DNA from: Malacoraja senta
Taxonomy: Eukaryota
Assembly: GCA_038087875.1 (NCBI GenBank)
Contig: CM075978.1
Location: 180,172,001 to 180,236,000 of the forward strand
DNA length: 64,000 nt
Reading direction: 5' to 3'
The position numbers were made by a program, and so were the translations under genes. This document shows positions 1-64,000 of the stretch, one piece after another (the stretch's first letter is position 1; each line of letters opens with the position of its first letter). The notes under the pieces were generated by a model. The model saw nothing but the letters and a program-made list of their open reading frames with translations. It searched no databases and was not told where the DNA came from.

Positions 1-212
1 TAGACTCGCATTCTTCGTGCTTTTAATTGACCTCGTCACTTTCCTGCCGACGGGAAAGCAGTTTATCACAATAGGACAACTTAAAACGGTTCAAACAATA
101 GCGCGGTTAACTCGTCATAATAACATTGTGATACAATTCTCAAGTGAGACAAACGAGTAAACGTCCATTCCAAGGAAACAAAATACATAATATATTTGTC
201 TCTTTGTTAAAG

Positions 213-509
213 CTCCCCCAACTCCGTTGAAAATCATTCCGTTTAAAGGAACTTCATCGCAGTCTCGGAAACTTGTGTGTAAAACGGCGAGCTTTTATCC
301 GGAAAAAATAGAAATCTCCTGGCGGAGAAATAACGAAGAAATTCTGACCGGAATAGAAACGGTAAAAAATAAAAGCACAGAGGGATTGTATGAGGTTTCC
401 AGTTTTTTGGAAGAAATTAAACTTGCTTGGAGCGACGCCGTTTACACCTGTTTGGTATCTCATGTTTCCCTTGAGGTGCCAGCAGCTCTCAGCTACATCG
501 TCAAAAAAG
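213..509 (+). CDS. Receptor gene 1, Ig C1-set domain exon (phase 1-1)
   Basis: AG at 211-212, GT at 510-511, 297 bp open. Encodes APPTPLKII..LVCKTASFYPEKIEISW..YTCLVSHVSL, with the C1 FYP/W and YxCxVxH motifs. Paralogous to 14102 and 39578. Confidence 0.92.
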
Positions 510-785
510 GTAAGATTGTCAGTACTTGCAGCCAAGAGCGGGTGTATATGCCCAACCTGGTTAGAATTTAAATATACAGCTGCTCAAACACGGGGACAAT
601 GCCTAGATGCGACCCGTGTTTATTCGTAATGAGAGATCAATGTTTCAAAATCACAAATCAATCATGGAGCAAGAAGCTCAAAGGCTAATTGAGGTGTTCT
701 GTGTTATCGCTAAATCCCTAAATGTGTATATATTTCTATATATTATATCGTTCACATTTTCCCTGTTTCTCTCTTGATCCATAAG

Positions 786-884
786 ACGCAGATAAAAACC
801 TAATTATCGGATGCGCAGTTGGTGTCTTGGCAATTTTAGTTTTGGCCATTATCTTGATAAGACACCAATTAAAGGCACAAAATG
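786..884 (+). CDS. Receptor gene 1, transmembrane exon (phase 1-1)
   Basis: ataag| ... g|gtgaga, 99 bp. Encodes DADKNLIIGCAVGVLAILVLAIILIRHQLKAQN. Same size as the gene 2 TM exon. Confidence 0.88.
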
Positions 885-1203
885 GTGAGAATTATACACA
901 TTTTACAGTATTCTCGGTCTTAATCATAATGGTGGTTAAAAAAACCAAGGGCAGTTAATGGTATTCGATTGCAAAACAATGAAATAATTGAGAATAAAGC
1001 TGACCATTAACAATGACAAAAAGAAATCTCAAGATATAAATCTTACATCTTCCCATGTCAATATTTCAATCGTCGTATCTTTTTGTTGTCTCCATCGGTT
1101 ATTGTTCATGATTTGCAACTTGTTACCATCATCGCAGTTCCAAATATTTACAGGAAACAATTATGCGCAGATCTTGATTGTGTTGGCGCAAAATAGGTTT
1201 TAG

Positions 1204-1256
1204 GTCACTACTACTCTGATAGCCATCCACAGTTTGATTTCCATTGTGATTTTGAG
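1204..1256 (+). CDS. Receptor gene 1, cytoplasmic linker exon (phase 1-0)
   Basis: ttttag|gt cac ... gag|gtataa; GHYYSDSHPQFDFHCDFE. Same position, phases and GH start as the gene 2 exon at 15639. Confidence 0.55.
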
Positions 1257-1334
1257 GTATAACATGACAGCTGAGGCCTATAACATTTCGTTGCATTCAA
1301 AGATACATTCCATTGTGTTTCACACCTTTAAGAG

Positions 1335-1496
1335 GATGAGAAGGTAATGTATAAAACACAACCTTATAACAATGGGTTATGCTTAAATCATCCATATGGT
1401 GCCCGCGGGCGTTCTTCATTTGGGCGACAATATCGATTGGCATCAAAGTACAACCTTCATGGGCAGCAACTCATACAAGCAAATCCGACAGGGTGA
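1335..1496 (+). CDS. Receptor gene 1, candidate terminal tail exon a (phase 0)
   Basis: Open 53 codons, DEKVMYK..NNGLCLNHP..SSF..QQLIQANPTG*. Aligns loosely with gene 2 exon a (DENIISF..NNNLNIP..TSF..HNLIYSKVKG). The acceptor is weak. Confidence 0.4.
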   Translation, partial: DEKVMYKTQPYNNGLCLNHPYGARGRSSFGRQYRLASKYNLHGQQLIQANPTG

Positions 1497-2051
1497 ATAA
1501 CTTCGTATTTTTCAAACAAGAGTGTACTTTACTTTAGACTTTTAGACTTTAGACTTTAGAGTGTCTCAAAGAAGGATTACATGTCAGCAAATGGCATGTG
1601 TTAATTCCATAGAATCTTAGAATGTCGTAGGAGAGAAATAAACTATTCTATCCGCGTTACCTCTTTATTTTCATAATACCTACAATGACTATTTTAAAGT
1701 TCCCGGTGAATCTACTTTCAGCATCCATTAATGAGTGCATCAGGGTTGTAAACACGAGAGAACATGGCGCGTGGATATCAATGTGGGAACTTTTGCAGTT
1801 ATCCGTTGATTGAAGTGAATATATATTTAACGGCTCCACATTGTGATAATGAAAGTTAATTTCACGTACATCTCAGAAACATTTAATCTCATAACCTTAA
1901 AAGTGTAAATCGTCTGATAATTTGGGCATTTCATTAATTGCGCAGATTGCGAATCCACATTGCTAGAATTAACAACAGATTGCGTACTCACTTTAACATG
2001 TTTAGCACTTTCCAACAATCAAACTTAATTTTCCGGGTCCATCTTTTATAG

Positions 2052-2722
2052 TGATACAACTAAATACAATTGGCGAATTAAAAGGCACATACATGAAGGA
2101 GCCGGGAAGATATCATCCTACCCAGCATCGATAAACAACGCCACAAAAATGCGAAAGCCAATAATGACCCCGAAGCACAAGCGTTCGGTAATTCACCGAA
2201 ATTCGGTAGTGGTGCCGAAGCCGAGGGATATTAAGCAGGGTGCAGTGATAACACTTTCAATCTACCAAGTATGCAATGGGGTCAAGGAACGAACGTTCAC
2301 GTCGCGGCCCTGTTTTCACCAATCTATCCACCACCACGCACAAGAAGCACAAGAAGCGCAAGACAGACACCATTGTATGCAGATGCCGAGAAGTGTGTTC
2401 AGCTCTGGTTGAACAACTTCTAATCTTGTGTGTGGTCTCGATAAGAAGAGTACGCAATGTTGGATGATTTCAGCCAAAGTACAATATGATCAACTCTATT
2501 TCCTAGCGACCGTTGATTTCCTGACAATTGTGCAGGCAGGTTCAACGTAGAATTTACCCCATGAGAATATAGGTTAAACGGTCCATCAGCGAATCTTAAA
2601 ATTATACTTTGCATTATCAGCATTTTTAATGGTTAATATTAAATGTTTGCTACTTTAATTCTACTATTCGTCTGCCCCCTTAAGCAGATTCCATTTACGT
2701 TCATATAAATGATCGACGATAA
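2052..2722 (+). pseudogene. Receptor gene 1, disrupted tail cassette c (2052-2187) and c2 (2688-2722, SIYVHI ITIM)
   Basis: DTTKYNWRIKR matches gene 3 NAVQYKWKIKK, but the frame is offset by one base from the acceptor. A TTCG|GT donor is present. The phase-1 exon at 2688 encodes DSIYVHINDRR*. Confidence 0.4.
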
Positions 2723-3193
2723 CGAAGAAAGCTAATGTTCTGTGGGCCAGGAATGATTAGTAGCACCGAAGATCAACACTAAGTGAAATCAGGGAAAGAA
2801 AGTTAATGAAGAATGGCAAAAGAAAATCTGATAACAATTTGCTACTTACAGATCAATGGAAGATCTCTAACTAAACTAAAGTAAAAAGACAGAATAGGCC
2901 ATCCCAGCAGTAGCGCGCAATAAAGTTTTCGAATAAACTACTGTTTTCTCAACTCATTAGAAGCAGTTCCCCAGCTTGAAGTAAAGCACTTTTATTCCCG
3001 TGCCCGTATATCATTAAAGATGGCTGATAGCAATTCCATATTTGTTTGCACGTAGGTGCAGTCTCATGGATTATTATGAATCCTGAAATGTATATACATT
3101 CTCTATGAGACTGGTAGTATTTTGTTTCAAAATCGTATTCTTTGTGCCACCAGAGGGTAATGAACTAATGAACAATATAAATTACTTTCACAG

Positions 3194-3343
3194 ACTAAAG
3201 ATGATCAATTCTACGTTGTATTATGTCGGTTTGCAGTTACTCAACTCCAATCAACAGTAACATTTAACCACCAAGCGGAACATGTACCTTATGCAGATGG
3301 AAATGTTTTAAAGAAGGAGCGAAACTGGGAATCGAAGCTGTAG
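3194..3343 (+). CDS. Receptor gene 1, candidate terminal tail exon d (phase 0)
   Basis: Acceptor attactttcacag is identical to the gene 2 exon at 19955. Open 49 codons, TKDDQFYVVL..EHVPYADGNVLKK..*. An ITIM-like LYYVGL sits in a shifted frame. Confidence 0.55.
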   Translation, partial: TKDDQFYVVLCRFAVTQLQSTVTFNHQAEHVPYADGNVLKKERNWESKL

Positions 3344-4179
3344 ACTGTGAGCAAGTGCAGCCCGAAATATTGCTACTTTCTGATCATTGCAGCCAAGCTA
3401 ATGAGGTAACTCCGAACTCCCATGGTAACAATCGTGGGAGTTGCAGATCATTTTCATCTGCATTGAGGCAATGTTTTGGTGTAAGTGGCCATCATTTAAC
3501 AAGCATCCAACGCTTCCATTTCTGAAAGCAGGGATGAAAGTGCCAGTTTACATTTGTAGTAAATTTTAAAAATCGTGTTCGTTTATTTTACTTCTGTTGT
3601 CAAATGTGAATAATTTCGCTGGTGCTTTGTGAAGAAACTATGGCCACCTGTTCGTGATAACATGTCACTTAATGACTGATTTAAAAAAACTGCCGATTGT
3701 TCAACCAATATATTTTCTCTTCATTAAATTCCATGCTTTTTCAATGCATCTGAGTCTTTGTTCCTCTCATTTGTTTCGAAATACACTAGCGTTAACACAA
3801 ACTAGAGAAGGAAATCCGAAGAAACCTATCAACCAATCACGTGCACCACCATTGAATACACTTGTAATGAAATGGAATTAGTCAGTCATGTGATGATAGC
3901 CTGGCGGAGCAAAACGCCCCAGTGACGTCAGTGGCATAGCCGCATACAATGGAACAGAAGATGTAAGTTCTGCACTGATGGTTCCATTTGCCCAGACATT
4001 ACTGTTGGTAACTTCATATGTTCCACGTAAAAAGCAAAGCAAATCAGTACGTGCAGCAGCATTTAGTGACTGGAAGCACCAGCAGACCTTGGCGGACTAA
4101 GCGCTCGTGTTCGAAGATCCACACCCCCCCCCCCTCGCGACACACACACACACACAGACGCGCGCATACACACACACCC

Positions 4180-4410
4180 TTCCCTTCTTACATGTACACC
4201 GCCGCCTTCTCAACATGACAATTTCACCCATCATCTGCATGCACTGGATAGGTTTTGTCCCACCCCAGCTATCTTCCAGGCTTAATCCACACTATTCCAT
4301 CAGTCTTAAGAAGGGTTCTAATCTGACACGTCGTCTGTCCATTCCCTCCACAGATGCTGCCTCGCCTGCTGAGTTCCTCCACCGCTTTGCTGTTTTTCTC
4401 AAGATCCCAG
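4180..4410 (+). mobile_element. Penelope-like element 3' remnant
   Basis: Degenerate copy of the ctgaagaagggt..gatgctgcc..gctgagtt..ctcca terminal repeat found at the end of the element at 49061-51155. Confidence 0.55.
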
Positions 4411-5164
4411 CAATGGCAGTCTCAGATATCTTAATGTGTAGTAACCGTCTATGCAGCTCCCTGCGGACTGTGTTCTGGATGCTGAAAACAGTGCGCCCAC
4501 TTGTCACTTTATTCATCCTGTACGTCCCATTATGAAATCATTCAGATAAATAGATGAAAAACTAATGTCACTTAATCAAATACGATTGATTCGTCTTGGA
4601 TGATTTATGATTTTCAATATATCCTGATAATTCTTTACGTAAAAAATATATGGTGTCACAAGAGACTGAACGGGCTAGAATCTTGAACTGCAAGAAATCA
4701 GCAGCCAGGCAAAATCTGTGGAGGCAAATGGAGAGACGCCCTTTCGGATTGGATCCCGTCTTCAGACTGGCCTTCAGAGATGTATGTCACTTGGTCACTT
4801 ACATAGGCAGATATATATTTTTTACATTAAATCCATTGTGCTGTATTCAACTAAAGCTATCAATTAAATCGTTCACACTGGATGGTGATGCAACTTAATA
4901 ACTATCAAGACTGTGCACAAATTGCAAACTGTTTATAATTCTTTCCACTGATGCACCTATGACATAGTGAAATAATGTGAATGCCAGAGTGTGCCACAGG
5001 CCATATGTATGCTCTTGCTCTTGGGATGATGTGGCAATTTATTCGTGTTTGCCTATCCCTTCTCTCTTCTCAATAGCGCGATTTCCCCTTATCTGAAATT
5101 ATAATCTACTGCTCTTGTGAATAGTTTAATAACATTAACTCTTGTGAATGAGTTTAACTTGTCA

Positions 5165-5290
5165 TAAGGTCATAAGTGATAGGAATAGAATTAGGCCATT
5201 CGGCCCATCATGGCTGATCTATTTCTCCCTCCTAACTCCATTCTCCTGTCTGCTCCCCATAACCCATGACACCCGAATTTACCATGAACT
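5165..5290 (-). mobile_element. CR1-type LINE 3' tail fragment
   Basis: cataaggtcataag tail plus aggccattcggccc, as at the other CR1 3' ends in the window. Confidence 0.55.
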
Positions 5291-5479
5291 TGTGCCACCG
5301 ACTCAAGCAGCAGGCCGCATACCTGAAAATCTGGATACTTTATTTCAAAATAAACTATCCACAAGATTGACCAGGACAATTATCTGCAAATTCTCTTCGC
5401 TAAGTACTATTCCTAATGACCACAGGAAATCGATTTCCCGCAATTTAGTAGCGAAGCACAAACCTCCGCATAACCCTAC

Positions 5480-6005
5480 CAGATCTCCCATTACTAAACA
5501 CTTTAACACCCCCCCCCCCTCCCATTCCCATACTGCCTTTCTGTCCTGGGTCTCCTCCACTGTCAGAGTGCGGCTCAATGCAAATTGGAGGAAGAGCACC
5601 GAATATTTCGCTTGCGAAGTTTACCCCACAGCGGTATGAATATTGACCTCCAACTTCAAGTAACCCTTGCTTTCCCTCTCTCTCCATTCCGCTCCATTCT
5701 TACTTCTCAGACCAGTCTGAATATTCTCCTGATCAAATTTTACCCCTGTATGCTTCGTTGTCACCTTCCCCTAGCTAACAATGATCTATTCTACATTTTC
5801 CTTGAGCTTCATTCCCTTTGAAGTCTCACACTCACACTTCCATACCTATGTGTCGCCCTCTCTCCTGACCCACAGTCTGAAGAAGGGTCTCGACCCAAAA
5901 CGTCACCCATTCCTTCTATCTAGAGATGCCGCATGTTCCGCTGAGTTACTACAGCATTTTGTGTCAATCTTCCGTGTAAACCAGCATCTGCAGTTCCTTC
6001 CAATA
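5480..6005 (+). mobile_element. Penelope-like element 3' fragment (GIY-YIG C-terminus and terminal repeat)
   Basis: ctgggtctcctcca..aaattggaggaa..atatttcgctt aligns with 50827-50900, followed by the terminal repeat at 5875-6005. Confidence 0.75.
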
Positions 6006-6663
6006 CACAATTCGTGAAATGTGCATAGGAGTCTTTTTTGAAGGAAATCGTGCAATAATATAAAATTCATCGTTTTCTACAGACTTATTCCTTTAGCCTT
6101 AGTAATCTGGTGCCAACTAAAGGGAGGAACAGGGAGGAACAGGCAGTACAAGAAGCACAAACAGCTATGAAGCCATTAGCTTAGCACCGGGCCACAAGTG
6201 TGGAGTAAGGCAGGTCCATCAGAGAGGAGGAAATTGGTTGTTAGAGCAGGTACATCGTCAGAAGGAAGCAGCGAGATGTATAAGGCCAGTAGCTCAGGTT
6301 AAGCAGGGACAGAGGATGAATTGGGAAAGTGTAGAATAGAGAAGATTTAAATGGAGGAATTTATGGTGCATAGAGGTTCTGACCTCCCACCATCGACGGG
6401 ATTTACCGGAGTCGCTGCATTAAAAATGCAGTCAATATCATCAGAGACCTACACCACCCTAGCCACACACTAATTTCACTCCTGCCATCGGGAAGTAGGT
6501 ACAGGAGCCTTGAAACTATGATATCCAGTTTCAGGAATAGCTTCTTCCCTACAGCCAATAGGCTATTAAACCACAACCTCCAAATAAGCTCTAAACTACA
6601 TAGACTATTATTGTTATTATTGCACTATTATTGTTTATTTGTTTTTATGTGTGCGTATATATA

Positions 6664-8024
6664 CTAGACTAAGTGGGACCCGTTGGGACCCTGGATCACA
6701 CGGGAGGGCTTGTCCCCCGACGCAATATTCCACATCTCCACCAATTCCAATATTGGTGGTCAGTGGGGGGGGGGTGCGGGGGCTTTCTGGAGCGCTAGTA
6801 TGGGTGTTGTGGGCTGAAGGGACTGGTTTCCAGAGGGCTAATATGGACACAGTGGGCCGAATAGATTCTTGGGCTGGCGGCTCAGTCACTCAAGCCTGTT
6901 GTGCTGGCAGCTCACTCACTCACGGCTGGTGGGCTGGCAGTTGACTCACGGCTATTCCTTGAAATTCCATTTCAAGCAGGGTGCAAGGCCACCAAATTCA
7001 AGTGCAGTTTCATACCATTTCAAGCAGGGTGCAAGGCCACTAAAGACAGCAATCGTGACCTCTCCCTCCTCCATCTTGCAGAGACTGAGCCACGCCCACA
7101 CCTCTGGGCTTTATAGTCCCTTCCCCTCCCACCAGAAGGGGCGTGGCCTTCATTGCCTGATTGACAGGAGAGAGAATCTCAACATTTATTAAACACTATT
7201 AATAACTTTTATTTTCATCGATGGGAAAAATCCTCGGCACCTGATGAGCGGAGGGGGGCTTTGAGTAAGATGGCCAAAAATCGCAGCCGTACGTGGTAGC
7301 GTTGTTTCTAAAACCAATATAAAGCATAAACAGGTAGTGGTCAAGATTAGACTTTTATTATATAGAAGGCAAGGCAACTTTAATTAGGCAAGGCAACTTT
7401 AATTAGGCACGGCAACTTTAATTAGACAAGGCAACTTTAATTAGGCAAGACAACTTTAATTAGGCAAGGCAACTTTAATTAGGCAACACAGCTTTAGCAT
7501 TTCCAAACCAAAGGCAACACAGCTTTAGCATTTCCAAACCAAAGGCAACACAGCTTTTGCATTTCCAAACCAAAGGCAACACAGCTTTAGCATTTCCAAA
7601 CCAGAGGCAGCACAGCTTTAGCATTTCCAAACTATATTTTCAAACCACATTAAGGGCACTGACAGGTCAGTAAAACCACTCACAGATTGGTAGACATGTG
7701 TTCAGTGTTATTCACAGCTCAGATTGAGAGACATGACCCTCTCGCTCCCCCATCTTGCAGAGACTGACTGAGGCACTTTACACTTCCGGGTTTTATAGTC
7801 CCTCCGGAAGGGGCGTGGCCTTCAAGGGAGAGAATCTCAACATTTTTAAAACACTAATAACTCTTTTATTTTTCATCGATGGGAAATATCCTCTTGTCCT
7901 GCTCAGCGGAGGGGGTTCTGGCCAAATATGGCCAAAACGCACAGCAATAAGTGGCAGCGTTTTTTCTAAAATCAATATACAGAACAACAGGAAGTGGTCA
8001 AGATCAGACTTTTAGTAATATAGA
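6664..8024 (-). mobile_element. Non-autonomous Helitron, composite with a duplicated 5' segment
   Basis: Minus strand reads A|TCTATATTACTAAAAG ... GGTCCC-AAC-GGGTCC hairpin, ACTTAGT, CTAG|T, with no TSD. A second 5' end lies at 7366. Internal minisatellites. Confidence 0.82.
7367..7632. repeat. Two adjacent minisatellites (about 19-bp AGGCAAGGCAACTTTAATT and about 31-bp GGCAACACAGCTTTAGCATTTCCAAACCAAA)
   Basis: Tandem copies are directly visible inside the Helitron. Confidence 0.9.
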
Positions 8025-8454
8025 TATATGTGTGTGTGGAAATGTATGTTATATATACACACACTTTACTTTTTTCCGTTTATTGTATTGCTTACAGTGT
8101 ACTATGTTTACATATTCTGTTGTGCTGCTGCAAATAAGAATTTTGTTGTTCCATCTGGGACATATGACAAAAAAACGCTCTTGACGTATTTTCTTCTGAG
8201 ACTGGCCACCTGGCTGAAGAATTGGAAATTACGAGAGGCACGGATAGTGTTGTTCGTCAGAACCTATGAAAGATAGGAAGGTATTGCTTTAACGGCAGAT
8301 GTGTAGAGTTATGCTGGGCCAGTTTTTTACGCAGAATGTGCCTGGAACGCGTTACCAGGGGGTGATGGAAAAATATACGACAGCAGTTTTTGAAGAGTCT
8401 TTTCGATAGGCACATAAATATGTACAAAGGAATTGCAGATGCTGGTTTAAACCG

Positions 8455-8548
8455 AAGATAGACACGAAAAGCTTGAGAACTCAGCGGGACAGGCAGCATC
8501 TCTGGAGAGATGGAATAGGTGACGTTTCGCGTCGAGACCCTTCTTCAG
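8455..8548 (-). mobile_element. Penelope-derived short repeat with hammerhead-like core
   Basis: Reverse complement reads CTGAAGA-AGGGTCTCGACGC-GAAAC-GTC. Confidence 0.7.
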
Positions 8549-9261
8549 AAATATTGCAGGCATGGTGGGATGTGGATCATATGCAGATAGAGGAGATTAG
8601 TTTATCTTCGCATCATGTTCCGCGTAGACATACTAGGCCGAGAAACCCGTTGCCGTGTTTAACTTGCATGTTTTATGATCTATTTGCTTTTGGAGACATG
8701 AGTTCGATTCTCACTACTTCATCTGCGAATTATAAATCTGCATATTTAAATTAAATTGTGTATATGCGTATACGCCGTCCTTGCTCTGTTCTTTTTAAAA
8801 TGCCTCTTATTTGTTCCATTAGGACGAAGCGTTATGCCCTCCGAATCAGATATGTTTTAGACTTATGCTTGTAATCCGCAAACACGAATGTGTCCATGCG
8901 AGCTTCTGCAAAGTTTCTATAAAAAAGATGGATCGAAACGAAGTTTTTTTTCTATCATCTACTGATTAACTAATCATCTACTGACTAACTAACTGACCAC
9001 TGCATTTCTAGCTTGACAAAATAGAAATAACACACAGCATGAGAATAGAACTGTTCTCGCGAGTCTGCTGGCGACGTCATGGAAAGGCTTGCGGTTGAAT
9101 GCTGTGCCTATCTGAAACAAACAAGTCACCGGACGGCTCGCGTTATCACTTTAGAAACTTAAGTGTAGAACAAGAAGTTTAATTTAAGACCATTTCTTAA
9201 AAGTCTGCCTCCGTCAATGAAACATTTCTAAGGTTGTACTGTAATCTTCATTATTTCGCAG

Positions 9262-9348
9262 GTAGACACAAAATGCTGGAGTAACACAGCGGGACAGGCA
9301 GCATCACTGGAGAGAAGGAATGGGTGACGTTTCGGGTCGAGACCCTTC
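9262..9348 (-). mobile_element. Penelope-derived short repeat, truncated within the CTGAAGA core
   Basis: Same family as 8455. The CTG of the core is missing. Confidence 0.65.
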
Positions 9349-9944
9349 TTTCCTTCTTTATTGTTCTTTCCTTCAATATTTCGTGTTCGTTCTGGGAAAA
9401 AAATAAATACGAGGCAAACTTCTTCATGACAATTAAATGGCTGATTTGTAAATGTTACCCTTTCTCTAAGAGCATGGAACTCTGTGCTATTACCTGGCGC
9501 ATTATAAGTCAAGATGAAACAAAATGACTCAAAAATATTTCTGTTTCATCATTCTTGCCTGCTTGGAGTACCGGGTATTTCATATGGTTGACGCGTTGTC
9601 ACTCTTGCTCAGAAGAGCAGAGACGTGTGGTGCCTCTCCGGCATAGAGGAGCTGAAACATATCCGCGAGGGTTACTGGAAAAACTACCCCTGTGCACTTG
9701 ACCTATGTGGGTGCGCTTAGTACATACTCCATACAACATTTGACAAGTTGTGATGATTCTATCGACAAAAAGAAGATATCGTCTGTAATTAGAGGTAACT
9801 TGCTGGCATTAACTATGGAGTTCATAGACTTTAGGAGCCGCTCGAATGGATAAGGTGGACTGGCATAATGTCGCAATTGATGGCCGTCGGGGATAGGCAT
9901 TTAGAGCATTTACATTTTCAGTCTACATCTAAATTCCAGTTTTG

Positions 9945-10246
9945 TTTAATTTAGTTTAGAGATGCACCGCGAAAACTGGCCCTTCGGCCCATCGGGTCAG
10001 TGCCGATCAGCGATCCCCGCAAATTAACACTATCCTACCCACACTAGGGACATATTTTCATTTACCAAGCCATTTACCTACATACCTGCACGTCTTTGGA
10101 GTGTGGGAAGAAACCGGAGAAAGAAAGCCCACACGGTCACAGGGAGAACGTACAAACTCCGTAGAGACAGTCCCCGTAGTCGGGATCGAACCCGGGTCCC
10201 CGGCGCTGCAAGTGCTGCAAGGCAGCAACTCTACCGCTGCGATCAC
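9945..10246 (-). mobile_element. tRNA-derived SINE (HE1-like)
   Basis: Box A/B (GGTTCGATCCC at 10182-10192 on minus) and a CR1-like tail ending in (TAAAC)n. Confidence 0.85.
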
Positions 10247-10857
10247 TTGGAAAAAAAGTTGTGGCAAGATAATTACTAGAAAATGCAAGACTGCAGATAG
10301 TTTGAAATCTGAAATTAATCACGAAATATTGTGAATTCTAGGTCGTCGAGGACAATCCGTGGAGAAAGAGAAACAGTAAATATTTCTATATTATAACGGA
10401 AATGATCAACTTGAGACGTTAGTTCTATTTCGTAATCTGACCTGTTGCATGATTCCAGTCAATTCCACCAAACGGTAGAAAACAGTATTTTCTTGTCAAT
10501 GGCAATCCAACACATCTTGTCGAAAGGAGAATAAAAACGCAATCTAACCAATTATTCCCATCAGATATTGTTAATAATATTTGGAAAACGTATCTGCGAT
10601 GAGGTCATCAACGCAGATAAGGGTCTAACGTTATGAAAGATTATCTCGTGCGTTGGTTACCATTTCTCTGTGTCAAAATAGAAAAAAATAGCCTCACAGT
10701 CGGTCCACAGTCTGCCAGTTCATTCTGGCAAACCGGAATGTTCTTATTGCAGCTCTTCGTTTGAACGGTTCGTGTCGACAGACTTAAAACCCGAATATTA
10801 CGCAATCTTTACATGAAAGTTCAAATAGAAGCCATTTACAGAAGCATTTTTTTTAGC

Positions 10858-11150
10858 AATAGTTTAGAGATACAGCGCGGAAACAGGCCCTTCGACCCAC
10901 AGAGTCCGCGCCGACCAGCGATCACCCCGTACATTAGCACTATCCTGCACGCTAGGGAAATTTTACAATCTTTACGAAGCCAATCAACCTACGAACATGT
11001 ACGTCTTTGGAGTGTGGGCGGAAACCGGAGCGCCCAGAGAAATCCCACGCCAGTCACGGGGCGAACGTACAAACTCCATACAGACAGCACCCGTAGTCAG
11101 GATCGAACCCATGTCTCTGGCGCTGTAAGCGCAGCAACTCTACTGCTGTG
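10858..11150 (-). mobile_element. tRNA-derived SINE (HE1-like)
   Basis: Same structure as 9945-10246. Confidence 0.85.
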
Positions 11151-11507
11151 ATACGGTCCTGCCCGATTTCAGTAATTTAAAAATATCCAGAAAATTACTG
11201 TACACTTTTGATTAACTGAGTAGGCAGCTGATGCATATTTAGTTCCGAGTAAAAATCTGGATGCTACGGGAGTCAACAAGGGGAGAAGACTGTGAACATG
11301 ATTCAGGAAGTATTGGAAGGCTTTGTTACAATAGGAATGGGCCGAGCTATTACCTCTGCCGCCGCACGAGCCCATTACTCAGCCTCAGTCGTGGGATATA
11401 TTACGTCAAGGTCACACGTTTCATATATTCACTCATGAATTCCTTTTCCGCAGAACGAGTTTTGAGTAAACAACTCGAACAACAAGTTGGCAATTTATTC
11501 TTGTAAT

Positions 11508-11562
11508 ATGTCGGCGAACGTTACAGTTTGGTCCGTGGCTCTTCTGGTTATACTTAGACAGG
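11508..11562 (+). CDS. Receptor gene 2, leader (signal peptide) exon
   Basis: ATG at 11508; MSANVTVWSVALLVILRQ-G; 55 bp, phase-1 GT donor. The gene 3 leader has the same size. Confidence 0.82.
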
Positions 11563-11735
11563 GTATAGTTAATTATGTGTGCCATTTCCGGTTTAAATAT
11601 TATTTTTCGAGGTCGGACCTGGTTTCGAGCTATTAGGTTAATCTATTAGGCCCTCGTGCTTTTCGACAGTTGGTTCTTCTTTTCTCTGTCCACTGTGTAC
11701 AACTGTTTCCATTGTTCTTGCTTATTTCCCATCAG

Positions 11736-12041
11736 CTACCGAAGTTTCTTCGAGCGGAGTATTGCAATTCCCTAACAACTTGGACGTTGGCGGCGGTGAA
11801 AATGCTATCATGTATTGCACATTTCCAATATCGCAAGACACTACTGACGTTAATTGGTGGAGGGACGGCATGAAGACATTCCTTGAACCGGACAGAAGAA
11901 AACAATTTGCGATAGATTCTGGAAGGGGAACCTTTACTCTCCAACATGTGCGTGTCGCTGACTCCGGCCTGTATTACTGTCAAGTAAAGTTTCAGCAACA
12001 AGTTATCGGGAATGGAAGTGGCTGCCTGATCACTGTATTGG
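11736..12041 (+). CDS. Receptor gene 2, V-type Ig domain exon with germline J-like G strand
   Basis: 306 bp, phase 1-1. Contains MYC, NWW, DSGLYYC and IGNGSGCLITVL, followed by g|gtgagt. Confidence 0.93.
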
Positions 12042-13167
12042 GTGAGTGTGTGTGTTAGGGAAATAAGCAATTTTCAGTTCTATGCTATTTGCAAAGTAAA
12101 ACTAGTCGCGGGGATAATATGAAAAATCGCCTGTTAATAAATACCCGGTAATAACAATTTATGATAAATGCATTACAGAGACTGGTAATTCAAAATGAAA
12201 CAATGCACAATGTGAATAATCATCAGGTCGGGTAGCACTCGTGGGACGCGTGGGTATTGAGGGTTATTCTGTTCATTGTACGGTACCTTTCGAGACGCCT
12301 TTTCATTGCCATCGGCGCAGCCCATTAATTTAGTGGTCGCGAATTTTAAGCCAATCTCCCAGGTGGATTTATCGCTAAGAACGGGTAAGTGCTTGAGATG
12401 TAAGAAATTCATTCGGCGGTGTGGTTAGAAATGCTTTGCAGTGAGATATTGAATTAATATTTCTTCTAGTTTGAATGGCTGGAGTATGATGTCTAGGTTT
12501 CTCATCACCAAGAAAAGAGAGTAGGGGCAATTTTAATGCGTCGATCGTAGAGTCTGCCATGCCTCTAATCTACATCAACAGCTTTAAAACCTCAGAAGAC
12601 CAATGTGCAGCTGCAACCCAAGGACCTTGGTGTTCCAAGATGCGGGACCTATCAGTTCCTCCAAGCTGACTTCAATGTAATTTTTTTGTTTGGAAACGCT
12701 TGACACTACTTATGTAATGCATAACTCCAGTCTATCCCACCAATTTGTCAAAGTACGGAGCAAAAAAGAGAAAAACAACATCTCAACTGAAATTCCCTCA
12801 TATCATTATTATTTAAAGTCGGGGAATAAATAGTAATATTTCTTTCATAGTTAAAGATTATCCTGATTAAGTGAATTAAGTCAAACATTTTAAAGAGATT
12901 GCTTGTAATAAACTGACAAAACAACCCAACAATCGACTCCCAGTCCAGTTAGACACCGACTGCAGCTCGAACGGAAGGAGTTCGCGTTAATAAATGCCAA
13001 ATATAGGACCTTTACGTGCAGACCTAAATTAGTAGAATCTGCACAGCGAGAAACAGAGCTTGTTCTATTCCCTCGTTTGGCTTCTGCAAGCTATCATCAT
13101 TAACGCCGATCTAGCGTTGTCGATTCACTGTCGCCAAGTTGGCACAACAGATGGAACTGATTTGTAT

Positions 13168-13350
13168 AGAGACACAAAATGCTGGAGTAACTCAGCGGGG
13201 CAGGCAGCATCTCTGGGTAGAAGGAATGAGTGACGTTTGGGGTCGAGACCCTTCTTCAAACCTCGATCCTTAACGTCACCCATTCATTCTCCGAAGAGAT
13301 GTTGCCTGTCCCGCTGAGTTACTCAGCATATGTTTGGTTTAAACCAGCAT
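13168..13350. repeat. Head-to-head inverted pair of Penelope-derived repeats in the V-C1 intron
   Basis: 13168-13237 is roughly the reverse complement of 13272-13335. Confidence 0.8.
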
Positions 13351-14101
13351 CTGCAGTTATTTCCTACAAACTGATATTGAATAAGTGCGTTCGTAGATTG
13401 CTTGTAATAGATACCACGACGTTTCAATATAAGCATTCAATGCGCGAGAAAAGTGTCCCAGCACTTGGTTCACATGTGATCGGCTGTGATCGGCAGTTCA
13501 AACCCAAATCTGGTTCTGGTTCTGGTTCTGGTTGATTACTGCGCAAAAACATGATAAGTGGTTACCTCGCGCAGGTCGGAGTGAGTAGAGTAGAGTAGTG
13601 ATTACATTTTGAAGTGGGGCTTTTTGACCAGGTTGAGGAGATTTAGTTCATATACTACTTAAAGAGCTAACGGAATTAATCATTAATCTTCATATATAAC
13701 CGCTTCCTGTCACCACACTATACAAATCTGTTATATATCGATTATGATAGCTCACTTTTTTTTGCAACATATGAATGATCCGAATATGGCCACTTTTAAA
13801 TAATCACGGCAGGCTTCTGGCAAACACTTTCGCGCGATACCGGGGAACGTCCATTCAGAACAGAGTTTATTTTGGAACTCCTTAAATTCTGTTGGCACTC
13901 CTTAAATTCACCCTCTTTGTATCTTGACGGAATTCGTCCGGTTGTCCGCTATGAAAGGAAGTATAAATGAACGACAAAATGGGAAGTTTAAATATTAAAT
14001 AATTTGGTTCCTGGGTAACACGACTCGGTGTCGAGATAAAATGTAAATATTTACAATGAAATGGAAAGCGAACACCCGAGAAATGTTTGTTTTTTATTAA
14101 G

Positions 14102-14395
14102 ATCCCCCAACTCCCTTGAAAATTGTTCCTGCTGAAGGACTTGGCTCTCCACGGAAACTTGTGTGCAAAACGGGCGCCTTTTATCCGGAGAAATTAGAAA
14201 TATTCTGGCTAAGAAATAACGAGGAAATTCGCACTGGAATCGAAACTGTGAAAAGACGGAGCGGAGGAGGATTGTTTGTGGCTTCTAGTTTTTTGGAAAT
14301 AACGCAGCCTGGCGAGGGCAAAGATATTTACACCTGTCTGGTATCACATATCTCCCTGAAGGTGGCGGCCAGTTTCAGTTACACCCTGGGCCAAG
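14102..14395 (+). CDS. Receptor gene 2, Ig C1-set exon (phase 1-1)
   Basis: 294 bp open; LVCKTGAFYPEKLEIFW..YTCLVSHISL; g|gtaag donor. Confidence 0.93.
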
Positions 14396-14935
14396 GTAAG
14401 ACTGGAGCCAGTTACACATGATATTGGGGCGGTTGATCAAATTCGATCAGATTAATAACTGGACAGCTTTCCGTACACGGAGGGAAGGGTAAAAATAATA
14501 ATGTGACTCGCATTTATTCGCATGAAAGCAACACTTGCATGCTGTTTAAAATGAATTGTACTTCATCCGTTCTTGTAAGGAAATCCGTGTGAGATGAATT
14601 GACAAACTGAATTAATATAGTGTTTGTAATGAGCAAAGACGTCCTGGGATATGCATATATCCGCTGTCTGGTGTAATATATGAAGATAAAGCCTAAATTC
14701 CGTTGAACGTTAGTAAGCAGCTGTCCGCACATGGGCACAATACAATGGCATTTGTTTGTCCTGTGGATTCCATTACTAACTTCCATCTGGTGCCTTCTGA
14801 TATACCTTCCAAACTTTCGGATGTGGGTATTAAAATGCACCTACGAAATGATTTACTTTGTTGACTGCCGTTTGTATATTTGTTCTGAAATGTATAAATT
14901 CTTTACTCTTTCTTAAATATCTGTTGCTCCATCAG

Positions 14936-15034
14936 GAATTGATCGCAAACAGATTATCGTATATGCAGTAGGCGGATCAGTAATTTTAGTTCTGATTATA
15001 ATCGTGATAAGACTCAGTTTAAAGGTATGGTACG
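14936..15034 (+). CDS. Receptor gene 2, transmembrane exon (phase 1-1)
   Basis: 99 bp; GIDRKQIIVYAVGGSVILVLIIIVIRLSLKVWY; g|gtaagt donor. The membrane-spanning segment has no charged residue. Confidence 0.9.
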
Positions 15035-15638
15035 GTAAGTATCTTGATAATTTACAATAAACATTTCTATGGTTAAAAAGAGAATGGATATGTCAATGGT
15101 GTTTGCTCACAGAGGAGTAAAGGTAACTTAAATGGATATGTAAAGAGATTTCTGAAGCCGGTTTTGATATATGTCTGTGATAATATAAGATGGATCTTCA
15201 AATTCAATTATTTCAGCTTGGAATTGGATATATTCAATTTATCACCTATGCATATCTTTTCAAATATAAGGAATTCTTCAAACATCCAATGCGATGGATT
15301 ATTAATGCAATGGAAGATTGCGATTTTGAGGAAAAAACAACTGTGGCTTCTGTGGCAATGAGCAAAACCAATCATCTCCATATTTTTACATTACATTGCT
15401 GTTTTGACATGGACACAGTTCCTTATAAACCATCACAAATTTAAAGTTTCAGTTAAAATTTAGGTCCAGTGGGCGCAACATCACGAAAGAGTACAAGACA
15501 GCCATCGGATATTTAAAAATGCAATCGTTCTTACTTTCTGCAGTAAAGTTGATTAATATGAGAAGAATAATGTCAAAATCTACAGATCAATCTTTACAAT
15601 TCAAGTTGTTTTACTTAATTCTTATTTCATTCCTCTAG

Positions 15639-15682
15639 GCCATAACGTAACCTCTGTAGGAATACGTCAGAACGGGGAGCCG
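15639..15682 (+). CDS. Receptor gene 2, cytoplasmic linker exon (phase 1-0)
   Basis: 44 bp, GHNVTSVGIRQNGEP|gtaggt. Same length and donor as gene 3 40956-40999. Confidence 0.8.
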
Positions 15683-15783
15683 GTAGGTGATATGTTTCCT
15701 TTTGTTTCAAAATAGGGATTATTTGTAGCAGACGTATTATAAATCCGTTTTCTTCCATAGTATCTTGGAATACTCTAGGACAG

Positions 15784-15930
15784 GATGAAAACATTATTTC
15801 CTTTTCAGGTTACGTCAAGTATACATCCAATAATAATTTGAATATTCCTGTTGTATCTGCTTCAACATCTTTTGACAATTCCATGCCAGATCATAACCTA
15901 ATATATTCTAAAGTGAAAGGTGATGTTTAG
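15784..15930 (+). CDS. Receptor gene 2, candidate terminal tail exon a (ITIM LIYSKV)
   Basis: cag|DENIISFSGYVKY..DHNLIYSKVKGDV*, phase 0. The exact acceptor is uncertain. Confidence 0.55.
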   Translation, partial: DENIISFSGYVKYTSNNNLNIPVVSASTSFDNSMPDHNLIYSKVKGDV

Positions 15931-16599
15931 GATGAAAATATGAGCTTCTATTAGTTCTGGTGGCAGGAACACTTAAAAATAAATCTTAGATAGTGAGAAC
16001 GTATCAAATATCAGACTACGAAGAGATTGTGTGTTGCTGACCAATGGGAGAGTAAGAGGAACAATCAACCCGTAAGGCAAAAGTTATATTGAATTTCAAA
16101 GCACGGTAATTAAAGTAAAAATGAAAAGAACCTTTGTCGAGAATTTACTGTGCTTTGTTGAGCCGTTCTTTAACGTGCTAATTGCAGTTTTGGCTTCGAT
16201 CCTTAGCGAAGGGTCATTTAACCGGATATGGCCTACATGGCATCGAAACTGCTTCCCACAAAATTGATATTTTGTGCTGGCTGCTAAATGGAATCCCACA
16301 AATGCATCTTCCACTCTGCAATGCTTAGAAGAAGAAATCTCCAAAATCTGCAAAAGACTGATATTTGTATTGACATTGGTTAATTATTGCCATGTGCACC
16401 AAGATTCAATTAGAAACTTTATTTTGCGTGCAATCCAGAAAATGGATACCATATATTGGTACAATGAAACCATACCAAGTGCATAAAGGGAAATGACACA
16501 GAATGCAAAATATAGTGTTACAGCTAAAGAGAAAGTGCAGATTTTAAAAGCGCAAGGACCAGAACGATGTAAATCGCAGATCAGGATTGCATCATTAGC

Positions 16600-17700
16600 T
16601 TGCGTGACGCCTGTTTAGTAACTTGATAACATCGAGTATAAAGCTGTTTTTGAATCTTACACAAGGCGATTTCAAGCTATTGTGTATTCCGACCGCCGAG
16701 AGAGGGAAGAAGAGAGAATGGCGGAAGCTGGTTTACGTGGTTGGCTGGTCTTCAAGCACATGTTCCTGCGTTTCTTAAGGTCTTGGGCAAAGCTGTCGCT
16801 AAACCAATTTGGGATTCATCCCCATATAATTATTTCGACAGTGCAGCTGTGGAATTTGGGAAGAGACATTGGAGACAGTCCACCTTTCCTTGGTCCTCTG
16901 CGAAGGTCGAGGCATTTGTGTGCTTTCATGGCGTTGGCATTAATGTGGTTGGACCAGGGCAAATTATTGGTGATGTTTATCTCCAGGAAACTCGACCAAC
17001 ACCATTGATGCAGACTGGGTCGTGTACTTCACCTTGTTTCCTGAATTCAATAACTATTGCCTCCATTTTGCTCACATTGAGGGAGAGATTGTTGTCCACA
17101 TGCAGTGTCACTAAACTCTCTACCCCCTTCCTGAACTCTGTCTGGTCATGGTTCGAGATCTGCTCCACCGTGTTGATGTCATGTGCAAACATGTAAATCG
17201 AGTTAAATTGCAATTTGGCGGCGGTGTTGTGAATGTATAGGGAATATAGTAATTGGCCGAGAGAGCAATGTTGTGGAGGCCCTAACGTTCAGTATTTCCA
17301 TGGAGGATGTTTGGTTGTTTATCCTTACTGACTGCAATCTGTGGACCAGGAAGTGAGGATCGAGTTGAAGATCGATTTGCTGCGTCTTTGATCCAGGCGT
17401 TGGGAGATTAGTTTGATTAGAATAATGGTTTTGAAAGCCGAGTTGCATTCAGAGTCTGATATACAGGTCGGTGTTGTCCAGATTTCTAACGATGCTGTAG
17501 TAACAGGGAGATTGCGTCTGTCGTCTTTGCAGTTGCAGTGATGAGTGAATTGCAGTGGTTCAAGACTGTCCGGGAGGCTGGAGTAATGTTCGCAGTCACC
17601 AGCTTGGAAAAATCAGTTCGTGTTGGTGAATGTCAAAGCCACTGGACAGTTGCAATCGAGGCCTGCTGCATTGCATTTCTTTGATTAGTTTATGTTTTTT
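16600..17700 (-). mobile_element. Decayed Rex/Babar-like LINE RT fragment
   Basis: ORF 16977-17213: FAHDINTV..DQTEFRKGVESLVT..NNLSLNVSKMEAIVIEFRK, an RT C-terminal region. Boundaries are approximate. Confidence 0.7.
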
Positions 17701-19009
17701 CGATTAGAGCGATATTTAATCAGATGGGAACATTAGAATCGAACAAGGATAGGATAAATGTGTTCGCCAATACACTCGCCTGCTGGTTCGTGCTGGTTGC
17801 GATGACGCGGCCTAAAACATAAATCTGTTGTCATCTCGCATCGAGATTCAATCAGAAATATCTGGAAAATCACCGCAGTTCGGACAGCATTTGTGGAAAG
17901 AGAAACCGTCAATTTTCAGATCCAAAACGCCTCATACAATTGCTTGGAATTTCAGTGTTTCTATTTACACAGCGTGATCAGCTGCGATTTTCAGCATCTC
18001 TTCTGTTTTACCTCAGATTTCCAGGATGTTCATATTTTAATTTCCACACCTAGATTTTTCTGGCAACTACATTAAATCTGTATCATTTGTATCATTTAAC
18101 GTGGGTGATTGTTTCTGTATGCTTAATATGTTGCACGCTTTAATTTTAATGAATTTCTTAAATTAACACAATGGTATTTGGTATAAAGGCAACGATGGAA
18201 TTGCCTTTGACTTTCCCAAGGCCATGGTCACTTATCATTGATTCCATAATAATATGCTTTATCAAGTTCGTTCAGTGTTCGAAATTCTCCCTGAAGTACA
18301 CAACTCAAAATTGTGAGCAATATTTTACATAGTCGCTGTTAAATATTTATTATGATGTCCTTCCCCTTACATGCCATGCCATTACTTGAGCTGATATATG
18401 CTGCTTTTACGAATTAGTGTACCGACTTCAGTCATGCTGTAAATAATTTACTAGCACAAACAGATCAGCATAGGCCCTGGACCCCCGTCCCTACATTTGC
18501 TGTTTTAGCTATTCCAGTTAACAAGGAACTATGAGCTCCAATCTCTGCAATGGCAAATCAGGCAACATGAAATGCTAAGGATCACATTATCTGTTTGGAA
18601 CCCATGAGGGAATCGCCTAGGACTTTCAATCTTTGGTTCCGCCATTAAATGCAATAATAAGTCAGGCTACAGTAGAGAAAGGAATTTGGGCGTCGCCACT
18701 GCGGAAAGCATAGAAGTGCGTAGGAATCTGGAAATGAACAGTGACAAAAAGAGATGACAAGATTTGAGGAAACGTTTCCATTTGGAGGGTTGTTTTCAGC
18801 GGCTGTTTAAAAATCAACTTCATTGTGGCGCTAGGATTGTCCACCTTTTCCTTGAGATGACATAGTTGGTAATATCATTGACAGCAAGTGAAATGTTAAT
18901 CTATTCCTCTATATCCCGCGTGCATCGATTTTCAGCCCCAGATACAGTTCGAATTCCCTATCAGCTATATGCCTGGTCACCCGCAATATTAAATGTAATT
19001 TTCTAATAG

Positions 19010-19153
19010 GTGAGACAAGCACCAATTGAACATACCACTGCCTATGCTACACTGAATTTAAGCGAGAGCAAAGGATTTTCAAATGGTCTACAAGAAGAAC
19101 AGCATGTCATCTATTCACAGGTAAAGCCCTTGGACAGCGTAATTAAGATATGA
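19010..19153 (+). CDS. Receptor gene 2, candidate terminal tail exon b (TAYATL + VIYSQV)
   Basis: ttttctaatag| phase 0, 47 codons then TGA. A homologue lies at 42246 in gene 3. Confidence 0.72.
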   Translation: MRQAPIEHTTAYATLNLSESKGFSNGLQEEQHVIYSQVKPLDSVIKI

Positions 19154-19378
19154 AATGATCATTGTTCCAAATGTAGTTGCTTTTTCCAAACTGCAGGGAA
19201 AATATAAGTGCACAATAGCAAATCTTAATTTAAGTAAAACCTATCACCCACTGCACATCAGAGCAAAAATATAATTTTCCTTTCCTTATTCGGGTTTAAA
19301 TTCAAATGTAAATTGTATGTGAAGAAACAAAGGGTGGGAAGCTAGGAACACACAAACCTACCCAGTTCTCATAATCAG

Positions 19379-19877
19379 AGCGAAACTAAATACAAATGCC
19401 AGACAATGACCTGGGAAAAGAGAGCAAACAAGACGTTCAAATTATCCACCGAATAGGGGACTCGTGTCAAAAACTGGGGACGCAGAGCCATAGGAAATAG
19501 TACCAACTTATATTCTATTGCATTTCGGTGCCACTGATGCAGCCGTGAGCCGAGGTGTCTATTGGAAAGGTACCGGTAGCTTCAGTCTGCGAACCACCTC
19601 TTGGGCTCTACAGGCGAAATAGATTCCCGCCAATCCCACAAAAGGGGCTTCGTATTATGCCAAATATTTAGTACTGCGGATACAATTTTGAGCATTCACC
19701 AATTCTCCTAACTTTCTTAATTACATCGAAGTTGACATAAAAGAAAAAGAAAATCATTCTTTTGTGGGACAAGAACGGCTCCTCGGGTTTAAACTCAATA
19801 TCAGGCAGAAAGGTATAGCCAAAAATAAATCTGTGCAAATCGATACCATTGTGAAAATTACAACATGGTTTGCATAA
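19379..19877 (+). pseudogene. Receptor gene 2, tail cassette c (19379-19527, internal stop/frameshift) and c2 (about 19693-19877, LNYIEV)
   Basis: SETKYKC aligns with gene 1 DTTKYNW and gene 3 NAVQYKW, and a TTCG|GT donor is present. The c2 motif LNYIEVD parallels gene 1 SIYVHIN. Confidence 0.38.
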
Positions 19878-19954
19878 AATTTTATTTTAAAGCAGTATGC
19901 TCAAATTTGTCACTGAATGATTGCCTAATCGCCGATCATTCATTACTTTCACAG

Positions 19955-20092
19955 GCTAAAAAAGGAGGACATGACAAGCTGACCTACGCAACTGTGCAAC
20001 ATCACACCCCCAAGAAAACATCAGCATCCAAACAACACAACAAATACACGGTGTACGCAGATGTGAATACTTCAAAAAAGACGTGTAACTGA
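19955..20092 (+). CDS. Receptor gene 2, candidate terminal tail exon d (ITIM LTYATV + ITSM TVYADV)
   Basis: attactttcacag| phase 0; AKKGGHDKLTYATVQ..YTVYADVNTSKKTCN*. Confidence 0.78.
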   Translation, partial: AKKGGHDKLTYATVQHHTPKKTSASKQHNKYTVYADVNTSKKTCN

Positions 20093-21373
20093 CAATCCAA
20101 ATACAGTTCAGATGGTAGACTATTTGTTGAGTACAGGCCCAAAGTTTCACTTGTTGCGTCCAGAATTAAGAGTGATAATTGTTAGAGGGTAGAAAACAAG
20201 TGACCATTTTCAAATTCGATGAAAGCCAGGCTCACTGTTGGAATTTGTCTATTGCAGATACAAATAAGAATATACAAAGTAGAAGCAGCAACATGTTGTT
20301 TGGCCCTTCACGCCTGAACTGCCATTCAAAGCAACCGTGTCTTATCTGTTCCAGTCTTCATCTCTCCTTTTGTGCCAATTGCTCATTGTCCTCAGCGCCA
20401 TAATCGTCTACAAACATATTAAATATCCCTTTAAACAACCCGATTAATTTCATCTGCACAATTATCCAGCAGAAAAGCTCCCAGACATTCGCCACTGTCA
20501 GAAGACCTTTCCAAACATAGGATTGCACAAGCGGCCATTTAAAAAGCTACTCTTGCTCATTCATGCCAACTTTCAACCGGGGACAATAGAGATGGTGCAA
20601 TTTTGTGGAAACATCGCAATGTTTACCTGTGATAACTCGCCTCTGAATAATTTCTCACAATTAAACATCGATTGATAAACTTGTCCATTGTATTTACTTA
20701 ATTTAATTAAAAGTATTGCACTTACCATTTATTCATCCATGCCTGCGCTGAATGCTGAAGAACGGAGAAGTACGTCGAAGACGGATTCCTGGTCCCACTA
20801 AAGCAAATATGTTTTAGGCCATTTTCACCATATAATGGCAACAGCTGCTGGGGAACAATAGAGTCTCGTGTCCATTTCTATAATCGCCAATAATATGGCG
20901 CTAAGAACTCAGTTCATCAACCACAATCTGCAGCTCAATGGACCGATTGAAACCTGCCCAGTATGTTTGCGACCCACGGGAAGCTTTCTATTTGCATTAA
21001 TAATGACGAGTTCAAAGAAAAGTTGGTGTAATGATATATTATGAAGTTTATTATGCATTATTGCCGTTCAGCAGATGGTCATAGTTGGCAGATTAGCTGT
21101 GGGGGTAAGGCCGTTGGGCAATGGTGAAAAGGGATATCGGCAACGCAATAAATCTGTACTCTGACAATGCAGAGGTCCACCAACTGCCTAACACATTGTC
21201 AGCAATCGAGAGACATTAGTGATATAAATAAAACTTGTATACGATCAAAAGCAGAAATACGTCGTTCAAGCCTGCTCTTCAGTCAAAATAAGATAATGCC
21301 TGGTCTGTTTTCATCCTCTACTTTGCTAAAAATGTGTCCAACTGATGGATCGCAAAGATGGATTTTTTTTTAG

Positions 21374-21517
21374 GATTATTCACTGAGGACCAAGATTGCA
21401 TTCCAGCGCTCTCTCAACTACGCAATGCTACGTTCACATATCTAGTTTCCAGCAAAAATACTCAATATCATAACTTATTCTCAGTTGGGTAGACATTCGT
21501 GCTTTCACTTTTCCTGA
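21374..21517 (+). pseudogene. Receptor gene 2, candidate tail exon e (LNYAML, in-frame TAG, ITYSQL)
   Basis: ttttttttag| phase 0, 144 nt to TGA. Two ITIM-consensus motifs lie in one frame, with TAG at 21443-21445 between them. Confidence 0.5.
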
Positions 21518-22212
21518 TCATTGATTGACTTACCCATAAAAAAGGCAGATAGCAGTATGTCTTATCATTGCATAGCAAAGTCACTGGAGCACACCAATGC
21601 AGTAGATCCGTGTGAAATGCGAGTGATAATTTCCACTGCGCTTTTCACTACTTCTCCTTTTCAGCCTCACTTTAGTATTACTGCATCCTTGTAACAATGC
21701 TTGCTAACAATTAGTTGCAGAAAGCAAAATACCATACAGCACAGTAATCCCGAAACTGAAGCATTTATGTGCGACACCCATCATTTATTTGAATCGATAC
21801 ATTGGTATAATAAACAGGAACGATAAAAAAAAAGTAACATACTGATGTACAATGGTAACGGAATCAAGAACTTTTAATTTTCTTCAAGGTCATATAGTTT
21901 AGTAAGTCTACATTTGTAGTTGAGCGAGCCAGGAGATAAAGTCTCCTCTAATTACCACTTATAGTCATCATACTATCTTTATGATGACTGTACTCCAAAT
22001 TCTAACTCGTCGCTAGAAGTTGCTTCGACTAAAATGAAACAATAGGAAATGCGTTTACACCGAGACAAGTAACAAATCGTTCCGTGACATTTTACATTGC
22101 TAAATGTAAGCAATTAAGACAAAAAAAATGTAAAGTGGATAAGCAACAACATTAGTACTGGAACCTGCATTTTTCATATTCCACGACCTACAGATAGCAA
22201 CCTACAACAACA

Positions 22213-22493
22213 GTGGCGCAGCTGGTAGAGTTGCAGATATCTCACTGCTCCAGAGAACGGTTTCGATCCTGAGTTAAAGTGTTATCTATCTGAAGTTTAC
22301 ACGTTCTCCCAGTAGCCGCGTGTGTGCTCCGTTTCCTCCGAGATCTACAAAACCTGCAGGGTTGTAAGTTAATTGGCCTCTATAAATTACCGCGAGCGTG
22401 TAGGAAATCAACGCGAAGTCAACGGGATAACATAAACGGTGGTCGGCGTGGACTCGGTGGGCCAACTGACTTGTTTCCCTGTTGTATCTTTCA
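22213..22493 (+). mobile_element. tRNA-derived SINE (HE1-like), shared with the duplicate at 44171
   Basis: GTGGCGCAGCTGG box A and GTTTCGATCC box B. Confidence 0.8.
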
Positions 22494-23139
22494 TTCATCA
22501 AAACTTCGCAAAGACTGCCGAAGAAGGGCGATAACATATCTGAACCAAAAATCGTCCCTTTTCTGCATGTTCGATATTATTCACTAGGAACAAATTTAAT
22601 TGCTTTTAGCCGATTCGTTTTTAATTTTGGTGCGCAATGGCTTCGGATGCAAGTGGATGAAGCTGGTGGCTGGTTGGAGGAACGAGGTTCTGGTTTCAGG
22701 TATTCACATTCAATCTTTAATTTGAATGCCTAGCGAACCCAAGTGCATAATTATTCACAAAGCCTTGAATCAACAGCGTCTTGCATATTCTAATTGTGCA
22801 TGTTCCGTTTAATAAACAAAAAATGAAATCAATGCTTTGGTGTTTTACAAATCCTATAGATATGGTCCAAATGATATGCCATTGTAATACAATCATTAGA
22901 GTCTGTAGCTGTAACATATATAAAGTAACAGCTAGCTTTTTAAATAACTCGAGGCAATGTTATAATTAGGTGCATTTATCACCCCGAAAAGAACCCCTTT
23001 AACAGTATATAACCCCATTATAAAACATGCTCGCAGCTCCTCAATACTGGCACCGTATGAATCACGCACAACCTTTATGATTCACATTGTGGTGCTGAAC
23101 TGAATCCATGGTCATTTAGAGTTTGTTCGTGGATGGCAC

Positions 23140-23193
23140 TTCGAAAAGGGGGAACGGGGCCCAATGTCTCCCACTTGGTCTAGTCTATCTATC

Positions 23194-23276
<83 letters not shown>

Positions 23277-23800
23277 ACTATCACTAAAACTCTGATCTTG
23301 TTATCTTCCGGTTTGCGCGGTTTTTCTATTTGCACAAAAACGGTACGCAATAGCGCTACGATTTTCGCCAGCTCACTCCCCGTTCTCCTGTGCTGCGAGC
23401 GCACTAAGTTTCGTTCCGATCGGTGGCATAATGTAAAAGTTAGCGAGGTTTAAAAATCTTAAAATCTGCGTGCGCAGATCGATCTCCTCTCCTGCCAATC
23501 ACCGCCGCGCGGGTTTGTCTCTTCTCCTGTCACTCCATGGGAAAGTCCGCCCTTCCTGGGACGCTCTGGATGGCCGGCGGAGGTCTCGAACCGGACACAA
23601 TTTTCGGAGGGACCGGAAGCGGCCCAGCCCGGCCCGGCCCAGCGCGGGATTGGAGATGTCGCCGATGTCTTCAAATAGAATGCGGAGAATCTGATCTCGG
23701 CGGAGGAGAACGACCAGCAACCAGCGTCCGCTGTGAGTCCCCATTGCACCACCAGCTCCAGCCTCTTCTGACTAGTCTCCCCACCCCCCACACCCCACAC
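23140..23800 (+). mobile_element. Helitron tail-to-head junction: 3' end (CTAG 23180-23183) followed by a new 5' end and GC-rich cargo
   Basis: ..CCACTTGGTCTAG|TCTATC(TATC)n..TCACTAAAACTCTGATCTTG matches the termini of the Helitron at 6664-8024. Confidence 0.68.
23184..23276. repeat. (CTAT)n microsatellite
   Basis: Directly visible. Confidence 0.97.
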
Positions 23801-26800
23801 AAACCCCCGCCAAGGGCGGAAATCCCGGGGGTGCAGGGGGCGCGCCCCCTTCATGTTTTGAGAGGTGGGGGACAATCCCCCCATGTTTTGTAATCCGAAT
23901 TTTGAAATTCGGTGATAAAAAATCTATGAAAAATCTCCGCTTGCCGCAAGACTGTGGAGTGGACTCATGATCGAGGGCGCCGATTGGACAAGAGAGCCAT
24001 CAGTCAGCAGTCAGTGGAGGGGATGAGACATGATGATTCGGCGCGATTGGACGAGGGAGATGTCAGTCAGAGGCGGAAGGAGGGTGGTTGGAGGAGGGAG
24101 ACGTCTTGGTGGAGCAAAGATCATAGAGCGGTGTTTGAATTGACCCGTTCGCGGGGCCTTTCATCGCCCGGCGTGGCTTAAAATCGACCGCGGGATCTTC
24201 CATTGCCCGCGGTCAAATTGCTGAGTCGAGGCGAACGAGGCTTCCGATGTTGAAGCCCCGGACGGGCAATGGAAGTTCCCGCGGCCGGTTTTAAGCCGCC
24301 CTGGGCGATAAAAGGCCCGTGAACGGGCCGATTGAAGCCTCACGATTCGGGGCAGCCGAAGCTACTGTTGCTGGAGTTCGGAATCGGTCACCAATCAGGT
24401 CAGCTACCGATGTTACCGTTCGTAGGGCCCACGGCCGAAACCTCGCGCGTGTGTGTGCGTGCACGGCGCGCGGCCACCGATAAACTGTGTCCCCCCCATG
24501 TTTTGACAGCAATTTCCTGGGTTGGCTGCCTGTGCACCCGTCTCCCCACGTTAGACGAAGTCACTCACTATATGGCGTCCTCCATATAGGTTATAGCATC
24601 CTGGAGACACCCATGGTCAGCCATGACCGAATGGGGCCTAAGAATAAGAATTGTTTGAATCAATGTGCCTGTGCTGCTGCTGGATACAAATTTTAATTTG
24701 GACTTGTACCGTACAGACTTCTGCATATGTCAATAAATTCTACTTGACTGTATACATCACGAATGATGTAATATTCTCATTTTGCAAAAGAATAGGGAAA
24801 TTAATAGTTCACCTATAACCTTTCATGAGCCATGGAAATAGAAACTGAGAAAAAACGATGTAAAAATAGGAAATGAAAACGGTTGGATAGATGAAAAGGT
24901 CAGACTGCAACTTTGGAGGGAAAAACGCTTAATATTTCAGACGAGGGATCCCTGATCAGAACTGTGAAATAGAGAAAGGTGTTAACCTATTGAATACCAA
25001 GATTGGAAGAGGATGATGGGTGGAATAAAAGAGAATTCGCTAATAAAATCAAGGTTAAATTAGATGAATATACCATGGTCGTGTAATTTGTTGCTAATTT
25101 GATTCTGCATCTGGGACAGAAGTCGAATGAAGAAACTGTGGCCGACACAATCGACATCAATTCTTAAGTGACAGGAAGGTAAAGCAAATTTCTAAAGTTG
25201 AAAATGTTACATTGATTCCCGAAGGCAAATCGTCCAATCAACGTCTGGTTTCTTCACACTAAAGGAGGCTATGTTGCGAAAACTTAATACGATACGCTAG
25301 ATCGGAATAAATGCAAGGGAATCGCTGCTTCATCGGGAAAGATTATTTCGGTCCCAGAATGTGAGATGGAAAGACCTAACATTTCGAGTATTTAATGGGG
25401 GCGTGAGCAAAATATGTGGGGAAGGAAGAGCAGGCCCGAATGTCTTAAACGGAGTGACCCATTCGAAATTTTGAAAAAGTGTACAGAGGAATGTATTAAG
25501 GTGCTGGAGCATTATCGTGGTCGGCGGCAATTGGGAAGAATGGCCCGTTGAATGCGGAAACAGCCAGAGTGAAATTAAAACCATCGGATCTCTTATCACT
25601 TTGTCCAGGAGGTGAAGCGCCCAGAGTAGAGGTGCGGGAAAAATATGAAGTTACCTTGCCTAACATATCGCAGCGATGTGCGTATGTATATCTTTATGTG
25701 CGTATGCTATGTATACATCTCCTTGGCCATCACCTTTACTCATCACGTGGGTGCTGGCTGACAGTACGACCTCTGGTCCAGTAAGATACCAACCTTACAT
25801 ATGTCATCCATGCTTTCAAATGCCTGCTTTGCTTCACTCATCCCTATCCTTGTATCAATATGCTTTGCTTCACTCATCCCTATCCTTGTATCAATATTCG
25901 GGCTCACAACTCTAGCTGCTTCTCAATATGGTCTATGGAAACTCCCAAAATTCTGCAATTGGCTGCTGCTAATCGTATTGATCCTTAACTGTCCAATTTC
26001 TTCTCCCGAACCATTCTGACTCTTTCATCATGCAGGATATGCTTTAAAAGCTAATTTTTCTTTTCGACCACTTACCAGAACGACTTCTTCTTCTTGCGTA
26101 TGGCGTGCACAGCCTAAAGTTGTAGGTTAACTTGTTCTATTTGATCTAATTGTTTGTGCCCGTCGGGTTGATTGCATTAGTCGAAACAGGGTGGATCACG
26201 TGCAGGTTGTAATCTCCCACCCCACCAGAACGACTGATTTTACCCCCTGTGTCCAAATCATATATTTCTGCAAAACAACGTGGACTTTGTTTATTATTTG
26301 AAAAATAACTTATTAAAACGGAAATTGATGCTATATGCGTTCGAGAGAATTGCAGCATTATGTGTATATTCATGCACATTATCTAAATGTTCTTGTGGGG
26401 CATGGTGACTATAGAAGTTTATGAAATTATGAGGTTCATAGACAGGGAAGATAGGCAAAAGTCTTTTGTCAAAGGGTAGGGGAGTCTGAAACTAGAAGGT
26501 GTATGTTTAAAACAAAAATGGATATATTTGGCGAGTACACGGAGTAAACTGCCTGGATAAGTTAGGGGCAAGTCTAATCACACAGTTTAAAAAGCATTTG
26601 GTAAGATACGTGAATAGGAAAGGAATAGAAGAATATGGGTAGGAAAATGACATTCACATAGAGAGGCATATCGGTCGGCGTGAGCGAGTCGGGTCGAATG
26701 TTTTTGTCTTATGCTGCACGCTCCGTTTTCCCTTTAAGCGAATGTATCTGCAGCTCGAGCTAATAAGACATACGCAAATAGCAGAGAATAGAATTGCGCT

Positions 26801-27239
26801 CGCGAACCTGCTGATGACATCGTGGAAACACTTTGTGGTTAAAAGCAAAAAGTCACCTTCTTACGTTACAGATAAGAACGGCGATTTGCGCAATTTATGT
26901 AATAGTATGTAATAGCTTGTTTCGTTGTAACAAATTTATGTAAAGTTGCTCCGTAAAATCTGTGTTTAAATTTCATGTCGTTTACTTCAGCAAATTATTG
27001 TCACGTCTGCCGATATGCAATGAAAAACATTTGAGTGCGTGCTATCATGTCAAAGAAAAGACCATACATGAATACAATCAAGCCGTCCACAATGCTCAGA
27101 GAAATTGTAAAGGGTACAAAATTTAGTGCAAGATAAAGGCCAATGAAAGGTGGTTCAAAGGTCATATGTGAGATGGATGCGGTAGATGAGGACCGCACTC
27201 TAGCTGATGAGAGGACCGTTCGTTCACTTGCCTGATAAG

Positions 27240-27812
27240 AGCTGGGAGGACATTGACCCTGATTCTGGGGTATGCGTTCGGAAACATCTGTACGTCTTGC
27301 CTCATGTGAGAGGGGAGCAGAGTGATGGCCAGTACGAGGCTGGTCCTTGATTATCCTGACGGCCTTGCCGCGACAGTGTAGATGGAGTCAATGGATGGGA
27401 AGTTAGTTTGTGTGATGGTCTGAGCTACGTCTACAACTCTCTGCAATTTCTTGTGGTCTTGGATGGAGCTGTTTCCAACCCCGTCTATAATGCATCCTAA
27501 AAAAGCTGTTTACAATGCCTCTGTAGAAGTTGGTGGGGGTTATTGGTGTCATGCCGAAAGTCCTAATCCTTCTCAGGACGTAGAGGCATTCATGTGCATT
27601 TCTGGCTATAGCTTCGACGTGGCTGGTCCAGGACAAATTGCTGGTGATATTTATTCTAAGGAACCTGAACCTTTCGACCATTTCTGCTTCGGCGTCATCA
27701 ATGCATAAGTGGGGTGTGCACTGTTTCTCTTGCTGAAGCCAATCACAATCTACTTTGTCCCTCCTTTGTCTTGCTGACATTGAGGGAAAAGTTGTTGTCT
27801 TGAAAGTTCTCA
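27240..27812 (-). mobile_element. Rex/Babar-like LINE 3' fragment (duplicate at 53655-54250)
   Basis: ORF 27403-27813: ..VERFRFLRINITSNLSWTSHVEAIARNAHECLYVLRRI.., a typical RT C-terminal region. Confidence 0.75.
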
Positions 27813-27915
27813 ATCTCCTTTCTGTACACTGGACAGAAATAAAATTAGAAGAGTATATACATCAGAATTTTTTCCTGGAATGCTTTTTTCAGTTATGACG
27901 TGAGACTGGGAAGGC

Positions 27916-28216
27916 TGCCTGTCCCACTTAAGGGCCTGTCAAATGGGCGACGTTTTAGGCGACTGCAGGAGACTCTGCGCTCACCACATGGTCGCCACAT
28001 ATTTGCTGATGGTCTCTGGTGAGTCTCCTTCATGGTTGCGAGGAACTCCCGCATTGGGAACGAGTCGTGGCCTCAGTGTGGTCGCCGCAAATGTTTCAAC
28101 ATGTTGAGAAATTTTCTGCGACCAAAAATTGGTCGCCATGGAGAAAATCGATAATCCTGTAGTCGTATGTGCAGTTGTAGTGGGGTCGCCATGTTGTTAT
28201 AGGTAGTCGAGGTAGT
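27916..28216. mobile_element. Non-autonomous DNA-transposon fragment (GGGCCTGTCCCACT-type terminus), truncated by CR1; duplicate at 54350-54645
   Basis: One terminus plus internal GGTCGCC repeats. The other terminus was not found. Confidence 0.4.
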
Positions 28217-31200
28217 CATAGAAACATAGAAACATAGAAAATAGGTGCAGGAGGAGGCCATTCGGCCCTTCGAGCCAGCACCGCCAATCATTATGATCAT
28301 GGCTGAATGTCCCAAATCAATAACCCGTGACTGCCTTCGCCTCATATCCCCTGATTCCACTAGCCCCTAGAGCTCGATCTAACTCTCTCTTAAATCCATC
28401 CAGTGATTTGGTCTCCACTGCCCTCTGTGGCAGGGAATTCCACAAATTCACAACTCTCTGGGTGAAAAAGTTTTTTCTCACCTCAGTCTTAAATGGCCTC
28501 CCCTTTATTCTAAGACTGTGGCCCCTGGTTCTGGACTCGCCCAACATTGGGAACATTTTACCTGCATCTAGCTTGTCCAGTCCTTTTATAATTTTATATG
28601 TTTCTATAAGATGCCCCCTCATCCTTCTAAACTCCAGTGAATATAAGCCTAGTCTTTTCAACCGTTGCTCATTTGACAGTCCCGCCATCCCAGGGATCAA
28701 TCTCGTGAACCTACGCTGCACTGCCTCAATCACAAGAATGTCCTTCCTCAAATTAGGACACCAAAACTGTACACAATACTCCAGAGGTGGTCTTACCAGA
28801 GCCCTATACAAGTGCAGAAGAACTTCTTTATTCCTATATTGAATTCCTCTTGTTATGAACGCCAACATTCCATTAGCTATCTGCACTGCCTGCTGTACCT
28901 GCAGGCCAACTTTCAGTGACTGGTGCACAAGGACACCCAAGTCTCTCCTTTACCTAACCTAACCCCATTGAGATAATAATCTGCCCCTTTGTTTTGCCGC
29001 CAAAGTGGATAACCTCACATTTATCTATGTAATACTGCATCTGCCACGCATCTGCCCACTCACTCAACCTGTCCAGGTCACCAGGTCATTTTTGTTGTGA
29101 TTCTATGCATTGTAAGGTGTCCTTGGGTTTTAGAAAGGTGCCAGTAAATAAAATGATTATGATTATTATTATTACCCTGCAACCTCCTAAAATCCTCTTC
29201 ACAGTTCACACTGCCGCCCAGCTTTGTGTCATCCGCAAACTTGCTAGTGTTGCTCATAATTCCCTCTTCCAAATCATCAATATATATGGTAAACAGTCGC
29301 GGCCCAAACACCGAGCCTTGCGGCACTCCACTTGCCACTGCCTGCCATTCTGATAAGGGCCCGTTCACTCCAACTCTTTGCTTCCTGTCTGCCAGCCAAT
29401 TTTGTATCCACGTCAACACCCTACCCCCAATACCATGTGCTCTAATTTTAGTCATCAGTCTCCCGTGCGGGACCTTATCAAAGGCTTTCTGAAAGTCTAG
29501 ATACACTACATCCACTGGCTCCCCTTCATCCATTTTACTTGTCACATCCTCAAAAAATTCCAGAAGATTAGTCAAGCATGATTTTCCTTTCATAAATCCA
29601 TGCTGACTTGGACTTATCGTTTTACTGCTATCCAAATGCCCCGTTATTACCTCTTTAATAATTGACTCCAGCATCTTTCCCATCACCGAAGTCAGGCTAA
29701 CTGGTCTGTAATTCCCAGTTTTCTCTCTCGCTCCTTTCTTGAAAAGTGGGATAACATTAGCTACCTTCCAATCCACAGGAACTGATCCTGAATCTATTGA
29801 ACATTGGAAAATGATCACCAATGTGTCCACTATTTCTAGAGCCACCTCCCCGATGACCCTGGGATGCAGATCATCAGGCCCAGGGGATTTATCATCCTTC
29901 AGTCCCATTAGCCTACCCAATACTATATCTCGCCTAATGAAAATTTCTTTCAGTTCCTCTACCCCCTTAGATCCTCTGTCCTCCAGTACTTCTGGGAGAT
30001 TGTTTGTGTCTTCCTTAGTGAAGACAATTTACAAAGCACCTGTTCAACTCTTCTGCCATTTCCTTGTTCCCCATAATAATTTCACCCGTGTCTGCCTTCA
30101 AGGGACCCACATTTGACTTTGCTATTCTTTTTCTCTTAACATATCTAAAGAAGCTTTATATTCCTGGCCAGCTTCCCCTCGTACTTCATCTTTTCAGCCC
30201 CTATTGCCCGTTTTGTTTCCTCTTGTTGTCCTAGGAAAGTTTCCCAATCCTCTGGCTTCCAGCTACTCTTTGCTGTGTTATACATATTTTCTTGTAGTTT
30301 TATTCTATCCCTAACTTCTCTTGTGAGCCACGGTTGCCTCCTACTCCCCTTCGAATCTTTCTTCCTTTTTGGAATGAAATGATCCTGTATCCTCTGGATT
30401 TTGCCCAGAAATTCCTACCATTGCTGGTCCACCGTAATTCCTGTTAGGATCCCTTTCCAGTCTACCTTGGCCAGCTCCTCCCTCATGCCTTCATAGTCCC
30501 CTTTGTTCAACTGCATCACTGACACTTCCGATTTAACCTTCTCCTTCTCAAATTGCAGATTTAAACTATTAATATTATAATCACTACCTCCAAGCGGTTC
30601 CTTTACCTCTAGTTCTCTTATCAAATCTTGTTCATTGGACAATACTAAATCCAGAATTGCCTTTCCTCTCGTCGGTTCCATTACAAGCTGCTCTAAGAAT
30701 CCATCTCGGAGGCACCCTACAAACTCTCTTTCTTGGGGTCCTGAACCAACCTGATTTTCCCAGTCTACTTGCATATTGAAATCCCCCATCACCACGGTGT
30801 CATTACCTTTGTTACATGCCAGTTTTAATTCCTGCTGCAACTTACACTCTACATCCGGGCAACTATTTGGGGGTCTGTAGATAACACCGATTAGTGTCTT
30901 CTTGCCTTTCCAATTCCTCAACTCAAACCACAGTGACATTACCTCGTCAGTGCCTATGTCTTCCCTCGCAAGGGTCTGAATTCCATCCCTCACCAGCAGA
31001 GCTACACCCTCTCCTCTGCCCACTTGCCTGTCCTTTCTATAGGATGTATAACCCTGAATATTAAGTTCCCAGGCCTGATCCTCCTGCAGCCACATCTCAG
31101 TAATCCCCACAATGTCAATTCTACCAATCTCTAACTGAGCCTCAAGCTCATCTACTTTACTGCTTATACGTCGCGCATTCATATACAATATTTTTAATTC

Positions 31201-33110
31201 CTTCCGCATTTCACCTTTCACATCGATCCCTATTACATTTGTCCATACTCTCCTATCCATTTGTGAGCTTTCTTTACCGTTAATTCTGGGGTAATTAACT
31301 ATCCCTTTACTCCCTTTCCCTTTAAGTCCGTCCTTGACTATCCCATATGACATCCCCCCCCCCCCCCCTTATGTAGTTTAAAACCACCTGTGTAGCAGTG
31401 GCAAACCTGCCTGCCAGAATGCCGGTCCCCCATCTGTTAAGGTGCAATCCATCCCTTTTGTACAGTTCCCCCTTACTCCAAAACAGATCCCAGTGGTCCA
31501 AGAATCTAAATCCCTGCCCCCTGCACCAGTTCCTCAGCCACAAATTCAGGTCCTGTATGTCCCTGTTCCTGCTCTCGCCAGCACGAGGAACTGGAAGCAA
31601 ACCGGAGATAACCACCCTGGAGGTCCTGCTTTTCAGCATTTTTCCGAGTTCTCTAAAGTCACGCTTCAGAATATTCATCCCCTTCTTTCCGAATTCGTTT
31701 GTGCCAACATGCACTACCACTTCTGGCTGTTCACCTTCGCCCCTGAGGATTTTCTGCACTCTGTCCGTGACATTCTGGATCCTGGCACCAGGGAGGCAGC
31801 ACACCATCCTCAAATGCCGTCTGTTGCAACAGAAACCCCTGTCCGTACTTCTCACAATGGAGTCTCCAAGTACCACGGCGTTGCCTGACGTCGGCCTCTT
31901 TGGTTTTGTCTCAACAGTTCTTTTTGCTTCGGAAGCCAGTGTGCCGCTTAGTGCGTTAATGTCTTCTGTCTCGACAGCTTCTGAGTGGGTGAACCTGTAC
32001 ACAAGAGGTACAACACCCGGGGACCTGTGCATTCCATGTTTACTTCCCTTTCTCACCGTCACCCACCTTCTCTCTTCCAGTACCTTAGGTGTAACAATCT
32101 TGCTGTAGGACTCGTCGAGGAACGACTCAGTTTCTCGGACGAACTTGAGGTCATCCACTTGCTTCTCCAGTTCTCCAACATGGTCCTTCAGGAGCTGTAT
32201 CTGGATGCACTTCTCACATTTGTAGCAGCCAGAGGCGCCAGCGGTGTCCTTGACCTCCCACATACTGCAAGCATCACACTGAATCAGCTTGATTGACATT
32301 TCCTTCTTTCATCTCACCCTCTCCAGCGTTTGGTGTGGCGTCCTCCCTCCGCCTCCTCGCCGAAGACTCTCGAGCCAAAGACTCACAGCTCCCTCACAAG
32401 GCCGCTCCCTCAGAGCAGCCTTGCTTATATTGACTGATAAATTGCCAAATCACCAATTAACAATCCAAATTTTTCAGTTTTAAACTGTTCTCCCCCTGTG
32501 ACTTACTCACCTTTCCCACGGGCTTCAGCCAATCAGCTCTTCTCCCTGCTTCTCTTTGTTGCTGCATGTCCAAGATCCACGTAAGCTCTGGGCTAACTCT
32601 GGCTGCTTTTTTGCACTCTTTTTAAATGGTTTTCCCCCTCTGACTCGCCTCTGACTCGCCTTTCCCACGGATTTCAGCCAATCAGCTCTTCTCTCTGCCT
32701 TTGCTGCTTGTCCAAGATCCACGTAAGCTCTAAGCCAGCTCTGGGCTAACTCTGGTTGCTTTTTGGCGCTCTTTTTAAACGGTTTTTCCCCTCTGACTCA
32801 CCTCTGACTCACCTTTCCCACGGGCTTCAGCCAATCAGCTCTTCTCCCTGCTTCTCTTTATTGCTGCTTTTCTAAGATCCACGTAAGCTCTGGGCTAAAT
32901 CTGGCTACTTTTTGGCGCTTTTTTAAAATGGGTTTCCCCCTCTGACTCACCTCTCACTCACCTTTCCCACGGGCTTCAGTCAATCATCTCTTATCCCTTC
33001 TTCTCTTTGTTGCTGTTTGTCCAAGATCCACGTCAGCTCTGGGCTAACTCTGGCTGCTTTTTGCCATTCTTTTTAAACGGGTTTCCCTCCTCTGACTCAC
33101 TTTTCCCACG
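28217..33110 (-). mobile_element. Near full-length, decayed CR1 LINE (ORF1 SGNH esterase 31322-32299; ORF2 APE and RT in pieces at 30415-31353, 29078-29920, 28317-28940)
   Basis: ORF1 has CxxC, GDSIVR, HVGTN and DGLHLN. ORF2 has GDFN, KSPGPD, YRPVSLTS and FADD. The tail is (TTTCTATG)n. Confidence 0.93.
32510..33110. repeat. Four tandem monomers of about 150 bp in the CR1 5' UTR
   Basis: CCTTTCCCACG recurs near 32510, 32659, 32812, 32961 and 33101. Each unit carries AGCCAATCAG. Confidence 0.88.
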
Positions 33111-33789
33111 TTTTGTTATTCATCTTACCATAATAACTTTTCTTTGTGTGTTTAGAATGCGAACCTGAAATAACTAAAAGGAAACACATTTGCAAAGATG
33201 ATGCTTGAACAATTATAACTTTTAAAAAGTTACGTATCACATTACATTGACCGGGAACAAACTCGATGGACTATATACCTTGCTCATGCTGGTCTTTTAA
33301 AATTTGGCATCACAAGTTGTCAAGTGCTCAAATCTCCAAGAATGCAACAATTTTAAGTTAGCAATCATACTGTAAAGAATTCTATTTTTTGTCTCTGAAG
33401 TCTTTTGTGGTCTTGGACGTATTTCCGCTTTTTTTAAATAATTGATTCTATTTCTAACAATCCAAGCTTTTACTTTAATAAACACGTATCGACATTTGTT
33501 TGTTGAATTAACTTAGTTCTCGTGCCGATGTGCTCCCCTTCTCTTCAGTAATCCACTGCGGGTTTTGTAATGCACATTTGGCCCTTGAATACCTTTGCGC
33601 GAAAGTTGCTGTTGCAAATAACTGCGAATGTAACAGATGAATACTTAGGAGCAAGGAGCTAGTTAATTCCTGAATGTTAACAATGGAAAGAGGTTATAAT
33701 ATTTTTGCATATAGTCACTTATGGTACCACGGAGAAAGGTAGCAGAGGAATGAATGCATAATATATTGTAAGCGAAAAGAGTGCAATCA

Positions 33790-33922
33790 AAGATTCTGAA
33801 GAAGGGTTTCGGCCCGAAACGTTGCCTATTCCCTTCGCTCCATAGATGCTGCCGCACCCGCTGAGTTTCTCCAGCGCTTTTGTCTACCTTCGGTTTTCCA
33901 GCATCTGCAGTTCCTTCTTGAA
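33790..33922 (+). mobile_element. Penelope-derived short repeat with intact minimal hammerhead-like core
   Basis: CTGAAGA(33796)-A-GGGT-TTCG-GCCC-GAAAC-GTT. Confidence 0.72.
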
Positions 33923-34059
33923 CAATCAAAGATTCAGCTGACTATGGGTTTTCCTTTCTAAATTCCTTGTGTGCGGATTTAGATGATCCGAATCAATAGC
34001 GAAAAACTCTCAGTGGTACGCCGTCCAATTGCCACCCGGGAGCCGTTGGAGCTGTTGCA

Positions 34060-37000
34060 GTGGGAGGAGTAAAGTCCGGGCGGTGAGTACAAAACCCCAT
34101 CTCGGGGCTTCGTTCCACAGAGGCCCGGGAGCCGTTGGTAACGTTCCATTCGCAGTTTACAGTCCAAAACAAGAGGAAGCTGCTGATTGGTGGAAGCGGA
34201 CTAGAGGAAGCAGCTGATTGGGAGTCAGATCCCTGCTGATTTCTTCCAGCAGTTTGTATTGTACTTATATTGTATTTGTATTGTATCCTAGGTACAGGAG
34301 GAGTATGAGGGCCAGGGCAGTTTACTGTTCTGGATGTCAGATGTGGGAGGTCAAGGAATCTGATAGCCTTCCAGACGTCCACATCTACGCCAGGTGCATT
34401 GAGATGGGGCTCCTAAGGGACCGTATTAGGAACCTGGAGCAGCAGCTCGATGACCTCCGTCTTGTCAGGGAGAGCGAGGAAGTCATAGAGAGGAGTTATA
34501 GAGAGGTGGTCACTCCAAGACCACAGGAGGCAGGCAAGTGGGTCACGGTTAGGTGGGGCAAGGGGCAGAGGCAGGGACTAGAGAGTACCCCAGTGGCTGT
34601 ACACCTTGACAATAAGTACTCCTGTTTGAGTACTGTTGGGGGGGACCGCCTATCTGGGGGTTGCGACAGCGGCCAGGCCTCCGGTACAGAGACCGGCCCT
34701 GTTGCTCAGAAGGGTAAGGGAAAGAGGAGGAGGGCAGTAGTAATAGGGGACTCTATAGTTAGGGGGTCAGATAGTCGATTCTGTGGACGCAGTCCGGAGA
34801 CCCGGATGGTAGTTTGCCTCCCTGGTGCCAGGGTCTGGGATGTGTCTGAACGTGTCCAAGATATCCTGAAATGGGAGGGAGAAGAGCCTGAGGTCGTGGT
34901 ACATATAGGTACCAATGACATAGGTAGAAAAAGGGAAGAGGTCCTGAAAGGAGAAGTTAGAGAGTTAGGAAGAGAGTTAAGGAGAAGGACCGCAAAGGTA
35001 ACAATCTCGGGATTACTGCCTGTGCCACGCGACAGTGAGAGTAGGAATGGAGCGAGGTGGAGGATAAATGCGTGGCTGAACGACTGGTGCAGTGGGCAGG
35101 GATTCAAGTTTCTGGATCATTGGGACCTCTTTTGGGGAAGGTGTGACCTGTACAAAAAGGACGGGTTGCACTTGAACCCGAGGGGGACCAATATCCTGGC
35201 GGGGAGATTTGCAAAGGCTACTGTGGAGACTTTAAATTAGAACGGTTGGGGGGAGGGACTCAAATAGAGAAAGCTTGTAGACAGTGTGTGAGGCAGGAGG
35301 CAGAGAATGGAAGCACTCAGACCCAACAGGTAGGGGGGGAAGAAGAAAAAAAATAATAAACAGAGAATAAGAGGTGGTGGGTTTCTTAAAGGTGTGAGCA
35401 AAGAGACAGAGGGGTGTAAAATGAGGGTAGAAGCAATAGGTAGCAAGGTGAAAAGTAAACGTGGCAGGCAGACAAATCCAGTGCAAAAATCAAAAAGGGC
35501 CGCTTTTCAACATAATTGTATAAGGGGTAAGAGCGTTGTCAAAACAAGCCTGAAGGCTTTGTGTCTCAATGCAAGGAGCATTCGTAATAAGGTGGATGAG
35601 TTGAATGTGCAGATAGCTATTAATGATTAACGCCGGGAAGTAGTGTTAGGTAAATTGAATGGATTAAAGGCCGATAAATCCCCAGGGCCAGATAGGCTGC
35701 ATCCCAGAGTACTTAAGGAAGTAGCCCCAGAAATAGTGGATGCATTAGTGATCATTTTTCAAAACTCCTTAGATTCTGGAGTAGTTCCTGAGGATTGGAG
35801 GGTAGCTAATGTAACCCCCCTTTTTAAAAAGGGAGGGAGAGAGAAAAAGGGGAATTACAGACCAGTCAGTCTAACATCGGTAGTGGGGAAACTGCTAGAG
35901 TCAGTTATTAAAGATGGGATAGCAGCACATTTGGAAAGTGGTGAAATCATTATACAAAGTCAGCATGGATTTACGAAAGGTAAATCATGTCTGACGAATC
36001 TTATAGAATTTTTCGAGGATGTAACTAGTAGAGTGGATAAGGGAGAACCAGTGGATGTGTTATATCTGGACTTTCAGAAGGCTTTCGACCAGGTCCCACA
36101 TAAGAGATTAGTATACAAACTTAAAGCACACGGTATTGGGGGTTCAGTATTGATGTGGATAGAGAACTGGCTGGCAAACAGGAAGTAAAGAGTAGGTGTA
36201 AACGGGTCCTTTTCAGAATGGCAGGCAGTGACTAGTGGGGTACCGCAAGGCTCAGTGCTGGGACCCCAGCTATTTACAATATATATTAATGATTTGGACG
36301 AGGGAATTGAATGCAACATCTCCAAGTTTGCGGATGACACGAAGCTGGGGGGGGGGGGGGGGGCAGTGTTAGCTGTGAGGAGGATGCTAGGAGCCTGCAA
36401 AGTAACTTGGATAGGCTGGGTCAGAGGGCAAATGCATGGCAGATGCAGTATAATGTGGATAAATGTGAGGTTATCCACTTTGGTGGCAAAAACAGGAAAG
36501 TAGACTATTATCTAAATGGTGGCCGATTAGGAAAAGGGGAGATGCAACGAGACCTGGGTGTCATGGTACACCAGTCATTGAAAGTAGGCATGCAGGTGCA
36601 GCAGGCAGTGAAGAAAGCGAATGGTGTATTAGTATTCATAGCAAAAGGATTTGAGTATAGGAGCAGGGACGTTCTACTGCAGTTGTACAGGGTCTTGGTG
36701 AGACCACACCTGGAGTATTGCGTACAGTTTTGGTCTCCAAATCTGAGGAAAGAAATTTTTGCCATAGAGGGAGTACAGAGAAAGTTCACCAGATTGATTC
36801 CTGGGATGTCAGGACTTTCATATGAAGAAAGACTGGATAGACTCGGCTTGTACTCGCTAGAATTTAGAAGATTGAGGGGGGGATCTTATAGAAACTTACA
36901 AAATTCGTAAGGGGTTGGACAGGCTAGATGTAGGAAGATTGTTCCCGATGTTGGGGAAGTCCAGGACAAGGGGTCACAGTTTAAGGATTAAAGGGAAATC

Positions 37001-37274
37001 ATTTAGGACCGAGATGAGAAAAACATTTTTCACACAGAGAGTGGTGAATCTCTGGAACTCTCTGCCACAGAAGGTAGTTGAGGCCAGTTCATTGGCTATA
37101 TTTAAGAGGGAGTTAGATGTGGCCCTTGTGGCTAAAGGGATCAGGGGGTACGGAGAAAAGGCAGGTACAGGATACTGAGTTGGATGATCAGCCATGATCA
37201 TATTGAATGGCGGTGCAGGCTCGAAGGGCCGAATGGCCTACCGCTGCACCTATTTTCTATGTTTCTATGTTTCT
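34060..37274 (+). mobile_element. CR1 LINE, second family, with open ORF1 (ATG 34305 to 35240) and an internal deletion of most of the endonuclease at about 35630
   Basis: SGNH motifs in ORF1. ORF2 jumps from LNARSIRNKVDEL.. to REVVLGKLNGLKADKSPGPD. RT motifs and a (TTTCTATG)n tail are present. Confidence 0.92.
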
Positions 37275-37751
37275 AGTGGATGATGAAATCCTTATCAACG
37301 ACATCACTTGGCTATAATGTATCTCATTTAAATGCTGCAATTGAGGCTTGGGGTTATTGGCTGAAATGAATAGAAATTCGCAGCGTGACTAACTCAAAGA
37401 TCATCACACCCTTCTGCATTCAAGGTGGGATAATCTGTGACAGTAAGCACGAAATATACGAGGCTGAATATTTGTCTGCCCTGTCATCTTATGCTCCGGT
37501 AGGACAAAGTCTCAATTTGAGAATGAAGTAAAGGTAAATGGATTTCAATATGTGTTGTCCAAACACTGTGCACCAACAATGGCTGGGAGAGAAATCATTT
37601 TGACGTAGGAAATCGAAGAAAACATATTTCCTATATCGTATTCGCTGAAAATATAAATATACTCAAAATGCATCACGATGCCTTAGTCATGTGATTTACG
37701 GCGTCGGAGTCACACGCTTCAGGCATTCTATGAAAACCTATTTATTGCAGT

Positions 37752-37806
37752 ATGCCGGTGAAAGCAATGGTTCGGTACATGGGTCTTCTTGCTTTAGTTT
37801 GTCAAG
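37752..37806 (+). pseudogene. Receptor gene 3, leader exon
   Basis: MPVKAMVRYMGLLALVCQ-G, 55 bp, phase 1. Confidence 0.75.
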
Positions 37807-38012
37807 GTATACTTAGTTTCTGTACCGATTTCGCTAATCAAATCATATTTGTCAATATTTTACACTAGTATGCCACAGCAAATTAAATTTACAACGTTTC
37901 TGCAATTGCCTTACCACTATTTCCTAATTGTTTTGTATTTGTGTATCCATTGGCTCTTTTTCTTGGTGCTGTATGTGCAACTGTTTTCATCATATTTACT
38001 TATTTCTGCCAC

Positions 38013-38317
38013 TGACAAAAGCAACTTCGAGCAAAGTAGAACAATTCCCCGCATTCCTGAAATTCTCCAGAGGCACAAATGCATCCATGTTCTGCAAATT
38101 TCCAATATTAAAAGAAACCGCTGACGTTTCTTGGTGGAGAGGGGGCGAGAAGACATTTATGGAACCGGACAACAGAAAGCAATTCAAAGTAGACAAGGGA
38201 AGCAGTACGTTTACTTTGCTGAATGTGAGTGTCGCAGACTTGGGGATGTATTACTGTCGAGTGAATATCAACTGCAACTTATCGGCAATGGAACTGGCTC
38301 CCAGCTAATTGTGTTAA
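38013..38317 (+). pseudogene. Receptor gene 3, V exon with a 1-nt deletion near 38264 and acceptor AG>AC
   Basis: About 58% aa identity to the gene 2 V domain (54/93 by hand). The G strand YQLQLIGNGTGSQLIVL lies in a shifted frame, giving a stop at 38306-38308. Confidence 0.88.
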
Positions 38318-39577
38318 GTAAGTTTATTTGTTACGGGATATGTTCATCTGTTGCAATGTAACTAAAGCTTGCTGATGGAGAAAATATTAATCTTATCCAG
38401 TTCTATAATTTTAATGGTTACTTCCGAGGTGAAAATCTGAAATATAGGGAACATACTGAAAAATATACCATGCGTCGGTCAATATACGTGCAGCGAGAGT
38501 TCTGTTATAGTTTTCTTTTATTTACTCCGGGTTATCTTACAAAGTCATAGTGCGTTACCCTGGTTATTGCTCTTGTAAATTGGCAGGTCAATTTATATTT
38601 TGACCTCCAGCTTTTCAAATACCCAACCAAATTCACGTTACTCCGAATTTCCAGAAAGTTGCAAATTTCCCACCCGACAAACTTTCCCATCAACTAATAA
38701 CGGAGGAGAAATGGATCTCACAGTTTTGAGGTGGATAATTTTGTTTACACTTTCACAGTCTCCAGGAAAGTTCATGGAATGAAAAAAGAAAAAGAAGAAC
38801 TACAACTGAAATTCTCCGATATTATTTCTTATTTAAAATAGATCCATGGTTATATCATCGTATAGAATAGAGTTTTGCTTGGTAATCATTTATATGGCAC
38901 AGGGAGTAAAAGGTAATATCGCTTTATTAATTAATAATGATCGTACAATAAGATGTTATTACATCAATGAAAGAAAGTAAAAATGCTTAAAAACAAACGA
39001 CATTAAGGAGATTACGCAATGAATTGACAAAAAAAGGTACAATTAACTCTCCCGCTCGCTAAATATTACTGACAGTGGCTCCAGCACAAATGGAACCATG
39101 TTCATTAATGTCTTGTTAATAAAATATGAAATGAGAAACAGAGTTTGCTCGGTTCATCCTTGCGTGTTTTTTGAGAAAATCAATTGTTGTCGCCGATGTA
39201 CTTCTGCCATTCAGTGCAGTCCATTTTCTATAACTACCACATGCACATAAGAAAGAGCAAATGTTCAGAAGAATTGCGTGATTTTGAATTCAACATAAAG
39301 CACTGTCGCGGAATCTTACCAAGCAATACATGTGTCACATTCCTTCATAATAATCGCGGGAACCCCGCGGGGCAGCAGTACTAAAGTTTACTCCATTCAT
39401 GCTTTGTTTCAATTGCACTACTTATCTTGATATCCTCCGTAAAATAATTTATAACAAAATTATAAACTCAACAAACAACCACACGGATAACAGGAGGCAA
39501 CAGCAACTGCTCAGCGACAATTATGTTCATTGAAATAAAATATATTTTACAGTTTCACGCTTTTTATATTGTTCCAG

Positions 39578-39861
39578 CTCCCCCAACTCCATTGAAAATT
39601 GTTGCTATTGAAGGAAGTGCACCGCATTTGCCGCAACTCGCGTGCAAAACGGCTGCGTTTTATCCAGAGAAATTAGAAGTTACAACGTGGAAATTTTGAC
39701 CGGTATTGAAACCGTGAGAAACAGAACAGCGGATGGATTTTATGAGGCTTCCAGTTTTTTGCACGATACGCAACCTGCTCCAGGCAAAACTGTTTACACC
39801 TGCCTGGTATCACACATATCTCTTACAGTCCCTGCCAGTTTCAGCTACATTGTCGAGCAAG
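39578..39861 (+). pseudogene. Receptor gene 3, C1 exon with a 13-nt deletion
   Basis: 284 bp versus 297 bp in gene 1. The deletion near 39680 removes the C-strand Trp and gives TGA at 39697-39699. Confidence 0.9.
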
Positions 39862-39907
39862 GTAAGCCGGGAGGAATTTAACGCAGACTCCAGCCGCCGA
39901 GAAATAC

Positions 39908-40005
39908 AATCTGAACAAGGGTCTCGATCCGATATGTCTCCCATTCCTCTCTCCATAGATGTTGCCTGTCCCGCTGAGTTACTCCAGCTCTTTTGTGTCT
40001 ATTTT
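39908..40005 (+). mobile_element. Degenerate Penelope-derived short repeat in the gene 3 intron
   Basis: ctgaacaagggtctcgatccgatatgtc..gctgagttactccagc; the core is mutated. Confidence 0.65.
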
Positions 40006-40379
40006 CTAATACAATTAGAGAGTTGTGCAAACACAAAAATCCAGTTCCTTTTCATATTTACTGGAACCTGCGGTGGCGGGTCCAGGGTGTCAGATCCAGA
40101 ATATAGAATGCATTCTGACTTTTTAAACTGTTGTCAAACTACCGGGCGTAGTTTTGTAAAATGAAATTGAACAGTCATCTTAACTTAATAACCAAACCTC
40201 TGCAAAGAGCCACCGTATAATGTGATCTGTTCTATAAATTCGCCATTACCGTACAATGCGTGCCATGTGGCAGTCATAAAATCTTTGTACAGAAAATATT
40301 GAACGATTGCTCTGCCTTCTTGTCTCGGTCCCTGTATATGTATTTATGTTTCACCGTTCTCATTTTTCGCCATATCCAG

Positions 40380-40490
40380 AAACCCCTGAAACCACGGACA
40401 AAACTCTAATTCTCCGATGTGTCGTGGGCGGACTGTCAATTGTTGTCCTGCTTATAATTTTGACAATATTCGCATTAAAGGCATAACGAG
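40380..40490 (+). pseudogene. Receptor gene 3, TM exon with Arg and an in-frame TAA after the TM
   Basis: ETPETTDKTLILRCVVGGLSIVVLLIILTIFALKA*. TAA at 40484-40486 aligns with CAA in gene 1. Confidence 0.85.
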
Positions 40491-40955
40491 GTAAGAACCT
40501 TGCATAACTTTTCATTTCATGTATCCGTAGATAGAAAAGCGAATGGTGCATTCTGAGAAGTATTGAAACAAGAAGCCAAAGCAAAACTAATTATTAGTTG
40601 TAAGTTAAACTAAAATTATTTCCCCTGCCCTTTCGAATTATTCAATCATCTTTCGATTGTGTGTTTTTCAAACATCTGTATTGTTAGCGTGTTGATTTGC
40701 TTTAAAGTCAGATTTTGAAGCATGGGTTATTTGGTGTAGACGTTCGCTTCCTCCGGTTGTGCAGATCTAACGCGGGTGGTATATATGAAGGTAATGCACA
40801 ACACATTACATTGTGGCGATGGTACTCCGATACGTATACGGGATTGTCGCTGCCTTCAAGGATCCATAGGCAGTAGATGTGATTATAATGTAATGCGTAA
40901 CTTACATTTTCATGACATTAAAATGTTATTCGTGATTTCTCTTTTATTCATGTAG

Positions 40956-43440
40956 GTATTAATGCAAACCCCGTGGAAGCAAGTCATAGCGTAGAACCGG
41001 TAGGTGAAGCTATTCTTCTTGTTTCCAAGAGGGATGGACGAGTACAGAAATTATACGAGCAGCAGAGAATATATCAGTTTCATTCCATATAATTTTATAA
41101 CATTGCAGCGCAGAAGGAAACCATTTTGCCTGTCACCTCTAATATTGGAAGGGGCGCAGCGAGTAAACCTGCAATCTCTTAGTTCCGTCCTGATCGGGTT
41201 CAATCCTAATCTCGTACGGTACTGTGGGTGATTTGCAGTTTATTCCTGTGTGCTTTTCGGCCGGATGCTCTACTCCCCTTGTATCCCAAAGTGATGCGGA
41301 TTGCTCGGTTACTTCGCTACTATAAATTGCGACCTAAGAATGAAAGTACATGTAAGTGCATAAGGGCAGACGACAAACTCGTCCCACTACCAGGTGCTCA
41401 CATAGGCCAGGTTGCCTGGGAGATACAGGGGGCACTGTTATCGCTGCCGGAAATCTACAGGGAAGCCGGAAACGGCGATAACGGAGACGGAATAAGATGG
41501 CGGGAAGTGAGAAATTGATCGCATTTGGAAGAGAGATTTTTCAAATGAATCGCAAGCTACAATATTAATAAACAAGTTGAACACTGGCACTTTGAATCCT
41601 CACGGGAATGACATTTTGAGAAATATAATTGAATGCAGTTCAAATGGTATCGTGCCCCTTTTTTGCAATCATTCTGTATGTTTATGTTTCAGACTCACTC
41701 TTTAAAGTACTACATCAGACCCTCTGCTAACTGTGCTGAATATCACTTTCTAATAGGTGTAGCGGCAGATTTTTATATCGTTCAAGAAATTACTCCCTCT
41801 CGCCGCTAAATGGACTGCATAATTAAGGAGAATGTCGTTTACGCATGCGAGCTCTCCATCAGAGCCCTTCATAGCTTCTTCACAGATAAATCTTCATAAC
41901 ACAGTCTTTTGATTAATAGATTGTTTATTGTTGATAAAAAACCTTGGTACATCCAAACTTCTTCCGACTCACACACAAAAATCTTCATCGAACTCCAGCA
42001 TATCGCTTTAATGGTTAGAAAACTCCTCGTGTCTCCATTACACTTCGCATGATCAAAGGGTATGCCTTCCCCATACTGGTCCAAAACTAAACTAAAAACT
42101 AAGCTTCTGGGGAAGAAACCTAGCTCCAAACACGCCCTAAAATACGTCATAAATCCCACCCTCAATATAACGGGCAGTCTAAAATTTAAAGACACATGCC
42201 ATCATTAATGACACACAAAACAAGCTCAAATGGCCACTACAATAGGTTCGGGAAACGTCAAGTGAAGATGCCTCTGCCTACGCAACACTAATCTTGAGAT
42301 AGGGCAAAAGAAATACCAAATATCGACGCAACGAAGAGCATGTTGTTCATGTCGAGATAAAGGCAAAGTGTTTGCACGAAAAGCATTCCAAGTAAACATC
42401 AGATTAAAGGAAATTATTTTTGTTGATTATGAAGCAACGTGAACATAATTTTGATCTTGTACGACTGTGGAAAAGCGCGTAATGACGAATTTTGAATTGT
42501 GGCATTGAAACCAGATAGAGCAGAACGACAGATTCAGCTGCATGAGACCATCGCACTGCAAAATTACCTTTATCTTTATTCTCGGATTTTAATGTAGAAT
42601 GCTGTCCAATATAAATGGAAAATTAAGAAACAGACAAGGTACCCGCCAACAGGTTTTTCCACCCAGCGGTCATATCCAGTGCCAGGAAATATGAGAAATT
42701 CAGACAATGACAGGAGAAACAGAGTGAAATCTGAATTCGGGATATCCACCTCAATAGGGGACAGGTGGCAGGATGGCACTGGACCTCAGAGAGGTTTATT
42801 ATATTATTTACAGAGTACTATGTTTACTTATTCTGTTGTGCTGCTGCAGCTAAGAATTTCTTAGTTCTATCTGGGACATATGAGAAGCACTCTTGACTCT
42901 TGACAGTGTTTCCATATTATCTAACGAAGATCACACAGTGACAGAGATATTACGGCTTCTCGTCTATACACAAGGTTAAAAAAATCCTGGCCTTCGGTGC
43001 TGTCAGTGTGAAGGTTGAACGTTATTTGGTGCGTCCTCGCGGGTTTCCCGAGGTGCTCCGAATACTTCGCACATCCCGAATCACGTGAGGGGTGGTAGGC
43101 TAATTAGACATTTAAAATGTCCCGTGTTTAGGCAAGTGGTATAATCTAGGCGTGAGTGAAGTGGTGATGGCAATGTGGAGAGAATAAAATGGGAATATTT
43201 TTAATGGATATTTGTGTTACACTGTTCGCTGGACCACGAAAGGCTCCGCAGAAGACTGGATAAATAATATGAACATAAACTATTCTACGTTATCTGCAAT
43301 CTGGAAATTATAATTGTTGGCTATATTCCAATTGTGTTGAAAATTGATTGCTTTCCTAAATCACTGGACAATGGACTAACAGGCAATATTGCATTTCTTT
43401 CACAGACCAAATGAGGCGGAGATGACCAGATGACACGCCT
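40956..43440 (+). pseudogene. Receptor gene 3, linker exon (40956-40999) and tail cassettes a (41114-), b (42246-42395), c (42598-42739), d (43406-, truncated)
   Basis: b reads VRETSSEDASAYATLILR*..EEHVVHVEIK. c is open, but its donor is GG instead of GT. d retains tttcacag|acc aaa and then stops. Confidence 0.62.
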
Positions 43441-44170
43441 CCCTGCAGCTTTTCCTGATCATTGATTGGCTTACCCATTAAAAAAACAGATAGCTGTTTG
43501 TCATATCATTGCATAGCAAAGTCACTGGAGCACACCTATGCAGTAGATCCGTGCGAAATGCGAGTGATAATTTCCACTGTGCTTTTCACTACTTCTCCTT
43601 TTCAGCCTCACCTCAGTATTACTGCATCTTTGTACCAATGCTTGCTAACAATTACTTGCAGAAGCAAAATACCATACAGTACAGAAATCCCGAAACTGAA
43701 GCATTTCTGTGCGACTCTTTATCAATTATTTGAATCGATACATTGGTATAACAAACGGGACCGATAAAAATAAATGACATACTGATGTATAATGGTAACG
43801 GAAGCAAGAACTTTTAATTTTCTTCAAGGTCATAGAGTCGTACACCATTTGAAAATTGTCGCATGAAACGTTAACTACATTTGTTTGTAGTTGAGCAAGT
43901 CAGGAGATAAAGTCTCCTCTAATTACCACTATCGTTATGATGATTGTACTCCAAATTCGAACTCGTCGCTAGAAGTTGCTTCGACTAAAATCAAATAATT
44001 GGAAATGCGTTTACACCGAGACAAGTAACAAATCGTTCCGTGACATTTTACATTGCTAAATGTAACCAATTAAGACAAAAAAAATGTAAAGTGGATAAGC
44101 AACAACATTAATACTGGAACCTGCATTTTTCATATTCCACGACCTACAGATACAGCAACCTACAGCAACA

Positions 44171-44458
44171 GTGGCGCAGCTGGTTGAGTTGTCGATACCT
44201 CACTGCGCCAGAGACCGGGTTCGATCCTGAGTTAAGGTGTTATCTGTCTGGAGTTTACACGTTCTCCCAGTGGCCGTGTGCCTGCTCCATTTCCTCCCAG
44301 ATCCACAAAACCTGCAGGGTTGTAAGTTAATTGGCCTCTATAAATTACCGCGAGCGTGTAGGAAATCAACGCGAAGTCAACGGGATAACATAAACGGGTG
44401 ATTCGTGGTCTGCGTGGATTCGGTGGGCCAACGGACCTATTCCCATGTTGTATCTTTC
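44171..44458 (+). mobile_element. tRNA-derived SINE (HE1-like), duplicate of 22213
   Basis: Box A and box B (GGGTTCGATCC), with the same flanks as copy A. Confidence 0.82.
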
Positions 44459-45499
44459 ATTCATCAAAACTTCTCAAAGACAGCCGAAGAAGGGCGATAA
44501 CATATCTGAACCAAATTCGTCCATTTTCTGCATGTTCGATATTATTCACCAGGAACAAATATAATTGCTTATAGCCGATTCGTTTTTTTATTCGTTTTTA
44601 ATTTTGCTGCGCAATGGCTTTGGATGCAAGTGGATGAAGCTGGTGGTTGGTTGGAGGAACGAGGTTCTGGTTTCAGGTGTTCACATTCCATCTTTAATTT
44701 GAATGCCTGGCGAACCCAACTGCATAATGACTCACAAGACCTGAATCAACAGCGCCTTGCATATTTAAATTGTGCATGTTCTGTTTAATAAACAAAAAAT
44801 GAAATCAATGCTTTGGTGTTTTACAAAACCTATAGGTATGATCCAAATTATATGCCATTGTAAAACAATCATTAGGGTCTGTAGCTGTAATATATAAAAT
44901 ATATTAACATATATAAAGTGACAGCTAGATTTTGAAATAACTCGAGCCAATGTTATAATTAGGTGTATTTATCACCCCGAAAAGAACCCCTTTTAATAGT
45001 GTATAACCCAATTATAAAACATGCTCGCAGCTCCTCAATACTGGCACCGTATGCATTACGCACGACCTTTATGATTCACATTGTGGTACTGAACTGAATC
45101 CATGGTCATTTACAGTTTGTTCGTGAATGGTACTTCGAAAAGGTACGTCCAAGATGAAAAGAAAATTTTGCCATTACAAAGTAACTTTTCTGTACTGTAT
45201 CTCACCATTATCTCATTATCTCACAAGATCAATCGAAAATAATCAGAAAGGAGAGGGATGGAGAGTTGAGGGAGGGAGTGGGGGGGGAGGAGGAGAGGGG
45301 AAAGAAGAGGGAGGGTGAAGAGGACGGGGATGGAGTGCTGGGGGATGAGGGGGAATGGAGGAGGATAGGGGTAAGAAGAGGGATGGCGAGGCGCAGTTGG
45401 TGGAGGGAAAGCCGTGACTCGCGTCACACGGTGATCTCTGGCATCACAACGGGAACGGGTAAGTTGTGGAATATTGCGTTGGGGGAACAGCGCCCAATG

Positions 45500-45742
45500 N
45501 NNNNNNNNNNNNNNNNNNNNNNNNNNNNNNNNNNNNNNNNNNNNNNNNNNNNNNNNNNNNNNNNNNNNNNNNNNNNNNNNNNNNNNNNNNNNNNNNNNNN
45601 NNNNNNNNNNNNNNNNNNNNNNNNNNNNNNNNNNNNNNNNNNNNNNNNNNNNNNNNNNNNNNNNNNNNNNNNNNNNNNNNNNNNNNNNNNNNNNNNNNNN
45701 NNNNNNNNNNNNNNNNNNNNNNNNNNNNNNNNNNNNNNNNNN
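45500..45742. other. Assembly gap (243 N)
   Basis: Run of N. Confidence 1.
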
Positions 45743-47316
45743 TATCTTCTGATTTGCGCGGTTTTTTCTATTTGCGCAGAAACAGTATGGATAGCGCTAC
45801 GATTTTTCGTCAGCTCATTCCCCGTTTTCCTGTGCTGCGAGTGCACCAAGTTAGGTTCCGATCGTTGCCATAATGTAAAAGTTAGCGAGGTATAAAAATC
45901 TTAAAACCGCGCGTGCGCAGATCCATCTCCTCTCCTGCCAGTCAGAGCCGCGCGGATTTGTCTCTTCTCCTGTCACTCCATGGGACAGTCTGCCCCTTCC
46001 TGCGCCTTTACTGGATCTGATGGACGCGCTGGATGGCCGGTGGAGGTCTCGAACCGGACATGATTTTCGGAGGGACCGGAAGTGGCCCAGCCCGGCCCGG
46101 CGCGGAGTCGGAGATGTGGCCGATGTCTCAAAATGGAAAGCGGAGACTCTGATCCCAGCGGAGGAGAACGACCAGCAACCAGCGCCCGCTGTGAGTCCCC
46201 ATCGCACCGCCAGCTCCATCCTCTTCCACTGTGGTCCCCCTCGCTGGCTCCTGCCCCCCATCCCCGTGATGCCCCGTTCTCCCCTATGTTCTTCCCCGAC
46301 TTTTCTCCAAGATCTCTCCCCCCCTCAACCCCCACCCACAAAACCCCTCCTCCCACAACCCAACCCAACCACACACTCCCCCTCCACCCACAACCCGCCC
46401 ACCCCCACCCCACAACCTCCTCCCGCGCACACACATATCCCCCCACAACCACCCCGCTTATACCCCCCTCCCCTCACAACCCACCCCGCCCACACAGACC
46501 TCCCGCCTACACAGACCCCACACCTACACACACCCCTCCCCCACAATCCCCCTCCCTCACGCCCCCCCACAACCCCTCCTGCCCACACACCCCCTTTCCC
46601 CCACAGCCCACCCCGCCCACACACACACCCCTCCCACGCACCCACCTCCCCCCACGACCTCCCCTGCCCCCACACCCCTACCCCCCTCCCCCACAACCCC
46701 CACAACCCCTCTGCCCACACCCCCACCCCCCCACACCCCACCCCGCCCACACACACCCCTCCCACGCACCCCCCTCCCCCACGACCCCCCCTGGCCCCAC
46801 ACCCCTCCCCCCACAACCTCCGCCCCACACCCCTCCCCCACACACCCCCGCCCCCACACCGCTCCCCCCACAATCTCCCCTGCCCCCACCCCCCCCCAAC
46901 AATCACCCACAATCACCCACAACCCCCTGCCCATACACCCCTACCCCCACCCACACACACCCCCTCCCCCACACTGCCCCTCCCCCTCGCACAGCCCTCC
47001 CCCCACCTCCCACTCCCCTCCCACCCACATACACACCTCCTCTCCCACCCCACACCCCCCGCCACACACCCCCCTCCCCCACTTCCCCCTTTCCACCACA
47101 CCACCCTCTCCCCCCGTAGACACCCCCGCTTGCACACACACGCCCTCCCGTCCTCCCCTTCCACCCCAGCTCCCCTCCTCCCCTCCCACACATGAAGAGG
47201 AGGATGCTGTGGGATATGGGGAAATGAGCCGCGCCTGCGCAGTTTGGGGCTATGGGTGAGTGGTGGAATATTGCGGTTGGTGGAACGGGTTGCGTTGGGG
47301 GTCCTATTTACTATAG
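45743..47316 (+). mobile_element. Non-autonomous Helitron with GC-rich cargo and a C/A-rich low-complexity tract (46300-47190)
   Basis: 5' part matches 23302-23770. The subterminal gtggaatattgcg..ggggtcc is shared with the other Helitron 3' ends; the terminal CTAG is degenerate. Confidence 0.62.
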
Positions 47317-48569
47317 TATATTACTAAAACTCATCTTGTTTGTTTGCGTGTGGGATTGTCCCCGAAACTATGCCAAACTGTTACATGATAGGGCTACAAT
47401 TTTTGGCCCACCTCACTCACTATTGTCCTGCAATGTAAATGAAACAAGTTTCCTTCAGATTGATGGTATATTTTACAAGTGATTGACATTTAAAACTTTA
47501 AAAAAAGTTAAAATCTACACGCCCAGTTGAGGGAGGCCAGTCAGCCCCGCGCGTGCGCAAAGGGCCCCGTATCCGCATTGCGGTGGGTCCGAGGGCGGGG
47601 AGAGGCCGACCGGCGGACACGGGGCCTGGGCGCTAGGGCTGGGTCTGGGGGCGGCGCCGTTGATGCTCCGGGCCCGCAGGGAGGAAGAGGAGCGGTACCC
47701 GGGGCAAGGAGTAGGCCACAGCCTCGGCCTCTCCCTCCCCCTCCCCCGGCTCCAGACCGCTCGCTCCCGCCCCCCCCCCCCCCACAGCGCCTGCCTCAAA
47801 TACAACTTCATCACCAACATGGTGGAGAAAACGGGGCCAGCGGTGGTTCACATCGAGATCCTGGGGAGGTGAGGATTGAGAGTACGGTGATTGAGTGAGG
47901 GGAGGGAAGGAGAGGAAGGGGGTAGTGGGGGAGGTGAGGGGGGAGAGTGGGGGAGGAGGGGGGTAGAGGGAGAGGAGGGGAGTGGGGGAGGTAGGGAGTG
48001 GGGGATAGAGGGAGAGGAGGGCAGTGGGGGAGCTGGGGAGGGAGATTGGGGGTGGGATGAGGAGTTGGGGAGGAGGGGATAGAGGGAGAGGAGGGGGGTA
48101 GGGAGGGGAGAGGGTTTATGAAGGGAGGGAATGACTGAGGGTAAGGGAAAGGAGAGGGTTGGAGAAGTGAGGCAGGCAGTGGGGAGAGGAGGTGGAGAGA
48201 GAAAAGTAGAGGGTGAAGAGGATGGCGAGGGAGTGCTGGGGAATGAGGGGGAATGGAGGAGGATAGGGGTGGAAGAGAGATGGCGACGTAATGGAGAGTG
48301 GAGGTGGAAGAAAGAGGAGGGGAGGGAGGGGGTGAGGGGGGGGAACAGAGGAGGGTTGGTGGAGGCTGGGGAAAGGGAGGAATAATGGAGGAGGGGAATA
48401 GGAGACTGAAGAGGGAGAGTCAGATGCATTCACATGGATCTTATTTTTTACAAGTTATTGCCATTTTGAAGTTTTAAAGCGTCAGCCGCGTCTATGCAGT
48501 TTGGGTCTATGGGTGAGTGATGCAATAATGCGCTGGGGAACGGGGCCCAACGGGTCCCACTTGGTCTAG
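47317..48569 (+). mobile_element. Non-autonomous Helitron carrying an HTRA2-like fragment
   Basis: 5' TATATTACTAAAAC; 3' GGGCCC-AAC-GGGTCC hairpin (48543-48557), CACTTGGT, CTAG|T at 48566-48570. Confidence 0.72.
47531..47868 (+). pseudogene. HTRA2: HtrA2-like serine protease exon-1 fragment (TM segment and protease N-terminus) with splice donor
   Basis: WALGLGLGAAPLML..KYNFITNMVEKTGPAVVHIEILG-R|gtgagg resembles the HtrA motif [21 protein letters not shown]. There is no start codon and no further HtrA exons were seen. Confidence 0.75.
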
Positions 48570-49060
48570 TTTACTTTAAAATCCAATATCAGCAGATCTG
48601 GCGACAGGTATAAGAGAAATGCAAGTTTACAAAGTTTGTATGATGGTCACAGATGAGCTCATTAAAAAAAGGGAAGGCTCTTGCACGGGGCTTTTCGGTT
48701 GCAACCAGCATGATGATGAACGACTTTGAAATGTAGAGGGTATCTGATGGTAATTAAAAATAAGCCCTGATTTTTTTAATCAGCTCAGATCGCTTCAGAA
48801 AATCAGCATCACTCTTCAGCTGTTCTTTCACGAAGGCCCTGTATTAACACATTAATTGTTTGTGAACGTCATTCCATAATTGCTTTGTGAAAATTGTTTA
48901 GTGACTCCATGCCACTGGTTTCTGGCCCAGATCTGTCAAGGATCGTGGGTTGGCTGTCTGTGCACCAGTCTCCCCACGTTAAACAAAGTGACGCACAGGT
49001 TTCCTCCATATAGGGTATAGCATCCTGGTCAGCCATGACCGAACGGAGCCTAAGAATAAG

Positions 49061-51155
49061 GCTCCGTGACATCAACCGCCTCAACTTCTCCACTCCCCTG
49101 TCTCACTCCAATCTCTCCCCCCCTGAACGCACTGCCATCGACTCACTCCGCAACAACCTAGATTGGGTTATCAAACCTGCTGACAAGGGAGGTGACGTGG
49201 TAGTCTGGCGCGTCGATCTCTACAAAGCTGAGGCCACGCGCCAACTCTCGGACACCTCCTCCTACTTACCCCTGGACAATGACCCCACTGACGAGCACCA
49301 GGCCACCATCTCCAGCACCATCGCCGACTTCATCCACTCCACGCCCTGCCCGACCGAGCCTTCAACCTCATCGTTCCCCAGCCCCGCACAGCCCGCTTTT
49401 ACCTTCTCCCCAAAATCCACAAACCTGACTGTCCTGGTAGACCCATTGTCTCTGCCTGTTCGTGCCCCACCGAACTCATCTCCACCTACCTCGACTCCAT
49501 CCTATCCCCCCTTGGTTAAATCCCTCCCTACCTATGTTCAAGACACCTCAGACACTCTCCGTCATCTCCGCGCATTCCACTCTCTAGGCCCTCACCCCCT
49601 CATCTTCACCATGGACGTTCAGTCATTGTACACCTCCATCCCCCACCAGGATGGTCTCAAAGCCCTCCGTTTTTTCCTCGACCGTAGAAGCAATCTATAC
49701 CCGGCCACTGACACCCTCCTCCGCTAGCGGAGCTGGTCCTTACACTTAATAACTTTTCATTTGACTCCTCCCATTTCCTCCAAATACAAGGCGTAGCTAT
49801 GGGCACACGCATGGGCCCCAGCTACGCCTGCCTCTTTGTCGGGTACGTAGAACAATCCTTGTTCAATGCGTACCAGGGCCCCATCCCCGACCTCTACCTC
49901 CGCTACATCGATGATTGTTTTGGTGCCACATCCTGCACCCACACACAACTGACTGACTTCATACGCTTCACCACCAACTTCCATCCGGCACTCAAATACA
50001 CCTGGACCATTTCCGACACTTTCCTACCATTCCTTGACCTCACTATCTCCATCGCAGGTGATAGACTCCTTACCGACATCCACTACAAACCTACCGACTC
50101 CCATGGCTATTTGGACTACACTTCTTCCCACCCTGCTTCCTGTAAGGACTCCATCCCCCACTCCCAATTCCTCCGTCTACGCCGCATCTGCTCCCAGGAT
50201 GAGGCGTTCCACACCAGGGCATCTGAAATGTCCTCATTCTTCAGGGAACGGGGGTTCCCCTCCTCCACCATAGATGAGGCTCGCACCAGGGTCTCTGCCA
50301 TACCCCGCAACACTGCTCTCTCTCCCCATCCCCCCCACTCACAACAAGGGCAGAGTCCCCCTAGTCCTCACCTTTCACCCCACCAGCCGTCACATACAAC
50401 AAGTGATCCTCCGTCAGTTTCGCCACCTCCAACGTGACCCACCACTCGCCACATCTTCCCATCTCCCCCCATGTCTGCCTTCCGCAAAGACCGCTCCCTC
50501 CGTAATTCCCTTGTCTATTCTTCCCTTCCTCCCATACCACCCCCTCCCCTGGTACTTTCCTTGCAACCGCAAGAGATGCAACACTTGTCCCTTCACCTCC
50601 CCCCTCCACTCCATTCAAGGACCCAAGCAGTCGTTCCAGGTGCGACAGAGGTTCACCTGCATCTCCTCCAACCTCATCTATTGCATTCGCTGCTCTAGAT
50701 GCCAGCTGATCTACATCGTTTGGCGATCGTTTCGCCGAACACCTCCGGTCGGTCCGCAATAACAACCTGAACTCCCGGTGGCTCAGCACTTCAACTCTCC
50801 TCCCATTCCGTATCTGACCTCTCTGTCCTGGGTCTCCTCCATGGCCACAGCGAGCAACACCGTAAATTGGAGGAAATGCACCTCATATTCCGCTTGGGCA
50901 GTCTACATCCTGGGGGTTTGAACATTGAATTCTCCCCAATTCTGCTAGCCCTTGCTGTCCCCCCCCTTCATCAGCCACCTGGTTGTCTCCTCCCCTCCCC
51001 CAGCCCTCGGGCTCCTCCTCCGCCTTTTTCCTTTTTTCCTTTCTTCTCCCCACCCCCTATCAGTCTGAAGAAGGGTTTCGGCCCGAAACGTTACCTATTT
51101 CCTTCGCTCCATAGATGCTGCTGCACCCGCTGAGTTTCTCCAGCATTTTTGTGTA
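49061..51155 (+). mobile_element. Penelope-like retroelement, 5'-truncated and frameshifted (RT + GIY-YIG + terminal repeat), 12-bp TSD
   Basis: IKPADKGG, MDVQSLYTSIP, MGTRMGPSYA, LRYIDD and FTCISSNLIYCIRCSRC motifs. CCTAAGAATAAG at 49049-49060 and 51156-51167. Confidence 0.9.
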
Positions 51156-53654
51156 CCTAAGAATAAGATTGCTTGACTCAATGTGCATGCGGTGCTGCTG
51201 GATATAAACTTTAATTTGCACCTGTACCGTACAGACCTCTGCATATGTCAATAAATTCTACTTGACTCTATACATCACAAATGTCGTAATACCCTACATT
51301 TTGCAAACGAATAGGGAAATTAATAGTTCGCCTATAACCTTTCATGAGACATGGGAAATAGAAACAGAGACAAAACGATGTAAAAATAGGAAATGAGAAC
51401 GGTTGGATAGATGAAAAGGTCAGAATGCAACTTTGGCGGGAAAACGTTTAATATTTCAGACAAGGGATCCCTGATCAGAACTGTGAAATAGAGAAAGGTG
51501 TTAGCCTATTGAATACCAAGATTTTGAAGAAGATGATGGGTGGAATAAAAGATAATTCGCTAATAAAATCCTGGTTAGATTTGATGAACATACCATGGCC
51601 GTGTAATTTGTTGTTAATTTGATTCTACCTCTGGGACAGAAATGGAATGAAGAAACTGTAGCAGACACAATCGACATCAATTCTTAAGTGACATAAAGGT
51701 AAAGCAAATTATCTAAAGTTGAAAATGTTACATTGATTCCCGAAGGCAAATCGTCCAATCGACGTCTGGTTTCTTCAATCTAAAGGAGGTTATGTTGCGA
51801 AAAACTGAATACGATACGCTAGATCGGAATAAATACAAGGGAATCGCAGCTTCGTCGGGGAAGATTATTTCGGTCCCAGAATGTGAGATGGAATGACCTT
51901 ACATTTCGAGTATTTCAAGGGGGCGTGAGCAAAATATGTGGGGAAGGAAGAGCAGGCCCGAACGTCTTAAACTGAGTGACCCATTCGAAATTTTGAAAAG
52001 TGTACAGAGGAAGGTATTAAGGTGCTGGAGAATTATCGTGGTCGCCGGCAATTGGGAAGAATGGCCCATTGAAACAGCCCAGGGTGGAATTAAAACCATC
52101 GGATCTCTTATCACTTTGTTCAGGAGGTGAAGCGCCGAGAGCAGAGGTGCGGGAAAAATATGGTTAACTTGCCTAACCTATCGTAGCGATGTGCGTATGC
52201 TATGTATACATCTCCTTGGCCATCACGTTTACCATCACATGGGTGCTGGCTGCCTGTACGACCTCTGGTCCAGCAAGATACTAACCTTACATATGTCATC
52301 CATGCTTTCAAATGCCTGCTTTGCTTCACTCATCCCTATCCTTGTATCATTATTCGTGCTCACAACTCTAGCTGCTTCTCAATATGGTATTTGGACAATC
52401 TAAAATGTCTGCAATTCGATGCTGCTGATCTTATTGATCCTTAACTGTCCAATTTCTTCTCCCGAACCAATCTGTCTCTTTCATCATGCAGGATGTGCTT
52501 TAAAAGCTAAATTTTCTTTTCGACCACTTACCAGAACGAATTCTTCTTCTTGCGTATGGCGTGCACAGCCTAAATTTGTCGGTTAACTTGCTATATTTGA
52601 TCTAATTGTTTGTGCACGTCGGGTTGATTGCATTAGTCGAAACAGGGTGGACCACGTGAAGCTTGCAATCTCCCACCCCACCAGAACGACTGATTTTACC
52701 CCAGTGTCCAAATCACATATTTCTGCAAAACAACGTGGACTTTCTCCATTATTTGAAAAATAACTTATTAAAACGGAAATGGATGCGATATGCGTTCGAG
52801 AAAATTGCAGCAATATGTGTATATTCATGCACATTATCTAAATGTTCTTGTGGGGCATGGTGACTCTATAGAGGTTTGTGAAATCATGAGGTTCATAGAC
52901 ATGGAAGATAGTCAAAATTATTTTGTCAAAGGGTAGGGGAGTCTAAAACTAGAAGGTGTATGTTTAAAACAAAAATGGATATATTTGGTGAGTACACGGA
53001 GTAATCTGCCTGGATAAATTAGGGGCAGGTCTAATCACACAGTTTAAAAAGCATTTGGAAAGTTACGTGTATAGGAAATGAATAGAAGTATATGGGTAGG
53101 AAAATGGCATTCACCTTGATAGGCATATCGGTCGGCGGAGGCGAGTCGGGTCGAATGTTTTTGTCTTATGCTGCACGTCTCCGTTTTCCCTTTAAGCGAA
53201 TGTATCTGCAGCTCGAGCTAATAAGAAATTCACAAATAGCAGAGAATAGAATTGCGCTCGCGAACCTGCTGATGACGTGGTGGAAACACCTTGTAGTTTA
53301 AAGCAAAAAGTCGCCTTCTTACGTTACAGATCAGAACGGCGATTTCAGCAATTTATGTAATAGCTTGTTTCGGTGTGACAAATTTATGTAAAGTTGCTCC
53401 GCAAAATCTGTGTTTGAATTTCATGTCGTGTGTTTAGTTCAGTTTACTTCAGCAAATTATTGTCACGTCTACCGATATGCAATGAAAAACATTTGAGTGC
53501 GTGCTATCCTGTCAAAGAAAAGACTATACATTAATACAATCAAGCCGTCCACAATGCTCAGAGAATTGTAAAGGGTACAACATTTAGTGCAAGATAAAGG
53601 CCAATGAAAGGTGGTTCAAAGGTCTTATGCGAGATGGATGCGGTAGATGAGGAC

Positions 53655-54250
53655 CGCACTCCAGCTGATGCTTGATAAGAGCTGGGAGGAAATTGACCCT
53701 GATTCCGGGGTATGCTTTCGGAAACTTCTGTACGTCTTGCCTCGTGTGAGAGGGGAGAAGAGCGATGGCCAGTATGAGGCTGGTCCTTGATTATCCTGAC
53801 AGCCTTGCCGCGACAGATGGAGTGTAGATGGAGTCAATCGATGGGAAGTTAGTTTGTATGATGGTCTGAGCTACGTCCACAACTCTCTGCAATTTCTTGT
53901 GGTCTTGGATGGAGCTGTTTCCAAACCCGTCTATAATGCATCCTAAGAAAGCTGTTTACAATGCCTCTGTAGAAGTTGGTGAGGGTTATTGGTGTCATGC
54001 CGAAATTCCTAATCCTTCTCAGGACGTAGAGGCATTCATGTGCATTTCTGGCTATAGCTTCGATGTGGCTGGTCCAGGACAAATTGCTGGTGATATTTAT
54101 TCTAAGGAACTTGAACATTTCGACCATTTCTGCTTCGGCGCCATCAATGCGTAAGCGGGGTGTGCACTGTTTCTCTTGCTGGTCAATCACAATCTCCTTT
54201 GTCTTGCTGACATTGAGGGAATATTTGTTGTCTTGAAGGTTCTCAATCTC
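53655..54250 (-). mobile_element. Rex/Babar-like LINE fragment, duplicate of 27240
   Basis: ORF 53849-54295: YSLNVSKTKEIVID..LRINITSNLSW. Confidence 0.75.
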
Positions 54251-55543
54251 CTTTCTGTTCTCTGGACAGAAATAAAATGAGAAGAGTATATACATCAGAA
54301 TTATTTCGTGGAATGAATTTTTCAGTTATGATGTGAGACTGGGAAGGCTGCCTGTCCCACTTAAGGGCCTGTCCCATAGGCGACGTTTTAGGCGAGTGCA
54401 GGAGACTCTGCGCTCGCCACATGGTCGCCACATATTTGCTGATGGTCTCTGGTGAGTCTTCTTCATGGTCGCGAGGAACTCCCGCATTCTGGGAACTGGT
54501 CTCAGTGTGGTCGTCGAAAAATTTTCAACATGTTGAGAAATTTTCTGCAAACAAAAATTGGTCGCCATGGAGAAAATCGATAATCCTGTAGTCGTAGGTG
54601 CAGTTGTAGTGGGGTCGCCATGTTGTTATAGGTAGTCGAGATAGTCATAGAAACATAGAAACATAGAAAATAGGTGCAGGGGTTGGCCATTCGGCCCTTC
54701 GAGCCAGCACCGCCATTCATTATGATCATGGCTGATCGTCCCCAATCAATATCCCGTGCCTGCCTTCGCGTCATATCCCCTGATTCTACTAGCCCCTAGA
54801 ACTCGATCTAACTGTCTCTTAAATCCATCCAGTGATTTGGTCTCCACTGCCCTCTGTTCCACAAATTCACAACTCTCTGGGTGAAAAAGTTTTTACTCAC
54901 CTCAGTCTTAAATGGCCTCCCCTTTATTCTAAGACCGTGGCCCCTGGTTCTGGGCTCGCCCAACATTGGTAACATTTTTCCGGCATCTAGCTTGTCCAGT
55001 CCTTTTATAATTTTATATGTTTCTATAAGATACCCCCCCCCCATCCTTCTAAACTCCAGTGAATAGAAGCCTAGTCTTTTCAATCGTTCCTCATATGACA
55101 GTCCCGCCATCCCAGGGATCAATCTCGTGAACCTACGCTGCACTACCTCAATCACAAGAATGTCCTTCCTCAAATTAGGTGACCTAAACTGTACACAATA
55201 CTCCAGATGTGGTCTTACCAGAGCCCCATACAACTGCAGAAGAACCTCTTTATTCCTATACTGAAATCCTCTTGTTATGAAGGCCAACATTCCATTAGCT
55301 TTCTGCACTGCCTGCTGTACCTGCACGCCAACTTTCAGTGACTGGTGCACAAGGACACCCAAGTCTCTCTGTACCGCCCCTTTACCTAACCTAACCCCAT
55401 TGAGATAATAATCTGCCCCCTTGTTTTTGCCGCCAAAGTGGATAACCTCACATTTATCTATGTAATACTGCATCTGCCACGCATCTGCCCACTCACTCAA
55501 CCTGTCCAGGTCACCCTGCAACTTCCTAAAATCCTCTTCACAG

Positions 55544-56050
55544 AAAAGGTTCACCAGACTGATTCCTGGGATGTCAGGACTTTCATATGAAGAAAGATTG
55601 GATAGACGACTGGTTAGACTCGGCTTGTACTCGCTAGAATTTAGAAGATTGAGGGGGAATCTTATAGAAACTTACAAAATTCTTACGGGGTTGGACAGGC
55701 TAGATGCAGGAAGATTGCTCCCGATGTGGGAGAAGTCCAGAACAAGGGGTCATAGTTTAAGGATAAAGGAGAAATCTTTTAGGACTGAGATGAAAAAAAA
55801 CATTTTTTACACAGAGAGAGGTGAATCTCTGGAATTCTCTGCCACAGAATGTAGTTGAGGGCAGTTCATTGGCTATATTTAAGAGGGAGTTAGATGTGGC
55901 CCTTGTGGCTAAAGGGGTCAGGGGGTATTGAGAGAAAGCAGGTACAGGATACTGAGTTGGATGATCAACCATGATCATATTGAATGGCGGTGCAGGCTCG
56001 AAGGGCCGAATGGCCTACTGCACCTATTTTCTATGTCTATCTTTCTATGT
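55544..56050 (+). mobile_element. CR1 3' fragment inserted into the outer CR1, TSD TTCACAG
   Basis: TTCACAG at 55537-55543 and 56051-56057. Copy A is uninterrupted at about 29198. Confidence 0.85.
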
Positions 56051-58082
56051 TTCACAGTTCACACTGCCACCCAGCTTTGTGTCATCTGCAAAGTTGCTAG
56101 TGTTGCTCCTAATTCCCTCTTCCAAATCATTAATATATATGGTAAACAGTCGCGGCCCCAACACAGAGCCTTGTGGCACTCCACTCGCCACTGCCTGCCA
56201 TTCTGATAAGGACCCGTTCACTCCAACTCTTTGATTCCTGTCTGCCAGCCAATTTTAGTCATCAGTCTCCCGTGCGGGACCTTCTCAAAGGCGTTCTGAA
56301 AGTCTACATACACTACATCCACTGGCTCCCCTTCATCCATTTTACTTGTCACATCCTCAAAAAATTCCAGATTAGTCAAGCATGATTTTCCTTTCATAAA
56401 TCCATGCTGACTTGGACTAATCGTTTTACTGCTATCCAAATGCCCCGTTATTACCTCTTTAATAATTGACTCCAGCATCTTTCCCACCACCGAAGTCAGG
56501 CTAACTGGTCTGTAATTCCCAGTTTTCTCTCTCGCTCCATTCTTGAAAAGTGGGATAACATTAGCTACCCTCCAATTCACAGGAACTGATCCTGAATCTA
56601 TTGAATATTGCAAAATGATCACCAATGTATCCACTATTTCTAGATCCACCTCCCTGAGGACCCTGGGATGCAGACCATCAGGCCCAGGGGATTTATCATC
56701 CTTCAGTCCCATTAGCCTACCCAATACTATTTCTCGCCTAATGAAAATGTATTTCAGTTCCTCTACGCCCTTAGATCCTCTGTCCTCCAGAACTTCTGGG
56801 AGATTGTTTGTGTCTTCCTCAGTGAAGACAGATACAAAGTACCTGTTCAACTCTTCTGCCATTTCCTTGTTTCCCATAATAATTTCACCCGTGTTTGCCT
56901 TCAAGGGACCCACATTTGCTTTTGCTATTCTTTTTCCCTTAGCATATCTAAAGAAGCTTTTACTGTCCTTCTTTATATTCCTGGCCAGCTTCCCCTCGTA
57001 CTTCAACTTTTCAGCCACTATTGCCCGTTTTGTTTCCTTCTGTTGTCCTATGAAAGTTTCCCAATCCTCTGGCTTCCAGGTACTCTTTGCTGTGTTATAC
57101 ATATTTTCTTTTAGTTTTATTCTATCCCTAACTTCTCTTGTCAGCCACGGTTGCCTCCTACTCCCCTTAGAATCTTTCTTCCTTTTTGGAGTGAAATTAT
57201 CCTGTGTCTTCCGGATTTTGCCCAGAAATTCCTGCCATTGCTGTTCCACCGTCATTCCTGCTAGGATCCCTTTCCAGTCTACCTTGGCCAGCTCCTCCCT
57301 CATGCCTTCATAGTCCCCTTTGTTCAACTGCATCACTGACACTTCCGATTTAACCTTCTCCTTCTCAAATTGCAGATTAAAACTAATCATATTATGATCA
57401 CTACCTCCAAGCGGTTCTTTTACCTCTAGTTCTCTTATCAAATCTTGTTCATTGGACAATACCAAATCCAGAATTGCCTTTCCTCTGGTCGGTTCCATTA
57501 CAAGCTGCTCTAAGAATCCATCTCGGAGGCACTCCACAAACTCTCTTTCTTGGGGTCCTGATCCAATCTGATTTTCCCAGTCTACCTGCATATTGAAATC
57601 CCCCATCACCACAGTGGCATTACCTTTGTTACATGCCAGTTTTAACTCCTTCTGCAACTTACACCCTACATCCGGGCAACTATTTGGGGGTCTGTAGATA
57701 ACATCGATTAGTGTCTTCTTGCCTTACCTCGTCAGTGCCTATGTCTTCCCTCGCAAGGGTCTGAATTCCATCCCTCACCAGCAGAGCTACCCCCCTCCTC
57801 TGCCCACCTGCATGTCATTTCTATAGGATGTATAACCCTGAATATTAAGTTCCCAGGCCCGATCCTCCTGCAGCCACGTCTCAGTAATCCCCACAATGTC
57901 AAATCTACCAACCTCTAACTGAGCCTCAAGTTCACCTACTTTACTGCTTATACTTCACACATTCATATACAATATTTTTAATTCCTTCCGCATCTCACCT
58001 TTCACATCGATCCCTATTACACTTGGCCATACTCTCCTATCCCTTTGTGAGCTTTCTTTCCCGTTAATTCTGGGGTAATTAA

Positions 58083-58843
58083 TACAATAATACAATTTTA
58101 TTTGTCTTTTGGACAAATTTGTCATTTGGACCCCGTTGAGGTCCAAACGAAATGTCGTTTCTGCAGCCATACATTACAAAACGAAGAAGACCCGAGACAC
58201 AACACAATTTACACATACATCCATCACAGCGCTGTGATGGAAGGCAAAAAAACGTATCTCTCCACTGCACCCCCCCCCCCCCCCCATGTCAGAGTCAAAG
58301 TCAAAGCCCCCGGCGGGCGATGGTGATTGTCCCGCGGCCATTAAAGCCACGCCGGTTAATGCAAGGTCGCGCACCGGGTCTTGGTGTTAGAGCCCCGGCG
58401 CGCGCTCCCAAAGTCCGGCGCCATTCCAAGCCGCGCGGGGCGACGATGTAAAGCCCCGCTCTAGGTGCTCTTCAACCCCGCAACTCGGGCGGGAGAAGTC
58501 GCCGCTGCGGAAGCCCCGAAAAGCGGTCTCCCACCAGGGGACCCGCGGGCTTCCGGTATTGCCGTCCGCCATACCCGCGGTTGTAGCCTCCGAATCTCCG
58601 GGGGTCGGATAGCAGCAGCGATTGTCTCCACCACAGCTCCACCCGCTCCAGACTCGGCCAGCCCCGCGACGGTGAGTAGTCCGCAGCTCCGCAACTGGAG
58701 CCCCAGGTCGTTCCTGCTGGAGGCCGCTCCACGTTGCCCAGCCCCAACGACAACGGAGACCCGACAAAGAAAAGGTCGGGTCTCCCGTGCAGGGGAAATA
58801 TTTTAAAGTCCCCCCCCCCCACCCCCACCACCCCCCCCCACAC
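58083..58843. mobile_element. Non-coding GC-rich retroposon-like insertion with a (TACAA)-type end, TSD AATTAA
   Basis: AATTAA at 58077-58082 and 58844-58849. Copy A is uninterrupted at about 31283. Confidence 0.65.
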
Positions 58844-59159
58844 AATTAACTATCCCTTTACTCCCTTTCCCTTTAACTCCGTCCTTGACTATCCCATATG
58901 ACAACCCCCCCCCCCTTATTTAGTTTAAAACCACCTGTATAGCAGTGGCAAACCTGCCTGCCAGAATACCGGTCCCCCACCTGTTAAGGTGCAATCCATC
59001 CCTTTTGTACAGTTCCCCCTTACTCCAAAACAGATACCAGTGGTCCAAGAATCTAAATCCCTGCCCCCTGCACCAGTTCCTCAGCCACAAATTCAGGTCC
59101 TGTATCTCCCTGTTCCTGCTCTCGCCAGGACGGGGAACTGGAAGCAAACCGGAGATAAC

Positions 59160-62100
59160 TGGCAGATGCAGTATAATGTGGATAAATGTGAGGTTATCCA
59201 TTTTGGTGGCAAAAACAGGAAAGCAGACTATTTTCTAAATGGTGGCCGACTAGGAAAAGGGGAGGCAGCGAGACCTGGGTGTCATGGTACACCAGTCATT
59301 GAAAGTAGGCATGCAGGTGCAGCAGGCAGTGAAGAAAGCGAATGGTATGTTAGCTTTCATAGCAAAAGGATTTGAGTATAGGAGCAGGGAGGTTCTACTG
59401 CAGTTGTACAGGGTCTTGGTGAGACCACACCTGGAGTATTGCGTACAGTTTTGGTCTCCAAATCTGAGGAAGGACATTATTGCCATAGAGGGAGTGCAGA
59501 GAAGGTTCACCAGACTGATTCCTGGGATGTCAGGACTGTCTTATGAAGAAAGACTGGATAGACTTGGTTTATACTCTCTAGAATTTAGGAGATTGAGAGG
59601 GGATCTTATAGAAACTTACAAAATTCTTAAGGGGTTGGACAGGCTAGATACATAGATACATAGAAAATAGGTGCAGGAGTAGGCCATTCGGCCCTTCGAG
59701 CCTGCACCGCCATTCAATACGATCATGGCTGATCATCCAACTCAGTATCCCGTACCTGCCTTCTCTCCATACCCCCTGGTCCCTTTAGCCACAAGGGCCA
59801 CATCTAATTCCCTCTTAAATATAGCCAATGAACTGGCCTCAACTATCCTCTGTGGCAGAGAGCTCCAGAGATTCACCACTCTCTGTGTGATAAAGTTTTT
59901 CCTCATCTCGGTCTTAAAGGATTTCCCCCTTATCCTTAAGCTGTGACCCCTTGTCCTGGACTTCCCCAACATCGGGAACAATCTTCCTGCATCTAGCCTG
60001 TCCAACCCCATAAGAATTTTGTACGTTTCTATAAGATCCCCTCTCAATCTCCTAAATTCTAGCGAGTATAAGCCAAGTCTATCCAGTCTTTCTTCATATG
60101 AAAGTCCTGACATCCCAGGAATCAGTCTGGTGAACCTTCTCTGCACTCCCTCTATGGCTATAATGTCCTTCCTCAGATTTGGAGACCAAAACTGTACGCA
60201 ATACTCCAGGTGTGGTCTCACCAAGACCCTGTACAACTGCAGTAGAACCTCCCTGCTCCTATACTCAAATCCTCTTGCTATGAAGGCCAACATACCATTC
60301 GCTTTCTTCACTGCCTGCTGCACCTGCATGCCTACTTTCAATGACTGGTGTACCATGACACCCAGGTCTCGCTGCATCTCCCCATTTCCTAATCGGCCAC
60401 CATTTAGATAATAGTCTGCCTTCCCGTTTTTGCTACCAAAGTGGATAACCTCACATTTATCCACATTATACTGCATCTGCCAAACATTTGCCCACTCACC
60501 CAGCCTATCCAAGTCACCTTGCAGTCTCCTAGCATCCTCCTCACAGCTAACACTGCCCCCCAGCTTAGTGTCATCCGCAAACTTGGAGATGTTGCTTTCA
60601 ATTCCCTCGTCCAGATCATTAATATAAATTGTAAATAGCTGGGGTCCCAGCACTGAGCCTTGCGGTACCCCACTAGTCACTGCCTGCCATTGTGAAAAGG
60701 ACCCGTTTACTCCTACTCTTTGCTTCCTGTTTGCCAGCCAGTTCTCTATCCACATCAATACTGAACCCCCAATACCGTGTGATTTAAGTTTGTATCCTAA
60801 TCTCTTATGTGGTACCTTGTCGAAAGCCTTCTGAAAGTCCAGATACAACACATCCACTGGTTCTCCCCTATCCACTCTACTAGTTACATCCTCGAAAAAG
60901 TCTATAAGATTCGTCAGACACGATTTACCTTTCGTAAATCCATGCTGACTTTGTCCAATGATTTCACCACTTTCCAAATGTGCTGCTATCCCATCTTTAA
61001 TAACTGACTCTAGCAGTTTCCCCACTACCGATGTTAGACTAACTGGTCTGTAATTCCCCGTTTTCTCTCTCCCTCCCTTCTTAAAAAGTGGGGTTACGTT
61101 TGCTACCCTCCAATCCTCAGGAACTACTCCAGAATCTAAAGAGTTTTGAAAAATTATCACTAATGCATCCACTATTTCTGGAGCTACTTCCTTAAGTACT
61201 CTGGGATGCAGCCTATCTGGCCCTGGTGATTTATCGGCCTTTAATCCATTCAATTTACCCAACACCACTTCCCGACTAACCTGGATTTCACTCAGTTCCT
61301 CCATCTCCTTTGACCCGCGGCCCCCTGCTATTTCCGGCAGATTATTTATGTCTTCCTTAGTGAAGACGGAACCAAAGTAGTTATTCAATTGGTCTGCCAT
61401 ATCCTTGTTCCCCATGATCAATTCACCTGTTTCTGACTGCAAGGGACCTACATTTGATTTAACTAATCTCTTTCTCTTCACATATCTATAAAAACTTTTG
61501 CAGTCAGTTTTTATGTTCCCTGCCAGTTTCCTTTCATAATCTATTTTCCCTTTCCTAATTAAGCCATTTGTCCTCCTCTGCTGGTCTCTGAATTTCTCCC
61601 AGTCCTCTGGTATGCTGCTTTTTCTGGCTAATTTGCACGCATCATCTTTTGCTTTGATACTATCCCTGATTTCCCTTGTTATCCACGGATGCACTACCTT
61701 CCTTGATTTATTCTTTTGCCAAACTGGGATGAACAATTTTTGTAGTTCATCCATGCAGTCTTTAAATGCCTTCCATTGCATATCCACCGTCAACCCTTTT
61801 AGAACTAATTGCCAGTCAATCTTGGCCAATTCACGTCTCATACCCTCAAAGTTACCTTTCTTTAAGTTCAGAACCGTTGTTTCTGAATTAACAATGTCAC
61901 TCTCCATCCTAATGAAGAACTCAACCATATTATGATCACTCTTGCCCAAGGGGGCACGCACAACAAGTCTGCTAACTAACCCTTCCTCATTACTCAATAC
62001 CCAGTCTAGAATAGCCTGCTCTCTCGTTGGTTCCTCTACATGTTGGTTTAGATAACTATCCCTCATACATTCCAAGAAATCCTCTTCCTCAGCACCCCTG

Positions 62101-62802
62101 CCAATTTGATTCACCCAATCTATATGTAGATTGAAGTCACCCATTATAACTGTTTTGCCTTTGTTGCACGCATTTCTAATTTCCTGTTTGATGCCATCCC
62201 CAACTTCACTACTACTGCTAGGTGGCCTGTACACAACACCCACCAGCGTTTTCTGCCCCTTAGTGTTTCGCAGCTCTACCCATACCGATTCCACATCCTC
62301 CAAGCTAATGTCCTTCCTTTCCACTGCGTTAATCTCCTCTCTAACCAGCAACGCTACCCCACCTCCTTTTCTTTTCTCTCTATCCCTCCTGAATATTGAA
62401 TATCCCTGGATGTTCAGCTCCCAGCCCTGGATGTTCAGCTCCCAGCTAGATGCAGGAAGATTGCTCCCGATGTTGGGGAAGTCCAGGACAAGGGGTCACA
62501 GCTTAAGGATAAGGGGGAAATCCTTTAAAACCGAGATGAGAAGAACTTTTTTCACACAGAGAGTGGTGAATCTCTGGAACTCTCTGCCACAGAGGGTAGT
62601 CGAGGCCAGTTCATTGGCTATATTTAAGAGGGTTAGATGTGGCCCTTGTGGCTAAAGGGATCAGAGGGTATGGAGAGAAGGCAGGTACGGGATACTGAGT
62701 TGGATGATCAGCCATGATCATATTGAATGGCGGTGCAGGCTCGAAGGGCTGAATGGCCTACTCCTGCACCTAATTTCTATGTTTCTATGTTTCTATGTTT
62801 CT
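59160..62802 (+). mobile_element. CR1 3' fragment inserted in ORF1 of the outer CR1 (TSD ATAAC), itself split by another CR1
   Basis: ATAAC at 59155-59159 and 62803-62807. The (TTTCTATG)n tail is at 62774-62802. Confidence 0.85.
59650..62444 (-). mobile_element. Young 5'-truncated CR1 with an uninterrupted 869-codon ORF2 (59742-62351), TSD GCTAGAT
   Basis: APE C-terminal part and full RT in one frame. GCTAGAT at 59643-59649 and 62445-62451. Confidence 0.92.
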
Positions 62803-64000
62803 ATAACCACCCTGGAGGTCCTGCTTTTTAGCATTTTTCCGAGTTCTCTAAAGTCACGCTTCAGAATATCCATCCCCTTCTTTCCGACATCGTATGTGCC
62901 AACATGCACTACCACTTCTGGCTGTTCACGTTCGCCCCTAAGGATTTTCTGCACTCTGTCCATGACATTCTGGATCCTGGCACCAGGGAGGCAGCACACC
63001 ATTCTCAAATCCCGTCTGTTGCCACAGAAACCCCTGTCTGTACTTCTCACAATGGAGTCTCAAACTACCATGGCGTTGCCTGACGTCGGCCTCTTTGGTT
63101 TTGGCTCAACAGCTCTTTTTGCTTCGGAAGCCAGTGCGCCGCTTAGTGCGTTAATGTCTTCTGTCTCGACAGCTTCTGAGTGGGTGAACCTGTTCACTAG
63201 AGGTACAACACCCGGGGACCTGTGCTCTCCATGTTTAATTCCCTTTCTCACCTTCACCCATCTTCTCTCTTCCAATAACTTAGGTGTAACAATCTTGCTG
63301 TAGGACTCGTCGAGGAACGACTCAGTTTCTCAGACGAACTTGAGGTCATCCACTTGCTTCTCCAGTTCCCCAACATGGTCCTTCAGGAGCTGTACTTGGA
63401 TGCACTTCTCACATTTGTAGCAGCCAGAGGCACCAGCGGTGTCCTTGACCTCCCACATACTGCAAGCATCACACTGAATCAGCTTGCTTGACATCTCCTT
63501 CTTTCATCTCACCCTCTCCAGCGTTTGGTGTGGCGTCCTCCCTCAGCCTCCTCGCCGAAGACTCTCGAGCAAAAGACTCACACCTCCCTCACAAGGCCGC
63601 TCCCTCAGAGCAGCCTTGCTTATATTGACTGATAAATTGCCTAATTCACCAATTAACAATCCAAATTCCTCAGTTTTAAACTGTACCCCCCCTGAGACTT
63701 ACTCGCCTTTCCCACGGGCTTCAGCCAATCAGCTCTTCTCCCTGCCTCTCTTTGTTGCTGCATGTCCAAGATCCACGTAAGCTCTGGGCTAACTCTGGCT
63801 GCTTTTTGGCACTCTTTTTAAATGGTTTCCCCCCTCTGACTCACCTCTGACTCACCTTTCCCACGGGCTTCAGCCAATCAGCTCTTCTCTCTGCCTTTGC
63901 TGCTTGTCCAAGATCCACGTAAGCTGTGTATCTCTGGCTTATTAAAAGTTGTCTGGCTTCTTAAAAGTGTCTCCACTCCTTCTGAACCTGAAATAACTAA

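Follow-up and report, generated by a model that had tools for sequence, protein, structure and literature searches.

A tandem cluster of V(J)-C1-TM genes

The window, a 64,000-nucleotide stretch of contig CM075978.1 of Malacoraja senta, contains three tandem paralogues of an unnamed chondrichthyan V(J)-C1-TM receptor family, all on the + strand, between positions 213 and 43440. Each gene has one C1 exon followed by a TM exon, and a hydrophobic scan together with the sequence places an uncharged TM segment in all three; the window genes have neither a charge in the TM with which a signalling partner could associate nor a membrane-proximal interchain cysteine. The copies differ in state: the middle one, gene 2, is intact; gene 1 is truncated at the start of the window and its tail has decayed; gene 3 is dead. 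Two public sequencing runs that contain the locus resemble DNA data. The initial annotation had recognized a tandem family of non-rearranging genes, and the three same-strand paralogues, part of an expanded family in chondrichthyans, agree with this; it had also given the full architecture to each gene, which applies to gene 2 alone, because the window contains neither the leader nor the V exon of gene 1, and gene 3 is disabled.

Gene 2 is an intact copy

Gene 2 (11508-20092, + strand) could be assembled from the genomic sequence into a 348-aa open frame of seven exons, whose splice sites are canonical (AG/GT):

11508..11562, + strand, leader exon: 55 bp, ATG, phase 1 donor; belongs to the assembled frame
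11736..12041, + strand, V(J) exon: 306 bp; gtgagt donor, no RSS
14102..14395, + strand, C1-set exon: 294 bp, YTCLVSH motif; Pfam PF07654 46.5 bits
14936..15034, + strand, connecting peptide and TM exon: 99 bp, donor tacg/gtaagt, size and phase as in the gene 1 TM exon
15639..15682, + strand, putative cytoplasmic mini exon: 44 bp, phase 1 to 0, donor gtaggt; phase-constrained search
19010..19120, + strand, cytoplasmic exon with TAYATL and VIYSQ(A): tail HMM i-E 2.6e-8; splice sites
19955..20092, + strand, last coding exon with LTYATV (ITIM), TVYADV (ITSM) and the stop codon: tail HMM i-E 7.4e-12

The V exon runs uninterrupted from FR1 through YYC to the G strand IGNGSGCLITVL and on to its gtgagt donor, and the 55-bp leader and RSS-free V exon are as the initial annotation had described them. 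A rearranging Ig or TCR gene has separate RSS-flanked segments; here the V region and the J-like strand form one exon closed by a splice donor. A scan for an RSS (heptamer/nonamer) found none in the V exons of genes 2 and 3, including their 3′ ends; the sole RSS-like match is intronic and due to chance, against a background of 0.67 per kb. The two G-strand peptides quoted earlier do lie on the + strand, at 12005 (gene 2) and 38281 (gene 3).

In the gene 2 V domain, 53 residues separate the two cysteines, Pfam scores are 37.3 bits for V-set and 33.2 bits for I-set, and the AF2 model has a pLDDT of 92. The assignment of the second domain to the C1-set holds, with PF07654 scores of 46.5 bits in gene 2 and 49.2 bits in gene 1 and a Pfam cut-off of 21 bits; in the PDB, the gene 2 C1 domain is best matched by Ig heavy-chain constant, MHC II beta and MR1 alpha-3 domains. 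The case for the 44-bp mini exon is inferential, built on its phase, its length and a gene 3 counterpart; the exon ends in EP, like that of ray homologues, and the frame stays open only when it is included. The exon at 19010..19120 matches ray homologues at 59-65% in tblastn. Taken together, the predicted product of these exons is a type I membrane protein whose V domain is compact and carries an antigen-receptor J motif in its G strand.

The cytoplasmic tail has four tyrosines in two pairs, within LTYATV, TVYADV, TAYATL and VIYSQA. Only LTYATV and TVYADV are canonical motifs; TAYATL is merely ITIM/ITSM-like, and VIYSQA, which is formed after splicing, is not a consensus ITIM. The signalling mechanism that these motifs suggest is likely the following. 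The V domain would bind a putative ligand, probably on a cell surface. After phosphorylation of the ITIM and ITSM tyrosines by Src-family kinases, the tail would recruit the tandem-SH2 phosphatases SHP-1/SHP-2 through its two tyrosine pairs, each with a spacing of about 22 residues, and activation of the receptor-bearing leukocyte would be damped.

Genes 1 and 3 are degraded to different extents

Gene 1 begins in the window at its C1 exon, its leader and V exon lying upstream:

213..509, + strand, C1-set exon: 297 bp, phase 1 to 1; acceptor aag/ct, donor g/gtaaga; Pfam C1-set 49.2 bits
786..884, + strand, connecting peptide and TM exon: 99 bp, uncharged TM, end phase 1; hydrophobic scan, tblastn to family TMs
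3194..3343, + strand, homologue of the last cytoplasmic exon: open; tail HMM i-E 0.17

The C1 domain is 57-64% identical to C1 domains of the family. Both tyrosine motifs of the last exon, QFYVVL and VPYADG, are off consensus, and a search between 885 and 3193 found neither a mini exon nor an ITIM exon. The inhibitory motifs of this copy have either decayed or disappeared.

Gene 3 consists of the following parts:

37752..37806, + strand, leader exon: 55 bp, intact
38022..38317, + strand, disabled V exon: DNA alignment with gene 2, two-frame tblastn matches, open-frame list
39578..39861, + strand, C1 exon: 13-nt deletion after 39681; alignment with genes 1 and 2
40380..40490, + strand, TM exon: in-frame TAA (40484-40486) immediately after LKA
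40956..40999, + strand, counterpart of the 44-bp mini exon: position, length and donor match gene 2
42246..42383, + strand, ITIM exon relic: SAYATL then stop; second Tyr to His
43406..43434, + strand, last-exon relic: TGA as third codon, ITIM tyrosine gone; blastn against gene 2 last exon

A LINE ends about 580 bp upstream of the leader. The V exon has AC at its acceptor where gene 2 has AG, with an in-frame AG 9 nt downstream, and the loss of one nucleotide after YYCRV puts the J-like strand IGNGTGSQLIVL out of frame, so that the in-frame reading ends at a TAA. The J-like G strand reported within the V exon is therefore intact in gene 2 and frameshifted in gene 3. In the C1 exon, the 13-nt deletion removes the codon of the C-strand Trp and shifts the frame. 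This lesion is not fixed, because a contig of the public run X1 has ATCTGGCAAAGAA at the deletion point, which restores LEVIWQRNNVEI; the picture of a dead gene 3 is therefore partly allele-specific, or possibly reflects an assembly fault. The TM stop is shared, because the X1 contig is identical to the assembly over 40297-40573. In this assembly, gene 3 is a pseudogene.

The earlier description of tyrosine-motif tails consequently stands for gene 2, with its four tyrosines, and fails for gene 1 (off consensus) and gene 3 (relics with stops); of the three copies of this proposed NK/myeloid-type inhibitory receptor family, one has an intact inhibitory-type tail. Overall, we consider it highly probable that the window holds three tandem non-rearranging V(J)-C1-TM paralogues, with gene 2 an intact inhibitory-type gene, gene 1 a decayed copy and gene 3 a pseudogene.

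A multi-copy family of cartilaginous fish

Searching the gene 2 C1 exon against 1.84 billion protein representatives returned many proteins of 236-414 aa with a single C1 domain at about residues 122-217. Family members have in common the J motif (G strand GxG(S/T)xLxV), a C1 domain that starts with PPTPLKI, the YTCLVSH motif and LTYAAL-type tails; the gene 2 frame aligns with them end to end and has the signal peptide, compact V, C1 and TM that define them. Most members have one C1 domain and a few (P0014, P0174, P0169) have two. All named relatives are chondrichthyan (shark, ray or chimaera), from Mobula, Hypanus, Hemitrygon, Pristis, Narcine, Leucoraja, Heterodontus, Heptranchias, Scyliorhinus, Chiloscyllium, Mustelus, Carcharodon and Callorhinchus.

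Profile scores set the family apart. With the C1 profile, members score at least 72 bits and the top non-family domain 58; with the V profile, full-length members reach about 58 bits or higher (models truncated at the N terminus score lower) and the top non-family match, a coelacanth SIRP-like protein, 30. A literature search for papers on a chondrichthyan V(J)-C1 family found none, and automatic public annotation gives the members seven inconsistent names, many NCBI models being called SIRP-alpha-like, NCR3LG1-like or PD-L1-like. One-to-one orthology to an already characterised receptor, which would have contradicted the initial annotation, did not emerge.

In a phylogenetic tree, genes 1-3 fall inside a batoid clade (SH-aLRT 96), where 15 sequences from stingrays and mantas form the sister group of gene 2 (99) and gene 3 clusters with sequences of Narcine and Mobula (96); coelacanth SIRP-like sequences, the only SIRP references included, form a long, unstable branch. 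The duplication that gave rise to genes 2 and 3 is older than the divergence between skates on the one hand and stingrays and electric rays on the other. The window genes belong to an expanded, non-rearranging, multi-copy family, so far seen only in cartilaginous fish.

The V domains of genes 2 and 3 are 57% identical, close to the 58% first reported, and their divergence had been taken as a sign of diversifying ligand recognition. We do not find this divergence to be specific to diversifying selection, because it involves a pseudogene, it barely exceeds that of the C1 domains (59-66% identity) and dN/dS for V is 0.39; among the window genes C1 values are 0.28-0.36, and all are below 1. Across 25 subfamily members, mean identity is 54.6% for V and 63.6% for C1; this higher V variability is consistent with faster V evolution and does not in itself prove selection.

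Relationship to known receptors

The relatives originally proposed (SIRP, NKp30, B7-H6 and tapasin-related proteins) all appear among the closest matches in structure, headed by SIRP-alpha. In a Foldseek search of Swiss-Prot models, SIRP-alpha from cattle, human and rat ranked at the top, with E values of 1e-16 to 3e-14 and near full-length alignment. The family profile matches the SIRP-alpha ectodomain 2wng with E 4.7e-26, V and C1 being contiguous, and hhalign pairs the family with coelacanth SIRP-like proteins at a probability of 99.3% (E 4e-20) over V and the first C1. Like SIRP-alpha, the family has a V domain that does not rearrange and ends in a J-like G strand, directly followed by a C1-set domain and then by a TM segment; the gene 2 tail, with its four tyrosines in two pairs, appears to be laid out as in SIRP-alpha. 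As a whole, the family resembles in its build a single antibody light chain joined to a SIRP-alpha-like ‘off-switch’ tail.

These similarities raise the question of whether the family members are true cartilaginous-fish SIRP orthologues, that is, CD47-binding myeloid checkpoint receptors. The SIRP-alpha-like name on many NCBI models and the two C1 domains of P0014, P0174 and P0169 point the same way. However, the window genes and most other members have a single C1 domain rather than the two of SIRP (three Ig domains in all), the compact V domain lacks the C′-C′′ segment (seen as a gap in hhalign and in the spacing of 53 residues between its cysteines), identity to SIRP is only 17-24%, and the automatic names are inconsistent. 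In profile searches, moreover, SIRP does not score above Ig chains or UrIg2, although the scores of multi-domain chains are inflated there. We regard orthology to SIRP as rather unlikely.

The overall architecture also recalls antigen receptors. C1 domains are almost always paired (PMC2785349), the G-strand bulge motif GxG(S/T)xLxV is the V-V pairing motif of Ig and TCR, Foldseek against the PDB gives antibody light chains only, and the first PDB match of the family profile is the UrIg2 crystal chain 9dmx. This could mean that the proteins are antigen-receptor-like chains that form homo- or heterodimers through V and C1, with a germline combining site, as a living pre-RAG relic. That is very unlikely: the window genes lack both the interchain cysteine near the membrane and the charged TM residue, the tail is of the inhibitory type, in contrast to Ig or TCR, and published analyses give the precursor role to UrIg and UrIg2, its current candidates (PMC12227049). 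The family shares with these two a single-exon VJ, a split leader, C1-type domains, absence of rearrangement and occurrence in elasmobranchs. UrIg2, however, has nine or more C domains, forms disulfide-linked dimers (PMC12227049) and has no described inhibitory tail, whereas the window genes carry a single C1 domain and, in gene 2, a tail of the ITIM/ITSM type; and UrIg and UrIg2 are described as two distinct paralogous genes rather than a large multigene family (PMC12227049), in contrast to the multi-copy family here. The resemblance to a pre-RAG precursor noted at the outset thus holds for architecture and extends no further. A linked gene pair in bony vertebrates, PRARP-A/PRARP-B, has also been described (Fu et al. 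2019, J Immunol, as cited in PMC10751288).

The modelled gene 2 V domain superposes best on the skate VNAR 8ht3 (Z 14.8, rmsd 2.0, 96 residues), followed by NCAM, titin and CD79b domains, all of which, VNAR included, lack a C′′ strand. This VNAR/I-set likeness is one of shape only, and the Z scores of V-set and I-set domains differ by no more than about 1.5 units; VNAR arises by V(D)J rearrangement, whereas the gene 2 V exon is germline-joined. NKp30 (NCR3), an activating receptor with a charged TM segment that couples to ITAM adaptors, is also among the structural neighbours and likewise has a germline VJ-type V domain; unlike the window genes, with their C1 exon and uncharged TM, it has no C1 domain. 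It is extremely improbable that the proteins are B7-family or B7-H6-like ligands instead of receptors: CD276, PD-L1, NCR3LG1, BTN and SKINT are among the Foldseek matches and NCR3LG1-like and PD-L1-like among the automatic names, but SIRP-alpha outranks every B7 protein, the gene 2 C domain scores 46.5 bits as C1-set against 12.5 for C2-set_2 and 12.9 for C2-set_3 (below cut-off), the CD80-like and BTN C domains characteristic of B7 proteins, and the J-like motif and ITIM/ITSM tail suit a receptor.

Implications for receptor evolution

The C1 domains of SIRP-alpha have prompted a proposed tie to antigen-receptor origins (PMC2785349). For this expanded, non-rearranging family of cartilaginous fish, we offer an unlikely and openly speculative proposal: it may be a branch of the lineage that founded the SIRPs, retaining an ancestral, single-C1 germline V(J)-C1 gene with an inhibitory tail, used on innate cells. 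If this is true, a single step would separate the family from the V(J)-C1 gene split by the RAG transposon, and its compact, VNAR-like V domain and its C1 domain may pair as germline combining sites, diversified by duplication rather than by rearrangement.

An intact gene, a doubtful gene and a pseudogene

The initial annotation described a tandem gene cluster with V(J)-C1 architecture; the cluster is real and was correctly recognized. An inspection of stop-to-stop reading frames and a tblastn search with proteins of the family place the family exons of the window in exactly three genes, all on the + strand (genes 1, 2 and 3, paralogues within a still unnamed family), and revealed no further family genes on either strand. 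The closest protein relatives of these genes are batoid. The two J-like G-strand peptides quoted originally are both present, at positions 12005 and 38281 of the + strand. The statement that each gene has the full architecture was too broad: it holds for gene 2, which is intact and is the one gene of the window that looks functional, but gene 1 is incomplete and doubtful and gene 3 is a pseudogene.

Exons and exon homologues of the three genes
213-509, + strand, gene 1 C1 exon, intact
786-884, + strand, gene 1 TM exon, intact, phase 1
3194-3343, + strand, gene 1 last-exon homologue, open frame
11508-11562, + strand, gene 2 leader exon, 55 bp, phase 1
11736-12041, + strand, gene 2 V exon, 306 bp
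14102-14395, + strand, gene 2 C1 exon, 294 bp
14936-15034, + strand, gene 2 connecting peptide and TM exon, 99 bp
15639-15682, + strand, gene 2 mini exon, 44 bp
19010-19120, + strand, gene 2 cytoplasmic exon, 111 bp
19955-20092, + strand, gene 2 last exon, 135 bp plus stop
37752-37806, + strand, gene 3 leader, intact

Seven exons of gene 2, with AG/GT sites throughout, join into an open frame of 348 aa. As first described, the V exon has a built-in J-like strand: FR1, YYC and IGNGSGCLITVL follow one another without a break up to a gtgagt donor, and an RSS scan confirmed that there is no RSS at the end of the exon. The sole RSS-like hit, a heptamer within an intron accompanied by a poor nonamer, occurs at chance-level density and was rejected. 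In Pfam the first domain scores 37.3 bits as V-set and 33.2 as I-set; the second, annotated as C1-set, is indeed a C1-set domain (46.5 bits against a cut-off of 21), and its nearest solved relatives by sequence are the Ig heavy-chain constant, MHC II beta-2 and MR1 alpha-3 domains. The tail carries the motifs TAYATL, VIYSQA (as spliced), LTYATV and TVYADV; by their sequence, LTYATV is a predicted canonical ITIM and TVYADV a predicted canonical ITSM. The weakest piece of the gene 2 model is the mini exon, a putative exon whose phase, length, shared gtaggt donor, gene 3 counterpart and terminal EP, as in ray homologues, argue for it. A reading in which 15639-21517 holds a series of alternative terminal exons was rejected for the parts that can be placed, because 15639-15682, 19010-19120 and 19955-20092 are consecutive exons in one frame, colinear with ray homologues.

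Gene 1 starts outside the window, which begins inside the gene. HMM, phase-constrained exon, blastn and local alignment searches found neither a mini exon nor an ITIM exon, and the last-exon homologue has QFYVVL and VPYADG at the positions of LTYATV and TVYADV in gene 2. A direct splice from the TM exon to 3194 would yield one codon and then TAA; speculatively, its product might be a tail-less receptor, with ~10 cytoplasmic residues.

In the present assembly, gene 3 is a pseudogene. Specifically, it has AC where gene 2 has the V acceptor, with an in-frame AG 9 nt downstream; IGNGTGSQLIVL is put out of frame by a 1-nt deletion after YYCRV (near 38266), the in-frame reading stopping at TAA; 13 nt are missing from the C1 exon at 39681, the C-strand Trp codon among them; a TAA (at 40484) follows immediately after LKA in the TM exon; and the relics of the ITIM exon and last exon both contain stops and have lost tyrosines.

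The surrounding sequence is vertebrate DNA of 38–51% G+C with many LINE fragments and a single 243-base N run. LINE elements lie at 34218-37175 (+), 54811-57723 (-) and 59745-62495 (-). In one LINE, which ends ~580 bp 5′ of the gene 3 leader, a GDSL-esterase-type ORF1 precedes fragments of a reverse transcriptase, and that at 59745-62495 has a 917-aa endonuclease and reverse-transcriptase frame and looks nearly intact. The N run (45500-45742) falls within a G+C-rich, proline-codon-rich, low-complexity and repeat region (44000-48500), one reading frame of which gave no match in a Pfam scan.

Variation at the gene 3 locus

We compared contigs of two public sequencing runs, X1 and X2, with positions 37700-43400. 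Both runs look like DNA, because introns are covered too; a run search limited to RNA libraries listed none. Run X1 covers the gene 3 locus at even depth with 1–2% differences, indicating that it represents another haplotype or individual. An X1 contig has ATCTGGCAAAGAA inserted after 39681, in the gene 3 C1 exon, which restores LEVIWQRNNVEI together with the reading frame and the conserved Trp; thus either the 13-nt lesion is not fixed and would segregate as a null allele, or the assembly is at fault here. Across the TM exon the X1 contig is identical to the window, and the TAA is therefore common to X1 and the assembly. At the V frameshift site the contig coverage was not informative. Run X2 contains 86% of the words sampled from the gene 2 region (11500-15100), and over 37700-43400 its contigs contained repeats only, with no unique-sequence coverage of gene 3. 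This gap may reflect copy-number or presence/absence variation between individuals, or thin contigs; the hole proves nothing.

A family of cartilaginous fish

We searched 1.84 billion protein representatives with the gene 2 C1 exon and recovered many proteins of 236–414 aa with a single match at ~residues 122–217. These share a signal peptide, a compact V domain, the J motif G(T/S)G(S/T)xLxV, a C1 domain that starts with PPTPLKI and contains YTCLVSH, and a TM segment, and their tails often carry LTYAAL-type motifs. The named members come exclusively from rays, sharks and chimaera, under inconsistent automatic names: SIRP-alpha-like, NCR3LG1-like, TCR-beta-like, Ig-lambda-like, MHC II-like, PD-L1-like and tapasin-related-like. 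The family has clear boundaries: with the C1 HMM, members score at least 72 bits and outsiders at most 58, and with the V HMM, members with full-length models score ~58 bits or more (truncated models lower) and outsiders at most 30. The highest-scoring V outsider is a coelacanth SIRP-like protein. Protein searches by word index, started from a ray homologue, from the family profile and from a coelacanth SIRP-like protein, gave chondrichthyan-only or coelacanth-only matches. No published description of this family was found in the literature searched.

The strongest multi-domain matches to the C1 exon (P0001, P0004 and P0007) have 5–10 C1-type domains; their sources are white shark (a protein named titin-like), sea turtles and coelacanth. 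These may be UrIg2-like multi-C1 genes reaching beyond cartilaginous fish.

In a tree of V plus C1, genes 1–3 all fall among batoid sequences, in a clade (96) whose sister is a group from sharks. Within it, 15 sequences from stingrays and manta form the sister of gene 2 (99), and gene 3 clusters with sequences from Narcine and Mobula (96). These placements indicate that the duplication predates the split of skates from the other sampled batoids; a dS of ~0.8 is in line with this. The phylogeny was built without tetrapod SIRP, PRARP, B7-H6 and tapasin sequences; PRARP, which along with SIRP-alpha, UrIg and UrIg2 makes up the published background relevant to the family, was reportedly described by Fu et al. 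in 2019.

The V domains of genes 2 and 3 had been put at about 58% identity, which was read as consistent with diversifying ligand recognition. We measured 57%, in agreement with that estimate. C1 identities among the genes are 59–66%, and dN/dS is 0.39 for V and 0.28–0.36 for C1. Among 25 subfamily members, mean identity is 54.6% for V versus 63.6% for C1, V being lower in 269 of 300 pairs, and the variable V positions are scattered over the whole domain, FG loop included. To judge from these sequence comparisons, the pattern fits a V domain that evolves faster than C1, but it is no demonstration of positive selection.

Resemblance to known receptors

We compared structural models and profiles with known systems. 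The AlphaFold2 model of a ray homologue is confident in the ectodomain, and a Foldseek search of the PDB with this two-domain model returned antibody light chains only (at least 500 among the matches listed). At the level of the model, these matches confirm a predicted V-C1 fold and are no help in choosing a family. Among Swiss-Prot models, the first three matches are SIRP-alpha of cattle, human and rat, followed by CD276, tapasin-related protein, PD-L1, NCR3LG1, TCR beta and Ig lambda; such mixed neighbours explain the muddled automatic names. In addition, coelacanth SIRP-like proteins align over V and the first C1 with an hhalign probability of 99.3% at 24% identity, and the alignment is gapped at the SIRP C′-C″ segment.

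Modelled alone, the gene 2 V domain (11738-12040) has a pLDDT of 92 and 53 residues between its cysteines. Its best superposition is on the VNAR (IgNAR variable domain) 8ht3 of another skate (Z 14.8), both lacking a C″ strand, with NCAM, CD79b, titin and TCR V domains close behind; its Swiss-Prot neighbours are CD79b, CD8 beta, CD7, TCR and Ig V domains, and NKp30. The model thus depicts the first domain as a VJ-type V without C″. Because the Z margins over I-set and TCR V domains are small, kinship with VNAR cannot be claimed, and the likeness may be no more than a common compact shape.

The top PDB match of the family profile is UrIg2, with a score that sums three C1 domains. UrIg2 differs from the family in having at least nine C domains and no described inhibitory tail (UrIg and UrIg2 are described in PMC12227049; UrIg is cited in PMC10751288). 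Domain-only PDB profile searches were uninformative, because whole-chain E-values are inflated when a chain has many Ig domains, as in titin and Ig heavy chains.

Implications

The cluster consists of genes for SIRP-type, non-rearranging V-C1 receptors, and intact, tail-decayed and dead copies stand side by side in it. For annotation, this means that seven automatic names all denote one family. To our knowledge, C1-set domains hardly occur outside antigen receptors, MHC molecules and a small number of associates. A position of SIRP-alpha near the antigen-receptor precursor is a long-standing argument (PMC2785349, the SIRP-alpha structure paper), and a large V(J)-C1 family that carries ITIM tails and spans all three lineages of chondrichthyans would provide the early-vertebrate counterpart of SIRP that has been missing. 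With synteny and phylogeny, a common V(J)-C1 ancestor of SIRP-type inhibitory receptors and rearranging receptors becomes testable; the family bears mainly on the relationships among SIRP, UrIg and the rearranging receptors.

What the first reader, a model, noticed from the sequence alone, without database searches (positions are those of the whole stretch)
1204..43440. The tail-cassette order is shared by all three paralogues, but different cassettes survive in each
The order linker-a-b-c-(c2)-d recurs in gene 1 (1204, 1335, degenerate about 1690, 2052, 2688, 3194), gene 2 (15639, 15784, 19010, 19379, 19693, 19955) and gene 3 (40956, 41114, 42246, 42598, 43406). The b-to-c spacing is similar in genes 2 and 3 (369 vs 352 bp), and genes 1 and 2 have an identical 13-nt d acceptor (attactttcacag). 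Gene 2 keeps a, b and d open with motifs. Gene 1 keeps a and d open, but with eroded motifs (LIQ for LIY; LYYVGL out of frame). Inference: the array predates the gene triplication and was pruned differently in each paralogue, a possible subfunctionalisation of signalling. The a-type homologies are weak and were aligned by eye.
Basis: partly seen in the sequence, partly recalled or inferred. Interest (0 to 1): 0.7.

Follow-up and report, generated by a model that had tools for sequence, protein, structure and literature searches.

The report
Skate receptor triplets share tail exons
Three neighbouring skate immune-receptor genes share the same ordered tail exons because they are old tandem copies of one inhibitory receptor gene; one copy keeps the full inhibitory tail, one has lost its signalling motifs and one is a dead gene, which is ordinary for such receptor families.

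Summary
The window holds three + strand V(J)-C1-TM immunoglobulin-type receptor genes. They belong to a cartilaginous-fish family that databases label "SIRP-alpha-like" or "NCR3LG1-like".

**What is real.** Collinear tail homology exceeds shuffled controls:
- Linker, b and d are true family exons. Ray, shark and chimaera proteins carry them in the order TM-linker-b-d. In gene 2 they splice in frame to a four-tyrosine ITIM/ITSM-type tail.
- "a" and "c" are real homologous blocks, but nothing shows they are exons.
- "c2" and gene 1's "linker" (1204) have no homologue.

- Gene 1's "a" (1335) does not match gene 2's a.
It has an early stop.
- Gene 1 has no b.
- Gene 2's c start (19379) lies about 85 nt from the homologous position.

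**State of each gene.**
- Gene 3 is a pseudogene. It has frameshifts in V and C1, stops in the TM exon and in a, b and d, and a truncated d.
- Gene 1 keeps only a motif-eroded d. Its nearest relatives have short tails.

**Verdict.** The array does predate the triplication, trivially so. The "different pruning" is one intact inhibitory gene, one copy stripped of its motifs and one pseudogene. It is not an array of alternative terminal cassettes. Other windows of this scan noted the same family elsewhere in this genome. Interest is low to moderate.

The parts
213..509 (+). Gene 1 C1-set exon (open; the V exon lies upstream of the window)
   Evidence: Pfam C1-set E=1e-12. tblastn with relatives. 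Boundaries read from the sequence.
792..884 (+). Gene 1 transmembrane exon, uncharged helix, donor AATG|gtgaga, leaves phase 1
   Evidence: tblastn hit DKNLIIGCAVGVLAILVLAIILIRHQLKAQNG. Frame check.
1333..1496 (+). Its 3' end (about 1449-1494) aligns by position with the linker of genes 2 and 3. The ancestral acceptor reads ttg and the ancestral donor GT reads AC. The frame stops at 1494-1496.
   Evidence: MAFFT alignment A1. No similarity to gene 2 a (z -0.7). The linker match is not significant alone (z 1.5). Frame check.
1605..1740 (+). TAA at the second codon of the frame homologous to gene 2, with further stops after it.
   Evidence: blastn 64% over 136 nt, 51 bits against a shuffle maximum of 32.6. 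z 8.4. Alignment.
2063..2169 (+). Gene 1 copy of the conserved block 'c'; non-coding by the available evidence
   Evidence: Local alignments to 42608-42711 and 19340-19411. z 9.4 and 4.8. Gaps are not multiples of three.
3194..3343 (+). Gene 1 d exon relic. It is open, and both tyrosines are kept, but the motifs are eroded (QFYVVL, VPYADG). The acceptor 13-mer lies at 3181-3193.
   Evidence: blastn 38 bits. 13-mer. Module HMM gives only E=0.6 against 2e-13 for gene 2 d.
11508..12045 (+). Gene 2 leader (from 11508, MSANVTVWSVALL...) and V(J) exon (about 11735-12042); boundaries approximate
   Evidence: tblastn. Pfam V-set E=3e-9.
14102..14395 (+). Gene 2 C1-set exon
   Evidence: Pfam C1-set E=6e-12. 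68% identical to Mobula P0005. Splice sites.
14936..15034 (+). Gene 2 transmembrane exon (leaves phase 1)
   Evidence: tblastn. Splice and frame check.
15639..15682 (+). Gene 2 linker exon: 44 nt, phase 1 to 0, encodes HNVTSVGIRQNGEP, strong pyrimidine tract, donor CCG|gtaggtga
   Evidence: Frame check. Relatives carry ..INTSSLDRCQNEEP at this position. Acceptor pyrimidine content 0.89.
15784..15919 (+). Gene 2 block 'a': 136 nt, open after the linker, contains LIYSKV, weak acceptor. Including it shifts the frame and gives a stop 6 codons into b or 1 codon into d. AATAAA at 15978. Its status as an exon is unproven.
   Evidence: Frame models. Acceptor pyrimidine content 0.50 with a competing AG. 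No relative's tail maps here. The linker-a spacer is as conserved as a itself.
19010..19120 (+). Gene 2 b exon: 111 nt, phase 0 to 0, double-tyrosine module (TAYATL ... VIYSQ)
   Evidence: tblastn 59% identity to P0005, E=3e-9. Module HMM E=8.5e-15. Depth 15 of 93 tails.
19302..19469 (+). Gene 2 copy of the conserved intronic block 'c'.
   Evidence: blastn 46.8 bits to 42605-42770. Alignments.
19955..20092 (+). Gene 2 d exon, last coding exon, double-tyrosine module (LTYATV ... TVYADV), stop at 20090-20092
   Evidence: tblastn E=7e-10 to P0005. Module HMM E=2e-13. Depth 26 of 93 tails.
37752..38319 (+). Gene 3 leader and V(J) exon, with a 1-nt deletion near 38266 that shifts the frame
   Evidence: tblastn splits into two frames. 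Alignment to the intact orthologous contig L001.
39578..39861 (+). Gene 3 C1 exon with a 13-nt deletion between 39676 and 39677 (frameshift)
   Evidence: Alignment to L001, whose C1 exon is open. tblastn in two frames.
40380..40490 (+). Gene 3 transmembrane exon with an in-frame TAA at 40484-40486
   Evidence: tblastn hit ...FALKA*RG. Frame model.
40956..40999 (+). Gene 3 linker exon relic: 44 nt, same length and same donor (CCG|gtaggtga) as gene 2
   Evidence: blastn 59.7 bits for the block. z 17. tblastn P0011 E=9e-5.
41114..41182 (+). Gene 3 relic of block 'a' (KETILPVTSNIG..., stop after 22 codons, no motif)
   Evidence: z 5.4. Translation. Alignment.
42246..42356 (+). Gene 3 b exon relic (VRETSSEDASAYATLILR*): in-frame TAG, second tyrosine lost, donor gt reads at
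   Evidence: blastn 54 bits. tblastn P0015 E=0.003. Frame model.
42605..42770 (+). Gene 3 copy of the conserved block 'c'
43406..43448 (+). Gene 3 d exon relic. It reads ACC AAA TGA, a stop at codon 3. It is cut off at about 43448, where an 88%-identical copy of 21508-23149 begins.
   Evidence: blastn 51 bits. Self-blast 21508-23149 ~ 43449-45143. Sequence.

Best explanation
The three genes are old tandem duplicates of one inhibitory V(J)-C1-TM receptor gene of the cartilaginous-fish 'SIRP-alpha-like' family.

**Ancestral tail.** The cytoplasmic tail is built from consecutive small exons:
- a 44-nt linker that converts phase 1 to phase 0;
- one or more phase-0 double-tyrosine module exons (b);
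- a terminal double-tyrosine exon (d).

Because whole genes were duplicated, every tail feature lies in the same order in each copy.

**Present state of each copy.**
- Gene 2 keeps the intact tail with four tyrosines, including LTYATV (ITIM) and TVYADV (ITSM). By inference from the motifs, it signals by recruiting SH2-domain phosphatases.
- Gene 1 has no b, an a relic full of stops, probably a disabled linker splice pair, and a d exon whose tyrosine motifs no longer fit the consensus. It is best read as a copy without inhibitory motifs.
- Gene 3 is a pseudogene, broken in every exon class.

**Blocks a and c.** These are islands of residual or possibly regulatory homology, not demonstrated exons. 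Block c2 and gene 1's exon at 1204 are chance picks.
For: **Shown**
- Domain identities.
- Collinear homology above shuffled controls.
- The gene 2 model TM-linker-b-d is in frame with good splice sites.
- Its protein matches Mobula, Hypanus and Heterodontus proteins exon for exon.
- Tails of 93 relatives map only to linker, b and d.
- The module HMM hits only gene 2 b (E=8.5e-15) and gene 2 d (E=2e-13) strongly. Gene 3 b scores 0.3 and gene 1 d scores 0.6.
- Gene 3 lesions: a 13-nt deletion and a 1-nt deletion relative to an intact orthologous contig, a TAA in the TM exon, stops in a, b and d, and a truncated d.
- Gene 1 has no b relic.
- Its nearest C1 relatives, Pristis P0170 (76% identity) and Hemitrygon P0171, are annotated with short tails lacking motifs.
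- The spacer between linker and a is as conserved as a itself.

**Inferred**
- Phosphatase recruitment by the gene 2 tail, from established knowledge of ITIM and ITSM motifs.
- The actual tail of gene 1.
Against: - No transcript data were available, so use of a as an alternative exon in gene 2 cannot be excluded. It is open, in frame after the linker, carries LIYSKV, and is followed by AATAAA at 15978.
- Gene 1's d keeps a perfect acceptor 13-mer, a 49-codon open frame and both tyrosine codons. This could mean it is still used through some phase-correcting exon.
- The short tails of P0170 and P0171 are database predictions and could be truncated models.
- The C1 tree rests on 100 columns with moderate support.
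- Block c is conserved in all three genes without an explanation.
Confidence: 0.75

Rival explanations
1. The tail region is an array of alternative terminal or cassette exons (linker, a, b, c, c2, d) that existed before the triplication. Each paralogue kept a different subset, so that signalling was divided between the copies.
For: - Blocks cluster by letter rather than by gene.
- a is open with an ITIM in gene 2 only.
- RefSeq records in two species carry proteins that lack b-type exons (P0153, P0183).
- The copies do differ in motif content.
Against: - c2, gene 1's 1204 exon and gene 1's 'a' have no homologues.
- c keeps no frame and carries no motif in any copy.
- No relative's protein contains a, c or c2.
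- Linker, b and d are consecutive in-frame exons, not alternatives.
- Gene 3 is broken in its ectodomain exons too, so its tail state is decay, not specialisation.
Confidence: 0.1
2. Block a is a genuine alternative exon of gene 2. It would be a 136-nt frame-shifting exon, or an alternative last exon using AATAAA at 15978. It would swap the four-tyrosine tail for a short single-ITIM tail, much as the 53-nt exon 7 sets the long and short tails of CEACAM1. The relics in genes 1 and 3 would be its decayed copies.
For: - a is open for 45 codons in the frame set by the linker, contains LIYSKV, and has a donor-like G|gtgatg.
- AATAAA lies 48 nt after the read-through stop.
- The a block is the best-conserved tail block between genes 1 and 2 (51 bits).
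Against: - The acceptor is weak: pyrimidine content 0.50, with a competing AG 5 nt upstream.
- The supposed intron before it is equally conserved.
- The copies in genes 1 and 3 carry early stops.
- a is absent from all 93 related tails, including multi-isoform RefSeq genes.
- With a followed by b and then d, the stop would lie far upstream of the last junction. By established knowledge that would mark the transcript for nonsense-mediated decay.
Confidence: 0.13
3. The tail similarities are chance alignments made by eye in AT-rich sequence.
Against: - Four collinear gene 2-gene 3 blocks score 47-60 bits against a shuffle maximum of 34.
- The gene 1-gene 2 blocks for a and d also exceed all shuffles.
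- Protein-level matches to other species support b and d.
Confidence: 0.02

Closest known systems
Cartilaginous-fish V(J)-C1-TM receptors that RefSeq annotates as 'tyrosine-protein phosphatase non-receptor type substrate 1-like' or 'natural cytotoxicity triggering receptor 3 ligand 1-like' (for example Mobula hypostoma P0005, Hypanus sabinus P0152, Heterodontus francisci XP_067906045)
   Same: - The domain order is the same.
- C1 identity is 57-69%.
- The tail exons come in the same order: linker (..CQNEEP), b (..TAYASLN..IIYSQ) and d (..KLTYAAL..LYADVNTSKK).
- Family members exist with full tails, short tails and skipped exons.
   Different: The window adds a skate trio in which one member is intact, one has lost its motifs and one is a pseudogene. 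Blocks a and c are not represented in any annotated relative.
Mammalian SIRP family (SIRP-alpha inhibitory, SIRP-beta activating, SIRP-gamma short tail)
   Same: - A V domain with a J-like strand plus a C1-set domain.
- A four-tyrosine inhibitory tail made of two double-tyrosine modules.
- Paired paralogues with similar ectodomains and different tails.
- SIRP-alpha and SIRP-gamma chains are among the PDB sequence hits (2wng E=1.8e-13, 4i2x).
   Different: - There is one C1 domain rather than two.
- The PDB hits to SIRP are no better than those to Ig constant regions or UrIg2, so orthology is not shown.
- No copy in this window has a charged transmembrane residue.
- The ligand is unknown.
CEACAM1 long and short tails, and CEACAM paired receptors
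   Same: In CEACAM1 a small exon of non-3n length sets the frame of the ITIM/ITSM exons (own knowledge). Duplicated paralogues diversify their tails by exon loss and splicing (papers PMC5856374 and PMC5112662, taken from their titles and abstracts and respectively).
   Different: Here the frame-shifting candidate (a) has no transcript or cross-species support. The ectodomain family is unrelated.

Membership tests
Cartilaginous-fish SIRP-alpha-like V(J)-C1-TM receptor family | V-set domain ending in a J-like G-x-G-x-x-L-x-V strand, encoded in one exon | tested here: met
   Gene 2 reads ..IGNGSGCLITV and gene 3 reads ..IGNGTGSQLIV. Pfam V-set. Gene 1's V exon is outside the window.
Cartilaginous-fish SIRP-alpha-like V(J)-C1-TM receptor family | A single C1-set domain closely related to family members | tested here: met
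   Pfam C1-set E=1e-12 and 6e-12. Identity to ray and shark members is 57-76%. All three genes fall inside the batoid clade, with SH-aLRT support 96.
Cartilaginous-fish SIRP-alpha-like V(J)-C1-TM receptor family | Tail made of a linker exon plus double-tyrosine module exons in the order linker-b-d | tested here: met
   Met for gene 2. Gene 3 has all three as broken relics. Gene 1 has only an eroded d and a doubtful linker relic.
Mammalian SIRP-alpha (PTPNS1) proper | Ectodomain of one V domain and two C1-set domains | tested here: not met
   Only one C1 exon lies between the V and TM exons in genes 2 and 3, and the same holds in the related proteins.
Mammalian SIRP-alpha (PTPNS1) proper | Four cytoplasmic tyrosines in ITIM-type motifs that bind SHP-1 and SHP-2 | tested here: inconclusive
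   Gene 2 has TAYATL, VIYSQA, LTYATV and TVYADV. LTYATV and TVYADV fit the ITIM and ITSM consensus. Binding cannot be tested here.
Mammalian SIRP-alpha (PTPNS1) proper | Orthology or specific sequence relationship, and CD47 binding | not testable with these tools
   phmmer against PDB ranks SIRP-alpha (E=1.8e-13) below Ig mu and alpha constant regions and UrIg2. No synteny or ligand data were available.
Alternative-tail switch of the CEACAM1 long/short type | An exon of non-3n length whose inclusion changes the frame of downstream ITIM exons | tested here: inconclusive
   Block a is 136 nt, and in silico its inclusion ends the protein 6 codons into b. No evidence was found that it is spliced.
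Alternative-tail switch of the CEACAM1 long/short type | Transcript isoforms with and without the exon | not testable with these tools
   No skate transcript data could be reached. Genomic DNA of relatives could not be fetched.

The most novel reading that the evidence does not exclude
The linker-to-a island, conserved in all three paralogues, may encode an alternative 3' end. Either a read-through of the linker donor or inclusion of the 136-nt exon a would switch gene 2 from a four-tyrosine inhibitory tail to a short tail or a single-ITIM tail. Gene 1 would then have fixed the short form. Ray proteins that read through the same donor (P0011, P0155, P0158) keep a similar peptide, VGE..LVS.RD. 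This hints that the short form is old.
Probability: 0.15. Interest if true: 0.5.

Novelty: new member of a known kind. Interest (0 to 1): 0.3.

Why it matters
The result gives a clean exon-level model of the inhibitory tail of a large, inconsistently named receptor family of sharks, rays and chimaeras. I found no paper describing this family. It also shows three outcomes within one skate gene cluster: an intact inhibitory receptor, a copy stripped of its motifs, and a pseudogene. This is the expected birth-and-death pattern for paired immune receptors, so it is useful for annotation but not surprising. The modular phase-0 tyrosine exons, which some RefSeq proteins of two species lack, suggest that the number of motifs can be tuned by splicing.

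Tried and rejected
- **Default self-blast** at 1e-5 saw only the V and C1 exons as paralogous. Relaxed scoring was needed to see the tails.
- **Genomic DNA of orthologous loci** could not be fetched. The Mobula and Hypanus assemblies and one Logan contig are too large to serve. Cross-species footprinting of a and c was therefore impossible. Only contig L001 (gene 3 V to C1) was obtained.
- **No skate protein** of this family appeared in either word-index search. No annotated model of the window's own genes was available.
- **Hidden tyrosine modules in gene 1.** I looked at 2149-2423, which reads KQGAV..LSIYQV and PLYADAEK. The module HMM puts them at noise level (E about 9), so this was rejected.
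- **Block c as a duplicated 'TM end plus linker'.** In gene 3 it translates as RVKSEFGISTSIGDRWQD. The tblastn E-values are only 0.1-0.6 over 93 non-independent queries, so this was rejected as unsupported.
- **Codon-position pattern** of the differences was uninformative for a, b and d.
- **Rfam**: no hits in the window.
- **NCBIfam**: no hits for three related proteins.
- **Literature searches** found no description of this family. UrIg and UrIg2 (PMC12227049) are different multi-C-domain molecules, and that paper does not mention ITIM.

Full report
**What the window is.** Composition, the absence of Rfam hits, and the exon-like open frames point to a vertebrate genome. Earlier scan notes name it a skate. 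Three + strand genes each have a V-set exon and a C1-set exon (Pfam), followed by an exon for an uncharged transmembrane helix. Default self-blast detects only the V and C1 exons as paralogous, at 69-72% identity.

**Is the tail homology real?** I used relaxed blastn (match 1, mismatch -1, word 7) with 100 dinucleotide shuffles per pair. The shuffle maxima were 30-34 bits.

| Pair | Coordinates | Block | Bits |
|---|---|---|---|
| Gene 2 vs gene 3 | 15540-15802 ~ 40870-41131 | linker plus start of a | 59.7 |
| Gene 2 vs gene 3 | 19005-19126 ~ 42241-42362 | b | 54.0 |
| Gene 2 vs gene 3 | 19302-19469 ~ 42605-42770 | c | 46.8 |
| Gene 2 vs gene 3 | 19847-19998 ~ 43297-43447 | d | 51.1 |
| Gene 1 vs gene 2 | 1605-1740 ~ 15753-15884 | a | 51.1 |
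| Gene 1 vs gene 2 | 3119-3336 ~ 19879-20100 | d | 38.3 |
| Gene 1 vs gene 3 | 3122-3199 ~ 43332-43411 | d acceptor region | 36.8 |
| Gene 1 vs gene 3 | 1601-1664 ~ 41079-41140 | a (borderline) | 31.1 |

All the blocks are collinear. The 13-mer ATTACTTTCACAG is exact before d in genes 1 and 2, and has one mismatch in gene 3.

The significant pairs are the same-letter ones:
- L, genes 2-3: z 17.
- a, genes 2-3: z 5.4.
- b, genes 2-3: z 19.
- c, all three genes: z 4.8-9.4.
- d, all three genes: z 5.2-15.5.

The only significant cross-letter pair is gene 1 '1690' with gene 2 a (z 8.4). So the blocks group by letter, not by gene, and the 'chance' and 'independent duplication' readings fail.

- Gene 1's 'linker' at 1204 has no homologue.
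- Gene 1's 'a' at 1335 does not match a in the other genes (z -0.7 and 1.1).
- In the three-way alignment, the 3' end of the gene 1 open frame (about 1449-1494..LIQANP) lines up with the linker of genes 2 and 3 (..IRQNGEP..SHSVEP). In gene 1 the acceptor tag reads ttg and the donor GT reads AC. This match is positional only and is not significant alone (z 1.5).
It has TAA at its second codon.
- Gene 1 has no b relic (z 0.9 and 0.3).
- c2 has no homology anywhere.
- Block c is a genuine three-way block: 2063-2169, 19302-19469 and 42605-42770. The '369 vs 352' spacing is therefore not a like-for-like comparison.
- 'LYYVGL out of frame' is accurate as a reading. In the homologous frame, though, gene 1 keeps both d tyrosines as QFYVVL and VPYADG. 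Both miss the ITIM/ITSM consensus.

**What the blocks are.** A full-library phmmer search with gene 2's C1 exon, and two follow-up searches, recovered a family found in rays, sharks and chimaeras. Sources name it inconsistently: 'SIRP-alpha-like', 'NCR3LG1-like', 'TCR beta-like' and others.

The canonical tail of the family reads TM, then linker (..INTSSLDRCQNEEP), then b (..EHTTAYASLN...EERIIYSQ), then d (TKRNGADKLTYAALQ...HALYADVNTSKKL). Gene 2 matches this exon for exon. Its model is in frame with good splice sites:

| Exon | Coordinates | Note |
|---|---|---|
| C1 | 14102-14395 | |
| TM | 14936-15034 | leaves phase 1 |
| linker | 15639-15682 | 44 nt, phase 1 to 0 |
| b | 19010-19120 | 111 nt, phase 0 to 0 |
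| d | 19955-20092 | ends in the stop codon |

The resulting tail carries TAYATL, VIYSQA, LTYATV and TVYADV.

Three further results bear on which blocks are exons:
- Tails of 93 relatives, searched by tblastn, cover only linker, b and d. None covers a, c or c2.
- An HMM of the double-tyrosine module built from the relatives finds gene 2 b (E=8.5e-15) and gene 2 d (E=2e-13). Gene 3 b (0.3) and gene 1 d (0.6) score only weakly. Nothing else scores.
- Some database proteins lack b-type exons: Mobula birostris isoform X2 (P0153) and Heterodontus isoform X3 (P0183). Heterodontus also has an extra module exon between b and d.

So the phase-0 module exons do behave as cassettes, by being skipped. They are not alternative terminal exons.

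**Status of a and c.** In gene 2, a (15784-15919, 136 nt) is open after the linker and contains LIYSKV. Including it would end the protein 6 codons into b or 1 codon into d. AATAAA follows at 15978.

Against a being an exon:
- Its acceptor is weak, with a competing AG upstream.
- The spacer between linker and a is as conserved as a itself, at 55-60%.
- The copies in genes 1 and 3 carry early stops.
- No relative's protein contains it.

Block c keeps no reading frame between copies and carries no motif. I treat both a and c as conserved non-exonic islands. I leave about 13-15% for a being a real alternative exon.

**State of the three genes.**
- *Gene 3* is a pseudogene. Compared with L001, an 88%-identical contig from another skate sample whose C1 exon is open, it has a 1-nt deletion in V and a 13-nt deletion in C1. 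It also has TAA at 40484-40486 in the TM exon, stops in a, b and d, and a lost b donor. Its d is cut at about 43448, where an 88% copy of 21508-23149 begins.
- *Gene 1* has open C1 and TM exons but no usable ITIM exon. Spliced directly, TM to d gives a stop after one codon. The only in-frame routes use unsupported acceptors at 1204 or 1333.
- On a C1 tree of 100 columns with moderate support, gene 1 is nearest to Pristis P0170 and Hemitrygon P0171, both annotated with short tails lacking motifs. Gene 2 is sister to a stingray clade that carries linker-b-d tails. This suggests the triplication is older than the skate-ray split.

**Comparison with known systems.** The architecture and the four-tyrosine tail work like SIRP-alpha. 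The trio resembles paired-receptor clusters such as SIRP alpha, beta and gamma. However, there is one C1 domain, not two. PDB sequence hits to SIRP are no better than hits to Ig constant regions or UrIg2. I therefore do not file these genes as SIRP orthologues.

The UrIg paper (PMC12227049) describes different molecules. My literature searches found no description of this family. Earlier scan notes on other windows of this genome reached the same reading of the family, including a member with a fossil ITIM.

**Verdict.** The shared order is real and ancient, but it reflects consecutive exons of duplicated genes. The differences between copies amount to one intact gene, one gene that has lost its motifs and one dead gene.

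Noticed in passing
window 24600-37300 and 51100-64000: Several copies, on both strands and 70-95% alike, of a CR1-like LINE. Its ORF1 carries a GDSL-esterase domain, and it also has endonuclease and reverse transcriptase domains. The longest open frame is 869 aa, at 59742-62351 on the - strand.
   Followed up: partly
window 21508-23768 vs 43449-46226: A duplicated segment, 85-88% identical, lies downstream of gene 2 and of gene 3. It is much younger than the genes themselves (about 70%). In gene 3 it starts inside the d exon, so a later rearrangement or insertion truncated that exon.
   Followed up: partly
window 5872-6000, 8427-8550, 9260-9350, 13170-13364, 33795-33917, 39907-40007, 51061-51158: A short interspersed repeat of about 90-125 nt, with copies on both strands at 76-94% identity. 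One copy lies just after the C1 exon of gene 3.
   Followed up: no
window 46300-47200: A GC-rich (64%) degenerate tandem-repeat region with long proline/threonine-rich open frames on both strands.
   Followed up: no
window 15683-15712, 41000-41091; proteins P0011, P0155, P0158: Ray proteins that read through the linker donor end in VGE..LVSERD-like peptides. These resemble the read-through translations of gene 3 (VGEAILLVSKRDGR..) and gene 2 (VGDMFPFVSK*). This hints at an old short-tail form made by not splicing the linker donor.
   Followed up: partly
window 1520-1550: A small tandem repeat (TTTAGAC units) is inserted in gene 1 between the linker-like stretch and the a relic. It is absent from genes 2 and 3.
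   Followed up: no
window 12764-12884 vs 38782-38967: A conserved island (70-80% identity) lies in the V-C1 intron of genes 2 and 3. It is better conserved than the exons. Its function is unknown.
   Followed up: no
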